This document shows positions 1 to 64,000 of a stretch of 64,000 nucleotides of DNA, in pieces. Within the stretch, counting starts at the first letter, position 1; each line of letters starts with the position of its first letter. This DNA comes from an uncultured bacterium (GTDB lineage: Bacteria > Desulfobacterota_D > UBA1144 > Nemesobacterales > UBA2774). A program made the position numbers and the translations under genes. The notes under the pieces were generated by a model, which was given only the letters and a program-made list of their open reading frames with translations, was not told the DNA's origin and searched no databases. The stretch spans positions 96,001 through 160,000 of the forward strand of contig CAWGRW010000010.1 of the NCBI GenBank assembly GCA_963825135.1, read 5' to 3'.

Positions 1-1057
1 AGACGCCGATCAGTATCGTCAGCGGGTCGACGAACGACGCCCTGGCGAGATCGACGGCCACGCCGGCCATGAGTCCGAGCGAAGAAGCGTTCACGCCGTC
101 GAGGGCCGCGCCCGCCCAGGCCGAGCGCCTCAGCTTCGGTATAAGAGGGTTGCTCGCGGCGACGAATATGAAGGACGGCAGAAATATGCCGAGCGTGGCG
201 AGCGCCGCTCCCGGGACGCCTCCCAGCAGATACCCGATCGCCGTCGCCGTCGTGAACCACGGCCCGGGAGTCACCTGCCCTATCGCCACGACGTCGAGGA
301 GCTGCTGGTGGGTAAGCCAGCCCCGGTGCACGACGAAATCGGAATTGAGAAAGGCGAGCAGCACGTAGCCGCTCCCGAAAAGCACCGAGCCGATCTTGAG
401 GAAAATCAGGAATATCGACGCGAGCGCCGCCACCTTGGCCTCCGCTGCCGCCGTGTCAAGCCCAATGAGCGGGACTATAAACGCCGTCAGGTTCCCTCCG
501 CTGAGCTTCCCTGCGTTCTTCCATAGCATTACGGCAAGTCCCCCGCCGAAGAGGAGCGCGATCTCGTTCACGCCTAACATGTATGCGGCGGCGACCGCTA
601 TCCCGGTCAATATCGGGACGGGCTCCCTGACGGCCTTCCGTCCGAGAAACACAAGGGCCTGCAGTATCACGGCGATTATCACGGGCTTAATGCCGTAGAA
701 TAAATGGCCCCCCTCGGGCGTCGAGCCGTACCGGACGTAGACCCACGTGAGCGCCGTAACGATAACGGCTGCGGGGATTATGAAACACGCCCCCGCGGTG
801 ATGAGCCCTCTCCACCCGGCGCGCAGGTATCCGATATGTATGGCGACCTCTGTAGAGTTCGGGCCCGGTATCAGGTTCACGGCCCCTATGAGGTCGAGGA
901 AGGACTTATCGTCGAGCCACTTCTTCCTGCGCACGGTCTCGTCGTGCATTATCGCGATCTGCGGAGCGGGCCCTCCGAACGCGGTAGCCCCGAGCCTCAG
1001 GAACAACAGCGCCAGCTCCTTCAATCTGCCCTGTAATTCTTTCTCCGGAACGCTCAT
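1..1057 (-). CDS. chrA: Chromate efflux transporter (3' end runs off window)
   Basis: My translation from ATG 1057: MSVPEKELQGRLKELALLFLRLGATAFGGPAPQIAIMHDETVRRKKWLDD...IPGPNSTE. This has the CHR-family FGG and PGP motifs, with a second repeat (LFGSGYVL, GQVTPGP) further on. Confidence 0.92.
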   Translation of the reverse strand, partial: MSVPEKELQGRLKELALLFLRLGATAFGGPAPQIAIMHDETVRRKKWLDDKSFLDLIGAVNLIPGPNSTEVAIHIGYLRAGWRGLITAGACFIIPAAVIVTALTWVYVRYGSTPEGGHLFYGIKPVIIAVILQALVFLGRKAVREPVPILTGIAVAAAYMLGVNEIALLFGGGLAVMLWKNAGKLSGGNLTAFIVPLIGLDTAAAEAKVAALASIFLIFLKIGSVLFGSGYVLLAFLNSDFVVHRGWLTHQQLLDVVAIGQVTPGPWFTTATAIGYLLGGVPGAALATLGIFLPSFIFVAASNPLIPKLRRSAWAGAALDGVNASSLGLMAGVAVDLARASFVDPLTILIGV

Positions 1058-1204
1058 AACGTCTCACGAAAGCCCGTAGACTTAAGGAGTCATTATATCC
1101 GATGAATTTAAATATTCGATTTCTATTCGCGCCCGTAAAAACCGACCGCGTTATAGCAACCGAAACGAACGAAAGCGAGCGCGGCAATTCCGTCTTCTCC
1201 CTCC

Positions 1205-1920
1205 CGTCATTCCCGAATGCCTTTATCGGGAATCCACACACGCACGTAGTGCGTTTCTACGATTCCTCCGAACCTTCTCATCACATACCAACGAATGAAG
1301 CCAAACCCGTTCGTGCTGAGCTGGTCGAGGCACGTTACCGACATTACCGAATTTGCGGCACACACGCACATAGTGCGTTTCTATGATCCTTCCGTGACTC
1401 CTCTGCTCAACCAACAAGCGAAGCCCAACCCGTTCACCCTGAGCTAGTCGAAGGGTGTCACTCCACCCGCGGGCATACGATCACTCACATCCCCCTCAGC
1501 TCAATCCAACCCGTTCACCCTGAGCTTGTCGACGGGTCTTCCTTAATTCCCTCCCCCCTTTTCAAAGTGGGGGAGGGTTAGGGTGGGGGTGTACCTAGAT
1601 ATGTAAACCCGTTCGTGCTGAGATAGTCGAAGCACGTTACCGACATTACAGAATTTGCGTGAAGAAAATCGATTGTACGAGCGTTAAAAATCTTCCACGG
1701 GCTGGGGTTGAATTGGAAGATTTAGCGAGTACATGAGATTTTTAGCACAATTCTGTAGTCGGATGATTTTTGCTTCTTTTCATCAAGGAAAAGAAGGATC
1801 AATCAAATAGCCTTTCACCTTTCTTTGTCTTTTCTTTTCGAATGATCACGCTTCGTGTGTTAATCGTGTGTCTTTTCCTTGTCTTTCCGTAAGCGGGAAG
1901 TCCGGGCGCAAACCTCAAAT
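1205..1920 (+). repeat. Composite intergenic repeat block
   Basis: REP-like modules + 20-bp joints + core hairpin; edges approximate. Confidence 0.9.
1640..1762 (+). repeat. Core ~123-bp imperfect hairpin repeat, representative copy (about 29 copies in window)
   Basis: CCGACATTACAGAATTTGC...AAAATC..TGTAC..AATCTTCC [G-rich loop] GGAAGATT..GTACA..GATTTT..GCACAATTCTGTAGTCGG; other copies start near 3582, 5107, 5420, 8743, 10189, 12242, 12606, 18142, 18451, 21893, 26042, 26344, 27936, 30546, 32743, 34868, 37981, 38379, 44809, 46333, 47459, 50124, 53977, 55495, 57257, 58216, 59568, 63104. Confidence 0.95.
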
Positions 1921-2003
1921 CCCTTGCCTGGACTCTCCCCCGGGAAAGAAACGGCATCGAGACACGCGCGCCGAATTATGCTAATCTATATACCGAGTCT
2001 GAA

Positions 2004-2201
2004 ATGAGCGAAAAAAAGGAAATCCCGGCAGCCGCCGAAGCCAAAACCCCGGATCACTGCCCTGAAGAGTGCATTATCGGGCTCGACGAATGCGCCGAAT
2101 GCGGGGCATGCGGACACTGCACGGACGGGGCGCGGCTCGACGAAGACGACCTCCCCCCTCACTGGCAGAGGTTCATCGAAAAGAGTAAAAAATCACCCTG
2201 A
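2004..2201 (+). CDS. Small Cys-rich hypothetical protein (possible metal binding)
   Basis: 65-aa ORF with CPEEC...CAECGACGHC, unique sequence, TG-TAATCT-like promoter upstream. Confidence 0.55.
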   Translation: MSEKKEIPAAAEAKTPDHCPEECIIGLDECAECGACGHCTDGARLDEDDLPPHWQRFIEKSKKSP

Positions 2202-2510
2202 GACAGAGCCCTACCCCGTGCGCGGCCGGCGGCCGGACGCACCTATCCCTCAGGCGGATTTTCGGCATATCTCCGCCCGGCAGCTCATTCTGGTAATGCC
2301 GGCGCACCGCTTCCGGCAGTACCGGTGTGATATCCAGCTTGTCAAAACATTACGAGATCGGCAGAGGGCGTATTATAGAGTGTCAGTCAGTACGGGTTAG
2401 TAGTAATAACCGCAAGTAATCAGCATGAGTTCGAGTATCAATTCCGCGCGCTGCAAAAGTGAATAATGATAGTTACTGTTCCAGATTGTAATGACAAACT
2501 AACCTGAATA

Positions 2511-2834
2511 TCAGACCTCCGCTTTCAAACTCTTGAGGATCACGCGTTCCTGTCTCGCCCTTGCCTCGAAATCCTGAAGCGGGGTTACCTCCCACTCCAG
2601 CACTCCCCATATCGGGAGAGCCCTCAGCATCCGGTCAAGATCGTCGTGCGAGTCGGCTTCCGCGACAAACACGAAAGCGCGGTCGCCCACGGGGAGACCT
2701 CCTACTATAGTCCCCTCGTCCTCAAGCTCCTTAAGCTCGTCGAAAGCGGGTATTACAACAGATTCAAGGACTTCGACCTCTTCCTCGGGCGAAAAATACC
2801 CGGGACCCTCGGTCCCCATTACAAGATACTTCAT
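2511..2834 (-). CDS. Muconolactone delta-isomerase-like / DUF3303-like small protein
   Basis: FVAEADSHDDLDRMLRALP...EVTPL pattern; GGAGG RBS. Confidence 0.65.
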   Translation of the reverse strand: MKYLVMGTEGPGYFSPEEEVEVLESVVIPAFDELKELEDEGTIVGGLPVGDRAFVFVAEADSHDDLDRMLRALPIWGVLEWEVTPLQDFEARARQERVILKSLKAEV

Positions 2835-2937
2835 ATATCCCCTCCTTGCTCGTTAAAGCATAAAAAACAACTGATCATTAATAGAAATGAATATCCATCA
2901 ATACTATACCGGATAAATTGCCGGCAGTAAGAGATTT

Positions 2938-3118
2938 AACGGTATGGAGCGTTCCCCGGCTGGCATTGGTACCACAACAGTCCTGAAAGACTCCGCTTTT
3001 CACGGACCGAGATTTTCATTTCCGGAAGGCCATATCGGCCTGGTTATAAAGGTGCCGACCGGACAGCTAAGCCCGGTCAGCACCGGATGCCGCAATTAGG
3101 GTTGCCCATACCCTGTTT
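2938..3118. ncRNA. Candidate structured RNA 1
   Basis: Outer pairing GGTATGG/CCATACC, inner stems, 24-bp motif identical to 6749-6772. Confidence 0.4.
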
Positions 3119-3254
3119 GTTGTTTCCGTGCGGCAAAAATTGTATTTAATTTTCCTCCGCATCCGCCTGTGCATATGATAACACTTTTCATCGTTCGAAT
3201 CTCCCCCCTCGCAAATTCTATGTATCTAAGAGTTTCGCTGAGCGGACGAGGTGG

Positions 3255-4030
3255 AATTGAAAGATTTTAGCTTAAACATAAGATTTTTAGCATAATTCTG
3301 TAGAGTCTTTTCGGAAACCACACTGCGTGTGTTCATCAAGGAAAAGAAAATATTATCTTTGTCTTCTCCTTTGCTTTGTCATTCCCGACACCGATCGGGA
3401 ATCCAGTCTTTAATCTCTTATTGCAAGTCTTCGCAAAAGCCGCGGCAATCTCGTCTTTATCTTTATTCCCTCCTTTCGTAAAGGAGGGTTAGGGTGGATT
3501 TTACATTATGTCATTTCGAGCAGCGCGAGAAATCTATTGTCGTCATTGCGAGCGAAGCGAAGCAATCTCGCCTTTTCTTTCCCGACATTACAGAATTTGC
3601 GTATAGAAAATCGATTGTACGAGCGTTAAAAATCTTACGCGGGACGAATGCAAGCGAGCGCGCATTCGGACGCCCTCTCCTATCCGCACGACGTTAGTTA
3701 GCCACGGACATTGCTAAACTATCGCTCCGATGGGGTTGAATTGGAAGATTTAGCGAGTACATGAGATTTTTAGCACAATTCTGTAGAATCTTTTCGGAAA
3801 ACACACTACGTGTGTGATTTTTGCTTATTTTCATCAAGGAAAAGAAGGATAAAAAAATAGCCTTTCACCTTTCTTTGTCTTTTCATTATCTTTTCATAGA
3901 CCACTTTAGGTGCACGGTGTTTTCATAATCCACACTGCGTGTGTTCATCAAGGAAAAGAAGGAAGTATAGTTGCCTTTTCTTGGTCTTTATCTTTTCATT
4001 TCTATTCAGAAAGGCTCGCAGCACTACGTT
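3255..4030 (+). repeat. Composite intergenic repeat block
   Basis: Half core, several REP-like hairpins, core with ~87-bp insert. Confidence 0.9.
3644..3730 (+). mobile_element. ~88-bp insert subtype A in the core-hairpin loop (also 5482-5569, 12667-12754, ~22049-22137, 38043-38129, degenerate ~47523-47593)
   Basis: Present/absent polymorphism among core copies; starts (A)ACGAATGC-loop-GCATTCGGAC. Confidence 0.8.
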
Positions 4031-4046
4031 AGGGGTGGTCCCGCGG

Positions 4047-4496
4047 TTACACGGGTCTCAGCTTCTCTCTTATTTTCTCAAGGGATATGCGATAATGCTC
4101 TCCGTACTGCCTGTACTTACCGTCCTTGAACAGCTCGTGCGCCCTGAGCGTTATCTGGCGCTTCGTGTCGTCGGCGAAGGTATCCAGGTTAAGCCCTGAA
4201 AGGAATACTGCGGAATAGCAGGAGATGTTGTCCTGCCCCCTCACGAATATGTCGGCGAGCATCCTCGACGACCCCGGCGTGTCCGATTCCCCGAGCACAT
4301 AGACGCAGGCCTCCTGCCATATGTGCGTCCTGCTCCCGAACATCTTCTTCAGCGAGTGCCAGTCGAGGTCGGAAAACCCCGCGAGGATAACCTCGCCCTC
4401 ACGGTAATCCCGCTCGTACCAGTTCTCGCCCGGATGTATGTTGCCGTTAGCCGTGTGCTCCTTCAAGTGTCTGTCGAAAAGTTCAGTTCCGTCCAC
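4047..4496 (-). CDS. Hypothetical protein
   Basis: 149-aa ORF, GTG start preceded by GAGGGG, coding-like codon usage. Confidence 0.65.
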   Translation of the reverse strand: MDGTELFDRHLKEHTANGNIHPGENWYERDYREGEVILAGFSDLDWHSLKKMFGSRTHIWQEACVYVLGESDTPGSSRMLADIFVRGQDNISCYSAVFLSGLNLDTFADDTKRQITLRAHELFKDGKYRQYGEHYRISLEKIREKLRPV

Positions 4497-4594
4497 GTTT
4501 TATTAGTTCCCCTCTCGCGTGTGCGGCTTTGCTCAGCCCGCACTGAAGATAACAGGCTTTATTTTACACAATTTAAATTTTCAGGCTAATCGCC

Positions 4595-5760
4595 CGCACA
4601 CGCATACAGAGTGTTCCACGGTCCTGCCGGTCTTTTTCCGCTTCATCCGGCAATTTGCCCATCCCGTTCACCCTTAGCGCACACGAAGTGTGCTGTCGAA
4701 GGATGCGAAATTATTTCCCTCCCCCTCAATAGGAGGGGGGAGGGTTAGGGTGGGGGTGTACCTTAATCATTCTGTCATTGCGAGCGTAACGAATGAGTGT
4801 GAGAGAAGCGCGGCAATCTCGTCTTTATCTTTATTCCCTCCTTTCGTAAAGAACGAATGCGAATAAACAAGCATTTGGACGCCCTATCCCAAAGAGCAAC
4901 TAAGGAAATACGCTTCCAGCTCAATGTTGCCATACTCCAAACAGGTTAGGGAGGATTTAGTTTTTTCTTTACGTTTCCCGACAATACACAATTTGCGGCG
5001 GGTGAGCACCCGCACATTAATTTCCCTCCCCCCTTTTCAAAGTGGGGGAGGGTTCGGGTGGGGGGTTTACATTACACTCCAATTAAGCAAGAAAGCCTTT
5101 TCTTTCCCGACATTACAGAATTTGCGTGAAGAAAATCGATTGTACGAGCGTTAAGAATCTTACGTGGGCCGGGGTGGGATCGGAAGATTTAGCGAGTACA
5201 TGAGATTTTTAGCACAATTATGTAGTCGGATGATTTTTGCTTCTTTTCATCAAGGAAAAGAAGGATACAAAAACATCCTTTCACCTTATCTGTGTCTTTG
5301 CTTTTCGAAAGATCACGCTTCGTGTGTGTCGCGGCTGGTAGCCGCTCCTACAACTATGAGTGTCATTGCGAGCGGTGCTTATGAAGTAAGCGCAGCGCGG
5401 CAATCTCGTATTTTCTTTCCCGACATTACGGAATTTGCGTTAAGAAAATCGATTGTACGAGCGTTAAAAATCTTACGCGGGAACGAATGCAAGCGAGCGA
5501 GCATTCGGACACCCTCTCCTATCCGCACGACGTTAGTTAGCCACGGACATCGCTAAGCTATTGCTCCGATGGGGTGGGATCGGAAGATTTAGCGAGTACG
5601 TGAGATTTTTAGCAAATTCTGTAGTCGGATGATTTTTGCTTCTTTTCATCAAGGAAAAGAAGGATAAAAAAAACATTCTTTCGCCTTTCTTTGCCCATTC
5701 GAAAGATCACACTACGTGTGTCTTTTCCTTGTCTTTCCGTAAGCAGGAAGTCCAGGCGCA
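4595..5760 (+). repeat. Composite intergenic repeat block
   Basis: Two cores and two inserts; GTAG-type hairpin at ~5328-5351. Confidence 0.9.
4852..4943 (+). mobile_element. ~92-bp insert subtype C in the CCCTCCTT...AAGGAGGG repeat (noisy relative ~21274-21355)
   Basis: Empty site visible at 3468-3501. Confidence 0.75.
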
Positions 5761-5838
5761 ATCACCAAACCCAAGGCACACCCCCCATCTCCTCTTCCCC
5801 CTCATCACAGAATTTCGGTCAATAAGCCTGTCGTCCCC

Positions 5839-6474
5839 CTAATCCTTATACTTCACCCCGCACCCGTATGGCTTCGTCTCGGGCGTGACGACAGGCTTCC
5901 CGGCGAGCGCTTCGGTGAGCGCGAGATCGATGTAGTTCGTCGCCTTCGCTATGTCCGTGACGTCCGTCGAATTGATGCTGTCGGCGGCGCCCGTATAAAT
6001 AATATTGCCGTCCGCGCCGACGATGAAGATGTCGGGCGTAGTCTTCGCGCCGTAGAGCTTCCCTATCTCCCCGGACGGGTCGAGCACGATGTACGCAGCC
6101 GACGTGCCGTACGCCTCGGCCTCTTTCCTCGACATCGCGGCGTCCCTGTAGGATTCATTTCCTTCGTTCGTCGAGTTTATCGAGATCCATACGACCCCCT
6201 CTTCCGTGTACTTCCTCTGCAGGTCCTGCATCTTATCGCTCTTGTAGTGCTTCTCGGTGAACGGGCATCCGTGGTTGAACCATTCGAGCACCACGACCTT
6301 ACCCTTGAAGTCCGACAGCCTGGCCGTCGTACCCTCGATGTCCGTGAACGCGAACCCCGGCGCGGGCTTTCCCGGCAGGACCTCGGCCGCGCTCGCTCCC
6401 GCGAGAGCCCACATCAGCAAAAACCCCGCGCCAAGTATAAGCAGCGCTCCAGGTATAATTGTGTTTCGCCTCAT
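5839..6474 (-). CDS. Exported redoxin (AhpC/TSA, thioredoxin-fold) protein
   Basis: Signal peptide, GKVVVLEWFNHGCPF, YGAKTTP, C-terminal YGCGVKY. Confidence 0.88.
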   Translation of the reverse strand: MRRNTIIPGALLILGAGFLLMWALAGASAAEVLPGKPAPGFAFTDIEGTTARLSDFKGKVVVLEWFNHGCPFTEKHYKSDKMQDLQRKYTEEGVVWISINSTNEGNESYRDAAMSRKEAEAYGTSAAYIVLDPSGEIGKLYGAKTTPDIFIVGADGNIIYTGAADSINSTDVTDIAKATNYIDLALTEALAGKPVVTPETKPYGCGVKYKD

Positions 6475-6625
6475 CTTTTCCGCTCCATTCCTGATTTGAT
6501 GAGGGGAAATTATAACCGATGTATCTGCATTATCGCCCGTGGACGCCCTGCCGGGAATCCGCCCCGCGCCGGCATAAATTTCCCGGATTCACTTACCCAA
6601 ACGGTGCCATGTAATACTATATATT

Positions 6626-6675
6626 AATTAGTATTCATAAATACTAATTGACTCTTATCTTCTATACTGTACAAT
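6626..6675 (+). promoter_or_regulatory. Palindromic operator overlapping sigma70-like promoter
   Basis: Perfect inverted repeat AATTAGTATT-CATA-AATACTAATT (6626-6649) overlapping TTGACT(6648)-16bp-TACAAT(6670). Confidence 0.5.
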
Positions 6676-6686
6676 GTCGTTATATG

Positions 6687-6772
6687 CAGGGTATCATAAT
6701 TCCCGGTTACATCCCGCCAAGTCCCCCTCTTTAGCTCGGGATGTAATGATTAGGGTTGCCCATACCCTGTTT
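6687..6772. ncRNA. Candidate structured RNA 2
   Basis: CAGGGTAT/ATACCCTG outer stem, TTACATCCCG/CGGGATGTAA inner stem, shared 24-bp motif, promoter just upstream. Confidence 0.4.
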
Positions 6773-7162
6773 ACGATGTCTTTCAGGAGCGCACAGGGCG
6801 GAGGACTTCCGCTCTGCGCCCGCTCCCACGGGCTCAAGTAATACCTGAATCGGGGATCCGATCAGCCCTCCGACGCTGACTTTTTACGATTTTGATGATA
6901 ACCGCGGCCCCGCCCGTACTTTTCTTGAAACTTCTTTAAATAAATGCGCCCGCCCCCCTGATATGCTTGGCTTATTTAAGCCCGCAGCGTCTGTCAGGCG
7001 TCATTTTATGTATATAAAGACTTCTCGCCCGTCGCCTGCGTCTATGCCTAAACTTACCCCCTCGAAATTATGTCCCGTTCAGGTATCCTCATATACTCTG
7101 AAAAAAGGGCGGATAATACCTTATCCCGCTCTCTAAATATATTTCGGAAAGGAGCTAAGATA

Positions 7163-8359
7163 ATGGGTTTCGACGATTCGATCGGCAAGCTGAGCAGATA
7201 CTCCAATGACAAACACCCGGTCACCACACTCTACCTCAGGCTGAACCCTCACGACAGGGAAAACTTCGGCTACAAAATAACGCTCAAGAACCTGGCAAAG
7301 GAGCTCAGGGAGAATATGGGGAAAAGGGGGATTTCGAAGGAAGCCCTCGATTCGGTTGAATCGGACATCTCGAAGATCCAGAGCTACATCGACAACGCGG
7401 ACGGCCTCACCGAGTGCCGTGGCATAGCCGTCTTTTCATGCTCCGGAGACGGTTTCTGGGAGGCGCTAAAACTCCCCGCGCTCTACAAGAACCAGCTGCT
7501 CATAGACCGCACCCCAGCGACGGGTCAGCTTTATAAAGTCGCCGACGATTACAGGCACATCGTCACCGTGCTCATAGACAGGAAGAAGGCGCGCATATTC
7601 GGCATCGGCCTCGACGGCACGCACGAGGTCCTCGATTATTTCTACCCGGCCGCCGAACGCTCGACCAAGTTCCATAACCCGGAAGGCAAGTACACCAAGA
7701 AATCGATGCCGGCTTCGGACGCGAGGAGCCTCTCGCAGGGGTTCGGCGAGTTCAAGTTCAACAGGATGATAGAGAACGAAATACACCAGCACTTCAAGTA
7801 CGTCGCGCAGATGCTCAGGGATTACTACCGCAAGGAGAATTTCCGCTGGCTCATTCTCGGCGGGACCGACGAGAATATCGCGGAATTCGCGCACCATCTC
7901 CCGACGGAAATGACGGAGAGGCTCGCGGGCACGGTAACTCTGGACCTCGAAAGGATAAGGCCCTCGATAGTTACGGGAGCGTCCCTCGATACGCTCGATA
8001 AAACGAGGGCCGGGAAGCAGCAGAAGCTGCTTCAGGAATTCGCGGATAAGCTCCCGGTGGGCTACGCGGTCGACGGCCTCAAGTCCACGCTCGACGCGAT
8101 CAGAAACAGTCAGGTGAGGGTGCTCTTCGTCGAAGACGGCTTCACGCATCCGGGCTTCGTCTGCCCCGATTCGGGGGAATACCTCACGGACGGCGCGGGG
8201 AAATGCCCCGGCGGCGGCGACCCGGTCCCCGTGAACGACCTCGTCGAGTGCGCTGTCGATGAAGCGTTCGGCCAGGGCGCGGAGGTCGAGATAATTCAGG
8301 ACGAGCCCTACAAGAAGCTCATCCACGGCGCGGGTGCGATCCTCCGCTTCAAGCTCTGA
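7163..8359 (+). CDS. Bacterial archaeo-eukaryotic release factor (eRF1/pelota-like, baeRF) family protein
   Basis: eRF1-like domain layout: GIAVFSC, LILGG, YAVDG...TLDA...VRVLFV, Cys motif CPDSG...CPGGG, GAEVEII...GAGAILRF. ATG 7163 follows GGAG. Confidence 0.8.
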   Translation: MGFDDSIGKLSRYSNDKHPVTTLYLRLNPHDRENFGYKITLKNLAKELRENMGKRGISKEALDSVESDISKIQSYIDNADGLTECRGIAVFSCSGDGFWEALKLPALYKNQLLIDRTPATGQLYKVADDYRHIVTVLIDRKKARIFGIGLDGTHEVLDYFYPAAERSTKFHNPEGKYTKKSMPASDARSLSQGFGEFKFNRMIENEIHQHFKYVAQMLRDYYRKENFRWLILGGTDENIAEFAHHLPTEMTERLAGTVTLDLERIRPSIVTGASLDTLDKTRAGKQQKLLQEFADKLPVGYAVDGLKSTLDAIRNSQVRVLFVEDGFTHPGFVCPDSGEYLTDGAGKCPGGGDPVPVNDLVECAVDEAFGQGAEVEIIQDEPYKKLIHGAGAILRFKL

Positions 8360-9100
8360 CGCGCACGCATAATGCGTTTTTGCGATTTCTGCCATACTCC
8401 TCAGACCTCCCGAGAGATCATACATTCCCGGCTCTAGGAGTGGCCTCCAACCGTCATATATCTTTAAGCAGTCATTGCGAGGCTTCGCAGAAGCCGCGGC
8501 GGGTGAGCACCCGCGGGCATACGATCTCTAACATCCCCCTCAGCTCAACCCAGTCCGCTCACCCCGTACTCTTAATTCCTTCCCCCTGGAGGGGGAACTG
8601 CTTCGAGCAAGCGAGAAGTAGGACGCCCTGACCCTTTAGCCACTTGGGTAACTGTGACCATGCTCTCCGATTTGTCGAGCATGTGGTGAGGATGGGGGTG
8701 TCGCCTTTCACTCATTCAATCATCCGGTAAGTTTTTCTCTTCCCGACATTACAGAATTTGCGTTAAGAAAATCGATTGTACGAGCGTTAAGAATCTTACG
8801 TGGGGTGGGGTGGAATTGGAAGATTTAGCGAGTACATGAGATTTTTAGCAAATTATGTAGTCGGAATGATTTTTGCTTCTTTTCATCGAGGAAAAGAAGG
8901 ATTAAAAAACAGCCTTTCACCTTTCTTTTATCTTTTCGAAAGACCACACTACGTGTGTGATTTTTGCTTCTTTGTATCCAGACAAAGAAGGAAATAATAT
9001 TGTCTTAGCCATTTCCTTATCTTTGTCTTTTCTTTCCGAAAAATCACATTATGCGTGTGTCGCGGCTGGCGGACTTGATCCGGGAACTCTCTCCTACAAA
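8360..9100 (+). repeat. Composite intergenic repeat block
   Basis: Starts right after the baeRF stop codon; one core, one insert. Confidence 0.9.
8596..8684 (+). mobile_element. ~89-bp insert subtype D in the TCCCCCTGGAGGGGG repeat (longer relative ~44590-44753)
   Basis: Empty-type site at 62901-62940. Confidence 0.75.
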
Positions 9101-9137
9101 TTTAGGAGCGTCATCCCTGCGCCGCCGGGAAAACCCC

Positions 9138-9677
9138 TCACAGCCAGTCAGACTGGCGGCTCGTCTTCTTTTTCTTCTTCTTCCCCTTCTGCTTATACCT
9201 CTCCTGCGCCTCTTTTATGGTCTGGAGCGCGGCCTCCTTGTTCCTCCACCCCTCGACGTGCACGTTCTTCTTCTCGAGCGTCTTGTAGGAGGCGAAGAAG
9301 TGCTCTATCTCCCGGAGCAGATGAGGCGGTATCTCGGTCAGCTTCTCGATGTGGCTCCAGTGCGGGTCGTCCACCGGCACGCAGAGTATCTTCTCGTCGG
9401 GCCCCTTCTCGTCCCCCATCATGAACATCCCTATGGGCTTCGACAATATTATGCACCCCGGGAACGTGGGCTCCCAGAGCAGCACGAGCGCGTCGAGCGG
9501 GTCGCCGTCCCCCCCGAGTGTGTCCTCTATGAACCCGTAATCACTCGGATAATGTACCGAAGCGTAGAGCAGGCGGTCGAACTTTATCCGCTTTTTTACC
9601 TTGTCGTACTCGTACTTGTTCCTCGACCCCTTGGTTATTTCCACCATGACTATTACTGTCTCGTTGTCCTTATCCAT
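9138..9677 (-). CDS. ppa: Inorganic pyrophosphatase
   Basis: EITKGSRNKYE, YPSDYGF, DGDPLD signature, DEK. Confidence 0.96.
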   Translation of the reverse strand: MDKDNETVIVMVEITKGSRNKYEYDKVKKRIKFDRLLYASVHYPSDYGFIEDTLGGDGDPLDALVLLWEPTFPGCIILSKPIGMFMMGDEKGPDEKILCVPVDDPHWSHIEKLTEIPPHLLREIEHFFASYKTLEKKNVHVEGWRNKEAALQTIKEAQERYKQKGKKKKKKTSRQSDWL

Positions 9678-9747
9678 GCCCGGCTCCCTTCACCTTGGGT
9701 TTTTATATTTGGAACATTATACAACGGTTTCAGGCAGGTGCGAAAAG

Positions 9748-10512
9748 ACACATAGTGTCATTCCGCGATTCCACCGGCAATTCTCAACTTAATCCGGCGA
9801 CTCGCCAATCCCGTTCACCCCGAGCGCACACGAAGTGTGCAGTCGAAGGGTGCGAAATTATTTCCCTCCCCCTCAATAGGAGGGGGAACGGTTGCAAGCA
9901 AGCGCGCAACTGGTCACTCTCTCAGCGAAGTCACCGAAGTACATTAACTTCCGGCTTTACGCTGCCTAAACCAAAACAGCAAGGGTGGGGGTGTACCTAG
10001 ATATGTAAACCCGTTCGTGCTGAGCTAGTCGAAGCACGTTACCGACATTACAGAATTTGCGGCGGGTGAGCACCCGCAGGCATGTGATCTCAACCATTCT
10101 TCCGCTCGACTACGGTCTGGTCAACTTCGAACAAGCGGGAGAGCACCAATCATTCTGATCACTCCTGAGCCGTCGAAGGGTGATTATTCCCGACATTACA
10201 GAATTTGCGTGAAGAAAATCGATTGTACGAGCGTTAAAAATCTTACGCGGGCTGGGGTGGAATTGGAAGATTTAGCGAGTACATGAGATTTTTAGCACAA
10301 TTCTGTAGTCGGATGATTTTTGCTTCTTTTCATCAAGGAAAAGAAGGATAAATAAAACAGCCTTTCACCGTTCTAGTCTTTTCATTATCTTTTCATAGAC
10401 CACTTTAGGCGCACGGTGTTTTCATAACCCACACTACGTGTGTTCATCAAGGAAAAGAAGGATAAAAAAAACAGCCTTTCACCTTTCTTGTCTTTCTCTT
10501 TACCTTTCCGAA
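9748..10512 (+). repeat. Composite intergenic repeat block
   Basis: One core, one clear insert. Confidence 0.9.
9887..9980 (+). mobile_element. 94-bp insert subtype B in the CCCTCCCCCTCAATAGGAGGGGG repeat (also 12061-12154)
   Basis: Empty sites at ~4717-4760, 25959-26001, 30457-30500. Confidence 0.8.
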
Positions 10513-10547
10513 ATACACGCAGCGGTGCGGAAATTACATCTTCCCCC

Positions 10548-11612
10548 TCATATCCACTTCTTCCTCCTGAAATAATAGACCATCCCGAGCGCGATAATCA
10601 GCATCAGAGCAATCACCCCCGGGTATGCCAGGTGGTGGTGGAGCTCGGGCATGTTCTCGAAGTTCATCCCGTAAACTCCCGCTACGAACGTGATCGGAAT
10701 AAATATCGAAGCCATCACGGTGAGCACCTTCATCACCTCGTTCATCCGGTTGCTCGAGAGCGACAGATACGTCTCCAGCATCCCCGTTATCATCTCCCTG
10801 TACGAATCGGTAGTGTCCATTATCTGCATCGCGTGGTCGTAGAGGTCGCGTATGTATAGCTTCGTGTTGCGGTCGATCAGCGGCGACTCCGAGATCTGGA
10901 ATTTATGGACTAGCTCCCGGAGCGGGAACGTATATTTCCTCAGAAGCACGAGCTCCCTCTTGAGTCCGTAAATGTCCCGGAGCGTCTCCGCGCTCGGGTC
11001 TTCGAGCAGCTCGTCTTCTATCTGCTCTATAAGCTCGCCTATTTCCTCGAGCGCGATGAAATAATTATCGACGACGGCGTCCGTAAGCGTATATGCGAGA
11101 TAATCGGCTCCGGCTTTTCGTATCCGCCCCTTCCCCGACCTTATCCTCTCGCGGATCGTCTCGAACACGTCCCCGTCCCCTTCCTGGAAGGATATGACGG
11201 TATTTTTACACAGGAGCATGCTCACCTGCTCGGCGTCTATCCTGCCCGTCTCCTTATCCACGAGGATCATCTTGAGGATGATAAAGATATAGTCCACGTA
11301 ATCGTCGAGCTCGGGGCGCTTATCCGTGTCGAGTATGTCTTCGAGCACCAGCGAATGTATGCCGAAGTGCTCCCCTATCCTGCCGATTATCGCCGTATCG
11401 TGGATTCCGTTCACGTTGATCCAGGTGACGGTCTGCCTGTCGGCGTATTCGAGGCACTCGTCCACGCTCCCGTATTCCCTCTCGAGGAACATCTCCTGGT
11501 CGTAGTCCATGACCGTAAGCCTGACCCTATCGACCTTCCTCTCGCCGACGTGTATGAGGGTGCCCGGATGGAGGCCCTGTTTCATCGCCGCTTTTTTCTT
11601 TGGTTCCGACAT
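10548..11612 (-). CDS. corA: Magnesium/cobalt transporter CorA
   Basis: YGMNF signature, MPEL loop, two C-terminal TM helices. Confidence 0.96.
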   Translation of the reverse strand: MSEPKKKAAMKQGLHPGTLIHVGERKVDRVRLTVMDYDQEMFLEREYGSVDECLEYADRQTVTWINVNGIHDTAIIGRIGEHFGIHSLVLEDILDTDKRPELDDYVDYIFIILKMILVDKETGRIDAEQVSMLLCKNTVISFQEGDGDVFETIRERIRSGKGRIRKAGADYLAYTLTDAVVDNYFIALEEIGELIEQIEDELLEDPSAETLRDIYGLKRELVLLRKYTFPLRELVHKFQISESPLIDRNTKLYIRDLYDHAMQIMDTTDSYREMITGMLETYLSLSSNRMNEVMKVLTVMASIFIPITFVAGVYGMNFENMPELHHHLAYPGVIALMLIIALGMVYYFRRKKWI

Positions 11613-11783
11613 ATAGTTTCCGGCCCCGCCTGTGTCGAGCGCAGGGGCCGCTCCACGGGGATTAGTTTATTCGCAACCGCGTCCCCGGACAAGTCCCAGA
11701 TACGGCCTTCACGTTCTCATGTCTGATACGCTCTTTCCGGCGTTATGGATACAATGCCGGAAACCGCTCCCGCTATCACGAGC

Positions 11784-13005
11784 GTCGTTGCGAGGTCCCT
11801 GCGGAACCGCGCCAATCTCGTCTTTCCTTCCCGACATTACAGAATTTGCGGCGGGTGAGCACCCGCGGGCATACGATCTCTAGCATCTCCAATCCTGTCA
11901 TTTCGAGCAGCGCGAGAAATCTATCTTTCCCTTTTAATTTCCCCCTTAGAAAAAGGGGGACTAAGGGGGATTTAGTCGTTAAACCGTTCACCCTGGGCGC
12001 ACACGAAGTGTGCTGTCGAAGGGTGCTTCCTTTAATTCCCTCCCCCTCAATAGGAGGGGGAACAGTTGCAAGCAAGCGCGCAACTGGTCACTCTCTCAGC
12101 GAAGTCACCGAAGTACATTAACTTCCGGCTTTACGCTGCCTAAACCAAAACAGCACGGGTGGGGGTGTACATCAATCTTTTTGTCATTGTGAGCGTAACG
12201 AACGAATGCGAGAGAAGCGAGGCAATCTCGTCTTTTCCTTCCCGACATTACAGAATTTGCGTTAAGAAAATCGATTGTACGAGCGTTAAGAATCTTTGGG
12301 CAGTCGAATCGGAAGATTTAGCGAGTACATGAGATTTTTAGCACAATTCTGTAGTCGGATGATTTTTGCTTCTTTTCATCAAGGAAAAGAAGAATAAGAA
12401 GAACCGTCCTCTGGCAGATTGCATTCAAGCTGCTGTGCATGGGACGAACCTCCAAATAAAATCCGCAAAGAAGCGAAGCAATCTCGCCTTTCCTTCCCGA
12501 CATTACAGAATTTGCGGCGGTCACCACAACGCGGGCATATCATCTGCGAGACTTCGCGCAACCAGCGCGGCCCAACCCGTCCGTCTGAGCTGTCGATGCT
12601 CATTCCCGACATTACAGAATTTGCGTATAGAAAATCGATTGTACGAGCGTTAAAAATCTTACGCGGAACGAATGCAAGCGAGCGCGCATTCGGACGCCCT
12701 CTCCTATCCGCACGACGTTAGTTAGCCACGGACATCACTAAACCATTGCTCCGATGGGGTGGAATCGGAAGATTTAGCGAGTACATGAGATTTTTAGCAC
12801 AATTATGTAGTCGGATGATTTTTGCTTCTTTTCATCAAGGAAAAGAAGGATAAAAAAAATATCCTTTCACCTTTCTAGTCTTTTCATTATCTTTTCATAG
12901 ACCACTTTAGGTGTACGGTGTTTTCACAAACCACACTACGTGTGTTCACCAAGGAAAAGAAGAAGATATATCATGCCTGTCCTTTGCCTTTGTCTTGTCC
13001 TTCCG
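11784..13005 (+). repeat. Composite intergenic repeat block
   Basis: Two cores, three inserts (one partial). Confidence 0.9.
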
Positions 13006-13039
13006 AAGGAGCCGGCTCCGGCGATCGGGACCCCCCTCC

Positions 13040-14134
13040 TCACGTGTGCAAAAGCCCCAGTATCCCCGCCCCCAGCACAGGGGAGCAGGACGCGTGCTTC
13101 ATTACCATGTGACAGAGGCGCGGGCGGAAAAGCACCTTCCTCAGCATCTCCGCCGTCAGGAGCCGCGTCCTGTTGAGGCTCCTCTTGAGGTCGTAAGTCC
13201 GTCGCTCCCTCCCGAGCTCCAGGTTCTCTCCGATATACCTCCCGCCTTGTAGCGCGAGGCTGATGCCCAGGCCCGTGAACGGGTCTACAATCCCCGACGC
13301 GTCCCCGATGTTCCACACCCCGGGGAACGACCCCCTCCGCCTCGCGAAAATGCCCCCCATCGCCTCCCACTTGCCTACGGGCGCGGCCGACGACAATTTC
13401 TCGCGCACCGGATGGGAGACGGGCAATACGCCCTTCAGTATATCGAGCGGGTGTCCGTCCATTAGCGACGCCTGGTCCTTCCGTATCTGAAACGCCAGAT
13501 TGACGACGCCGTCCTCGATATCGACGAGCCCGCCGTATCCGCCGTCGTAAAAAAAGATCTCGGCGGCGTCACCGCAGGAGATACCCCTCAGGTGTATCTT
13601 GAACGCGTAGATGAACTCCCTGCACTTTTTATCCTTGTATCCGATCCCCTTCAGTCCGGACGCGTTTATCACCGCCTTTGACCGGAACGTCTCCCTCTTC
13701 TCCGATTCGTTGTACGCTCCTTCGACGCGGAATAGTCCCGTTTTCGGCTCTCTCTCGATATTATCGACTCTAAACCCCTCCACCCCGAGAGCCCCCTCGC
13801 CCCGCGCCTCCCCGAAGAGCGCCGTGTCGAGCACCTCCCTGCTCATGGCGACCCCGTATTCCTCACCGGGGAATCCGAGTTCCATATGCGCCCCGCCGGG
13901 CGAGTAGAAGATTATCCTCCTCACCCTGTTCGCTCCGGCGGCCTCTATCTTCTCGAGCACGCCCAGCCGCCCGAGCTCCTTCACGCCGAGAGGGGCCACC
14001 ATCTCCCCGCATACCTTGCTCCTGGGCATGAACCTCTTCTCGAGCACGGTCACGCCGAACCCGCGCCTCCTGAATGAAATCGCGCTTGCCGAGCCGCCCG
14101 GCCCGGCCCCTATAACGATTACATCGGTTTTCAT
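13040..14134 (-). CDS. NAD(P)/FAD-dependent oxidoreductase (geranylgeranyl reductase-like)
   Basis: VIGAGPGG, KVCGE, IGDASGIVDPFTGLG motifs. Confidence 0.88.
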   Translation of the reverse strand: MKTDVIVIGAGPGGSASAISFRRRGFGVTVLEKRFMPRSKVCGEMVAPLGVKELGRLGVLEKIEAAGANRVRRIIFYSPGGAHMELGFPGEEYGVAMSREVLDTALFGEARGEGALGVEGFRVDNIEREPKTGLFRVEGAYNESEKRETFRSKAVINASGLKGIGYKDKKCREFIYAFKIHLRGISCGDAAEIFFYDGGYGGLVDIEDGVVNLAFQIRKDQASLMDGHPLDILKGVLPVSHPVREKLSSAAPVGKWEAMGGIFARRRGSFPGVWNIGDASGIVDPFTGLGISLALQGGRYIGENLELGRERRTYDLKRSLNRTRLLTAEMLRKVLFRPRLCHMVMKHASCSPVLGAGILGLLHT

Positions 14135-14193
14135 GTTTGACCTCGTCGGAGTTTGATTTTGTGGGTTGTATTGTTTCAGGGCTCCGGGACCGG

Positions 14194-14895
14194 CTACTGC
14201 ACGGGAGCGCCCTGCTTCAGGTCTTCGTACAGGTCGAATTTCACGTCGACTATATTATCGACCTTGATCATCGCCATGAGAGGCTCGGGCTTGACGCCGT
14301 ACTCGCTCATGTCGAGGTTGTCGTATTCCCCCGTGAGGTGCAGAAACCCGTCCTTTACGTCCGTATCGACTGTAACCACGACGGGCTTCGTAACGTTATG
14401 GATGGTGAGGTCCCCCTTGAGCAGATAGATTCGTTTCGAGGGTTGGGAGGGATCGGCCGTATCGGCTTCCTCAGGCAGTATCTGCGTCATCCTGAACGTA
14501 ATGTCCGGGTATTTGCCGGATTCGAGGTTCAGGTGGATGTTCTTCGACAGATCGCTCTTTTCCGAGCCGAGCGCGATGCCCTTGAGGGAATCCACGGGCA
14601 CGGTTATCTCCGCCCCGGCCGTCGTCCGGGGGTCTCCGAAGTTCACCCTCGTAAATCCCGAGGGCTCGTGAGACACGCCGTGGAAGTGGTGCATGAGCGA
14701 GGTCCCTATGAACTCCACCGTGCTCTTGCCCCCGACCACCTCGAATTCCATAACCGAGCCGCTACCGAATATATCGGGCGTGAGGCTGCCCTTCCGGGCG
14801 TCCGTCTCTTCGGGCGCGGGGACGGCGGCGCGCGGTATAAAAGCCACGAGCAATGCCGCCGACAAAATAACTGCTGCGTATGATTTTCTTCTCAT
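14194..14895 (-). CDS. YceI-family (polyisoprenoid-binding) protein
   Basis: Signal peptide; LESGKYPDITF...GDLTIHNVTKPV motif. Confidence 0.85.
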   Translation of the reverse strand: MRRKSYAAVILSAALLVAFIPRAAVPAPEETDARKGSLTPDIFGSGSVMEFEVVGGKSTVEFIGTSLMHHFHGVSHEPSGFTRVNFGDPRTTAGAEITVPVDSLKGIALGSEKSDLSKNIHLNLESGKYPDITFRMTQILPEEADTADPSQPSKRIYLLKGDLTIHNVTKPVVVTVDTDVKDGFLHLTGEYDNLDMSEYGVKPEPLMAMIKVDNIVDVKFDLYEDLKQGAPVQ

Positions 14896-14956
14896 GATAT
14901 CCTCTCTGTTCAGTATCTGTTTTCAGTAATCGTCGGCCGCGCCGGCGGCCCCCGGC

Positions 14957-16360
14957 TCACATGCTCATCGCGCGCCTTGCCATTAGGAGCGCTTCCGTCC
15001 AGAACGAAGCCTTCGTGTGGACGGTCTCGAGCACGTCCTTAACGCCCGCGACGAACTGCTCGATCTCCTGGTCGTTTACGACGAGCGGCGGGGCCACCTT
15101 CAGCACCATGTGGTTGTTGCCGCAGATCTGGGTAAGGATGTTCTTCTCCCTGAAGAGGCGCATTACGACGATCATGCCGAACATTCCCGGGTGTATCTTC
15201 CTGAACATCTCGTGCGGGATTTTGAGTCTCAGGCGCTTGGGCTCGGCGAACTCGATCCCGTTTAAGAGCCCGAGGCCGTTTATGCCGCGCACCATCTCGT
15301 AATCCCACGATACCTCTTCGAGCTTCTTCCTCAGGTACTCCCCGAGCACGAGCGCCCGCCCGCCGAGCCTCTCGTCCCTCATGACGTCGAGGGTCGCGAG
15401 CCCCGCCCGCATGGCGAGGTTGTTCTCCCCGAACGTCGAGGCGTGGACGAATGCGCGCGCGACCGAGCTGAAGACGGACCGGCTGATCTCGTCCGTCATC
15501 AGCACCGCGCCGCACGGGACGAACCCGCCGCTGAGCGCCTTGGCCAGCACGACCATGTCCGGGTCGAGCCCCCAGTGCTGGGCCGCGAGGAAAGGCCCTG
15601 TTCTGTAAATTCCAGTCTGCACCTCGTCGAGCACGAAGAGCGTCCCGTACTTCCGGCACAGGGTTTGGGCGTCCTTCAGATACCCGTCCGGGGGGACGCG
15701 GATGCCCGCCTCCGCCTGCACGGGCTCTACTATGAACGCAGCGAAACGTTTGCTCCTGAGCTTATCCTCGAGCGCTTCGAGGTCGAGGAACGGCACTCCC
15801 TCCGTATCCGGCAGGAGCGGCCCGAACCCTTTCGTCCAGTACTCGCCGTCCATGAGCGACAGAGCGCCGCAGGTAAGCCCGTGGAACGCCCCCTCGCAGT
15901 AGAGAATGCCCGGCCTGTTCGTATGGGCGCGGGAGAACTTTATGACCGTCTCCACTCCCTCGCTCCCCGAGCTCGTGAAGAACACCTTGTTGAGCCGCCC
16001 GCCCGCGAGCGCGCACAGGCGCGAGGCCAGCTCCGCGGCGAGGCCGGGCACGTGGCTCTGGAGCATGGTCGCTCCCCCCCGCGCGAGCTCGTCGGCCAGC
16101 GCCTCTATGATGCGGGGATGGTTGTGTCCCGCGTTATAGACGCAGTAGCCCGACAGGAAGTCGATTATCCTCCTGCCGTCCCTCGTCAGGAGCTCCGCCC
16201 CCCGGCAGGATTCGTAACTCACGTTCATACCGAGTGTGTTGTAGAGCTTCACCCACTGCGGGTTAACGTGTCTTGAATATAGTACGTCCGTGCTTTCTCC
16301 CGAGGGGGCGTCGTTATAGCCCTCCTCCGCTACCGTAAGGCCCGCGCTGTTGATGCTCAT
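14957..16360 (-). CDS. Class III PLP aminotransferase (HpnO/ornithine aminotransferase-like)
   Basis: DFLSGY, SGSEGVE, FHG, VEPVQAEAG, DEVQTG, LAKALSGG. Confidence 0.9.
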   Translation of the reverse strand: MSINSAGLTVAEEGYNDAPSGESTDVLYSRHVNPQWVKLYNTLGMNVSYESCRGAELLTRDGRRIIDFLSGYCVYNAGHNHPRIIEALADELARGGATMLQSHVPGLAAELASRLCALAGGRLNKVFFTSSGSEGVETVIKFSRAHTNRPGILYCEGAFHGLTCGALSLMDGEYWTKGFGPLLPDTEGVPFLDLEALEDKLRSKRFAAFIVEPVQAEAGIRVPPDGYLKDAQTLCRKYGTLFVLDEVQTGIYRTGPFLAAQHWGLDPDMVVLAKALSGGFVPCGAVLMTDEISRSVFSSVARAFVHASTFGENNLAMRAGLATLDVMRDERLGGRALVLGEYLRKKLEEVSWDYEMVRGINGLGLLNGIEFAEPKRLRLKIPHEMFRKIHPGMFGMIVVMRLFREKNILTQICGNNHMVLKVAPPLVVNDQEIEQFVAGVKDVLETVHTKASFWTEALLMARRAMSM

Positions 16361-16378
16361 GATCCGTCTCCTTGTCGA

Positions 16379-17458
16379 TTATTTCCATTTTGTGATTACA
16401 GTATCGAGCCCGAACCCCGGTCCCACGGCCCCCACCAGCTGATACGAGCCGCTCTTCTTCGCTTCACCGCGCATATACGAGTCGATGATAAAATATATCG
16501 TCGCCGACGAGAGGTTCCCGTAGTCCCTCAGGACGGAGGCGCTGTCCGCGAGTTTCCCCGCGTCTATACCGCACCCCTTTTCTATGGACTTCAGAATGCG
16601 CGCCCCGCCCGGGTGGAACAGCCACGCGTCTATGTCGCCCGTCTCCAGGCCGGCAGCCGCCAGCACCGACTCCGCCTGCGGGCCTATGTTGTTCTCGATG
16701 AACTTCGAGATCCGCGGGGACAGGAATATGTGGAACCCGGTCTTCTCGACGTCGTATCCCATGAATTCGATAGTCCCCGGAAAGAACCTGCTCTCCGTCC
16801 TTACGATGTGAAGCCCTCCCTCGTCCCGGCTCCCCTCGACTATCGCCGCCGCGGCCCCGTCTCCGAATATCGCGGTCGAAATTATGTGGTCCGTGCTCTT
16901 GTCGGTGGGCTGCATGTTGAGCGTGCACAGCTCGACCGTGAGGATGAGCACCTTCGCCTCCGGATACGCGCGGATGTAATCGCCCGCCATTATCAGCGCG
17001 CTCACTCCGGCCGCGCACCCGAGCTCCGTCACAGGGAGCCTCCTGACGTTGTTCTTGAAAGGGAAGCGGTTCATGAGGTACGCGTCGAGCGCGGGTATCA
17101 TGAAGCCCGTGCACGAGACGGTGATGAACAGGTCTATTTCGTAGGACTTGATCCCGGTCTCCTCGAACACGCCCTTGAGCGCTTTTTCCCCGAGGACCCT
17201 GGCGTGCTTGCTGTAGAGGGCGTTTCGCTCCGGGAAGTCCTTCTCCCTGAGCATCTCCTCGACGGGGATGACGCTGTACCGCTTGCTTACGCCCGCGTTC
17301 TGAAAAACCTGGACCGTCCTCGCGACCGAAAGCTCCGGAGCGCCGCCCGAGGACAGCCATGTCTTGGCCGCCTCTATAGCGAAGTCCTGCCCGAAGCCGT
17401 AAGACGGCACTACTGTGGATATGCCCGCGATCCTCGGCTGTGTAGTCGAATCGTTCAT
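16379..17458 (-). CDS. Type III polyketide synthase
   Basis: Cys-His-Asn triad motifs LGCAAG, FHPGG, YGNLSS, plus FGDGAAA and GPGF. ATG 17458 with GAGGG RBS preferred over the longer ORF. Confidence 0.94.
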   Translation of the reverse strand: MNDSTTQPRIAGISTVVPSYGFGQDFAIEAAKTWLSSGGAPELSVARTVQVFQNAGVSKRYSVIPVEEMLREKDFPERNALYSKHARVLGEKALKGVFEETGIKSYEIDLFITVSCTGFMIPALDAYLMNRFPFKNNVRRLPVTELGCAAGVSALIMAGDYIRAYPEAKVLILTVELCTLNMQPTDKSTDHIISTAIFGDGAAAAIVEGSRDEGGLHIVRTESRFFPGTIEFMGYDVEKTGFHIFLSPRISKFIENNIGPQAESVLAAAGLETGDIDAWLFHPGGARILKSIEKGCGIDAGKLADSASVLRDYGNLSSATIYFIIDSYMRGEAKKSGSYQLVGAVGPGFGLDTVITKWK

Positions 17459-17803
17459 GTATGTGTCCCTCGGTTGATTGATTGTGATCGGATGGCCGGC
17501 GTGCGGTATTTCGTTGCCGAAGACTGATGAGGTTGTATTATCTGCCTGTCTCAAGTTAAGCCCGCTACTTAATTATGCCTAACAATATAAAGTAAACAGC
17601 TTAATTTGTCGAGGGTTAATTTTTAGGATCGGATTATCCGCAAATCAGGATAGCGCAGAAGCCGCTGAATTCTGTAACGCAGCGCGTCATGCGTGCCGGT
17701 GAACTGCCTGTGGTCATTGAGGAATTATTATGCGGGAAAAGGTCCCCGGCCGGGAACGGTCTTGCGGGCAAAACGGAACATACATATGTGTAATTTCCGA
17801 TCA

Positions 17804-17821
17804 TAAGTAAGTGCTTACTTA
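17804..17821. promoter_or_regulatory. Palindromic operator (TetR-type appearance) upstream of PKS operon
   Basis: TAAGTAAG-TG-CTTACTTA perfect 8-bp arms, immediately downstream of a minus-strand TTGTAA-16bp-TAGAGT promoter-like element. Confidence 0.5.
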
Positions 17822-17932
17822 CTCTAGCATATAAAATTCGACTTACAACAATTATTTTCAGCTGACAATATTTTCCATTTATTTAAGTGAAACTATGTAT
17901 GTGAACATATATATATAGTGCTGCACCGAATC

Positions 17933-18812
17933 CGCGGCACACACACGCACGTAGTGCGTTTCTACGATTCCATCAGACTTCCTTAGCTCAACCCGGCAAT
18001 CATAGCGTTTTCGTACTTCAGCGGCGACACGCCGCCCCCTTCACCCTGAGCGCACACGAAGTGTGCTGTCGAAGGGCGCATTATCCGTCATTTCGAGCTG
18101 AAGGCGAGAAATCTATCTTTTACCTTTGCTTTTGTTTTTCCCCGACATTACAGAATTTGCGTCAAGAAAATCGATTGTACGAGCGTTAAGAATCTTACGT
18201 GGGATGGGGTGGGATCGGAAGATTTAGCGAGTACATGAGATTTTTAGCAAATTATGTAGTCGGATGATTTTTGCTTCTTTTCATCAAGGAAAAGAAGATA
18301 ATAAAACAACCTTTACCGTCTTTGCTTTTTCTGTGTCTTTTCGAAAGTTCACAGCAGAACCGTGTGTCTCTACCGATTCTTCCGTGACTCCTCAGCTCAA
18401 CCAACAAGCGAAGCCAAACCCGTTCGTGCTGAGCTAGTCGAAGCACGTTACCGACATTACAGAATTTGCGTATAGAAAATCGATTGTACGAGCGTTAAGA
18501 ATCTTACGTGGGCTGGGGTGGAATCGGAAGATTTAGCGAGTACATGAGATTTTTAGCAAATTATGTAGTCGGATGATTTTTGCTTCTTTTCATCAAGGAA
18601 AAGAAGGATAAATAAAACAGCCTATCACCTTTCTTTGTCTTTTCAGTGTCTTTTCGAGAACCACACTACGTGTGTTCATCAAGGAAAAGAAGGATAAAAA
18701 AATATCCTTTCACCTTTCTTTGTCATTTCGAAAAATCACATTACGTTTGTGTCGCGGCTGGAAGCCGCTCCTACAGGGTTTGTCATCGCCAGCTGCATAG
18801 CAGTCCGGCAAT
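17933..18812 (+). repeat. Composite intergenic repeat block (divergent gene pair)
   Basis: Two cores; first ~135 bp nearly identical to 30310-30443. Confidence 0.9.
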
Positions 18813-19002
18813 TCCGCCATCTCCTCCCCCCCTCCCCTCCCCGCAAAATTCCCGCTTCCGCTTCCCCTTTTTTATGTCATACTATCTGCGAGAGAGAAGT
18901 TCCCGACAGGCAATCATCCGCAGATATCGTCAGGCGCTTCGCCTGACCGACCGGAATTCGAAATATCGTATAGTAATCGCGACACGCGCACAGGAGCGTT
19001 TT

Positions 19003-19911
19003 ATGAAAATAGTCGTACTATCGAGAAACCAGAAGCTATATTCCACGCGCCGTCTGGTCGAGGCCGCGGAGAAGTCGGGGCATGAGGTCGAAGTAATCGA
19101 CTTCCTTAAATGCTACATGGTCGTAAAGAGGGGTAACCCGGAGATCTACTACGACGGTAAGAAGCTCAAGAAAGTCGACGCCGTCATCCCGCGCGTGGGC
19201 GCGTCCCACACGTTTTACGGCACGGCTGTGGTGCGGCAGTTCGAGATGATGCACGTCTTCTCCGTAAACGAATCGCAGGCGATAGCGCGGTCCCGCGACA
19301 AGCTCCGGAGCATGCAGATACTCGCCCGCGCGGGTATAGGCATGCCCGTCACCGCGTTCGCCTCGGACCCCACGGACATCAACCACCTCATTGAGCTCGT
19401 CGGCGGCGCGCCCGTCGTCATAAAGCTCCTCCACGGCACGCAGGGCATCGGGGTCGTGCTCGCCGAGACGAAGAAGGCGGCGAAGTCGGTCATGGAGGCC
19501 TTCTACGGCGTCAAGGCGAACATGCTCATTCAGGAATTCATCAAGGAATCCAAGGGCTCGGACGTGAGGGCGTTCATCGTCGGCGGAGAGGTCATAGGCG
19601 CGATGAGGCGTCAGGGCCCCGAGGGCGAGTTCCGCTCGAACATACACAGGGGCGGGACGGCGAAGAATATCAAGCTCACCCGCCAGGAGCTGCGGACGGC
19701 GGTGAACGCGGCCAGGCTCCTCGGTCTCAACGTCGCGGGCGTGGACATGCTCCAGTCCTCGAAGGGCCCCATGGTGCTCGAGGTGAACTCCTCCCCGGGC
19801 CTCGAAGGCATCGAGGCCGCGACCGGCGTTGACGTGGCTACGAGGATCATTAAATTCATAGAAGAAAACGCGCACGACCGCAGCATGAGGCGGGACCGCA
19901 TAAAGGCGTAG
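19003..19911 (+). CDS. rimK: RimK-family ATP-grasp glutamate ligase
   Basis: [61 protein letters not shown] before ATG 19003. Confidence 0.95.
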
Positions 19912-20856
19912 ATGAAAAAGGCGATAAGAATAAACGGCAGGGTGATCCCGAGGGGCGGCAGGGAGGTCTTCGGCATGGAGATAGAATCCGGCGCGAGAGC
20001 CGGAGCGCTCAGCCTGCCCGTATGCGTATTCCGGGGCGAGGAAGACGGCCCCGTGCTTCTCGTCACCGCCGGGCTCCACGGGGACGAGCTCAACGGTATA
20101 GAGGCGCTCAGGCGCATGATCTCGGACGGCTCGATCGAGCCCGACGCCGGCGCCGTAATCGCCCTGCCGATAGCAAACGTCTGGGGCTTTCTCAACTCCT
20201 CGCGCTTTCTCCCTGACGGCAAAGACCTCAACAGGGGCTTCCCCGGCTCGGTCCCGGGCTCGCTGTCGCAGAATATCGCGGGGGCGATAATGCGCCGCGT
20301 CCTCCCCCTGGCCGACTGCGGGCTAGACCTCCACTCGGGGGGCGAGAGCGAGAACTACCCGCACATACGGTGCGACACCTCCCACCCCGGCAACATGGAG
20401 CTCGCCCGCGCGTTCTCCCCTCCCTTCATTCTCAACTCTCCTCTCAGGGATGGCACTTTCAGGAAGGCCGCGTGGCAATCAGGCAAAAACGTGCTCGTCT
20501 ACGAGGGCGGAGAATCCCGGAGGCTCTCCGAGTTCGCCGTCTCCGAGTGCGTGAACGGCATACTCAGGATAATGGATCACCTCCGCATGACCGGCTCCGG
20601 CGCGCCCGAGAGGAACGAGACCAGAGTGATAGAGAAAAGCGCGTGGGTCAGGGCGAAACACAGGGGCGCATACTCCCCACGTCTTTCGTGCGGCGCGCGG
20701 GTAAGCAGGGGAGACATACTCGCCGACATAACCGGAGCGGACGGCGCGGGGCCTTCAGGCATAGCCGCGAAGGCAAGCGGATACGCCCTCTCGGTCAGGC
20801 CCGCGCAGGATATATGCAAAGACGATTTCCTCATCCACCTCGGCACACACGCATAG
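19912..20856 (+). CDS. Succinylglutamate desuccinylase/aspartoacylase family peptidase
   Basis: HGDELNG, DLNRGFPG, DLHSGG, YEGGE; abuts rimK, the usual gene pair. Confidence 0.9.
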   Translation: MKKAIRINGRVIPRGGREVFGMEIESGARAGALSLPVCVFRGEEDGPVLLVTAGLHGDELNGIEALRRMISDGSIEPDAGAVIALPIANVWGFLNSSRFLPDGKDLNRGFPGSVPGSLSQNIAGAIMRRVLPLADCGLDLHSGGESENYPHIRCDTSHPGNMELARAFSPPFILNSPLRDGTFRKAAWQSGKNVLVYEGGESRRLSEFAVSECVNGILRIMDHLRMTGSGAPERNETRVIEKSAWVRAKHRGAYSPRLSCGARVSRGDILADITGADGAGPSGIAAKASGYALSVRPAQDICKDDFLIHLGTHA

Positions 20857-22420
20857 TGCGGCACACAATGTGTGCTCATATATGATCCTTCCGAAACTCT
20901 TACGCTCAAACCAGCAACGTAGCCAAACCCGTTCGTGCTGAGCTTGTCGAAGCACGTACACACATATTGCGGCACACAATGTGTGCTTTACGATCCTTCC
21001 GAAACTCCTACGCTCAAACCAGCGACATAGCCAAACCCGTTCGTGCCGAGCTTGTCGAAGCACGTTACCGACATTACAGAATTTGCGGCGGGTGAGCACC
21101 CGCGGGCATACGATCTCAAACATCTCCTTTCCTGTCATTTCGAACGCAGTTCAGCGTGCGCGCAACTGGTGACGTTGTTGATTGCAAGTAACTCTAATTG
21201 ACACCGTACACGATCTGCACAATCCAAAACGAGAAATCTGTCTTTGCCTTTGGTATTAATTCCCTCCTTAAAAAACGATCGAACGGGCGAGCATTCGGAC
21301 CTATCTCAAAGAGCACAGAAGTAACTTACCTTCCAGCTCCATCCTTCTGAAGTCGTTAGGGGGATTAGCTTTACCCCGTTCGTGCTGAGCTTGTCGAAGC
21401 ACGTACACACATATTGCGGCACACAATGTGTGCTTTACGATCCTTCCGAAACTCCTACGCTCAAACCAGCGACATAGCCAAACCCGTTCGTGCTGAGCTT
21501 GTCGAAGCACGTTACCGACATTACAGAATCCGCGGCGGGTGAGCACCCGCGGGCATACGATCTCAAACATCTCCTTTCCTGTCATTTCGAACGCATGTTG
21601 CAGCGTGCGCGCAACTGGTCGACGTTGGTTGATTGCAAGTAACTCTAATTGACACCGTACACGATCTGCACAATCCAAACGAGAAATCTGTCTTTTGCCT
21701 TTGGTATTAATTCCCTCCTTAGAAAAAGGAGGGCTAGGGAGGATTTAGCTTTACCCCGTTCGTGCTGAGCTTGTCGAAGCACGTTACCGACATTACAGAA
21801 TTTGCGGCGGATGAGCACCCGCGGGCATACGATCTCGAGCATCTCCTTTCCTGTCATTTCGAACGCACGGGAGAAATCTGTCTTTTGCCTTTCCGACATT
21901 ACAGAATTTGCGTTTAGAAAATGGATTGTACGAGCGTTAAGAATCTTACGCCGTTCGAGCGAATGCAAGTCGAAGTACTGTTACCGAGCGTTGCGAGAAT
22001 TAGCGTCGAATCGCGCCGATTGTACGAGCGTTAAGAATACTTCATGGAAACCGAATGCAAGCGAGCGCGCATTCGGACACCCTCTCCTATCCGCACGACG
22101 TTAGTTAGCCACGGACATCGCTAAACTATTGCTCCGATGGGGCGGAATTGGAAGATTTAGCGAGTACATGAGATTTTTAGCACAATTCTGTAGTCGGATG
22201 ATTTTTGCTTCTTTTCATCAAGGAAAAGAAGGATAAAAAAACAGCCTCTCACCGTCTTCTAGTCTTTTCATCTGATCTTTTCATAGACCACTTCACTAGC
22301 GTGCACGGTGTGCTTTCATAATCCAACACTATGCGTGTTCATCGAGGAAAAGAAGAGAGCAATCTCGCCTTTAATTGTTTCCTTTGTCTTGCCTTTTCGG
22401 AAGACCACACTATGTGTGCC
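20842..22420 (+). repeat. Composite intergenic repeat block with internal tandem duplication
   Basis: Overlaps the peptidase stop codon; several inserts; noisy copies. Confidence 0.88.
21590..21680 (+). mobile_element. ~90-bp insert subtype F in the GTCATTTCG...GAGAAATCT repeat (also ~21142-21230)
   Basis: Empty sites at 21853-21880 and 47412-47440. Confidence 0.7.
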
Positions 22421-22724
22421 CTTCCATGCCGGTTAAACCCGGACTCCCCCCCAACCTTCCCCTCCCGCCAAACCCCCCGCCAAATCCGGCTTACCCCCCT
22501 GTCCGGCCGGGCCTACCTGTCAGAAGCCCTGTAAAATCCGGCATCCCCGGCCCGCTTACTTTAACTTTAAAGCACAACCCGCTCAAAAAGCTAGACCGGA
22601 AAATTTTAAAGCGCAACTTGTCCGTCCGAGGGCGGTTTCCCGTCAGTTTCGACACTACAGGGTTTTACAGGAAATTTACCAAAGTGCCCGTTTTACGGGC
22701 TTTTGGGCGCGGGAAGGCCGCTAT

Positions 22725-23510
22725 TTACTTGTTCCCGTCGTCCTTGGTCTCGGGGAAGAGATCCCCTTTTATAAGATTAATACCGTCCTGAAGGTATCTT
22801 ATCTCCTTCATGGTTATGGAAGTGGGTATCTGGATGGTAGCCACCTCACCGCTCCCCAGGGTCAGGTCGAGCCTCCTGAACGACCCCGTGGAGGCCGTGC
22901 CGCTCTGCTCATGGATCATCACGTCTATAATTTCGGAGCCGGTATCCTCACCGTACATGACGTTGTCCGGTAAAATTTTAGCGAAATTGATGGTCGATTT
23001 CAGGTTATTGATAAACGTCCTGGCCCCGTTTTTGGTAAATCTCGTGTTGGCGAAGCTGTTCTGCCAGATGAGGTCCCTTTCGAGCACGTCGTTGTTCGGA
23101 AGCCCCTTTGACTTATAGTGCTGCCACACCTCGTTGAAGAGCTTGGGCTCGAGCGCGGCCGCCCGGAGCAGCTTCACATTGTCGGGGGCCTTCTCCAGGA
23201 TCCTGTACCCCCTGTCCGACACGGCTACCCGCCTGTTCTCGCCCTTTCCCGTGGACTCTAACACACCGTAGTAGGTTAAAGCCGCAATAAGCTGTCTGAC
23301 ATAGCTATTATATTTGGGCAGGCCCCACCTGGCTATAAGCAGGTTTACGGGGATAGGCGCCCTTTTATCGACCGAATAAATCCTCTCCGTAAGCTCGAGA
23401 GCTTTCTCCAGGTCTATGCATGGAAAGTTAGGACTCCTTTTCTTGCTCTTCCCGCTCGAGATTCCTTCAGCCGGCGCCTTGTATTTTGATTCGGGATTTT
23501 TGTCGATCAT
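22725..23510 (-). CDS. Hypothetical protein, possibly winged-helix DNA-binding
   Basis: 261-aa ORF (RSPNFPCIDLEKAL...AALTYYGVL); divergent from histone-like gene across repeated TGACAG motifs. Confidence 0.65.
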   Translation of the reverse strand: MIDKNPESKYKAPAEGISSGKSKKRSPNFPCIDLEKALELTERIYSVDKRAPIPVNLLIARWGLPKYNSYVRQLIAALTYYGVLESTGKGENRRVAVSDRGYRILEKAPDNVKLLRAAALEPKLFNEVWQHYKSKGLPNNDVLERDLIWQNSFANTRFTKNGARTFINNLKSTINFAKILPDNVMYGEDTGSEIIDVMIHEQSGTASTGSFRRLDLTLGSGEVATIQIPTSITMKEIRYLQDGINLIKGDLFPETKDDGNK

Positions 23511-23610
23511 AAAGCCGGTTCTCCGGTTTAAAAATAGTGCTCCGATAAATATAATCTATCTGCCGTTGAAATCAAGCAACCCTGACAGAAAAATTAACAG
23601 GTAAATACTG

Positions 23611-23639
23611 TTGACAGAAATCTGTTAGTATTGTATTAT
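23611..23639 (+). promoter_or_regulatory. Near-consensus sigma70 promoter
   Basis: TTGACA-17bp-TATTAT, embedded in TGACAG/CTGTTA inverted repeats. Confidence 0.7.
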
Positions 23640-23850
23640 GTCAGTAATTACGCAGAAAGGGAGGATTGAATAGATGAGAAAATAGACCCCCGTCATACAA
23701 GTGCAATATGGTTGTCGTTGCATGACGGGCTATTTTACAGCAGCGGAGGTTATAGTCGGCCCGATATAACATTCCAGCTGCGAGACGACCGAGTTAGTAA
23801 GTCTATTGTCTTATATCTGTAAAAATCCACTTTAAACAGGAGATCAGTAA

Positions 23851-24108
23851 ATGGCTACAAAAAAACCAGCTAAGAAGGCAGTAAAGAAAGCGGCTAAGAA
23901 GCCTGCGAAGAAGACTTCGAAGTCGAAGTCAGTACGTCACTCGGTAGCTTTTATGGCGACAGCGAAGAAAGCGGCGCCGAAGAAGAAGGCAGCTCCGAAG
24001 AAGAAGGCGGCACCTAAGAAGGCTGCTCCTAGGAAAGCTGCGCCGAAGAAGAAAGCAGCGGCAAAGAAGGCCGCTCCGAAGAAGAAAGCAGCAGCTAAAA
24101 AGAAGTAA
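23851..24108 (+). CDS. Histone H1-like Lys/Ala/Pro-rich nucleoid protein
   Basis: Repeated KKAAPK units, GGAG RBS, strong promoter and terminator. Confidence 0.85.
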   Translation: MATKKPAKKAVKKAAKKPAKKTSKSKSVRHSVAFMATAKKAAPKKKAAPKKKAAPKKAAPRKAAPKKKAAAKKAAPKKKAAAKKK

Positions 24109-24117
24109 GATTTGAAC

Positions 24118-24151
24118 AAAAGGGGCGTGATCCTTCACGCCCCTTTATTTT
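24118..24151 (+). terminator. Intrinsic (probably bidirectional) terminator
   Basis: AAAAGGGGCGTGA-TCCT-TCACGCCCCTTTATTTT between convergent genes. Confidence 0.85.
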
Positions 24152-24206
24152 CCAACGATTAAAACATCTAGTGCGATTTAGTCCCCGAACGGGCCCGGGC
24201 GACTCT

Positions 24207-24755
24207 TCAGCGGTGTAATTTAGAATACTCCTCGATCCTCTTTATCTGCGCCGGCGTAGGGCGTATGAACGGGCGCACCCTGCGAATCTTCTTCCACGCG
24301 TCCTCGGGCGAGTTCCCCCTGCTCACCAGGTAAGCGGCCGCCATCGCGGCGCTCCTCCCGATACCCTCCCAGCAGTGCACGTACACCTTGCCGCCGCCGT
24401 CAATCTCACCCGTAATGAATTCGACTCCTTTCGCGAGGTCCCTGAGCGTGGGAGCGCCGTGGTCGTCGGTCGGGAGTCTCAGGTACTTGAGCTCATGGAT
24501 TTTCGCGAGCTTGGGGTAGTCGTATTCGCTCCGCATATTCACGACGGCGGTGATGCCGTGCGTCCTCATCGTCTTCATCCCCGCCCCCCTCGGCTGCCCG
24601 CCGATCCATAGCTCCCCGGTAACCCTGCAGAACCTCGTGAGCGGCCCGCCCGTCACGTACCTCGTGAGCTTGTCGTACGCGGCGAGGATACCTTTCTTCG
24701 CGCCCTGGTATTTGAAATGGAGATAGAGTCTCCTCATTTCGGTAAAAAAGCTCAT
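24207..24755 (-). CDS. Dual-specificity protein phosphatase family protein
   Basis: VYVHCWEGIGRS (CX5R) motif; GGAGG before ATG 24755. Confidence 0.88.
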   Translation of the reverse strand: MSFFTEMRRLYLHFKYQGAKKGILAAYDKLTRYVTGGPLTRFCRVTGELWIGGQPRGAGMKTMRTHGITAVVNMRSEYDYPKLAKIHELKYLRLPTDDHGAPTLRDLAKGVEFITGEIDGGGKVYVHCWEGIGRSAAMAAAYLVSRGNSPEDAWKKIRRVRPFIRPTPAQIKRIEEYSKLHR

Positions 24756-24765
24756 CCCGCCTCCA

Positions 24766-25707
24766 TTATACGTCCTTTCGGGCCGGGGCCGCAACGAGCA
24801 GCGCCTTGGGCTCGAGCGTGACCGTAAGAGGGAAGCCCGAGTCTATCGGCTCGCCGTCGCAGGCGGCTATCTGCGGCGGATGCGGCTTTACCGACACCAC
24901 CCGCGCCGTGCACGTGTACAGGGTGAAATGCCTCCTCTCCCCCCACTCCTTCTTTCCGGAAAAAACGCTCAGGAGCGCGTGATAGGCGAGAGAGCCCACG
25001 GCGCGGAGAGTCGCCTGCTCCAGGACGATCACGTTCAGATATCCGTCGGAGGGATCTATCTCGGGCATGAGCTTCACGCCCGGCACCCCGAGGTTCCCGG
25101 AGTTGCATACGACGCACGTAACGCCCTTCACCCATTTCTTGCGTCCGTCTATCTCGAGTTCGTAGAGGATCGGGTTCGCCCGGCGGCCCCGGTCAAATGC
25201 CGTCCACAGGTAAGCCAGCGCGCCGAGCCTGTTCTTGAGCGCGGGGTCCGTCTCGACCGTCATCGAGGCCTCGAGCCCTATTCCTACGCGCAGCAGAAAA
25301 TGCCTCCCGCCGACAGACCCCACGTCTACGCGCCTCACTTCGCAGTCTTCCCCGAGCAGGAGGTCGAGCGCGGCCCCGCTGTCGTAAGGCACGCCGAGCT
25401 CGGCCGCGAAGACGTTCGCCGTCCCCTCGGGTATCACGCCGAGCGCCACGCCCGTCCCGATCAGTCCCTCGGCCGTGCCGAGCACGGTCCCGTCCCCCCC
25501 GGCCGCGATTACGAGGTCGGCCCCTTCCTCGACGGCTCTCCGCGCGAGTACTCCGGGCCCGAGGTCGGGCTCGGTGAGAACGATCTTGAAGGCGGCGTCG
25601 GAGGCCTCGAGCTTCGACCTGATCATATCGACATCCACCGGAGACCGCCCCGACACCGGGTTTATGATGACGTGTATATTCCTGAATCTCATATTGCCGC
25701 GACTCAT
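24766..25707 (-). CDS. Diacylglycerol kinase (YegS/DAGK) family lipid kinase
   Basis: INPVSG, GGDGTV, IPEGTANVFA, CDGE. Confidence 0.92.
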   Translation of the reverse strand: MSRGNMRFRNIHVIINPVSGRSPVDVDMIRSKLEASDAAFKIVLTEPDLGPGVLARRAVEEGADLVIAAGGDGTVLGTAEGLIGTGVALGVIPEGTANVFAAELGVPYDSGAALDLLLGEDCEVRRVDVGSVGGRHFLLRVGIGLEASMTVETDPALKNRLGALAYLWTAFDRGRRANPILYELEIDGRKKWVKGVTCVVCNSGNLGVPGVKLMPEIDPSDGYLNVIVLEQATLRAVGSLAYHALLSVFSGKKEWGERRHFTLYTCTARVVSVKPHPPQIAACDGEPIDSGFPLTVTLEPKALLVAAPARKDV

Positions 25708-25771
25708 TTTTTATCCCCCCCGCTCAAGCTAATAATTTAACCGCTACCCGTTGACCCTTTATAATTATTTT

Positions 25772-26556
25772 ACTTCCCCATATTAATGGGAGGGTCCGGG
25801 TGGAGGTCTACCTCATTATTTTTGTCATTGCAACGGTTCTGATGAATAAGAAGAACCGGTCGCTGCTGGCTGATTGCATTCAAGCTGCTGTGCCATGGGA
25901 CGAACCCGCCAAATATAATCCGCGAAGCAGCGCGGCAATCTCGTCTTTTGCAATTAATTCCCTCCCCCTCAATAGGAGGGGGGAGGGTCAAGGGTGGGGG
26001 GTTTACATTACAATCCAATCAACCAAGAAAGTCTTCTCTTCCCGACATTACAGAATTTGCGTCAAGAAAATCGATTGTACGAGCGTTAAGAATCTTACGT
26101 GGGCTGGGGTTGAATTGGAAGATTTAGCGAGTACATGAGATTTTTAGCAAATTCTGTAGTCGGATGATTTTTGCTTCTTTTCATCAAGGAAAAGAAGGAT
26201 AAATAAAACAGCTTTTCACCTTTCTTTGTTTTTTCTTTTCGAAAGTTCACACAACGTGTGTCTCTACGACTCTTCCGTGACTCCTCAGCTCAACCAACAA
26301 GCGAAGCCAAACCCGTTCGTGCTGAGCTAGTCGAAGCACGTTACCGACATTACAGAATTTGCGTCAAGAAAATCGATTGTGCGAGCGTTAAGAATCTTAC
26401 GTGGGCTGGGGTTGAATTGGAAGATTTAGCGAGTACATGAGATTTTTAGCAAATTATGTAGTCGGATGATTTTTGCTTCTTTTCATCAAGGAAAAGAAGG
26501 ATACAAAAAACATCCTCTCACCTTTCTAGTCTTTTCATAAAACACACAATGTGTGC
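25772..26556 (+). repeat. Composite intergenic repeat block
   Basis: Two cores, one insert. Confidence 0.9.
25832..25924 (+). mobile_element. ~93-bp insert subtype G in the GTCATTGC...GCAATCTC repeat (also 27414-27507, 32298-32390, 32488-32580, partial ~12391-12470)
   Basis: Empty sites at 53722-53755, 58170-58203, 59410-59443. Confidence 0.8.
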
Positions 26557-26606
26557 TTCTTTTTTGCTTTATCTCACCAAGCACAATGAAACACATCGCG
26601 GCAATC

Positions 26607-27317
26607 CTATTCCTCCTCCCTCCCCTTTCCCCAATCACTCTGCCAATACTCGTACGTGTCCGCGTCCATTATAGTGAGCCTCCCGTAGGTCCCCGCGCCT
26701 GTGTCGAGGTTCCAGAGGTTGGCCCTCCTCACGGGCTTTCCGTCCGGGTACTCGCGCAGAGTCTTCGTGTGCCCTATGAACACGTCCCTGTAGGGGAACC
26801 TGAGCCCTCCGATCTCGTAGATCGGCGCGAGTATTGCGTACGTCTTTCTGTCCGAGTAATAAACGTCCGGGTCGGGCTGCTTGTAAAGCGGGTAATCCCA
26901 GTCAAGGCCCGCGTGCACGTAGAGCCTCGCCGCTTCGTCCACGTGATAGAGGACGCACTTTTTCGAGGCGAATTCGAGGTGGCTTTTCATGCGCCGGCGG
27001 TCGCTCTTGGTCTGCCCGCCGCCGTATGAATACATTATCGTAACAAGCTCCTCGAATTTCCAATCGCCGAGCGTCCGCTTCCCCCTCCACTCTCCCCGGA
27101 GCCAGGACAGCGCGAGCGCGTCGTGGTTCCCGAGACACCAGACGAGGTCCCTCACCTTCATCAGCTCCTCCACGCACTCGGCCGAATAGGGATGGCCGTT
27201 GTACACGTCGCCCAAGGTTATGAGCCTGTCCTTCTCCGGGTCGAAGCCCGAGCGCTTGAACACCTGCCTGAGCGCGCTCAGGTTCCCGTGTATGTCCCCT
27301 ATGACCAGCGTACGCAT
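26607..27317 (-). CDS. Calcineurin-like metallophosphoesterase (Ser/Thr phosphatase-like)
   Basis: GDIHG, LGDVY, LGNHD, VHAG, GHT, DTGA motifs. Confidence 0.9.
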   Translation of the reverse strand: MRTLVIGDIHGNLSALRQVFKRSGFDPEKDRLITLGDVYNGHPYSAECVEELMKVRDLVWCLGNHDALALSWLRGEWRGKRTLGDWKFEELVTIMYSYGGGQTKSDRRRMKSHLEFASKKCVLYHVDEAARLYVHAGLDWDYPLYKQPDPDVYYSDRKTYAILAPIYEIGGLRFPYRDVFIGHTKTLREYPDGKPVRRANLWNLDTGAGTYGRLTIMDADTYEYWQSDWGKGREEE

Positions 27318-27396
27318 CCAAGCAGTATTCTCGTTCCCGCCGCCGTTTTCAACCCGGAACTTTTTCTTCCGTATTTACTATTCGCATCCCATCGCT

Positions 27397-28272
27397 AATA
27401 TTTTTGTCATTGCAATGGTTCCGATGAATAAGAAGAACCGGCCGCTGCCGGCTGATTGCATTCAAGCTGCCGTGCCATGGGACGAACCTGCCAAATAAAA
27501 TCTGTGAGAGCAGCGCGGCAATCTCGCCTGTTCCTTTAATTCCCTCCCCCCTCCATAAGGGGGGAGGGTGCGGGTGGGGGGTTTACCTTAATATGCCTGT
27601 CAGCCTTTTCTTCCCCGACATTACAGAATTTGCGGCGCACACGCACATAGTGCGTTTCTATGATTCTTCCGTAACTCCTACGCTCAAACCAGCGACGTAG
27701 CCCAATCCGTTCGCCCCGAGCGCACACGAAGTGTGCCGTCGAAGGGTCTCTTCCCTTCAATTTCCCCCTTAGAAAAAGGGGGATTAAGGGGGATTTAGTC
27801 TTTTCTTTTTCCCCGACATTACAAAATTTGCGGCGGGTGCTCACCCGCACATTAATTCCCCTCTCCCTTGAGGGGAGAGGGTGAAGGGTGAGGGTGTACC
27901 TTATCACTACTATCAATCTAGAAGTCTTTTCTTCCCGACATTACAGAATTTGCGTTAAGAAAATCGATTGTACGAGCGTTAAAAATCTTCCACGGGGTGG
28001 GGTAGAATTGGAAGATTTAGCGAGTACATGAGATTTTTAGCAAATTATGTAGTCGGATGATTTTTGCTTCTTTTCATCAAGGAAAAGAAGGAATTAAATT
28101 AGCCTTTGTCTTGTCCTTCCTTAGTTTTGTCTTTCCGAAAGATCACACTACGTGTGTTCATCAAGGAAAAGAAGGATTAAAAAAATATCCTTTCACCTTT
28201 CTTGTCTTTTCATTACCTTTTCATAGACCATTTAGGCGCACGGTGTTTTATAAACTACACTACGTGTGTGCC
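27397..28272 (+). repeat. Composite intergenic repeat block (divergent gene pair)
   Basis: One core, two free joints, one insert. Confidence 0.9.
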
Positions 28273-28373
28273 TTTTCTCAGTCTCTTTCTCGGCGTCAGC
28301 CAATCCCGGGATCCCTTCTCCCCCGCAACAAATTCCCCTCAAAAAGAGTTAATATATCCCGAGGAGGCATCAC

Positions 28374-28607
28374 ATGAAGACAGACACATATACGAAAATC
28401 ATTCTCACGGTAATAGCGGTCGCGCTCTGGGGCATATTCCTGAGCCCCTACTTCCGCGCGAACGATTCGGCGGCGACGACCGGGATCATCGACGTCAATC
28501 TGAAGCAGATCGACGGCTCGAGCATAAACAAAGTTCTCGACGTGAACATAGAAGAGGTGAACGGAAGCTCCGTTTACAACTCGCTGCCCGTCGAAATCAA
28601 GCAGTGA
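28374..28607 (+). CDS. Small membrane-anchored hypothetical protein
   Basis: MKTDTYTKIILTVIAVALW N-terminus, GGAGG RBS, internal DVN..qidG repeat. Confidence 0.7.
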   Translation: MKTDTYTKIILTVIAVALWGIFLSPYFRANDSAATTGIIDVNLKQIDGSSINKVLDVNIEEVNGSSVYNSLPVEIKQ

Positions 28608-28687
28608 GCTAACTCGTTACCCGCTCCGGCGGCATTGAATAGACGCCTCGTATATCGTATAATTGTGGCACTGTAAGGTCTTGGAGG

Positions 28688-29470
28688 ATGTCCGAAATGC
28701 CGCATATACGTGGATTGGCAATCTTTTTTATAACGCTGCTGTCCATATCAGCCGTCGCGGTATTGATAAGCGCGGATACCTCTCAGGCCGTGGTCACCTT
28801 CACATCTAACCGCTCGCAGTTCTTCAACGACAACCCCGGACTTCTCTTGCAGACATTCGAAAGCGGCAACGTCGCGCAGGGAGAGATCGTGGGTTGCAAC
28901 ACCCCTGTGGACAGCAATTCAAACGACGATTGTTTTTCTCCCGGAGACATACTGCCGGGAATAGCGTTCAACACTGACCCCGACTTCGGTGGTACTATCC
29001 TTTCCGGGCCGTTCCTTTTTTCGAACCTGAATCCCGAGAAAGTCCTATTGCCCGACGGCTCCCTCCAGAAGAGCGTGATAACGTTTCCCGGGAATAGTGT
29101 AAATGCCGCGGGTCTCGAGCTGGGCTGCCTGTTCGATCAGGGTTTCGGACTTCCATGCACCGGACAGACCATGCTCGTTCAGGTTTTCGGAGCGGGAAAT
29201 GCCCTGCTGGGCGAAACCATAGTCCCGGTTGACAGCACATTCGACACGTTTGTCGGGATCACCTCCGATGCGCTTATCGAAAGGATTACATTTATAGACG
29301 CTGACCTCATTACACAGTTGAGCTTCAACGCCGTCGAGAAGGTGTATTTCCCGAACGTTAACATTCAGCGAGTCCCCGCGCTCTCCCAACTGGGCACGGC
29401 CGCACTCGTGCTCATCCTCGCCGCCGCCGCCTTCATCAGGCTCCGCCGCAAGACCGTGCTCCGCTACTGA
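28688..29470 (+). CDS. IPTL-CTERM-like surface protein (different ectodomain from the main array)
   Basis: Signal peptide; C-terminal VPALSQLG + TM helix + RLRRK. Confidence 0.75.
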   Translation: MSEMPHIRGLAIFFITLLSISAVAVLISADTSQAVVTFTSNRSQFFNDNPGLLLQTFESGNVAQGEIVGCNTPVDSNSNDDCFSPGDILPGIAFNTDPDFGGTILSGPFLFSNLNPEKVLLPDGSLQKSVITFPGNSVNAAGLELGCLFDQGFGLPCTGQTMLVQVFGAGNALLGETIVPVDSTFDTFVGITSDALIERITFIDADLITQLSFNAVEKVYFPNVNIQRVPALSQLGTAALVLILAAAAFIRLRRKTVLRY

Positions 29471-29572
29471 CCCTTGTGCGTCTCCTTCACCACTAAACAT
29501 CCCTGTCCTCCCCTTCCCCTCCTCGTGCACCGGCGGTATCATTACTGAAAATCCGCACGGAGGCTGCGCGCA

Positions 29573-30304
29573 ATGCCGGGATTCCATCACCCGCTCAAGA
29601 ACGGACACACGCACGAAGAGATAACGGAGATATTCCGCCGCCACTGGGACGTATACAGAAAAGTGCTCGAGCACGACTACATGTCCCACAAAGCCGTGTA
29701 CGGAAGATTGCGCGACATACTCAACACCGAAATCGGCCCCTCGTTCTCGTTCGCCGACCTCGCCTGCGGCGACGCGTACTGGTCCTCGCGCTGCCTCTCG
29801 GAAACGGAAATCGGCGAATACACGGGCATAGACCTCTCCGAATGGGCGCTCGAGCTCGCGAAGAAGGAGCTCGAAAGGATTCCCGTTGAACCCAATCTCG
29901 TCACAGGCAACTTCGAGGAGTTCGATAAATATATGGACTCTCCGCCCGACGTCGTGTGGGTGGGGCTCTCGGTCCATCACCTGGTGACGGACGAGAAAGG
30001 CAGGTTTATGAAAAAGGTACGGGGCACGCTCCCGAAAGACGGCGTGTTCATGATATACGAGCCTACGCTCACCGAGGGCGAAGACAGGACGGCGTACTTC
30101 GATAGATTCAGCGAAGTGGTCAGGCGCACCTGGACCGGACTCACCCCCGAGGAGCTCGACATAGTTTTCGACCACGTGAAAAAATCTGATTTGCCGGAGC
30201 AGCCCTCCGACTGGATAAGTCTCGGCAGACAGGCGGGATTCAGCACCGCGGAGGAGGTCTACACGGACCCGAGCGGCCTCTACACCGTATTCAAATACGA
30301 GTAG
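29573..30304 (+). CDS. Class I SAM-dependent methyltransferase
   Basis: DLACGDA, YTGIDLS, SVHHL motifs. Confidence 0.88.
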   Translation: MPGFHHPLKNGHTHEEITEIFRRHWDVYRKVLEHDYMSHKAVYGRLRDILNTEIGPSFSFADLACGDAYWSSRCLSETEIGEYTGIDLSEWALELAKKELERIPVEPNLVTGNFEEFDKYMDSPPDVVWVGLSVHHLVTDEKGRFMKKVRGTLPKDGVFMIYEPTLTEGEDRTAYFDRFSEVVRRTWTGLTPEELDIVFDHVKKSDLPEQPSDWISLGRQAGFSTAEEVYTDPSGLYTVFKYE

Positions 30305-30810
30305 CGCGCACACGCACGTAGTGCGTTTCTACGATTCCATCAGACTTCCTTAGCTCAACCCGGCAATCATGGCGTTTTCGTACTTCAGCGGCGATACGCC
30401 GCCCCCTTCACCCTGAGCGCACACGAAGCGCGCCGTCGAAGGGTCTTCCTTAATTTCCCTCCCCCTCAATAGGAGGGGGGAGGGTTAGGGTGGGGGTGTA
30501 CCTAGATATGTAAACCCGTTCGTGCTGAGCCAGTCGAAGCACGTTACCGACATTACAGAATTTGCGTTAAGAAAATCGATTGTTCAAGCGTAAAGAAATC
30601 TTGTGGGGCGGAGTCCAATTGAAAGATTTTAGCTTAAGACATAAGATTTTTAGCGTAATTCTGTAGTCGGATGATTTTTGCTTCTTTTCATCAAGGAAAA
30701 GAAGGATAAATAAAACAGCCTTTCACCTTTCTAGTCTTTTCATGATCTTTTCATAGACCATCTAGATGCACGGTGTTTTCATATTCCACTCTATGTGTGT
30801 CTTTCCGTAT
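30305..30810 (+). repeat. Composite intergenic repeat block
   Basis: Starts at the methyltransferase stop codon; divergent core copy. Confidence 0.9.
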
Positions 30811-30993
30811 GCGCCAAACCCCGGCCCCATACTCGATATGCCGCTAACTCGCACCAATAACTCACATTTGTGCCAACTCCGCCCCCTCCCCCCAATCCCC
30901 GCATAACAATTTTTTTGAATCCGTTTACAATTTTCGGCCGTATTATCGTTACAGATATTGACAAAAATCGTAAAGGGGTATTTGTTTAGGGTT

Positions 30994-31266
30994 ATGAAGA
31001 TATTGCTTGTTTTGTTAATTGCCGGACTGTTTTGGGCGCCTGTGTGGTCTTCCGGTACGGAACATGAGGAAAACGTCATAGTCTATTCGACGTACCCGAA
31101 CAACTACATCTCCTACATCTACGTCCTGCAGACCGAAGGTAAGGGATCGGCGTCAGGTCCCGGGGTGAACATAGCGTATCTAAAGCCCCCCGTCTTTTCG
31201 AACCAGCTCTACGTCAGCAGGAACTACAGAAACATCCTCTGCACGAAATACACGATCTGCAATTAA
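30994..31266 (+). CDS. Hypothetical exported protein
   Basis: MKILLVLLIAGLFW signal peptide; unique sequence. Confidence 0.5.
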   Translation: MKILLVLLIAGLFWAPVWSSGTEHEENVIVYSTYPNNYISYIYVLQTEGKGSASGPGVNIAYLKPPVFSNQLYVSRNYRNILCTKYTICN

Positions 31267-31365
31267 ATCCCGCACAGCCGCTTCCCGGATAATCTATCGG
31301 GACGGAACACTGCCGGCATTACGCCATTATTTTTAGGACTCGCGATGCACGGCCGGAAGCGGATA

Positions 31366-31803
31366 TTATTTGCAGTCCCCGATCCGTTTCCCTTCGGCCT
31401 TGTTTATGATGGTCACAGGTTTCCCTTCGAACTGCCCGTTCAGCACAATGTTCCAGCTGATCGCCATTCCGTTCGAGCTGTACTCCGCCTTGCCAGTCAG
31501 CGGAGGCATGCGGTCCCCGCCCGTGCAGTTGATGTTGAATCTTACGGTATTCCCGACCTTCTTCACGTCGCTGGCCGTGCAGCCCGCGTTTGCCGGGAGT
31601 GCGCTAACGGGATTGAACACTTTATCTGTTATGCACTTCTCTTCGTTGTTGACGATGGCGTTCGGGTCATCGTTGGAGCTGGTTTCCCTCTTGATCTGGT
31701 AATTCCCCGGGGTCACGTTGAGCACTGCGTCCTCAGCCCGCGCGCCGGCGAAGGCCATAACCGCAAAAGAAAAAACAAACAGGTACTTAAAAGCGATTCT
31801 CAT
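31366..31803 (-). CDS. DUF3617-family exported protein
   Basis: Signal peptide, PGNYQI, four Cys, C-terminal GKRIGDC. Confidence 0.8.
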   Translation of the reverse strand: MRIAFKYLFVFSFAVMAFAGARAEDAVLNVTPGNYQIKRETSSNDDPNAIVNNEEKCITDKVFNPVSALPANAGCTASDVKKVGNTVRFNINCTGGDRMPPLTGKAEYSSNGMAISWNIVLNGQFEGKPVTIINKAEGKRIGDCK

Positions 31804-31895
31804 TTAAGAACTTCCTCCGTTATATGCTTTATTGAAGATGTAGAATTATAGTTTACTCCCGCCCCGAGTTCAATGTTAATATTCCCGCAGCCGGG

Positions 31896-32114
31896 TCACT
31901 TAAAGAGGCTCTCGTAGTCCTCCTCTTCCGAAGCCCCGTCTCCGGCGGCCTCGGTAAGCCCCACCCTGAACGGTATCGCCTTCAGCGACAGCGCCTTCCT
32001 GATGAAGAGCCTCACCGCGCCCGACGGGGTCATCCCCAGGCCGGATACCAGCCTCTCGAACTCCCTCTTTTCCCCCTCGTCTATCCTGATGTATAAGGTA
32101 GAGTCCTTTCCCAT
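31896..32114 (-). CDS. RelB/DinJ-family antitoxin (no adjacent toxin)
   Basis: LYIRIDEGEKREFERLVSGLGMTPSGAVRLFIRKA...IPF (RHH, RelB/DinJ pattern); GGAGG RBS. Confidence 0.8.
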   Translation of the reverse strand: MGKDSTLYIRIDEGEKREFERLVSGLGMTPSGAVRLFIRKALSLKAIPFRVGLTEAAGDGASEEEDYESLFK

Positions 32115-32141
32115 ATCATCCTCCTTCCCTCTTCCGGACTC

Positions 32142-32186
32142 ATTATAATACAATGTACTATATTTGTCCATACATTGTATTATAAT
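32142..32186. promoter_or_regulatory. Perfect 16-bp inverted repeat, likely autoregulatory operator
   Basis: ATTATAATACAATGTA-13bp-TACATTGTATTATAAT directly upstream of the RelB-like gene. Confidence 0.7.
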
Positions 32187-32236
32187 ACTTTTGTCTCTAT
32201 TCAGAGGCATCCGCCAATCCCATCTGTTCTTTGAAT

Positions 32237-33103
32237 CTCCTCTCCCCCTGTGGGAGAGGATCAAGGTGAGGGGGTACCTCAATATTTTTGTCATTGCAAC
32301 GGTTCTGATGAATAAGAAGAACCGGCCGCTGCTGGCTGATTGCATTCAAGTTGCTGCGCCCTGGGACGAACCTGCCAAATAAAATCTGCGAAGCAGCGCG
32401 GCAATCTCGTCTTTTGAAATTAATTCCCCTCCCCCTCAATAGGAGGGGAGGGTCAAGGGTGGGGGTGTACCTCATTTTTGTCATTGCAACGGTTCTGATG
32501 AATAAGAAGAACCGGTCGCTGCTGGCTGATTGCATTCAAGTTGCTGTGCCATGGGACGAACCTGCCAAATAAAATCCGCAAAGCAGCGCGGCAATCTATT
32601 TTTTCTTATCTTCCCGACATTACAGAATTTGCGGCGGGTGAGCACCCGCATATTTATTCCCCTCCCCCCTTCCAAAGTGGGGGAGGGTCAGGGTGGGGGG
32701 TTTACCTTATCACTCCTATCAAACAGAAAGTCTTTCTCTTTCCCGACATTACAGAATTTGCGTTAAGAAAATCGATTGTACGAGCGTTAAGAATCTTACG
32801 CGGGGTGGGGTTGAATTGGAAGATTTAGCGAGTACATGAGATTTTTAGCAAATTATGTAGTCGGATGATTTTTGCTTCTTTGTATCCAGACAAAGAAGAA
32901 AATAATATTGTCTTTGCTTTTCATAATCCAAACTACGTGTGTGATTTTTGCTTCTTTTCATCAAGGAAAAGAAGGATAAAAAAAACAGCCTTTCACCTTT
33001 CCTTTGTCTTTTCATTATCTTTTCATAGACCACTTTAGGTGCACGGTGTTTTCATAATCCACACTACGTGTGTCTTTTCATCGAGGAAGAGAAGAAATAA
33101 TAT
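32237..33103 (+). repeat. Composite intergenic repeat block (divergent gene pair)
   Basis: Tandem ~190-bp unit with insert, then core. Confidence 0.9.
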
Positions 33104-33264
33104 TCGCCATTTCTATGCCTTTATGAAATTGCAGCGCCCAGTCGCAACCCGTTAATCCACTGTCCCCCCGCTATCTTTTTCCCCCTCATGTGTTATATAA
33201 ATTCCCTTGCGCGGGCTGCGGATAAACGGGCTCGCGAATCAAACCGGCACTCTGCGGGGGACTG

Positions 33265-34623
33265 ATGGCACTCCTATCGAGGATTAGCAGGCGGCTCGAC
33301 AACCCGGCCGAGGACATCTCAGCCGGAAGCGGCGCTATCGGGTTCCTGGGCGCGTTCTCCATCGGCATCGGCGGCATAGTCGGCGGCGGGATATTCGCCA
33401 CTCTAGGCCTCGCCACGGTGGAGTCCAGGGGCGCGACGTTCCTCTCGTTCCTCATCGGCGGCATAGTCGCGCTTCTCACCGCGTACTCCTACGTAAAACT
33501 CTCCCTCGCCTACCCTAGCAAGGGCGGCACGGTCACCTTCCTTAACAAGGCGTTCGGCCCCGGGTTCGTCACGGGCTCGCTCAATACACTCCTCGTCATG
33601 AGCTACGTCGTGCTCCTCTCGGTCTACGCTTACGCATTCGCCAATTACGCGGCAGCCACGTTCTTCCCCCACGGCGAATACGCCCGCTGGCACAGGGTGC
33701 TCGTCTCGGCGGTCGTGGTCGCGCTCGCTCTGGTGAATTTCGCCGGACCCGCGCTCGTCGAAAGGTCTGAGGGGTTCTTCAACCTTAGCAAGCTCCTCAT
33801 ACTCTTCGTCTTCGTGGTGCTCGGTCTCCAGGGAAGCGGACTCACGTTCGAGCGCATGGCGCCCTCGGAATGGGTCCCGGCCCCGGAAATCGTTGCGGCC
33901 GGAATGCTGGTATTCCTGAGCTACGAGGGGTTCGAGCTCATCGCGAACGTCTCCGACCAGGTGAGGGACAGGGAGAGGAACCTGCCGCTCGCCTACTACG
34001 GCTCGGTCGCGACGGCGCTCGTGTTCTATGTCCTGATAATAGTCGTAGTGCTCGGACACATGAGCTTCAGCGCGGTCGCGGACTCCAGCAATTACACGCT
34101 CTCGGCGGCGGCCGAGCTGTTCATGGGGAGATCCGGGTTCGTGCTCCTCGCGATAGGGGCCATACTGGCGACCGCGTCCGCCATTAACGCCGGGCTATTC
34201 GGCGCGGCGAAGCTGCCGCTTATGCTCGCCAGGGTGAACGAGGCCCCGCCCATATACCTCCGCGAGTACAGGGGCAGGCATCCCGCGGGACTCGTCGTCA
34301 TCTCGATACTCGTCCTCCTGATAGTGAACTTCCTCGACCTCCACTCCCTCTCGGCCGCGGCGAGCACGGGGTTCATCGTCATATTCCTCACGGTCAATCT
34401 GGCGAACGCCAGGCTCGCCCGGGTGACGGGCGGCAGCAGGCGTGTATCGCTCATAGCCGCCGCGGTGTGTTTCGTCGCACTCGCGGTAATGATCGCGCAG
34501 ACGGCCTGGACCCCGGCCAACAGGAAGGACCTCTGGTTCATCGGCGGCCTCATGGTCCTCCCGCTAATCTACCAGACCGTATACCGCGGCGTCGGATACC
34601 TCCGCAGAACTCACGGCGGGTGA
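33265..34623 (+). CDS. APC-family amino acid permease
   Basis: GGIVGGGIF, YPSKGG, FLSYEGFE, ~12 TM helices. Confidence 0.9.
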   Translation: MALLSRISRRLDNPAEDISAGSGAIGFLGAFSIGIGGIVGGGIFATLGLATVESRGATFLSFLIGGIVALLTAYSYVKLSLAYPSKGGTVTFLNKAFGPGFVTGSLNTLLVMSYVVLLSVYAYAFANYAAATFFPHGEYARWHRVLVSAVVVALALVNFAGPALVERSEGFFNLSKLLILFVFVVLGLQGSGLTFERMAPSEWVPAPEIVAAGMLVFLSYEGFELIANVSDQVRDRERNLPLAYYGSVATALVFYVLIIVVVLGHMSFSAVADSSNYTLSAAAELFMGRSGFVLLAIGAILATASAINAGLFGAAKLPLMLARVNEAPPIYLREYRGRHPAGLVVISILVLLIVNFLDLHSLSAAASTGFIVIFLTVNLANARLARVTGGSRRVSLIAAAVCFVALAVMIAQTAWTPANRKDLWFIGGLMVLPLIYQTVYRGVGYLRRTHGG

Positions 34624-35162
34624 GCACCCGCGGGCATACGATCTCCAACATCCCCCCTCAGCTCAACCCAACCCGTTCGTCCTGAGCGCACACGAAGTGT
34701 GCTGTCGAAGGGTTTCTTCCTTTCAATTTCCCCCTTAGAAAAGAGGGGAGACAAATCCGAACGTGTGAGGAATTGGTTGGAGTTTGGTGATAGCAAAGAA
34801 GTCGCTTAATTGAAGCGGCAAATGTTATTAAAACCAAATTAAGGGGGATTTAGTTTTTTCTTCTTTCCCGACATTACAGAATTTGCGTCAAGCAAAATCG
34901 AGTTGTACGAGCGTTATGAAGTAGCGCAGCGCAATCTCGTCTTTCTGCAGACGTCGAGATTGTGGGGTTGAATTGGAAGATTTAGCGAGTACATGAGATT
35001 TTTAGCAAATTATGTAGTCGGATGATTTTTGCTTCTTTTCATCAAGGAAAAGAAGGATAAAAAAACGTCCTTTCACTTTTCATAGACCACTTTAGCGCAC
35101 GGTGTTTTCATCAACACGTGTGTCTTTTCTTTGCCTTTTCTTTCCGAAATCGAGAAGCCCGG
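34614..35162 (+). repeat. Composite intergenic repeat block
   Basis: Overlaps the permease stop codon; one insert, one noisy core. Confidence 0.88.
34750..34838 (+). mobile_element. ~89-bp insert subtype H in the TCCCCCTTAGAAAA.AGGGG repeat
   Basis: Empty sites at 11940-11975 and 27762-27797. Confidence 0.7.
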
Positions 35163-35307
35163 ACTCCATCCTCGAACCCATACATCGAGCGCCCGCAAAA
35201 AAAAACTCCCCGTCCCGCCGTTTCCGGCGGAGCGGGGAGCGCTCTTTTCAAAATAAATCAATCAGCTATTCACGGGCGGTATCCGCCCGCGCCCTGCGAG
35301 TCAACCC

Positions 35308-35826
35308 TTACTGCCCCTGTATGCAGTACGCGCGCACTTCGACCATGAGACAGTTGTCGGGAGACCCCGCGCCTTCCTTCCTGAAAACGGAGACCTTCCA
35401 TCCGTTCCATCCGCTCGGGTTCATGTTGTCGGCTACGCTCGATGTTACCCTCACCTCTTTCATGTCTATGGTCGAGTCCTCGGGCATGACCGTATAACCG
35501 CCGCCTATCGCGAAGGACCCGGCCGGACAGGTCGCCCTGAAATCGAGCGCCCTTCCCGCGAGCATGCTCACCTGCTGGCTCTCGGACACTTCCGACACAG
35601 AAACGCCGCTCGCCTTCACGGTCTCCACGTTGACGACCATGGGCTGGCACTTCTTCGAGCAGGAGATACCCTCCTGCGACGAGCACGGCGAAGCCGGGGC
35701 CGGAGCGACGGGTGCGGGCTGCGGATAAACGGGCTGCGCGAAAACGCTCCCCGTCCCGATCGCCAGTAAAAACGCGCCGAAAATCGCCCCAACGATTAAT
35801 TCGTTCAATGTTCTGCTGCTCTCCAT
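35308..35826 (-). CDS. Hypothetical exported protein
   Basis: Signal peptide, Pro-rich linker, ATCPAGSFAIGGGY...VRAYC motif; GGAGG RBS. Confidence 0.7.
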   Translation of the reverse strand: MESSRTLNELIVGAIFGAFLLAIGTGSVFAQPVYPQPAPVAPAPASPCSSQEGISCSKKCQPMVVNVETVKASGVSVSEVSESQQVSMLAGRALDFRATCPAGSFAIGGGYTVMPEDSTIDMKEVRVTSSVADNMNPSGWNGWKVSVFRKEGAGSPDNCLMVEVRAYCIQGQ

Positions 35827-36036
35827 GATTTAATTCCTCCCTTGAATGGATTTGATAACTCCCCTTGCTCGCACGATATTACTATATTATCCGGCGCGAT
35901 TCAACACTCCCCCGATAATCCCCTCCGCCCCCTGTTTTACCGCTCGCGGGCGCAGTAATTTTATATCTCAATACAGTATATCGAGTATATATTTACTGCC
36001 CGCGGCGCCGCGAGCGTCGAGCGGCCGCCGCCAAAT

Positions 36037-36072
36037 AAAAAGGCCCCTTCCCCCGAAACGGGGGAAGAGGCC
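36037..36072 (-). terminator. Intrinsic terminator family downstream of IPTL-CTERM genes (also ~50327, 54337, 58496, 59936, 60693)
   Basis: On the minus strand a GC stem followed by a T run, ~60-140 bp after the stop codons. Confidence 0.75.
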
Positions 36073-36213
36073 CAATTAATCTTTTTCCGGTCACCCTGAA
36101 CCGGTTTCAGGGTCTCTTTTTTATTCCGTCATTGCGAGCGAAGCGCGGCAATCTCATCTTTTCCTTTCTTAAACCCGTTCGCCCTGAGCTCGTCGAAGGG
36201 TCGAAGGATGTGT

Positions 36214-36750
36214 TTAAACACCCGCCGCAGATCTCTTCCGTCTCACCGCGAAGAACACGCCGATCAGACCAAGCCCGGCCGCAGCCGAGATCGTCCCCCA
36301 CTCGGAGAGCGTCGGTATCTTGTCCGCGGATATCCTGTTAACGAAGACGCACCCGGCTCCGGAAATTTGTCCGCTCGGCTCGACGCAATGGAAAGTTACG
36401 CTGTCCTCGGTCTTCTCAATATCGACGCCGACCCCCTCGAAACACCCAATCTCCTCAATCGTCCACCCTTCCTGCGGAAGCTCCGTGAAGCTTACAGTGC
36501 CCCCGGCGCCTACGAACACGAAATCGGGCGGAGACACTTGATTCGACGACACAGTGATTTCGGTTTCGACCCCGTTCACATTCTTGATGAATTCAAATGG
36601 TATCTCGGACTCAGTCTGGGGTATCTCTTTAAAAATGAAAAATCCGCAATCACCGTCCGGGATGGATGGAGCCCCCGCCTGCGCGGTCATGCCCGTAAAA
36701 CCGGAAAGCACCAAAGATAAAAGAAATAGACGTATAGCTCGTGTAACCAT
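36214..36750 (-). CDS. IPTL-CTERM surface protein
   Basis: Signal peptide, 4-Cys beta domain, IPTLSEWG + TM + RRKR. Confidence 0.88.
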   Translation of the reverse strand: MVTRAIRLFLLSLVLSGFTGMTAQAGAPSIPDGDCGFFIFKEIPQTESEIPFEFIKNVNGVETEITVSSNQVSPPDFVFVGAGGTVSFTELPQEGWTIEEIGCFEGVGVDIEKTEDSVTFHCVEPSGQISGAGCVFVNRISADKIPTLSEWGTISAAAGLGLIGVFFAVRRKRSAAGV

Positions 36751-36908
36751 GGTCATCCTCCTACGGATATTCACTGAGCTTATTGTACAACTTTATATGA
36801 ATTTTAACAATAGTTATAGAAGATACAGAGCCGCTTCGAGGTATACGCGAATCCCGGTCCCCCGGCCGCGCTTTCGCCTTCCGTTCGGGCGCGTGTATAA
36901 TGTCCCGG

Positions 36909-37544
36909 ATGCGAAGCGCGTTCATATCTGCGGCCCTCGTTCTCGCTGCATTCGTCCTCACCGCCTCGGGCGGAGAACCCGCGGCGCGCCCGTCGGTTTC
37001 CCTCCTCCCCGGCTCCGATACGCCCCGGACGACGCAGTGCCCCGACGGCGCGGCGTATGTCTATAAGGGATATACTATATATGTAACGCAGAGCGCGGAG
37101 TCCCCCGGGCAAGGCATATCCGTCTACGAACCCCCGTCCCCTCCCGCCGATCCGTGCGGCGAGGGCAAGGGCGGCAGGTACTTCTCCATCCCGGCGGGCG
37201 AGTCGGGAGGGACGAACTTCTTCGCGGGCGTCTCGGGAGACTACCTCTTCATAGACCAGGGCACGGGTCCTTCTTTCCGGACGATCAGCATATTCGATAT
37301 GAAGGAGAAGACCTTCCCGCTCCTGGAGATCCGCTACTCGGACGCGAAGATAGAGAACGGAGCGCTGACGTATTACGAATCGAGGGACGAGGTCTCGGGC
37401 GTTCTGGCGAAGATACCCTGCCCGCAGGCGTCCGAATGGAAGAAACAGGGGCTCGATGTCGTATATGAGGAGAAAATGTCGTTCGACCTCAAAACGGGAA
37501 GGGAAATCTCGCTCCGCCAGTTCCGCTGCTCCCCCGCGCAGTAA
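36909..37544 (+). CDS. Hypothetical exported protein (paralog of 56490-57155)
   Basis: Signal peptide; shared motifs SLLPGSD, GE.GG.N.F.G..G.YLFID, IPCP.A..W.K.G..V.Y.EKMS.DL.T. Confidence 0.75.
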   Translation: MRSAFISAALVLAAFVLTASGGEPAARPSVSLLPGSDTPRTTQCPDGAAYVYKGYTIYVTQSAESPGQGISVYEPPSPPADPCGEGKGGRYFSIPAGESGGTNFFAGVSGDYLFIDQGTGPSFRTISIFDMKEKTFPLLEIRYSDAKIENGALTYYESRDEVSGVLAKIPCPQASEWKKQGLDVVYEEKMSFDLKTGREISLRQFRCSPAQ

Positions 37545-38660
37545 CGCGCACGCTCAGCGTGTTCTACGATCCCTTCCAACTCCGCCGCCATTATCGATAA
37601 CCCAAGCCAAACCCGTTCGTGCTGAGCTAGTCGAAGCGTGTGAACTTATTTCCCTCCCCCCATGAGGGGGAACGGATGCGAGCGTGCAAGCATTCGGTCG
37701 CCCTCCGCAAAACGCAAGCAAGCTACTGTGCCATGGGAAGGACATACTATATACAAATCTGCATAGCAGCGCGGCAATCTCGTCTGTTCCTTTAATTCCC
37801 TCTCCCTCGCGGGGGAGAGGGACAGGGTGAGGGGGTACTTTATTATTCTTTTCCTTTCCCGACATTACAGAATTTGCGGCGGGCACACACAATGTGTGCT
37901 TTATGATCCTTCCGAAACTCTTACGCTCAAACCAGCAACGTAGCCAAACCCATTCGTGCTGAGCTTGTCGAAGCACGTTACCGACATTACAGAATTTGTG
38001 TTAAGAAAATCGATTGTACGAGCGTTAAAAATCTTCCACGGGACGAATGCAAGCGCGCGCGCATTCGGACACCCTCTCCTATCCGCGCGACGTTAGTTAG
38101 CCACGGACATCGCTAAACTATCGCTCCGATGGGGCAGAATTGGAAGATTTAGCGAGTACATGAGATTTTTAGCAAATTATGTAGAGTCTTTTCGGAAACC
38201 ACACTACGTGTGTGATTTTTGCTTCTTTTCATCAAGGAAAAGAAGGATAAAAATAAAGCCTTTCACCTTTCTTTTGTCTTTCCGAAAGTTCACACTATGT
38301 GTGTGTCGCGGCTGGAAGCCGCTCCTACAGAGTTTGTCACTGCCAGCAGCGCGAAAAATCTATCTTTTGCCTTTCCTTCCCGACATTACAGAATTTGCGT
38401 TAAGAAAATCGATTGTACGAGCGTTAAGAATCTTCCACGGGGTGGGGTTGAATTGGAAGATTTAGCGAGTACATGAGATTTTTAGCGTAATTCTGTAGTC
38501 GGATGATTTTTGCTTCTTTTCATCAAGGAAAAGAAGGATAAAAATAAGGCCTTTCACCTTTCTTTGCCTTTTCTTTTCGAATGATCACGCTATCTATGTT
38601 CATCAAGGAAAAGAAGGATAAAAAAACAGCCTTTCACCTTTCTTTCGTCTTTCCGTAAGG
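37545..38660 (+). repeat. Composite intergenic repeat block
   Basis: Two cores, two inserts. Confidence 0.9.
37671..37763 (+). mobile_element. ~93-bp chimeric insert (subtype I)
   Basis: Family 5' hairpin; left flank from one repeat family, right part and flank from subtype G. Confidence 0.65.
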
Positions 38661-38698
38661 CGCATTGAAAACGCTGCAATCCCGTCCTGCTTCCCCCC

Positions 38699-39310
38699 TC
38701 ACCTGTAAAGCATAATGGCCGGCGGGACCTTGTTGCTCACGGGATCTATGGTCCGGAGATACGCGTAGATGGATATCAGGTCCGAGTCGGGAAGCTCCGC
38801 GAGCTCCTGCCACGGCATCGGATAGAGGAGCCTCCTGCCGAGCCCCTTGTGCATCCCCTGCCTCATGGTCGCGACGAACTGCGCCTCGGACCACGCACCC
38901 GTGCCGGTCTCGATATCGGGCGTAAGGTTGGCGGAGAATACGAGCGTGTCGTTTGACGCCCATACCGTATTGTCGAGGTTGTCGAGGAACTCCATGAATT
39001 CGTTCGACGTTACGACCATGTCCCCCACGTCGGGTATCTTCTCGTCCTGCGGATGGCCGGACAGGAGCCTCTGCGGATTAGGCATGGGCTTGCCGTCGGG
39101 GCCCTTCAACTCAGGGGTGTGGCAGTAGTTGCACTTCCACTCGTTCACGAGCTCCACCCCCCGCGTGACCTGAGCGGCGGTATAAGATGCCGCGGGGACG
39201 GGAACGGCAGCCTGCTGTGGCGCGTTCTTATTGCACGCGGATACAAGCGCCGCGGACACGACAAGCGCCGCGGCCAGGAATAGTCCGAGTTTCATGTCGA
39301 TTCTTTTCAT
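38699..39310 (-). CDS. c-type cytochrome lipoprotein
   Basis: Lipobox VSAC, CNYCH heme motif, ANLTPD.ETG.G.W, PMPW. Confidence 0.85.
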   Translation of the reverse strand: MKRIDMKLGLFLAAALVVSAALVSACNKNAPQQAAVPVPAASYTAAQVTRGVELVNEWKCNYCHTPELKGPDGKPMPNPQRLLSGHPQDEKIPDVGDMVVTSNEFMEFLDNLDNTVWASNDTLVFSANLTPDIETGTGAWSEAQFVATMRQGMHKGLGRRLLYPMPWQELAELPDSDLISIYAYLRTIDPVSNKVPPAIMLYR

Positions 39311-39605
39311 CTTTGTGACCTCCTGAAAATCACTTTTAATTATGCCGGATTTTTCGGAATTTACTATCGCACACGGACACATAGTGTCATTTTACGGTTC
39401 TTCCGAATCTCCTCCGCCAAACCCGGCAGCCGCGGCAATTTCGTATGTCGGCGAAATAAATGAAACCCGTCCGTCCCGGGCCTGCCGGAGGGTCGAAGGA
39501 TTGAACGGGCGATGTCCCGCTTGGCGGGACCGCCCGTTCGCGCTTTATGTTATTCCCCCCCTCATGTCGCGGGGAGGGGCCGCGGCGCATTAAAAACCGG
39601 TTCCG

Positions 39606-41048
39606 TCACTGCGGGGCATCGCCGGCGGGGGCGTTTCCCTCCGCGTTCCACCAGCCGCCTCCGAGCGCGACGTAGAAAGCAACCGTGTCCTGGAGCCGCT
39701 GCGCTACGGCCTGTATGTAACTGATCCTGGTCTGATAGTACTGATAGTTGGCTATAAGTACCTGCAGATAATCGACGATGCCCGCCTGGTAATTCGCCTG
39801 TATCAGCCTGAGGGCCTCGTCAGCCTGCCGCATCGCCTCCGATTGCGCCTTAAGTATCTCCGCGTCGTGCTCGAGCGCACGGAGCGCATCGGCGACCTGA
39901 GCGAACGCGCCGAGCACGGTCTCACGGTAATCGGCCAGGGATTGATTGTAGCCCTCTATCGCCGCGCGCCGCTGGTACCAGAGCGTGCCGCCGTGAAAGA
40001 TCGGAGCCAGGATACCCGCGCCTATGCTCCAGAAGCTGACCGCGTTTTTGGAGAGGTTTTCAAACGTAGTGCTGTTCACGCCGTAATCGCCGCTCAAGGT
40101 GAAGTTGGGGAACAATGCCGCCGTGGCGACCCCGATCTCCGCGCTTGCGCTATGCAGCCGGGATTCCGAGGCGAGTATATCGGGACGCTGCCTGACGAGG
40201 TCGGAAGGGAGCGACAGGGGCAGGTCCGCGGGCAGCGCGAGGTCGGCTAATTCCACGTCGGGCGGGCTCCACTCGGCGGGCGTCCGCCCGGACAGCGCGG
40301 CGAGCAAATGCTCGGTCTGGCTGAGCTGCTGCTTGAGTATGGGGATGTTCGCTTCCGTCGCGGAGAGCTGGCTCTGCAGGCTGAGCACGTTCGAGTAGGG
40401 GATTATGCCGGCCTGCGCCTGCGCCTCGGCGATCCCGACCTGCTCCTTCTCGTTATCGATCGTCTGCTCCGTCGCCTTTATCTGCTCGCGGTAGGCCGCC
40501 TGGGCGATAACGGCGTTGACTATATTCCCGGAAAGAGTGAGGTATGCGCCCGTGACCGTATAGCGCTCGACGTCCACCTGCGCCTGCAGGCTCTCGACCG
40601 CCCGGCGCTCCCCGCCGAAAACGTCGAGCGCGTAATTGACGGTCCCGGCCAGGGTATAGATATTGAATATGCTCGACGCGGGGTTCCCGCTGAAGCTCAC
40701 GGGGGAAGACTTCAGACGCGAGACGCCGAGAGTCGCATCGGCCTGCGGAAAGAAAACGCCGTAGCCCGCGCGCAGGTTATCCTGGCTCTGACGCAGGCTC
40801 GCCTCGGCCGCCTGGAGGGTCTGGTTATTCGCGAAGGCCTCTTTCATCACGCCGTCCAGCTTCGCGGAATTGAAAAGACGCCACCAGTCGGCGTTGAGCT
40901 TGACGCCCTCGTCGAACCGCTGAGCCCGCCCTTCGGCGGTGATCGTCGCCGAAGGCTGCTCGCCGCTCGTATAGCGGTCCACGGGAGGCGCCTCGGGCTC
41001 TTTGAAATTCGGCCCGACAGCGCAGCCCGCCATGTAGAGCGGATACAT
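39606..41048 (-). CDS. NodT/OprM-type efflux outer-membrane lipoprotein (true start possibly 41155 via a homopolymer frameshift)
   Basis: AGCAVGPNF lipobox, WWRLF, RPDI, ALGGGWW. In-frame hydrophobic codons continue upstream of 41048 without a start codon. Confidence 0.88.
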   Translation of the reverse strand: MYPLYMAGCAVGPNFKEPEAPPVDRYTSGEQPSATITAEGRAQRFDEGVKLNADWWRLFNSAKLDGVMKEAFANNQTLQAAEASLRQSQDNLRAGYGVFFPQADATLGVSRLKSSPVSFSGNPASSIFNIYTLAGTVNYALDVFGGERRAVESLQAQVDVERYTVTGAYLTLSGNIVNAVIAQAAYREQIKATEQTIDNEKEQVGIAEAQAQAGIIPYSNVLSLQSQLSATEANIPILKQQLSQTEHLLAALSGRTPAEWSPPDVELADLALPADLPLSLPSDLVRQRPDILASESRLHSASAEIGVATAALFPNFTLSGDYGVNSTTFENLSKNAVSFWSIGAGILAPIFHGGTLWYQRRAAIEGYNQSLADYRETVLGAFAQVADALRALEHDAEILKAQSEAMRQADEALRLIQANYQAGIVDYLQVLIANYQYYQTRISYIQAVAQRLQDTVAFYVALGGGWWNAEGNAPAGDAPQ

Positions 41049-41193
41049 CAGGCACAGCAGCGCCGACGCCCGCCATATAAAGCTCCCCCGCCGGTTATTG
41101 CGAATCTTATTCCCCCCGCAGCTTCGTCCCCGTGCAGTTTCCGTTTAGAGAGCATAATTTATCCGGCACATCCCCCGAAAATACCGGGCGCTG

Positions 41194-42294
41194 TTATTTG
41201 CCTCCCGTTTCGGGCTCCTCTATATAAACGTCGACGAGCTGCCCGGTATAGAGTTCCACATTCTTGGGCTTCTCGAACCTGAATATCACAGGCAGGACCC
41301 TCACGTCCACCCTTTCCGTCCTCTGGTTCGACAGCTCGATCTTGGGCGTCACGTAAGGCTGGACGCGCACGAATTCGAGCGGGATGCTGATATCCGTCCC
41401 CCTGATAAACATTTTTGCGTTGATCCGGGGCGGAGGAGGAAGCCTGTTAATGAGTATTTCATCGATGTAACAGCGGACGCTTAATTGGGACTGCGCGCCG
41501 CCCATGACGATTACGGGGTTATACCCGCCCGTGTAGGTGTCGTACGTCCCCTGCGCCGACACATAACTGCCGGGGGCGGCATTGATCGATAGGACCACCC
41601 CGTCGACCGGCGCTTTGAGCGTGTACTTCTCGAGGAGCGCGCTTGAGGCCTCATACGCTTTTGAGAGGGATTCGTACTGGCTCTCCTGGTTTTTTATGTC
41701 GTAAACCCATGCCCCCGCCTTCGTGAGGTCGTACTGTTTCCGGGCGACCCCGAGGTTCGCTTTCGCCACCTTCACCGCGTTCTCGGCGTTGTCGAGAGAA
41801 TATTTACTGACGGATTTCGGGTTCAGCTGATACGATTGCTTCTGTTTGTCCAGCTGGTCCTCCAGGTTCTTGAGGCTGGCGCTCGCGTAGTCGACCTGCG
41901 CTTCCGCGACGTCGAGGGTTTCTTTTCTCGGCTGAGCCTTGAGCTCCTGAAGGAGCGCTTTTGCCGATTCCGCCTGGGCTTCCTGCTGCATGGCGAGCGC
42001 TTTCTGGACCGAGTCGTCCATCATGAGCAGCGGTGTCCCCCGGCTGACGGCCTGCCCTTCGGCGACCGGGATCTTCACGACCGTCCCCGGCACCTCTGGG
42101 TATATGTTTACGTTCTCTCCGCTTTCCTGGTAGCTCTCGATTATGCCGCTCGCATAAATCCCTTTCCCGTACGGGTTCGATGCCGGGCTGAATACCGGCG
42201 GCAGCGCCTTTTTCTCCCTGCCGTGGATGTACGCGGTCACGAGTCCGGCCAATATCCCCAGGATCGCAAGCGCGAAAATAATCTTAGTCCTCAC
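41194..42294 (-). CDS. HlyD-family membrane fusion protein
   Basis: N-terminal TM, lipoyl-like halves, coiled coil, LKAPVDGVVL, ERVDVRVL. Confidence 0.9.
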   Translation of the reverse strand: MRTKIIFALAILGILAGLVTAYIHGREKKALPPVFSPASNPYGKGIYASGIIESYQESGENVNIYPEVPGTVVKIPVAEGQAVSRGTPLLMMDDSVQKALAMQQEAQAESAKALLQELKAQPRKETLDVAEAQVDYASASLKNLEDQLDKQKQSYQLNPKSVSKYSLDNAENAVKVAKANLGVARKQYDLTKAGAWVYDIKNQESQYESLSKAYEASSALLEKYTLKAPVDGVVLSINAAPGSYVSAQGTYDTYTGGYNPVIVMGGAQSQLSVRCYIDEILINRLPPPPRINAKMFIRGTDISIPLEFVRVQPYVTPKIELSNQRTERVDVRVLPVIFRFEKPKNVELYTGQLVDVYIEEPETGGK

Positions 42295-42988
42295 CCTGCC
42301 CTCCGTTCTCGATTCCGATCACCTTTCCGTCCTCCATCCTGATTATTCTATCCGCATATTCCGAAATCCTGCTGTCGTGGGTGACGATCAAAATGCACCG
42401 GCTTTCATCGAGTATGTTTTGCTTTACGAATTCCACAATCTTCCGCCCCGTATCCCCGTCGAGGGAAGCCGTCGGCTCGTCCAGTATCAGGATATCCGGA
42501 CGGCTGACGATCGCCCTCGCGATCGCGACGCGCTGCTGCTCTCCGCCGCTCAGCTTGAACGGGGGCAGGGTCGCCCTGTCCTTGAGTCCGACTATTTCCA
42601 GGTACTGCATGGATAATTTCATCGATTCGTCCCAGTCGTACTTTTTCAGGATCAGCGGAATAGCGACATTCTCCACGGTGGTCAGACGCGGAAAGAGGTG
42701 ATAGTCCTGAAACACGAACCCCACCGTGTTCAATCTGAAATCCGCGATCTCGTCGCTCGTCAGGTTCCAGATTTCCCTGTCCTTTACGCTCACCGCGCCG
42801 GAGTTTGGCCGGAGGATGCCAGAGATCATGCTCAACAGCGTCGTTTTTCCGCTCCCGGAAGGCCCTTCGATGTAGAGCATCTCCCCGAAGTTCGCCTCGA
42901 AGCTCACGCCCCTCACGGCGTAAGTTTTCGTCTCCCCTTCCCCGAACCATTTGACCAGTTCCCTGGCCTCGATTGCGTGATTCGCCAT
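42284..42988 (-). CDS. ABC transporter ATP-binding protein
   Basis: GPSGSGKTT, LSGGEQQR, ILDEPT, H-loop VTHD. Confidence 0.95.
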   Translation of the reverse strand: MANHAIEARELVKWFGEGETKTYAVRGVSFEANFGEMLYIEGPSGSGKTTLLSMISGILRPNSGAVSVKDREIWNLTSDEIADFRLNTVGFVFQDYHLFPRLTTVENVAIPLILKKYDWDESMKLSMQYLEIVGLKDRATLPPFKLSGGEQQRVAIARAIVSRPDILILDEPTASLDGDTGRKIVEFVKQNILDESRCILIVTHDSRISEYADRIIRMEDGKVIGIENGGQGED

Positions 42989-42989
42989 G

Positions 42990-44198
42990 TCAGCCTCTGA
43001 AAATGTCGAACGGTTCTATTTTTATTACCTTCCTGACGCCTATGTAACTCGAAAAGCCCGCTATTATGAGCATCATGACAAACGCGCGTCCGAGGTTCGA
43101 GTAGGTGATGATCGATGCGTACGACGGCAGCCTGAGCTTGGCTATCGTAATCAGCAGGGTGCTCGAGCCTATGCCGAGTCCGTAGCCCGCAAGGCTCGTG
43201 AGCGCCGCCTGGAACAGGATCATGTAAATGAGCTCCGACCCCTTTGCGCCTATCGCTTTAAGGGCTCCGAACTTTTCGAGGTTCTCCAGCACGAACGTAT
43301 AAAAGGTTTGCCCGGATATGGACAGGCCGACTATGAAGCTTATTACGGTCATTATCAGTATATTCGTGCCGATTCCGGTTTTGTATTTATAATAAGTCGC
43401 TATCCTTTCTATCAGCTCGTCCTTCGTCTCCGCGCGGTATCCGAGCCTGCCTACCTCTTCCTTGATATGTTTCACCGCGGCCCGGTCCTTCGGCTCGACG
43501 AGTATGTACGAAGTCGTGTATCTCGAGTTAGGCAGATACTGGACGGCCCTCTTGTAAGTCGTATACAGCGTCGGGCTCCCGAATAGTCCGCCGGTAGTGG
43601 CTTTCGCAAGGCCCACGACGACGCCCCTGTGGTCGTTCACCTCGAATACGGTGCCGAGCTCCGGGCTTTCCAGCTTGGCGTATTCCCCGTCCTTGACGAC
43701 GATAAACGCGTTCTCGGCATAGATATCGTCGATGTTGCCCTCTAACAGCTCGGGCCTGCCGAAGAGACTCGAATCGTCGAGACCCAGGATCGTAACGGAC
43801 TGATAGTTGCCGTCCCGGAGCTTCACCAAAGCGCCTCCCGTATATAGCGGTACGGCGTATTTCACCCCGTTTATGCTCCTCACGGCGTCAAGCACGTAAT
43901 CGGGCATCGGGATGCTGTTTAACGGGTTATTTACGGAGGGGTCCATTACCCATATGTCGGCCCCGATGTTGATCATAGTCGAAGACGACCTGTGCAGGAC
44001 GCCCGCGAAGAGCGACGTCATCATATTCATCAAAAAGACGGCGAACGTCATGCCGAGTATAAGCGCGGCGAATTTCCCTTTGTCGTTAACCAGAAGCTTG
44101 AATGCGATTCTCAGGATACCCACGTTCTCAAAAGGGTTAGGTATCCGGAGCCTGCTGCGGAGGGAGCTTATCTTCTTCGAGATACTATATTTATCCAT
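42990..44198 (-). CDS. ABC transporter permease (FtsX/MacB/DevC-like)
   Basis: N-terminal TM, periplasmic domain, FGALKAIGA, three C-terminal TM helices. Confidence 0.9.
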   Translation of the reverse strand: MDKYSISKKISSLRSRLRIPNPFENVGILRIAFKLLVNDKGKFAALILGMTFAVFLMNMMTSLFAGVLHRSSSTMINIGADIWVMDPSVNNPLNSIPMPDYVLDAVRSINGVKYAVPLYTGGALVKLRDGNYQSVTILGLDDSSLFGRPELLEGNIDDIYAENAFIVVKDGEYAKLESPELGTVFEVNDHRGVVVGLAKATTGGLFGSPTLYTTYKRAVQYLPNSRYTTSYILVEPKDRAAVKHIKEEVGRLGYRAETKDELIERIATYYKYKTGIGTNILIMTVISFIVGLSISGQTFYTFVLENLEKFGALKAIGAKGSELIYMILFQAALTSLAGYGLGIGSSTLLITIAKLRLPSYASIITYSNLGRAFVMMLIIAGFSSYIGVRKVIKIEPFDIFRG

Positions 44199-44333
44199 GG
44201 CCCTGTATCAATGATACGAATGCGCCAGTCCGTTTCCTTCGCCGTTTCTGTACCCGATATCGCTAAAGTCTACCCTATAACACCCCGGCGATAAGGATAT
44301 TTTGATGCCCGGCACTCTCACCTCAGTCAAGCA

Positions 44334-45250
44334 CGGCGGCGGGTGAGCACCCGCGGGCATATGCTCTCAATCATCTCCTTTCCTGTCATTTCGAGCTGAA
44401 GGCGAGAAATCTATCTTTTGCCTTTTCTTCCCCGACATTACAGAATTTGCGGCACACAATGTGTGCTCATATACGATCCTTCCGAAACTCCTACGCTCAA
44501 ACCAGCAACGTAGCCAAACCCCTTCACCCTGAGCGCACACGAAGTGTGCTGTCGAAGGGTCTTCCTTAATTCCTTCCCCCTGGAGGGGGGACGGCTTCGA
44601 GCATGGGGGTTTCGACCTTACAGCGAGAAACCGGTCGCCCCGGAGAACCTTTGAGCTTGCCCTCAATGAGCATCTACTGAATCAAAGTTGTCGGCGGGTG
44701 AACCTTTACCCGCTTAGGTCATGTGATCCATGCTCTCCGATTTGTCGAGCTGTGGTGAGGATGGGGGTGTCACCTTAACTCAAATCAATCCAGAAAGTCT
44801 TCTTCTTCCCGACATTACAGAATTTGCGTTAAGAAAATCGATTGTACGAGCGTTAAGAATCTTACGCGGGGTGGGGTGGAATCGGAAGATTTAGCGAGTA
44901 CATGAGATTTTTAGCAAATTATGTAGTCGGATGATTTTTGCTTCTTTTCATCAAGGAAAAGAAGGATAAAAAAATAGCCTTTCACCTTTCTTGTCTTTTC
45001 CTTGTCTTTTCGAAAGACCACACTACGTGTGTGGTTTTTTGTATCAAAATAATATTCTCCGATGGATGACGGAGATGCGGGAGTTTATCACCCCCACCTA
45101 TATCCTCCCCCCTCAAGGGGGAGGAAAATAATACGGATCGCGGCCGGAAGCCGCTCCTACAACTATGAGTGTCATTGCGAGGCTTCGCAGAAGCCGCGGC
45201 AATCTCGTCTTTTTCCTTCCCGGCATTACGGAATTTGCGGCGGGCACGCG
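44334..45250 (+). repeat. Composite intergenic repeat block (divergent gene pair)
   Basis: One core, one long insert, free joints. Confidence 0.9.
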
Positions 45251-45287
45251 CTCCCTGCATACTATATTACCGCAGGAGGTAAGTCCC

Positions 45288-46130
45288 ATGAAATTCGGAA
45301 TTTCCATGTTCCCCACGGATTACGCCATTCACCCGGCGGATCTCGCCCGCGAGGTCGAGAGCCGGGGCTTCGATTCGCTCTGGATGCCGGAGCACACGCA
45401 CATCCCTGTCAGCAGGCTGACCCCCGCGCCCGGAGGCGGCGACCTGCCGAAACACTACTGGCACACGTACGACCTGTTCGTCGCCCTCACTGCGGCGGCC
45501 TCGGCCACGACGCGCCTCCTCATCGCGAGCGGCATCTGCCTCATCATCGAGCGCGACCCCATCATTACGGCTAAGGAAATCGCGAGCCTCGACAGGCTCT
45601 CGGGCGGCCGGTTCATATTCGGCATAGGCGGGGGCTGGAACGCGGAGGAGATGGCGAACCACGGGACGGAATTCAAGAAGCGGTGGCGCATCATGCGCGA
45701 GCGCGTCCTCGCCATGAAAGAGATATGGACGAAGGACGAGGCCGAGTACCACGGGGAATTCGTCAACTTCGATAAAATATGGTCCTATCCGAAACCGCTT
45801 CAGAAACCGCATCCCCCGATACTGATAGGAGGCTCGGGCCCGACGACGTTCGACCGGGTCGTCGAGTACTGCGACGGATGGCTTCCCGCCGGAGTCGATC
45901 CCGAATCCATGCCCGGGAGAATGCAGGAGCTCCGCAGGAAAGCCGAAGAAGCGGGCCGCGCCCCCGGAGATATATCCGTCACCTTCGTGATATACAGCGA
46001 CCCCGACCGGGAAGCCGTGGACGCGCTTGAAAATGCCGGCGTCGAGAGAGCCGTATTCGCCGTAACGCCCGGAGAAAAGGACGCAGTACTCCCCGTTCTG
46101 GACAAATACGTCAAACTCGCGCGCACGTAG
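45288..46130 (+). CDS. LLM-class (putative F420-dependent) oxidoreductase
   Basis: GFDSLWMPEHTHIP, LDRLSGGRF, PKPLQKPHPPILIGG; GGAGG RBS before ATG 45288. Confidence 0.9.
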   Translation: MKFGISMFPTDYAIHPADLAREVESRGFDSLWMPEHTHIPVSRLTPAPGGGDLPKHYWHTYDLFVALTAAASATTRLLIASGICLIIERDPIITAKEIASLDRLSGGRFIFGIGGGWNAEEMANHGTEFKKRWRIMRERVLAMKEIWTKDEAEYHGEFVNFDKIWSYPKPLQKPHPPILIGGSGPTTFDRVVEYCDGWLPAGVDPESMPGRMQELRRKAEEAGRAPGDISVTFVIYSDPDREAVDALENAGVERAVFAVTPGEKDAVLPVLDKYVKLART

Positions 46131-46134
46131 TCAG

Positions 46135-46632
46135 CCGTCGAAGGGCATATCCCAATCCTGTCATTTCGAGCAGCGCGAGAAATCTATCTTTTGCCTTTTC
46201 TTCCTCGACATTACAGAATTTGCGGCACATAATGTGTGCGCGCATACGATTCTTCCGAAGCTCCTCCGCTCAACCTGGCGTGTCATTGCGAGGCTTCGCA
46301 GAAGCCGCGGCAATCTAGTTTTTCTTCCTCTCCCGACATTACAGAATTTGCGTATAAGAAAATCGATTGTACGAGCGTTAAGAATCTTACGTGGGGTGGG
46401 GTTGAATTGGAAGATTTAGCGAGTACATGAGATTTTTAGCACAATTCTGTAGTCGGATGATTTTTGCTTCTTTTCATCGAGGAAAAGAAGGATAAAAAAA
46501 ATAGCCTTTCACCTTTCTAGTCTTTTCATGATCTTTTCATAGACCACTTTAGGTGCACGGTGTTTTCAGAACCCACACTATGTGCGTTCATTCTTGGGCG
46601 CAGTACCTGCATACGCCTACGATCCTTCCCGA
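46135..46632 (+). repeat. Composite intergenic repeat block
   Basis: One core. Confidence 0.9.
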
Positions 46633-46713
46633 CCCCCTCTGCCATTGCCTGCCGAGTTCCCGTCTCAGAAAATTTCGCTTTCTTCCGCGCGCTTACTGGT
46701 TACACTAATAGGT

Positions 46714-47184
46714 ATGAACGGAGCCGTCAATTTAGCGTACGCGGCGCTCGCACTCTTCGTGGCGGCGATCAGCTTCCCGGGGCTCGCCACGGCCAGGGAC
46801 ATCAGGGAGCAGGTGATGAAAGAGACCGTCCTCGACGAGGAGATCAGGGCCTTCTGCGCGCTCAGGTGCGTCGGGAACGAGAGGAAGGGGACGCTCAAGA
46901 GCCTCACCATCGACCCCGTCGGGAAAGGCCTCTACTCCGTGTTCGGGATAGCCGCGTTCAGGAACCGCGAGGTTATGGATAACCCGCTCGACTACGTCGT
47001 CTTCGACCACACCGTTTATATAAGCTCGCGCGGGACTCTCAACTCCGAGACCTGCGTGCTCAAGGTTACGGACGCGAAGGTGGATAACGACTACCACGGC
47101 ATTTTCACGGAGATGCTCCGCTCGGAGTCCGACGTCGTGGGCAAGACCTTCAAAGTCCCCGACTGCAAACGCTTCATCGAATAG
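46714..47184 (+). CDS. Hypothetical exported protein
   Basis: Signal peptide and four Cys; coding-like codon usage. Confidence 0.7.
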   Translation: MNGAVNLAYAALALFVAAISFPGLATARDIREQVMKETVLDEEIRAFCALRCVGNERKGTLKSLTIDPVGKGLYSVFGIAAFRNREVMDNPLDYVVFDHTVYISSRGTLNSETCVLKVTDAKVDNDYHGIFTEMLRSESDVVGKTFKVPDCKRFIE

Positions 47185-47838
47185 CACGCAGCACACAATG
47201 TGTGCGCATATACGATTCTTCCGAAACTCTCACGCTCAAACCAGCAACGAAGCCAAACCCGTTCGTGCTGAGCGCGAAGGTGGTCGAAGTCTCTTCCCAA
47301 TCCCCCTCAAAAAAGGGGGATTAAGGGGGATTAGTTTTCTCGTTCCCGACATTACAGAATTTGCGGCGGGTGAGCACCCGCAGGCATACGATCTCAAGCA
47401 TCTCCTTTCCTGTCATTTCGAACGCATGTGAGAAATCTGTCTTTCTTCTTTTTCTTCCCCGACATTACAGAATTTGCGTATAAGAAAATCGATTGTACGA
47501 GCGTTAAGAATCTTACGCGGGAGAATGCAAGCGAGGGATTGGAGCCTCTTATCCGCACGAGTTAGAGCCACGGACATCGCTATTATTGCCCGTGGGGTAT
47601 TGGAAGATTTAGCGAGTACATGAGATTTTTAGCACAATTCTGTAGTCGGATGATTTTTGCTTCTTTTCATCAGAGGAAAAGAAGAAATAAAATTCAGCCT
47701 TTGCTTATCCTTCTATTTGTCTTTTCGAAAGATCACACTACGTGGTGTCCGCTCGAGCGCTACCAGGGTGTCATTGCTAGCTGCGAAGCAGCGCGGCAAT
47801 CTCGTCTTTTCCTTCCCAAACATTTACGGAATTTTCGT
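47185..47838 (+). repeat. Composite intergenic repeat block
   Basis: Core with degenerate insert; right edge overlaps the aquaporin stop codon. Confidence 0.88.
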
Positions 47839-48495
47839 CGGGCGCCGCCCATAGACGAACCCGAACGCAGGCACGGCGAGAGCCGCCCCTATGAGCGGCG
47901 CGGCCAGGTATATCCACAGCCCCGCGAGATGAAACGACACGAGCGCGGGCGCGAGCGACCTCGCCGGGTTCATCGAAGCCCCCGACACCGGCCCCCCGAA
48001 CATCGCTTCGAGCCCCACGACGGCCCCTATCGCGATCCCCGCCATTATTCCCTTCTCCTTGCTCCCCGCGGACACGCTCAGTATCACGAACATGAGGAAG
48101 AACGTGAGCAGTATTTCGAGCGCGAACGACTGCATCCGGGGCCCCGAGGGCAGCGTCGCCCCCAGGTCCGTGCCCCCTCCGAAAAGGAGCGCGAGAGCGA
48201 GGCTCGCGGCGATAGCCCCCGCGCACTGGCTCACGACGTACGGGACCACCCTCCCTCCGGGGAACCGGCCCGCCATCCAGAACCCGAGCGTGACCGCGGG
48301 GTTGATGTGCGCCCCCGACACGTCGCCGATTGCGTATATGACGGACATCACCGTGAGCCCCCACACTGCCGCTACCCCCGCGTGCGTGATGACGCCTGCG
48401 TAGAGGCTGTTCACCACCATCGCGCCCGTGGCGGCGAAGACGAGAAAGAACGTCCCCAGCCCTTCCGCGAAATAGATACGCATAGACTCCTTCAT
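47824..48495 (-). CDS. Aquaporin/MIP channel in ars operon (probable arsenite channel)
   Basis: SGAHINPAVT and SMNPARS NPA motifs; downstream of arsRC. Confidence 0.92.
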   Translation of the reverse strand: MKESMRIYFAEGLGTFFLVFAATGAMVVNSLYAGVITHAGVAAVWGLTVMSVIYAIGDVSGAHINPAVTLGFWMAGRFPGGRVVPYVVSQCAGAIAASLALALLFGGGTDLGATLPSGPRMQSFALEILLTFFLMFVILSVSAGSKEKGIMAGIAIGAVVGLEAMFGGPVSGASMNPARSLAPALVSFHLAGLWIYLAAPLIGAALAVPAFGFVYGRRPTKIP

Positions 48496-48598
48496 CCCGG
48501 ACCGGACCTCCGTTCGTTCGGCATTGTGATTGTAATGTGAGACGCCGCCTGATTATCCGCGCGGCGCCCGGTGATTTTTAATTGTGCCGGAACCCGGC

Positions 48599-49061
48599 TC
48601 AGACGGCTTTAATTCTACCCTTCTCATCCGCTTTTTCGGCGTCCGCGACCCACCCGGAGATCTTTTCCTTTATCCTGTCCCTCAATTCCCTCACCCTCTC
48701 CATAATCTCCTCGTCGGTCCCGGTGAATTTCGAAGGGTCGGGAAAGCTCCAGTGCAGCGTCTCCCTGCGTCTCGGGGAATATCGGGCACGACTCGGCCGA
48801 CGTCTCGTCGCACACCGTTATGACGTACGTGTAATAACGCCCCTGCTTGAGCAGGTCGAACGCGGACACGGTCTTTTTCCCCGTAATGTCTATGCCCTCT
48901 TCCCTAAGAGCGGCAACGGCGTGGGGGTTGAGGGTCCCCGGCTCGAGCCCCGCGCTCTCGACTTCGAACCTGTCCCCCGCTATTTTTCTGAGCAGCTCCT
49001 CGGCCATCTGGCTCCGGGCTGAATTATGCACGCACACGAAAAGCACCCTGTGTTTCGTCAT
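48599..49061 (-). pseudogene. arsC: Arsenate reductase ArsC (LMW-PTP fold) with a frameshift near 48765 (pseudogene or sequencing error)
   Basis: [18 protein letters not shown] in one frame; LHWSFPDP...RDRI continues in another frame to TGA at 48599. Confidence 0.85.
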
Positions 49062-49420
49062 GACTTGCTCTCCTTCCTGCAGAACGAGATAAAAGACTTC
49101 GCCTCTATAAGCGAGCTGCGCGTGCAGCACTCCGAGAAGAGAAAAGTAAGGATATCCTCGAGCGCGTGCGCCTCGGCCCTGTAACGGAGGAACTGGCTCT
49201 CCCTCTTCACGCCGGCAAGCCCCGCCGTCCTGAGCTTTTCCAGGTGATGAGAGAGCGTCGAGCCCGGAACGCCGAGCTCCGACTGTATGTCCCCCACCAC
49301 CATGCCTTCGGGATGAGAGGCCAGCAGGAGCCTCATTATCATGAGCCTGTGCTCGTTCCCCATCGCCGAGATCATATCGGCCAGGCGGGCCACGCTCTTT
49401 TTCTGCGGTTTTAGTTTCAT
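49058..49420 (-). CDS. arsR: ArsR/SmtB-family transcriptional repressor
   Basis: STLSHHL HTH, C-terminal ECC, 4-bp overlap with arsC. Confidence 0.9.
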
Positions 49421-49621
49421 ATTTCTATTATAGTAGAAATGTAGTAATATGCAAGGGGATACGGAGCGGCGCGCAATGTGCGCCCGTACGCGATCTTTCC
49501 GAATCTCTTCAGCTAAAGCCGGCGACGAAGCCCGTCCGTTCGTCCTGAGCTTGTCGAAGGGTCGAGGATTGAACGGGTGATACCTCAGTACGTCGGCGGC
49601 GGCCCGCCGCGCCGGAGGGAG

Positions 49622-49864
49622 CTAAGCAGTCCCCTCGTCCTCATCCGTCTCCAGTAAGCGGCGCTTCGGGCTCTGGTCCCTCCAGTTGGCTCCGCAGGAT
49701 TTGCAGCCCAGGTCGGGGTCGCTGCCGAACACGACGCACCCGCCGAGCATGACCTCGCCCATAATGGCCCTGGCTTCGAGATCGGGGCCCGGGAGGCCGT
49801 ATATTATCGGAACGACGTCGTGCGAGCCGCATTCAGGGCACGCGGTTTTTTCGAATTTACTCAT
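49622..49864 (-). CDS. Small zinc-ribbon hypothetical protein
   Basis: CPECGS...IIYGLP...LGGC...CKSCG. Confidence 0.7.
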   Translation of the reverse strand: MSKFEKTACPECGSHDVVPIIYGLPGPDLEARAIMGEVMLGGCVVFGSDPDLGCKSCGANWRDQSPKRRLLETDEDEGTA

Positions 49865-49897
49865 ACGTAGATATTAAACTATAGCCCCCCTGACCGC

Positions 49898-50405
49898 AAA
49901 AAAAATCCCCTTTCCTCCGCTGTGGAAGAAAGGGGGATTCAAATTCTCTGTCATTGCGCGCTGCGAAGGAGCGCGGCAGTCTCGTCTTTCCTTCCCGACA
50001 TTACAGAATTCGCGGCCGGTGAGCACCCGCACATTAATTTACCTCCCCCCTTTTCAAAGTGGGGGAGGGTTCGGGTGGGGGGTTTACATTACAATCCAAT
50101 CAACCAAGAAAGTCTTCTCTTCCCCGACATTACAGAATTTGCGTCAAGAAAATCGATTGTACGAGCGTTAAGAATCTTACGTGGGCTGGGGTGGGATCGG
50201 AAGATTTAGCGAGTACATGAGATTTTTAGCAAATTATGTAGTCGGATGATTTTTGCTTCTTTTCATCAAGGAAAAGAAGGATAAAAATAAAGCCTTTCAC
50301 CTTTCTTTGCCTTTCTCCCCGACCACAAAAAAAGCCCCTTCCCTCCATTGCGGAAGAAAGGAGCTCCAATTTTCATGTCATTCCGGACTCGATCCGGAAT
50401 CTCAT
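49898..50405 (+). repeat. Composite intergenic repeat block flanked by terminator-like copies
   Basis: One core; GCCCCTT.CC...GGAAGAAAGG hairpin on both sides. Confidence 0.88.
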
Positions 50406-50424
50406 CTTTTATAATGTAAAACTT

Positions 50425-50937
50425 CTATACCGCCTGCGCCCTCTTGCGCTTGAAAGCGAAGAACACGCCGACGATCATCAGCCCCGCTGCCGCGGCGATC
50501 ATCCCCCACTCGCTGAGGGTCGGAATATTCGAAACAGTATCCCCAGGCACGTTGATAAACAAGCATCCGCCCCCCCCATTTTGCTCATCGCACTCTATTC
50601 TCACCCCGTCACTGAGTCTCGTGACGGTCACTCCATCGGTTTTACACTGGACGTCATCCAGCACCCAGCCCTTGATCGGCAGCTCCCTTATCTCAATAAA
50701 GCCCGTAAACGGTCCGCCGGTGCCCTCGCCGTCAATTAATGTGAAATCCCCGTCCCCCTCCGAATCGTGGGTAGTGAAGCGGAATACCAGGTCGCCCGCC
50801 CCTTCCGCCTGCTTGGCTATGCCGATGCCGCACTCCTGCGCCCGCGCGCTGTCGCCGTATCCGGCGAGCATCGTAATGCCGGTCAAGACTAAAACGAGCA
50901 GGGAAATCTTACATACCGTGTCGAATGCTCTATTCAT
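50425..50937 (-). CDS. IPTL-CTERM surface protein
   Basis: Signal peptide, 4 Cys, IPTLSEWG-TM-KRKR; GGAGG RBS. Confidence 0.88.
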   Translation of the reverse strand: MNRAFDTVCKISLLVLVLTGITMLAGYGDSARAQECGIGIAKQAEGAGDLVFRFTTHDSEGDGDFTLIDGEGTGGPFTGFIEIRELPIKGWVLDDVQCKTDGVTVTRLSDGVRIECDEQNGGGGCLFINVPGDTVSNIPTLSEWGMIAAAAGLMIVGVFFAFKRKRAQAV

Positions 50938-51018
50938 ACGTCCTCCGTAACGTTTATTTTTCATTGTCGTTCACAACGCCGATCGGGAATCTTGTCTTTT
51001 ATATCCCATATATCCTCT

Positions 51019-51543
51019 CTATACCGCCTGCGCCCTCTTGCGCCTGAAAGCGAAGAACACGCCGATCAGCACGAGCCCCGCCGCCGCCGCTATCATCCCC
51101 CACTGGGACAGCGTGGGTATGTTGCTCACAATCTCGCCCGGCACATTGAAGAAAGTACACGACCCGGATGCGTTGTTCGGGTCCGTGCAGTTCAATACAA
51201 CGCCGCCGTCTACAGTTTCAAAAGTTATGCCGGTGGTATCGCATTCGATATGATCCAGCTTCCATCCGGATATCGGATCCTCGAAAACCGACAGGTTCGA
51301 GGAATCATCGAAACCAAGAAGAATGCATGCACCCATAGCTTCGGTGGGTATAAGGTCGAATTCATCTATCACTCCGCCATGGTCCGTTGTGAACGGAAAG
51401 AGCAGATCTCCCGCCCCCTCAGCGCTTTTGCAAATCCCTATATCGCACTCCTGCGACCGCGCGCTCCCGCCAAACCCCGCAATACCGGCCGCCGTCAATA
51501 ATAACAGCGCGATCATCAACAGCGAATTCAGTACTATTTTCAT
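51019..51543 (-). CDS. IPTL-CTERM surface protein
   Basis: Signal peptide, IPTLSQWG-TM-RRKR. Confidence 0.88.
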   Translation of the reverse strand: MKIVLNSLLMIALLLLTAAGIAGFGGSARSQECDIGICKSAEGAGDLLFPFTTDHGGVIDEFDLIPTEAMGACILLGFDDSSNLSVFEDPISGWKLDHIECDTTGITFETVDGGVVLNCTDPNNASGSCTFFNVPGEIVSNIPTLSQWGMIAAAAGLVLIGVFFAFRRKRAQAV

Positions 51544-51668
51544 CAGAGCCTCCGTAACGTAATCCTTGTTTTTGTTCACAGTTTTTAGCTTAATTTATAT
51601 TCCCTTAAACGCTCTTCTCCTTCCGGATTCAGCGGCCTCTCGGCTGCGCGTAATTTACTCCTCCGCTA

Positions 51669-52197
51669 TCAGCTTATGGCGTCCGAAGGCTTACTTGCGC
51701 GCAGTCGTTTCACCGCGAAGAACACTCCGGCAAGCATCGAGTCCCGCCGCCGCCGAAATCATCCCCCATTCCGAAAGAGTCGGGATGTTCGAAACAGTGG
51801 CCCTGTTCACGAACGTGCATGTCACGGTAACACTCGCCTGCGTATGACATTGTCCGCTTACTCCGTCCGGTATATCGGCGATCGTGATACCCGGTTGGGG
51901 ATCGCACACGACATCCTGAAGAGCCCAGCCGGTGGTCGGCGATTCGGTGGCATCGAGGGTCGTATCAAAGTCGAAAGACTCAGTAAAACAGTCCCCTCCG
52001 TCAAAGAGCGCGACCGCAACAGGCTTCCCTTCGCCGTTGAAATTAATGGTGAATGGGGTATCCCCGGCGCCCGGAGCAGACTTGCAGATCTCCAGAGCGC
52101 AGTTCTGGGCATTCGCGCTTCCGCCAAACCCCGCAATACCTGCCGCCGTCAATAAGAACAGCGCGATCATCAACAGCGAATTCAGTACCTTTTTCAT
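51669..52197 (-). CDS. IPTL-CTERM surface protein with +1 frameshift near 51738 in the anchor
   Basis: IPTLSEWG; removing one base restores GLMLAGVFFAVKRLRASKPSDAIS, matching the tail of 52555-53088. Confidence 0.8.
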
Positions 52198-52322
52198 CCG
52201 AGCCTCCGTAACGAAATCCTTATGTCTGTTCATAGTTTTCAGCATGCTTTATATTCCCTTAAACGCTCTTCTCCTTCCGGCTTCAGCAGCCTCTCAGCTG
52301 CGCGTAATTTACTCCTCCGCTA

Positions 52323-52423
52323 TCAGCTTACGGCGTCCGACTGCTTACTTGCTCGCAGTCGTTTCACAGCGAAGAACACGCCGATCAGCACGAGCCCCGC
52401 CCCGGCCGCGATCATCCCCCACT
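52323..52423 (-). pseudogene. 3' remnant of an IPTL-CTERM gene (WGMIAAGAGLVLIGVFFAVKRLRASK...)
   Basis: Anchor-coding DNA only; cut next to a REP-like hairpin at 52437-52471. Confidence 0.75.
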
Positions 52424-52554
52424 TTAGTTTTTGAATTTCCCCCTTTACAAAGGGGGATTCAGGGGGATTTGAATTTCTTTCTTTTAAGAATTAAACGCCC
52501 TCTTCCTTCCGGCTTAAGCAGCCTCTCGGCTGCGCGCAATTTACTCCTCCGCTA

Positions 52555-53088
52555 TCAGCTTACGGCGTCCGAAGGCTTACTTGCTCGCAGTCGTTTCGCC
52601 GCGAAGAACACGCCGACGATCATCAGCCCCGCACCGGCCGCGATCATCCCCCACTCCGAGAGAGTCGGGATGCTTCGTGACCCGGAACCTCCGACATTCG
52701 TAAACGTACAAGACCCTGTGCTGCCCGGAACCAGGCAGACGACTTGAACGGCGTTCTCGGTATCGAAGTTGAAGCCGAGACCCTCACCCGTGCAGGATAT
52801 GTCGTCGAGGTTCCAGCCTTCCAGCGGCAGCTCGACGATTACGGCGCTTGAAGAGAAATTCACCGCCGATGTTGCGCCATCCATAAGAGAACCCGGAATC
52901 GACGGGCCGTTGTCCAAGGTAACTTCAAAGGGGAATTCCGTGTCCCCCCCGCCCTGCGCAACCTTCGTGAACTCTATACGGCACTCCTGGGCCCTTGCGC
53001 CTTCAGGAGTCATAAAAACCACGGAGCATGCCGAAATAATTAGAAATAATAGAACAATACGGATGGAAAAACTTGAAATTTCCCTGAT
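52555..53088 (-). CDS. IPTL-CTERM surface protein (signal peptide begins at an ATC codon)
   Basis: GGAGGA RBS then in-frame ATC AGG GAA... signal peptide; IPTLSEWG tail. Confidence 0.8.
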   Translation of the reverse strand: MREISSFSIRIVLLFLIISACSVVFMTPEGARAQECRIEFTKVAQGGGDTEFPFEVTLDNGPSIPGSLMDGATSAVNFSSSAVIVELPLEGWNLDDISCTGEGLGFNFDTENAVQVVCLVPGSTGSCTFTNVGGSGSRSIPTLSEWGMIAAGAGLMIVGVFFAAKRLRASKPSDAVS

Positions 53089-53243
53089 TTGAATCCTCCT
53101 TTAAATAACTTCTACTTCGATTTTACAATATTTTCAGGGGTTTTTCAATGATTTTTAACTAATTTTGTCAGCTGCTTACAGGATCTTAACCTTGCGCGTC
53201 GCCCGCGATAAAGCCGCATCCCTCCATTAACTCCGAACCGCAC

Positions 53244-53657
53244 CTATTCGGGGGTGCAGCCCGTCACTTTTACCGTCGGCACGTTGAACATTAAGAGCCC
53301 GTCGAGGAGGTTATTGACGCAGCCGTTGTACTGGGCCTGTGTGATGCCCTGCCCTCCCCCTGCTCCCCCGGTGCAGGAGCACCCGGTCCCGTCAGATTTG
53401 CAGTGAGCCGCGTAAACGGTCGAATTCGAATCGTTGTAGAGGAGCAGCAGGCCGAACACCGAGTTCGCGCATTCGATGACAGTCGACTGCCCTGCCGTGT
53501 TGACTACGTCCTCCTGGGAGAAGCACGGGCAGGACTCGGCCCCGCCCACCCCTCCGTCGTCGGAGAAGACGTTGTCCCCGCCGCAGCCGGCGACCGCGCC
53601 GAGCGAGATCAGGATCAATACGGGAATAAACAAAACAGTCCTTGGAAGCCTCATCAT
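53244..53657 (-). CDS. Cys-rich lipoprotein, hypothetical
   Basis: Lipobox VAGC, multiple Cys. Confidence 0.7.
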   Translation of the reverse strand: MMRLPRTVLFIPVLILISLGAVAGCGGDNVFSDDGGVGGAESCPCFSQEDVVNTAGQSTVIECANSVFGLLLLYNDSNSTVYAAHCKSDGTGCSCTGGAGGGQGITQAQYNGCVNNLLDGLLMFNVPTVKVTGCTPE

Positions 53658-53720
53658 TCAGCCCTCCTTGCGGGAATTGTTATTTGGAAATTATACCACC
53701 GCTCCTCTCCCGACCTACAC

Positions 53721-54375
53721 TGTCATTGCAAGCTGCATAGCAGCGCGGCAATCTCGTCTTTCCTCTCCGACATTACAGAATTTGCGGCGGGTGAGCACCC
53801 GCAAATTAATTCCCCTCTCCCTTGAGGGAACGGTTCAGAGCAAGCGCATGAACCGGTCGGAGTCACAACGAAACTGATGTAGCCAATTAACTCAGTCTCA
53901 ATGCAACTTAAACTCAATTGGGTATAGGGTGAGGGTGTACCTTATCACTACTATCAATCTAGAAGTCTTTTCTTCCCCGACATTACAGAATTTGCGTATA
54001 GAAAATCGATTGTACGAGCGTTAAAAATCTTACGTGGGGTGGGGTTGAATTGGAAGATTTAGCGAGTACATGAGATTTTTAGCACAATTCTGTAGTCGGA
54101 TGATTTTTGCTTCTTTGTATCCAGACAAAGAAGAAAATAATATTGTCTTTGCCTTTTCTTTTCTTTTCTTTTCGAATGATCACGCTATGTATGTTTATCA
54201 AGGAAAAGAAGGATAACAAAACAGTCTCTCACCATTCTTTGTCTTTGCTTTGTCTTTCCGAAAAATCACATTGCGCTTGTGTCGCGGCCGGAAGCCGCTC
54301 CTGCAAGTGATCGAGAATGCAGTATCGCTGAAACACAAAAAAAGCCCCTTTCCTCCACGCCGGAAGAAAGGGGCA
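53721..54375 (+). repeat. Composite intergenic repeat block
   Basis: One core, one insert. Confidence 0.9.
53829..53919 (+). mobile_element. 91-bp insert subtype E in the CCCTCTCCCTTGAGGG repeat
   Basis: Empty site with nearly identical flanks at 27858-27935; the insert replaces about 4 nt (GAGA). Confidence 0.8.
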
Positions 54376-54415
54376 TTCCCACTCTTTAACTTTTTCTTTC
54401 TATTCTTCTGTGCCT

Positions 54416-54940
54416 TTACGAATTAACAGCCGCTCTCTTCCTTTTCATTGCAAAGAACACGCCGATCAGCACCAGCCCCGCCGCAGCCGAAATCATCCCC
54501 CACTGGGAGAGCGTCGGAACGTTCGATGCCGCCCTCACGTTCGTGATCGTGCAAACCGCAGCCCCGAGCTTCGCGTTCTCACACTCCAGCGTGAAGCCGC
54601 CGTCGAAGTTCGTCACGATGAGTCCACCCAGGCTTTCGCATTCGATCCCGCCGAATATAAAGCCGTTCTGAGGGGCCTCGGTCACGGTGCGGATGAGTCC
54701 TTCTGTGAGAGTCCCGCTGTCGGTCTGGCCGTCCTGGAGGAAAAAGCTGTTCCCGCCCTCCGTCTGAACTACGAACTCGAATTCCTTATCTCCCGCTCCG
54801 GGCGCCGACAACGTTCCGTCTATAAAGCAGCCGAACTCTTCTTCCGCGGCGCTCATGCCCGCCGTAAAGCAATAAACCGGGAGCGACAGCAAAATAGCTA
54901 ATACAAAACTCGATACAGGTATTGATCTCCACTTCATCAT
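54416..54940 (-). CDS. IPTL-CTERM surface protein
   Basis: VPTLSQWG-TM-KRKR; GGAGG RBS. Confidence 0.88.
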   Translation of the reverse strand: MMKWRSIPVSSFVLAILLSLPVYCFTAGMSAAEEEFGCFIDGTLSAPGAGDKEFEFVVQTEGGNSFFLQDGQTDSGTLTEGLIRTVTEAPQNGFIFGGIECESLGGLIVTNFDGGFTLECENAKLGAAVCTITNVRAASNVPTLSQWGMISAAAGLVLIGVFFAMKRKRAAVNS

Positions 54941-55271
54941 TAAATCCTCCTTAAAGTGTTTTTTTCGCGAATAATAACCGAAACTTGTAAATCAAATCTC
55001 CATCGGTTGATGATTACTTAACTGGATACCTGTCCACCGGCCTTTGAATAGACCGCCCCGGCATCGTCCCGGCGCCCGCAATAACAAAATATCACGTGAC
55101 GTAGGACAATAGATATATAAGGCAATACTTGCAGAACTTAATTATGAAGCATCCTCCGGAGATACGACCAAAGACAATCACTAGAAACTACTAATTGAAT
55201 AAATGTTTATCTCATTTTACTACATGCGTACATAAAATACAATAGGGCATCCCGTCAGGTCCCGAATTAAC

Positions 55272-55780
55272 AAAAAAGCCCCTTCCATCCGTCCCGGGAG
55301 AACGGAGCACCGATCGTCTTGTCTTTTCAAACCCAAGGCGAGGAATCTATCTTGCACCCCTTCACCCAGAGCGCACACGAAGTGCGCTGTCGAAGGGTCG
55401 AAGCGTGTGAACTTATTTCCCTCCCCCTTGAGGGGGGAGGGTACGGGTGGGGGTGTCACCTTACACTCAAATCAATCCAGAAAGCCTTTTCTTCCCGACA
55501 TTACAGAATTTGCGTATAGAAAATCGATTGTACGAGCGTTAAGAATCTTCCACGGGCTGGGGTTGAATTGGAAGATTTAGCGAGTACATGAGATTTTTAG
55601 CATAATTCTGTAGTCGGATGATTTTTGCTTCTTTTCATCAAGGAAAAGAAGGATAAAAAAACAGCATCTCACCTTTCTTTTGCCTTTTCGAAGGACCGCA
55701 CTACGTGCGTGTCGCGGCTGGAAGCCGCTCCTACGTTAATCTTCATGTCATTGCAAGCTGTATAGTAGCGCGGCAATCCC
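55272..55780 (+). repeat. Composite intergenic repeat block
   Basis: One core. Confidence 0.9.
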
Positions 55781-55804
55781 ACTTTTATATCCTGTATTTC
55801 CCTT

Positions 55805-56320
55805 CTATACCACCTGCGCCCTCTTGCGTTTGACGGCAAAGAACACCCCGACCAATCCTAATCCCGCCGCCGCAGCGATCATCCCCCACTGGGAAAGAGT
55901 CGGGATATTAGAAACTCTCACGTTCACGAACGTGCACTCGCCCTGAACAAACTCCGACGGATTGAGGCAATCGAACGTGAACCCGTCCTCGACCTCGGTC
56001 ACCACAACCCCCGTCCCGGTCTCGCACGATTTGTCCGCCAGCTCCCATCCGGAGTTAGGCAGCTCAGTGAGCGTCACGGGCTCGCCGCTTCCGAAATTGC
56101 CGACACTCGTTTGGCCTCCTATAAATTCGGCGAAAGCCGTATTGCCGCCCACTTCGACCTGGAAGTCAAAAATGAGGCCCTCCCCGCCTTCCGCTATTTT
56201 CGTAACCGCTATTTTGCATGTGCCCTGCGCGCGGCTCTCGCCCGACGTCAGGAACAACACCCCGGTCACGGCTGCAACGAATAAGAAAATGCTGAAAAGC
56301 GGTTTGAACAGCTTGGTCAT
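55805..56320 (-). CDS. IPTL-CTERM surface protein
   Basis: IPTLSQWG-TM-KRKR; GGAGG RBS. Confidence 0.88.
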   Translation of the reverse strand: MTKLFKPLFSIFLFVAAVTGVLFLTSGESRAQGTCKIAVTKIAEGGEGLIFDFQVEVGGNTAFAEFIGGQTSVGNFGSGEPVTLTELPNSGWELADKSCETGTGVVVTEVEDGFTFDCLNPSEFVQGECTFVNVRVSNIPTLSQWGMIAAAAGLGLVGVFFAVKRKRAQVV

Positions 56321-56489
56321 ATCATCCTCCGCATACTCAAATTTTGCTAAATTTTACAACACTTGCTCAAAATTTTCAAAATTAATACAATTTTATCACG
56401 TCCCGTCCCGGAATCATTCGTCATACAGGCCCGCAATCGCCCGGCCGATTACGCTTGCAGTCGCGCCCCAGGCCCGTATCCTATTGACC

Positions 56490-57155
56490 ATGCGTGCCCG
56501 TATCGCGTTTATATCCGCCCTGCTGCTTCTGCTCTTCGCGTCCCCGGCGGCGCGCGGAGCGGACCCCGCGGACACCTCCCTGGTCCCGGGCTCGGACCCG
56601 GCCCATGCGGTCAAGTGCGGCGAAGCGTCGGTTTATGTATATCCCGAATATATCGTATATGCTAGTAAGTCGCCCGCTTTCGAGGGACAGGACATCCGCT
56701 TATTCAAGCCGCGCGCTCCCGTGGACGACCCGTGCTCTCTCGCCTCTCGCCAGGCCTACTACACGATAAACGCCGGGGAGTTCGGAGGGGCGAACACCTT
56801 CATCGGCATGCGCGGAGGGTATCTCTTCATCGACGAGTGGCCGGGGCGCGAGGACAAGCGCTTCCTGGTAATCGACGCGGCGTCCAAGAGCCTCGTGTAC
56901 TTCGACTGGTACGCGGACCCGGCGATAGAGAACGGCAAGCTCGAATACAACCGCGTCATCAAGGCGAGCGGCTCGACGAAAAAGGAGATACCGTGCCCTG
57001 ACGCGGAGAAGTGGGAGAAAGAGGGCCGCGCGGTCCTCTACGTGGAGAAGATGTCGCTTGACCTCACGACCATGAAGGGGACCGATTCAGGCAAGTTCTC
57101 CTGCGAACCCGCCGCTCCGATAACCAAACGGGCCGCCGATTACACGATACACTGA
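56490..57155 (+). CDS. Hypothetical exported protein (paralog of 36909-37544)
   Basis: MRARIAFISALLLLLFA signal; shared motifs with 36909-37544. Confidence 0.75.
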   Translation: MRARIAFISALLLLLFASPAARGADPADTSLVPGSDPAHAVKCGEASVYVYPEYIVYASKSPAFEGQDIRLFKPRAPVDDPCSLASRQAYYTINAGEFGGANTFIGMRGGYLFIDEWPGREDKRFLVIDAASKSLVYFDWYADPAIENGKLEYNRVIKASGSTKKEIPCPDAEKWEKEGRAVLYVEKMSLDLTTMKGTDSGKFSCEPAAPITKRAADYTIH

Positions 57156-57495
57156 CGCACGCGACGCGCGCTCGTATTTGGTCCTTCCGAAACTCTTACG
57201 CTCAAACCGGCGACGTAGCCAAACCCGTTCGTGCTGAGCTAGTCGAAGCACGTTACCGACATTACAGAATTTGCGTGAAGAAAATCGATTGTACGAGCGT
57301 TAAGAATCTTACGCGGGGTGGGGTTGAATCGGAAGATTTAGCGAGTACATGAGATTTTTAGCAAATTATGTAGTCGGATGATTTTTGCTTCTTTGTATCC
57401 AGACAAAGAAGAAAATAATATTGTCTTTGCCTTTTCCTTCCTTTGCCTTTTCTTTTCGAATGATCACACTACGTGTGTTCATCAGAGGAAGAGGA
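57156..57495 (+). repeat. Composite intergenic repeat block
   Basis: Starts at a stop codon; one core. Confidence 0.9.
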
Positions 57496-57517
57496 GCATT
57501 ATTAGTTGCCTTTCTAT

Positions 57518-57679
57518 TCAAACGTCCCCAAAAGAAAGGCCTACACCATCCGCCACTTTCGTAATGCACAAAGGGCACCCGGCCTGGGCGCGGCTCTCGC
57601 CCGAAGTGAGGAACAACACACCGTTCACGGCCGCAAGGAATAAGTAAATGCTGAATAACGGCCTGGATAGCTTATGCAT
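57518..57679 (-). pseudogene. 5' remnant of an IPTL-CTERM gene
   Basis: MHKLSRPLFSIYLFLAAVNGVLFLTSGESRAQAGC...TKVA then stop; closely matches the N-terminus of 55805-56320; ends beside a repeat block. Confidence 0.75.
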
Positions 57680-57862
57680 TTCGTCCTCCGTTAAACAAAA
57701 TATTTAGGGCAACCTACAGTATATGACCGAGTATTCCAATAGAGGTTAACGCGACATAAGCGTATCCCGCCGCCGGTCCAGGCGTTCATGCCCGGATCCC
57801 GCGAGCTCAAGCCCGAGTGTGCGTGCGCCGCGCACGGCGCGAGGACGGAAATTCTGCCCGGC

Positions 57863-58051
57863 TCAATTCTCGGTGATGCCCAGACTCTCTTTCAGGTCCT
57901 CGAAATCGGCCGCGCTTATGTAGTCGAATCCCGAGCCCCTGTCGCGCTGCACCGCGATCCCTACGTCGTTAATTTCTTCGAGTAGTGTATCGATGTCCGT
58001 GCCGAGTATCCGCGCCGCTTTTTCAAGTGTGATTTTCGATTCGCTTCTCAT
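57863..58051 (-). CDS. Small hypothetical protein, HTH-like
   Basis: ITLEKAARILGTDIDTLLEEI pattern; the longer ORF start lies inside repeats. Confidence 0.55.
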   Translation of the reverse strand: MRSESKITLEKAARILGTDIDTLLEEINDVGIAVQRDRGSGFDYISAADFEDLKESLGITEN

Positions 58052-58144
58052 AGGAAAAAGTCTACAGAATGATTTGCGGATTTGGAATATTAATTTTGTC
58101 TCCTTAACCGCGCGTTCACAAAATTTTATCCGCCGCCAAGTCCC

Positions 58145-58612
58145 GGAAGAAACGGCATCCAAATTCTCTGTCATTGCAAGCTGTATAGCAACGCGGCAAT
58201 CTCGCCTTTTCTTCCCCGACATTACAGAATTTGCGTTAAGAAAATCGATTGTACGAGCGTTAAGAATCTTCCACGGGGTGGGGTTGAATTGGAAGATTTA
58301 GCGAGTACATGAGATTTTTAGCAAATTATGTAGTCGGATGATTTTTGCTTCTTTTCATCAAGGAAAAGAAGGATAAAAAAACAGTCTTTCACCTTATCTG
58401 TGTCTTTGCTTTGTCTTTCCGAAAGATTACATCGCGCTTGTGTCGCGGCTGGAAGCCGCTTCTACAAGTGATTGAGAACGCAGCATCGCTAAAACAAAAA
58501 GCCCCTTTTCTCCACGCCGGAGGAAAGGGGCAACTTTGAAGTCACCCTGAACTGGTTTCAGGGTCCCGGTTTTCCTTTTCTGTCATTCCCGTGAGCTTCT
58601 ATCGGGAATCTC
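58145..58612 (+). repeat. Composite intergenic repeat block
   Basis: One core; right part nearly identical to 59820-60065. Confidence 0.9.
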
Positions 58613-58627
58613 GCTGTTATTTCCCGT

Positions 58628-59140
58628 CTATGCCGCCTGCGCCCTCTTGCGCCTGACGGCAAAGAACACCCCGACCAATCCTAATCCCGCCGCCGCCGAA
58701 ATCATCCCCCACTGGGATAGAGTCGGAATGGGGGACACAGCGGGAAGGTTGGTGACTATGCAGAAGGTCTCCAGACTCGGAGTTTCGCATTCTTCGACCC
58801 ACCCGTCTTTCAGTACATCCAATATGGCCACCCCTCCTCCGGGCTCACATTCTATTCCTCCGAACTTCCACCCCTCTACAGGGACTTCCGTTATTGTCGC
58901 AGGCGCCGTTGACGCTGAGCCCGATGCGGATCCACCGGCTATAATAGAGAATGAAAATGTCTCTCCGTTAGCCTCCACTCCGTTGAAATCAAAACTTTGG
59001 CCTTCCGCCCCGGGTGCTACCTTCGTCACCGTAATTATGCAGCCCTGCGCTCTGCCGTCTTCGGCCGAAACAATTAAAATCAATGGAACCGCGAAAAGCA
59101 CAATTGCAAGAATTAATATAGATTGTAGAAAGTTACGCAT
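58628..59140 (-). CDS. IPTL-CTERM surface protein
   Basis: IPTLSQWG-TM-RRKR; GGAGG RBS. Confidence 0.88.
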   Translation of the reverse strand: MRNFLQSILILAIVLFAVPLILIVSAEDGRAQGCIITVTKVAPGAEGQSFDFNGVEANGETFSFSIIAGGSASGSASTAPATITEVPVEGWKFGGIECEPGGGVAILDVLKDGWVEECETPSLETFCIVTNLPAVSPIPTLSQWGMISAAAGLGLVGVFFAVRRKRAQAA

Positions 59141-59240
59141 ACCTATCCTCCTTTTACAATGTTATCGATTTTACAATATTACCGGCGTACGGTCAACGGG
59201 GTTTAACGTGTCTTCGGGTCATTCAGCTGCCCGGGTGTCC

Positions 59241-60052
59241 AAAAAAAGCCCCTTTCCTCCGCAACGGAAGAAAGGTGCATCCAAATTCTCTGTCATTCTC
59301 GATTACGATTGTAAGCAACAATTCGCACCAGCGAGAGAAATCTGTTTTAATCCCGTTCACCCTGAGCGCACACGAAGTGCGCTGTCGAAGGTTCTACATT
59401 AATCTTCCTGTCATTGCAAGCTGCATAGCAGCGCGGCAATCTCGCATTTTCTTTTCCCGACATTACGGAATTTGCGGCGGGTAAGCACCCGTGGGCATAC
59501 GATCTCTAACATCCCCCTCAGCTCAACCCAACCCGATCACCCTGAGCCTGTCGAAGGGTGATTATTCCCGACATTACAGAATTTGCGTATAGAAAATCGA
59601 TTGTACGAGCGTTAAGAATCTTCCACGGGGTGGGGTTGAATTGGAAGATTTAGCGAGTACATGAGATTTTTAGCACAATTCTGTAGTCGGATGATTTTTG
59701 CTTCTTTTCATCAAGGAAAAGAAGGATAAATAAAACAGCCTTTCACCTTATCCGTGTCTTTGCTTTGTCTTTCCGAAAGAGCACACTACGTGTGTTCATC
59801 AAGGAAAAGAAGGATAACAAAACAGTCTTTTACCGTTCTTTGTCTTTGCTCTGTCTTTCCGAAAGATTACATTACGCTTGTGTCGCGGCTGGAAGCCGCT
59901 CCTACAAGTGATTGAGAATGCAGTATCGCTAAAACAAAAAGCCCCTTTCCTCCGCAACGGAAGAAAGGGGCAACTTTGAAGTCACCCTGAACTGGTTTCA
60001 GGGTCCCGGTTTTCCTTTTCTGTCATTCCCGTGAGCTTCCATCGGGAATCTC
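59241..60052 (+). repeat. Composite intergenic repeat block flanked by terminator-like copies
   Basis: One core; identical GCCCCTTTCCTCCGCAACGGAAGAAAGG at both ends. Confidence 0.9.
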
Positions 60053-60067
60053 GCTGTTATTTCCCGT

Positions 60068-60577
60068 CTATACCGCCTGCGCCCTCTTCCGCCTGACGGC
60101 GAAGAACACGCCGATCAGCACCAGCCCCGCCGCCGCCGAAATCATCCCCCACTGGGAGATAGTCGGAATGGGGTTCACGGGCACGTTGGTAATTATGCAG
60201 AAGGTTGCCAGATTCGGATTCACGCATTCATTGGACCAGCCGGTCTGCGTCACATCCGTAATGATTAGCCCTCCTCCTTTGCATTCTATTCCCGCGAACT
60301 TCCAGCCGGGAACAGGTACTTCCGTTATCGTGGCGGACTGCGCCGAAACGCCGACTGAAGTCTCACCGACGGTTACAAAAAATGTAAAATCGTCCCCATT
60401 CTGATCCACGCCATTGAACTGGAATTCCTCGCCCTCTGCCCCGGGAGCCACCTTTATCGTCGAAACAGGACACTCTAGTGGCTGCGCGGCGCTGTTCCCG
60501 GCCGAAAACGATAATATCATGGGCATAACAAACAATAGCAAAACAAAGGTTAATAATGATTTCAAAAGTTTACGCAT
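60068..60577 (-). CDS. IPTL-CTERM surface protein
   Basis: IPTISQWG-TM-RRKR; close paralog of 58628-59140. Confidence 0.88.
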   Translation of the reverse strand: MRKLLKSLLTFVLLLFVMPMILSFSAGNSAAQPLECPVSTIKVAPGAEGEEFQFNGVDQNGDDFTFFVTVGETSVGVSAQSATITEVPVPGWKFAGIECKGGGLIITDVTQTGWSNECVNPNLATFCIITNVPVNPIPTISQWGMISAAAGLVLIGVFFAVRRKRAQAV

Positions 60578-60831
60578 AGCCCTCCTCCTCATATTCGAGA
60601 TATGCCATTTTACTCTATCATCGGGGTCCGGTCAATGCGGATTGCGCCTTTTTATGTCCCCTTACAGGGATATATCTCACCCTGCCCCCAACAAAAAAGC
60701 CCCTTCCCCCGCATGGAGGGAAGAGGCTCTTAATTTTTCAGTCATCCTGAGTCGAGCTCAGGATCTCATCTTTTTCTTTCCTGTCATTCCCGACTACGAT
60801 CGGGAATCTCATCTTTAATAAAGTAAAACGT

Positions 60832-61350
60832 CTATACCGCCTGCGCTCGCTTCCTTCTTACAGCATAGAACACCGCTATCAACCCTAACCCACCAGCAGC
60901 AGCGATCATTCCCCACTCCGAGAGCGTCGGGACCCCTGCGATCTGCACATTCGTAACCAGACATTCCGCCTGGCCCGTCTCTTCATCCACGCAATCGATC
61001 GAGAAGCCGTTCGCTATCTCAGTGATGATTACTCCGGGCCCCGTTTCGCATTCTATCCCGCCGAACCTCCATCCGAATTGAGGATCTTCCGTTATCACCG
61101 TAGTCGTTCCGTCTTCGACGCCGAACCCGACATGCTGCCCGTCCGCAAGGGACTCGGAAAATGTGTCGCCGTTTTCATCGACGCCGTTGAATTCGAACTC
61201 CAGATCACCCGCCCCCGGCGCCGACTTGGTAATCAAGATGTCGCAGTCCAGGAACTGTGCGCTTGCGCCGTGCGCGTTAAGAAATAAGATTCCGCATACT
61301 GTTGCGGCCAGTAAAATAAGGCTGAATACGTAATTGCATTTGCTCAGCAT
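60832..61350 (-). CDS. IPTL-CTERM surface protein
   Basis: VPTLSEWG-TM-RRKR. Confidence 0.88.
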   Translation of the reverse strand: MLSKCNYVFSLILLAATVCGILFLNAHGASAQFLDCDILITKSAPGAGDLEFEFNGVDENGDTFSESLADGQHVGFGVEDGTTTVITEDPQFGWRFGGIECETGPGVIITEIANGFSIDCVDEETGQAECLVTNVQIAGVPTLSEWGMIAAAGGLGLIAVFYAVRRKRAQAV

Positions 61351-61554
61351 ATACCCCTCCTTCAATATTTTGAACCCATTTTACTAAATATGCCGTGCAA
61401 TGTCAATCATAATTCATTGACATTCATGGTTGTACGTCGAAATACGGTCTGTCTGCCGCTCATTTCCTCATACTCCCCGCCGGATTAGCGAGGAGGGAGA
61501 GCGCCGGGGTGAGGGGATACATTTCTATTTCCGTCAATCATGGTTAAATAAGTC

Positions 61555-62064
61555 CTACGCCGTAATTCTTCTCCGCCTCAATGCGAAGAACACGCCTACC
61601 ATCGCCAATCCGGCCCCGGCCGCTATCATCCCCCACTGAGATAGAGTCGGGACGTTCGCGGGCCCTTTGTTGACGAAGGTACAGACCGCGAAGCCGTTGG
61701 TCGAACAGTCGGCTATAACCTGGTTATCGTCATTCACAAACACGGTAAAACCGGAGCTGACGTTTTCACATTTGACTTCGACCAGCTCCCACCCCGCTCG
61801 GTCGAGCTCGGTCACAGTCACGGTCTCTCCGGGTGTTAAAAATTCATTAGTACCGGTGCCGGCCGATAAGGAAAACGGATCATCCGGGTCCTTCGTGGAT
61901 TCCGCGAGAAAATCGAAGGACCCCTCCGGCGGGAACGCCTCTTTAACAATCTCGACCGAGCAGCCCTGCTCGACTGTTCCGGCCGAGGCCTGACGCGGGG
62001 ATACAGCCAACGCGACAAAGAACATAAGGCACAGACAAATTGCGGTTTCAATAAACTTACTCAT
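61555..62064 (-). CDS. IPTL-CTERM surface protein
   Basis: GGAGG before ATG 62064; VPTLSQWG-TM-RRRR. Confidence 0.88.
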   Translation of the reverse strand: MSKFIETAICLCLMFFVALAVSPRQASAGTVEQGCSVEIVKEAFPPEGSFDFLAESTKDPDDPFSLSAGTGTNEFLTPGETVTVTELDRAGWELVEVKCENVSSGFTVFVNDDNQVIADCSTNGFAVCTFVNKGPANVPTLSQWGMIAAGAGLAMVGVFFALRRRRITA

Positions 62065-62108
62065 TGAGCCTCCTTTAAATAGATCATAATTTGAATTTTC
62101 ACTTTTAT

Positions 62109-62642
62109 TTATGCCTCGCCCCGCGCCTTTCTTCCGCGAAGTGCGAAAAACACGCCGACGAGCACAAGCCCCGTCGCCGCCGCTATCATCCCCCACTCAG
62201 AGAGCGTGGGCACGCTTCCGAGCCGTTTATTGAAGAAAGTACATCCTGCGCCGCCGCCGTTGGGAGGACAGAGAATTCGTACGCCGTTCTCGATATTCGT
62301 TACGACCGCCGCGTCCTCGGTCACGCATTCCACATGATCGAGCACCCATCCGCTCAGCAGATCCTCTACTACGTCCACCGAACTTCCAGCGGGACTTGTA
62401 AGACCCTTACCGTCGCCGCTGACAAGGTCGAATTCCGGCGAGCTCGCCGGACCCGTAGTTACAAAGTGGAATTCGGTGCCGTCATCAGGCGTCGCCACTT
62501 TGCTGATGCCGATTTCACAGCCAATCTGGGCATAACTTGTCCCTGGATGTATCGCCGCAAACCCGGCCGCGATAAATATAATTACCAATAAATAAGACAT
62601 ATTACGTATTTGATTCAGGAACAGGCTCGCTATGCTTCTCAT
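62109..62642 (-). CDS. IPTL-CTERM surface protein
   Basis: VPTLSEWG-TM-RGRK. Confidence 0.88.
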   Translation of the reverse strand: MRSIASLFLNQIRNMSYLLVIIFIAAGFAAIHPGTSYAQIGCEIGISKVATPDDGTEFHFVTTGPASSPEFDLVSGDGKGLTSPAGSSVDVVEDLLSGWVLDHVECVTEDAAVVTNIENGVRILCPPNGGGAGCTFFNKRLGSVPTLSEWGMIAAATGLVLVGVFFALRGRKARGEA

Positions 62643-62776
62643 ATTCCCTCCTTTAATTGACAGGCTGTATTATACGATTTTCCGACGAAACTTGCAACCG
62701 CAACTTGTGAGCTCTTAAAGGTGACGGGACACATTGTGATAGCGTCGATTACGGGCCCTGGGAGGAATCGGACGCC

Positions 62777-63570
62777 CACACACGCACGTAGTGCGTTTCT
62801 ACGATCCTTCCGACTCCTCCGCTTCCACAATACTCCCGTATGTCAGCGGCGACACGCCGCCCCGTTCACCCCGAGTGCAGACGAAGGTTTAAAATTCATC
62901 CCCTCCCCCTTGAGGGGGGAAGGCGAGGATGGGGGTGTCACCATTCATCCATTCAATGATGCTTATATCTTTTCCTTCCCCCGACATTACAGAATTTGCG
63001 GCACACATTGTGTGCTCATATACGATTCTTCCGTAACTCCTCTGCTTTCGGCAGGGAATGAGCCCAACCCGTTCACCCTGAGCACGTCGAAGGGTGATTA
63101 TTTCCGACATTACAGAATTTGCGTTAAGAAAATCGATTGTACGAGCGTTAAGAATCTTCCACGGGACGATTCCGAACTAGTAAGGAATCGGACGCCCTAT
63201 CCTTATCAGCAACTTCGGAATTATAATCACGCATCATCAACCCACATCACCATGTGGGGTAGAATTGGAAGATTTAGCGAGTACATGAGATTTTTAGCAC
63301 AATTCTGTAGAGTCTTTTCGGAAACACACTACGTGTGTGATTTTTGCTTCTTTTCATCAAGGAAAAGAAGAGATCAGTTTCGTCTTGCCTTTTCCGTGTC
63401 TTTTCGGAAACCCACTACGTGTGTGATTTTCGCTTCTTTTCATCGAGGAAGAGAAGGATAAAAAAAACAGCCTCTCACCTTTCTTTTCTTTGTCTTTTCG
63501 AAAGACCACACTACGTGTGTTCATCAAGGAAAAGAAGGTTTAAAAAAAATAGCTCTTCACCTTTCTTTGT
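62777..63570 (+). repeat. Composite intergenic repeat block
   Basis: Core with a unique ~88-bp insert. Confidence 0.9.
63166..63253 (+). mobile_element. ~88-bp insert subtype A2 in the core-hairpin loop
   Basis: Same position as subtype A, different sequence, same 5' hairpin architecture. Confidence 0.75.
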
Positions 63571-63768
63571 CCCTAAGAACATCGCCAGGCGCATGCAATC
63601 CGATCACGGATGTCGGAGCGGTCATTCACTCCCCATCCAAACGCAGCTCCGCACCGCGCGGAAAAATAAAATTCCCCCGCTCACTCCTCAGAAACAATTA
63701 TGTTGAATTCTCGACCGTCGGTCCGGCGCGCATGGCGCGCGCACGTTCCCCCGACCCGCGGACGAGTG

Positions 63769-64000
63769 TTAGTGCCCCTTCAGCTTATCGGACCTGTTGT
63801 CCCAGGGCAGATTTACCTCTTTCGGAACCTTCGCCTGCGCAACCGGCGCGAAGCGCTCGAACATCACCTTCTGCACATTGAACATCCTCTTCCCGTCCTT
63901 CTTCCTGAAGTGGAGTATGATGTCCCTGTCGTACTTCTTGTTGCGGGCATGGTATATCTCGTACCTCTCGTCCTCGAACAGGAGTCCGAGAACCCTGAAG
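63769..64000 (-). CDS. 3' end of an unidentified protein (partial)
   Basis: Open frame ...FRVLGLLFEDERYEIYHARNKKYDRDIILHFRKK...LPWDNRSDKLKGH-stop. Confidence 0.65.
   Translation of the reverse strand, partial: FRVLGLLFEDERYEIYHARNKKYDRDIILHFRKKDGKRMFNVQKVMFERFAPVAQAKVPKEVNLPWDNRSDKLKGH

Follow-up and report, generated by a model that had tools for sequence, protein, structure and literature searches.

Structured 86–90-nt inserts in the repeat hairpins of a Dadabacteria genome and its relatives

Insertion sequences of the IS200/IS605 and IS110/IS621 groups leave no target duplication, use DNA hairpins or REPs as targets and are strand-specific. The intergenic mosaic elements of Neisseria comprise dRS3 plus RS units, with CGTC-type REPs alternating with repeat units of 50–150 bp. 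In Escherichia coli, the tyrT/RtT-type tRNA-linked repeats follow immediately after tRNA genes as tandem units that each close with a copy of the tRNA 3' end; to our knowledge, neither membership in a dispersed family nor insertion into hairpins has been described for them. Elhai et al. are said to have described, in Genome Research in 2008, structured Nostoc repeats of 21–27 nt that show compensatory changes and are nested in themselves or in other repeats. The REPINs of the RAYT system (GTAG REPs; Bertels and Rainey 2011, PMC3116915) are reportedly hairpin repeats without genes, believed to be moved in trans as single strands. Finally, the sections on CGTC-tagged REPs in Di Nocera, De Gregorio and Rocco (2013, PMC3733652) describe short palindromes that carry an unpaired tag on one side, report REPs inserted inside palindromes and REP dimers within longer palindromes, equate dRS3 with CGTC-1 REPs and mention the Neisseria mosaics.

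The DNA analysed here is a 64,000-nt stretch (the window) of a Dadabacteria genome, for which a first-pass annotation had listed 22 sites with structured inserts; the sequences at all 22 were read, and the family is confirmed as real. The element is 86–90 nt long, contains no gene and carries a conserved hairpin at its 5' head; it occurs in this genome, in its relatives and on two phage contigs, with about 100 copies per genome. A covariance model of the 5' module (R1: AAC, 7-bp stem, 10–11-nt loop, stem, GGWCGC) was trained on 31 copies and used at a threshold of E ≤ 0.01. Applied to the whole genome, it matched 132 copies. One family-level clade of Dadabacteria has retained the element throughout, with 20 of 24 and then 27 of 32 genomes examined being positive and with up to at least 150 matches per genome, whereas 0 of 37 and 0 of 19 genomes were positive in two other families of the phylum. 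Within the window, R1 matched 18 sites, 16 on the plus and two on the minus strand (Table 1). The 16 are full copies at sites listed before, whereas 21142, 21274, 21590, 27414, 44590 and 47523 fell below the threshold; by eye, at least five of these six are decayed or shortened copies, and the insert at 44590 could not be placed. The two minus-strand copies (52363, 52595) overturn the earlier statement that all inserts share one orientation. Units occur solely within repeats, tRNA arrays or other units.

Table 1. Insert copies and related host sites, in window coordinates
Feature	Position	Strand	Evidence
Insert, body type A1, centre of host palindrome A	3643..3731	+	R1 match; host gap 120 vs 34 empty
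Filled host A around insert at 3643	about 3617-3760		Host gap
Insert in host C (CCCTCC...GGAGGG hairpin)	4852..4943, 3' end to ~5 nt	+	R1 match; matching empty sites; 3 nt of the host replaced
Insert, body type A1, in host A	5482..5570	+	R1 match; host A gap 121
Chimeric insert in host B: plus-strand head, then inverted head-like hairpin readable on minus strand from 8683	8596..8684	+	R1 match; minus-strand hairpin; fold; empty site
Insert in host B, second body hairpin	9887..9981	+	R1 match; empty sites, 7 nt replaced; fold; bridged by contig of another run
Insert in host B, body type as at 9887	12061..12155	+	R1 match; spanned by contigs from two other runs
Insert, body type A1, in host A	12667..12755	+	R1 match; host A gap 120; bridged by contig of another run
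Insert, body type A1, in host A	22049..22138	+	R1 match; host A gap 122
Insert in TGTC-tagged REP host (GTCATTGC...GCGGCAATC)	25832..25921, 3' end approximate	+	R1 match; 7-copy cluster 97% identical, flanks 66-68%
Insert, cluster of 25832, in REP host	32298..32387	+	R1 match; sequence
Insert, cluster of 25832, in REP host	32488..32577	+	R1 match; sequence
Insert, 86 nt, starts GAC, in host G; zero host nt lost in host type G	34750..34835	+	R1 match; empty host G sites; fold with second stem
Insert, left flank host B, right flank REP host half; body recurs elsewhere under different head	37671..37760	+	R1 match; copy listing
Insert, body type A1, in host A	38042..38130	+	R1 match; host A gap 120
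Insert absent from first-pass annotation	52275..52363	-	R1 match C10:148322-148363 on minus strand; scan
Insert absent from first-pass annotation, head partly decayed (5/7 pairs)	52507..52595	-	R1 match C10:148554-148595 on minus strand; copy listing
Insert in host B	53829..53920	+	R1 match; fold
Insert, body type A2, in host A at the site of type A1	63165..63252	+	R1 match; host A gap 122
Three decayed copies (about 21142, 21274, 21590), heads damaged	21142..21684	+	Compared with intact copies; below E ≤ 0.01 for R1
Variant copy of 25832 cluster, head mismatched	27414..27503	+	Sequence; below E ≤ 0.01 for R1
A1-type copy, shortened, in host A (gap 101)	47523..47595	+	Sequence; host gap
Empty host A palindrome, example	1675..1732	+	Gap 34

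The head consists of AAC, the 7-bp stem, a loop with two G·A mismatches and two further base pairs, and GGWCGC, and it is followed by a variable body of about 50 nt whose 3' terminus is an AAAYCAAA-like motif. The head is a REP-like hairpin, built as the CGTC/TGTC-tagged REPs of this genome are. That the stem sequence changes while pairing is kept, as first proposed, is borne out by strong covariation: in alignment A1, 97.5% of cells were paired compared to 78.3% in shuffles, a statistic that overstates independence because copies within one genome are related by descent. Changes on both sides were found in five of the seven stem pairs and in both loop-internal pairs, and slid controls gave 20–37% pairing. 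Since this alignment was drawn from hairpin-positive copies, two less biased tests were run. Six or more of the seven pairs were formed in 125 of 131 nhmmer matches, where the profile does not enforce pairing. With a pattern fixing two of the seven pairs, 95 of 128 matches in public genomes had six to seven pairs and 33 had two to five, which is the chance level; the latter, among those listed with record titles, were mostly single matches in other phyla. G·T/T·G pairs outnumbered A·C/C·A by 43:6 in all copies, by 31:6 in the 82 unique hairpins of this genome and by 39:2 (about 20:1) in 71 unique hairpins from other genomes. The AAC strand is therefore the folded strand, as the first-pass annotation had it for the plus single strand, and the one under selection for folding. 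Folding of whole units gave modest z-scores (+0.6 to −2.5), and the consensus structure is confined to the head. The length of 88–89 nt is kept even in a chimeric and in a hybrid copy.

Copies enter pre-existing hairpin repeats at or beside the tip, in a fixed orientation relative to the host. Host A is present in 83 copies, 67 of them empty (gap 28–34) and 12 filled (gap 120–122); 29 copies lie in the window, all on the plus strand (20 empty, six filled). The window also contains hosts B, C, D, E and G in the empty state. Across 42 junction contexts with both empty and filled sites, the net gain was +80 to +90 nt. No target duplication was present at the junctions, and usually 0–7 bases of the host loop or arm were lost, much as first described (about 1–7 nt replaced). 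At the 5' side the junction is sharp, to about 1 nt, and the same across unrelated host types, whereas the host bases preceding it show no conservation; junctions at the 3' side are imprecise and variable, with small deletions and ends reading ...CCA, CCAAA or CCAAAA. Target geometry is not uniform: insertion takes place in the loop of host A and of REPs, in the 3' arm of hosts B, C and G, and at the T-stem edge of tRNAs. In REP hosts, the tag lies upstream on the strand of the insert in 28 copies versus one scored as inverted, which we read as a chance match. Some inserts are nested within the head loops of others, heads and bodies recombine, and one copy sits between half of one host and half of another. 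The supposed rule of one subtype per host holds as a linkage but not strictly, as host A carries two body types and a hybrid, and host B several clusters; in relatives, host A has a further body type. The description as a fixed-length, structure-conserved, non-coding class occupying repeat hairpins is supported.

The arrays of about 88 nt behind four tRNA genes are members of the same family. Their units are stacked at the T-arm edge, antisense to the tRNA and each with a copy of the tRNA 3' end, and some of these tRNA-linked units have a C(UUCG)G-like loop; Rfam RtT gave no match at the four array loci. On two tailed-phage contigs there are 17 and 12 matches, every one of them on the strand opposite to the terminase, portal, head and tail genes. 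These contigs are 28–39% complete, so that most phage genes are unseen.

The element behaves as mobile, because in five clusters the inserts (93–97% identical) are far more alike than their 50-nt flanks (37–71%); the seven-copy cluster including 25832, for instance, reaches 97.4% compared to 66–68% in the flanks. A single 86-nt array unit distinguishes strain-variant contigs that are about 97% identical, and in a further version of the array region, at about 91% identity, a 93-nt insert occupies a site that is empty in its counterpart. Three window inserts are bridged by contigs of other sequencing runs, and the contigs of four other runs contained no joint skipping an insert exactly. Circular or excised forms and de novo events were not seen, and a search at host A found no long copies enclosing a gene. 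Insert orientation did not follow replication skew on the main contig, which weakens an IS200-like lagging-strand model.

It is improbable, in our view, that the units are non-autonomous derivatives of RAYT/IS200-IS605 HUH elements or of IS110 with its bridge RNA, the mechanisms that the first-pass annotation named, with the enzyme on an unassembled replicon, a phage or a community member. The hairpin head, the strand-specific folding, the lack of target duplication and the REP targets would suit such systems, metagenome-assembled genomes often lose multicopy elements, and the phage contigs carrying the element are far from complete. However, genes for IS110 DEDD, HUH Y1/RAYT, RT (RVT_1), TnpB and serine recombinase/resolvase were not found in this 94%-complete genome, and Y1_Tnp was present in 3 of 20 element-positive versus 1 of 4 element-negative genomes of the family. 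A conserved hairpin exists at one end only, the bases 5' of the insert vary, and insert bodies showed neither bridge-RNA-like complementarity nor identity to target flanks except at the tRNA arrays. Judged by IS621, 86–90 nt also do not suffice for both a bridge RNA and the ends of the element, which counts against the IS110 reading. Spread through RNA, in which reverse transcription or RNA-templated repair would write a small structured RNA into broken hairpins, has a slimmer chance still. Such an RNA would be well defined at its 5' end but ragged and CCA/A-rich at its 3' end, matching the sharp 5' and variable 3' junctions, and the fixed length, the tolerated G·T wobbles and the C(UUCG)G-like loops are compatible with it. 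Against it, RVT_1 was not found here and was detected in just 4 of 20 element-positive relatives, with 0/4 in one element-rich genus. Because tRNA genes and phage structural operons run opposite to the folded strand, an RNA route would need antisense transcription, and the unit carries no promoter along. The inner loop pair 5'-C...G-3' closes a 2-nt tip, a feature of DNA hairpins. Among relatives, neither RT nor Y1 co-occurs with the element; with none of the genes found in this genome, RT, Y1-HUH/RAYT, IS110, TnpB and serine recombinase are unlikely mobilisers, and the searches yielded no other mobilising protein.

A recombinational mosaic formed with no transposition at all is a weightier alternative, although we consider it rather unlikely. 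The unit would be one motif of a BIME/NIME-like intergenic repeat system that is rearranged as dense REP clusters undergo homologous or microhomology-mediated recombination and unequal crossing-over with one another, and hairpin breakage would trigger repair that copies a unit from another cluster. The missing transposase, the confinement to repeats, tRNA arrays and other units, the host-linked subtypes and the array unit number varying between strain variants all speak for it, as do the head/body recombinants, the copy joining two host halves, the imprecise 3' junctions with their small deletions and the rearrangement of intergenic mosaics between species. Neisseria CGTC REPs are likewise interleaved with other repeats in mosaic regions, according to the part of PMC3733652 on these regions. 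However, the low identity of the flanks past the short host arms (37–71%, versus 93–97% for the inserts) leaves little homology for conversion, the 5' junction is constant across unrelated host types, and nesting into head loops requires de novo joining; the fixed orientation in REP hosts and the strand-specific pairing selection also argue against a mosaic. An assembly or binning artefact is barely conceivable: the assembly is metagenomic and its small contigs are strain variants, but the family recurs in 27 of 32 genomes assembled by others and in named public MAG records, and contigs from other sequencing runs bridge three window inserts.

Tentatively, we favour a REP-derived, non-autonomous, strand-specific insertion element of about 86–90 nt with a predicted trans-acting mobiliser. 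It would move as or through a single strand of AAC polarity, likelier DNA than RNA, and this strand would be joined into a folded host hairpin of equal strand, at its exposed tip; the fixed orientation relative to REP hosts, together with the strand-specific pairing selection, points to such a single-strand step. Counting against this reading, the searches yielded no mobilising protein and, at host A, no long copy enclosing a gene, neither excised forms nor de novo events were seen, and target geometry differs between host types. The trans-acting factor would recognise the REP-like head and the hairpin targets, and would be none of RT, Y1-HUH/RAYT, IS110, TnpB or serine recombinase. Later spread inside one host-repeat family was probably aided by the short homologous arms, which would give host-linked subtypes.

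The element thus shares the lack of target duplication, the hairpin or REP targets and the strand specificity with IS200/IS605 and IS110/IS621, but the defining enzymes, a hairpin at the second end, a fixed target word and pairing between guide and target were each looked for here and not found. As in the REPIN/RAYT system, a gene-less hairpin repeat would be mobilised in trans as a single strand; it differs in that no RAYT/Y1 gene is present here or tracks it in relatives, it has no GTAG tag, and it is not an inverted REP pair. The small dispersed repeats of Nostoc are reportedly also very small, structured and nested, with compensatory changes, whereas the present unit is 86–90 nt instead of 21–27 nt, has a two-part anatomy and forms tRNA-linked arrays. 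These arrays resemble the E. coli tRNA-linked repeats in lying behind tRNA genes with copies of the tRNA 3' end, but their units belong to a dispersed 132-copy family that enters repeat hairpins. Dense intergenic mosaics with CGTC-type REPs recall Neisseria; here, however, phylum and sequences are different, and the unit enters the hairpin itself and has its own covarying head. As for the CGTC REPs, several hosts conform to their definition in the corresponding part of PMC3733652 (CGTC/TGTC, an 8–9-bp stem starting AT, a 3–5-nt loop). Stem cores (ATTGC, ATTTC, ATTCC) and loop words are common to the insert head and these CGTC/TGTC REP hosts, but the head starts AAC(G/A) rather than CGTC, has a loop of 10–11 nt and GGWCGC on its 3' side, and is joined to the body of about 50 nt with its own 3' motif. 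The initial view that this is not a described element needs narrowing, since the head is REP-like and several hosts fit published CGTC/TGTC-tagged REPs; what sets it apart is that the whole 86–90-nt unit occupies the hairpin, where the passages of PMC3733652 on such insertions describe a REP or a REP dimer.

The 22 sites listed by the first-pass annotation share a common head plan, consisting of AAC (sometimes GAC), a 7-bp stem enclosing a purine-rich loop of 10-11 nt (GAGCAAGCGA type), and GGWCGC behind the returning arm. A body of approximately 50 nt follows, with an AAAYCAAA-like 3' motif in most copies. In the head alignment, 97.5% of the cells were paired, compared with 78.3% after shuffling and 20-37% after sliding of the partner, all counted over copies that share descent. 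Two-sided changes occurred at five of the seven stem pairs and at both loop-internal pairs, with only C-G at the base and T-A at the fifth position being invariant; the earlier claim that the stem changes while pairing is kept thus holds. Because the aligned copies had been picked as hairpin-positive, a test without selection on pairing was added, for which a pattern of 31 positions with two of the seven pairs fixed was run on public genomes. It returned 128 matches, 95 with six to seven pairs and 33 with two to five, which is the chance level; among the low-pairing matches compared with listed record titles, most were lone ones from unrelated phyla. Wobbles were strongly one-sided, with G.T/T.G to A.C/C.A ratios of 43:6 over all copies of this genome, 31:6 once these were reduced to 82 unique hairpins, and 39:2 for 71 unique ones from other genomes. 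Therefore, the AAC strand is the strand that must fold, as had been proposed for the + strand of the window.

A consensus structure of the whole unit was ruled out, as RNAalifold on 57 cluster representatives kept the head hairpin alone. The second stem suggested for the remaining ~60 nt is indeed frequent in the bodies, but it is subtype-specific. When single units were folded as DNA, z-scores ranged from +0.6 to -2.5 for the element strand, with the opposite strand much the same; the stability of whole units is unremarkable. Rfam returned no match in the window at the gathering score, and only chance-level matches for two insert-bearing stretches at E-values up to 10.

For the census, the covariance model of the head (R1) was built on 31 copies with differing stems and found 132 copies at E≤0.01 in the genome (3.13 Mb, 17 contigs, 94% complete), close to the 131-132 copies of a sequence-only profile. 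Within the window, positions 96001-160000 of a 224-kb contig, 18 copies were detected, none of them inside the 17 larger reading frames scanned against Pfam, of which 14 matched a family. The model recovered 16 of the 22 inserts reported at first; the other six are decayed, shortened or ambiguous copies. The single orientation described for them applies to 16 copies on the + strand, but two lie on the - strand. The nearly uniform + orientation in the window follows the host repeats. The main contig carries 30 copies on + and 33 on -, mixed inside regions of one GC-skew sign, and a replication-strand rule was rejected on this basis. Contigs C1-C8 and C11-C17 mostly repeat stretches of C9 and of C10, the contig carrying the window, at 90-99% identity. 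The small contigs are most likely strain haplotypes retained in the bin, which would slightly inflate the genome repeat counts.

The insertion sites are clearest in host A, one of the repeat hairpins that occur empty or filled. Its 83 genomic copies include 67 empty (gap 28-34) and 12 filled ones (gap 120-122) with one central site, and the filled copies are present in several flank variants. The window holds 29 of them, all on +, with 20 empty and 6 filled, in agreement with the initial observation that empty hosts stand alongside filled ones. Across 42 junction contexts, the net gain was 80-90 nt with no duplication and usually 0-7 host bases lost, larger values reflecting poor local alignment; the absence of target duplication was therefore confirmed. 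The insert takes the place of the apical loop in host A and the REP-type hosts, and goes into the 3' arm in hosts B, C and G. G is the most frequent base 3' of the site (as GAG or GAT), and the sequence 5' of the insert is variable (GGG, GAG, AGC, AAG, AAC, TGC and others). In at least five junction contexts the target is another copy's head loop, so that inserts are nested. For hosts tagged with CGTC or TGTC, the tag lies upstream on the same strand for 28 copies; one copy scored as inverted, which we read as a chance match. Within the chimeric insert (see the table), the loop of the second hairpin is the loop of other units.

Clusters of various palindromic repeats, among them host A and the CGTC/TGTC-tagged REPs, recur every 1-3 kb throughout the window, C10 and either end of C9, in an orientation that is constant regardless of gene orientation. 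The genes between them vary among species of the genus in a cassette-like manner. An integron origin of this co-oriented region was rejected, since no integron integrase is present among the tyrosine recombinases: the four full-length ones (XerC, XerD and two generic), which are accompanied by fragments beside tRNA-Arg(TCT), score far below the integron-integrase cut-offs. In four congeners, orthologous intergenic regions were too rearranged for site-by-site alignment; at one site, behind the same gene, the head family was shared but the body was not. Four sequencing runs were compared as contigs, with the best DNA run sharing 0.21 of the words and no RNA run among the matches listed; three window inserts were bridged, and neither a joint removing an insert exactly nor a circular junction was found in these contigs.

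Units of the same family also lie directly behind tRNA-Arg(CCT), tRNA-Glu(TTC) and tRNA-Arg(ACG), with one single unit behind tRNA-Arg(TCT). All run antisense to the tRNA, and each has at its 3' end a copy of the reverse complement of approximately 14-15 nt of the tRNA 3' end, including CCA where encoded. One array is shorter by one 86-nt unit in a strain-variant contig. Rfam RtT (RF00391) was not found at the four array loci, which gave tRNA matches only. The family was not described in the literature searched on Dadabacteria repeats, small dispersed repeats, tRNA-linked repeats/rtT/tyrT and nested palindrome insertion; the accessible part of a mobilome preprint mentioning rttR has no bearing on the mechanism.

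Features with coordinates in the window, the source genome (G000) and one phage contig (G041)
Feature	Location	Description
Protein with bacterial eRF1-like domain (baeRF family 10)	window 7070-8359	429 aa
Chimeric insert	window 8596-8684	+ head, then inverted second head-like hairpin readable on -; 89 nt; 3 copies in genome
Three frames without Pfam matches	window 29045-30313, 47620-48540, 55962-57155	306-422 aa; between repeat clusters
IS3-family transposase fragment (HTH_21 + rve)	G000:C9:279863-280720	165 aa; three further diverged copies, 86-88% identical
Tyrosine integrase fragments	G000:C9:2202049-2202556	just upstream of tRNA-Arg(TCT)
tRNA-Arg(TCT)	G000:C9:2203174	followed by element unit and ~1.8-kb duplicated stretch
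Head-only AAC-hairpins	e.g., G041 7434, 12236, 20146, 21746	25 nt; without GGWCGC or body

Among the other genomes of the same family, all of the compared genomes being metagenome assemblies, R1 matched 20 of 24, including 9/9 of the genus, with 17 to at least 150 matches per positive genome. One genome of a second family was positive, and none of 15 from six further families of the order. Sampling 120 genomes across the phylum gave matches in 27 of 32 in the family, where copy numbers run from 2 to over 150, compared with 0/37 and 0/19 in two others, and four other genomes gave weak matches. The phyletic boundary is sharp, with 27/32 in one family versus 0/56 in the two sister families. Two IMG/VR tailed-phage contigs with terminase, portal, major head and tail genes bear 17 and 12 matches, every one antisense to the structural genes and in the same kinds of host hairpin. 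Searching annotated phage and plasmid collections with an insert plus its flanks returned nothing. The two contigs (G041 and G042) are related and have these hairpins and inserts in almost all gaps between genes; lying between them are some opposite-strand frames of 230-370 aa, possible morons, that match no family. In stretches of these contigs (L217/L218 and L219/L220), the head-only forms sit right after a TGTC-tagged REP arm, ahead of the next REP, and suggest that the head occurs as an independent REP as well.

Our preferred reading, which we hold tentatively, is that the insert may be a REP-derived, non-autonomous element moving as a single strand of AAC polarity into opened hairpin tips via a putative factor. 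The AAC-polarity strand would be the moving form, and the opened tips would receive it under the action of that factor. The main rival, a purely recombinational mosaic, appears unlikely. In its favour are a hybrid copy, with the head of one type and the body of another, and a copy joining the halves of two hosts, although both, like the chimeric insert, kept a length of 88-89 nt. Against it stand five clusters with inserts 93-97% identical versus 37-71% for the 50-nt flanks.

Two further rivals are weaker. A hidden HUH or IS110 enzyme, as considered in the first-pass annotation, would be very unlikely. The 94%-complete genome gave no match for Y1_Tnp (Y1 HUH transposase), the TnpB zinc ribbon, resolvase, Transposase_31 or the IS110 DEDD domain (PF01548). 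Y1_Tnp does not track the element in the family either, with hits in 4/24 genomes (3/20 element-positive and 1/4 element-negative). The Y2_Tnp search carries no weight, because its control matched nowhere. Long copies enclosing a reading frame had also been envisaged, and no long insert splits the halves of host A, the only host searched in this way. A guide or bridge was rejected, as 6-mer complementarity of inserts to the 5' flank and the longest words shared with 40-nt flanks were no better than for permuted flanks, the tRNA arrays excepted. Multicopy DNA as a clue to an insertion sequence led only to the decayed IS3-family fragment in four copies, the small contigs being strain variants. 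A route via RNA is also very unlikely; RVT_1 was not found in the 94%-complete genome and occurs in 6/24 genomes of the family (4/20 element-positive and 2/4 element-negative), with 0/4 in one element-rich genus.

More broadly, and improbable as we consider it, the 88-nt units might be products of an undescribed DNA movement, in which a REP-like single-strand hairpin would become inserted at the opened tip of a second hairpin. Either a factor unrelated to the known transposase families or the general enzymes of hairpin processing and repair would carry this out, and the tRNA-linked arrays would arise in the same way. Such a mechanism, if real, could be widespread and would account for tRNA-linked repeats and transposase-less REPs. 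To our knowledge, RAYT-less REP-type repeats and tRNA-linked repeats have long been known without an explained origin. Here, one sequence family connects the two, as the same covarying, strand-specific head occurs in tRNA-stacked, palindrome-tip, nested and phage units. A load of about 50 to 150 or more copies per genome, clear empty and filled sites and the sharp phyletic boundary make this lineage workable for finding the factor. Annotators should be aware that nested repeats make up much of what lies between the genes of these Dadabacteria and their phages.

Among known systems, tRNA-linked repeats are defined by tandem units that directly follow a tRNA gene and terminate in a copy of its 3' end, and these features are present here. 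IS200/IS605-derived elements (PATEs) and RAYT-REP systems have a Y1 HUH enzyme, subterminal hairpins at both ends, a conserved target word of 4-5 nt 5' of the left end and an orientation following replication direction, whereas the insert has the head hairpin as its only consensus structure, no constant 5' bases and an orientation not tied to replication. IS110/IS1111 elements combine a DEDD transposase with an element-encoded guide to the target flanks. MITEs of DDE transposons have terminal inverted repeats and a target-site duplication; the two ends of the insert (the AAC-hairpin and ...AAAYCAAA), in contrast, show no inverted-repeat relationship, and host bases are lost rather than duplicated. 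The integron core sites R'' and R' (RYYYAAC and GTTRRRY) pair mutually, while in the insert no GTT follows the stem to pair with AAC. A reverse transcriptase defines retroelements (group II, retron, DGR), and RVT_1 has no match in this genome. CGTC-tagged REPs, as defined in PMC3733652, have an unpaired CGTC/TGTC/CCTC tag, an 8-9-bp stem starting with AT, a 4-5-nt loop and a short tail. Many host hairpins show CGTC or TGTC, an 8-9-bp stem from AT and a 3-5-nt loop, and part of them correspond to this definition, e.g., TGTC + ATTCCCGA, a 4-5-nt loop and TCGGGAAT + CC. The insert head falls outside it with its AAC tag, 7-bp stem, 10-11-nt loop and GGWCGC extension, yet it has stem cores and loop words in common with the CGTC/TGTC-tagged hosts.
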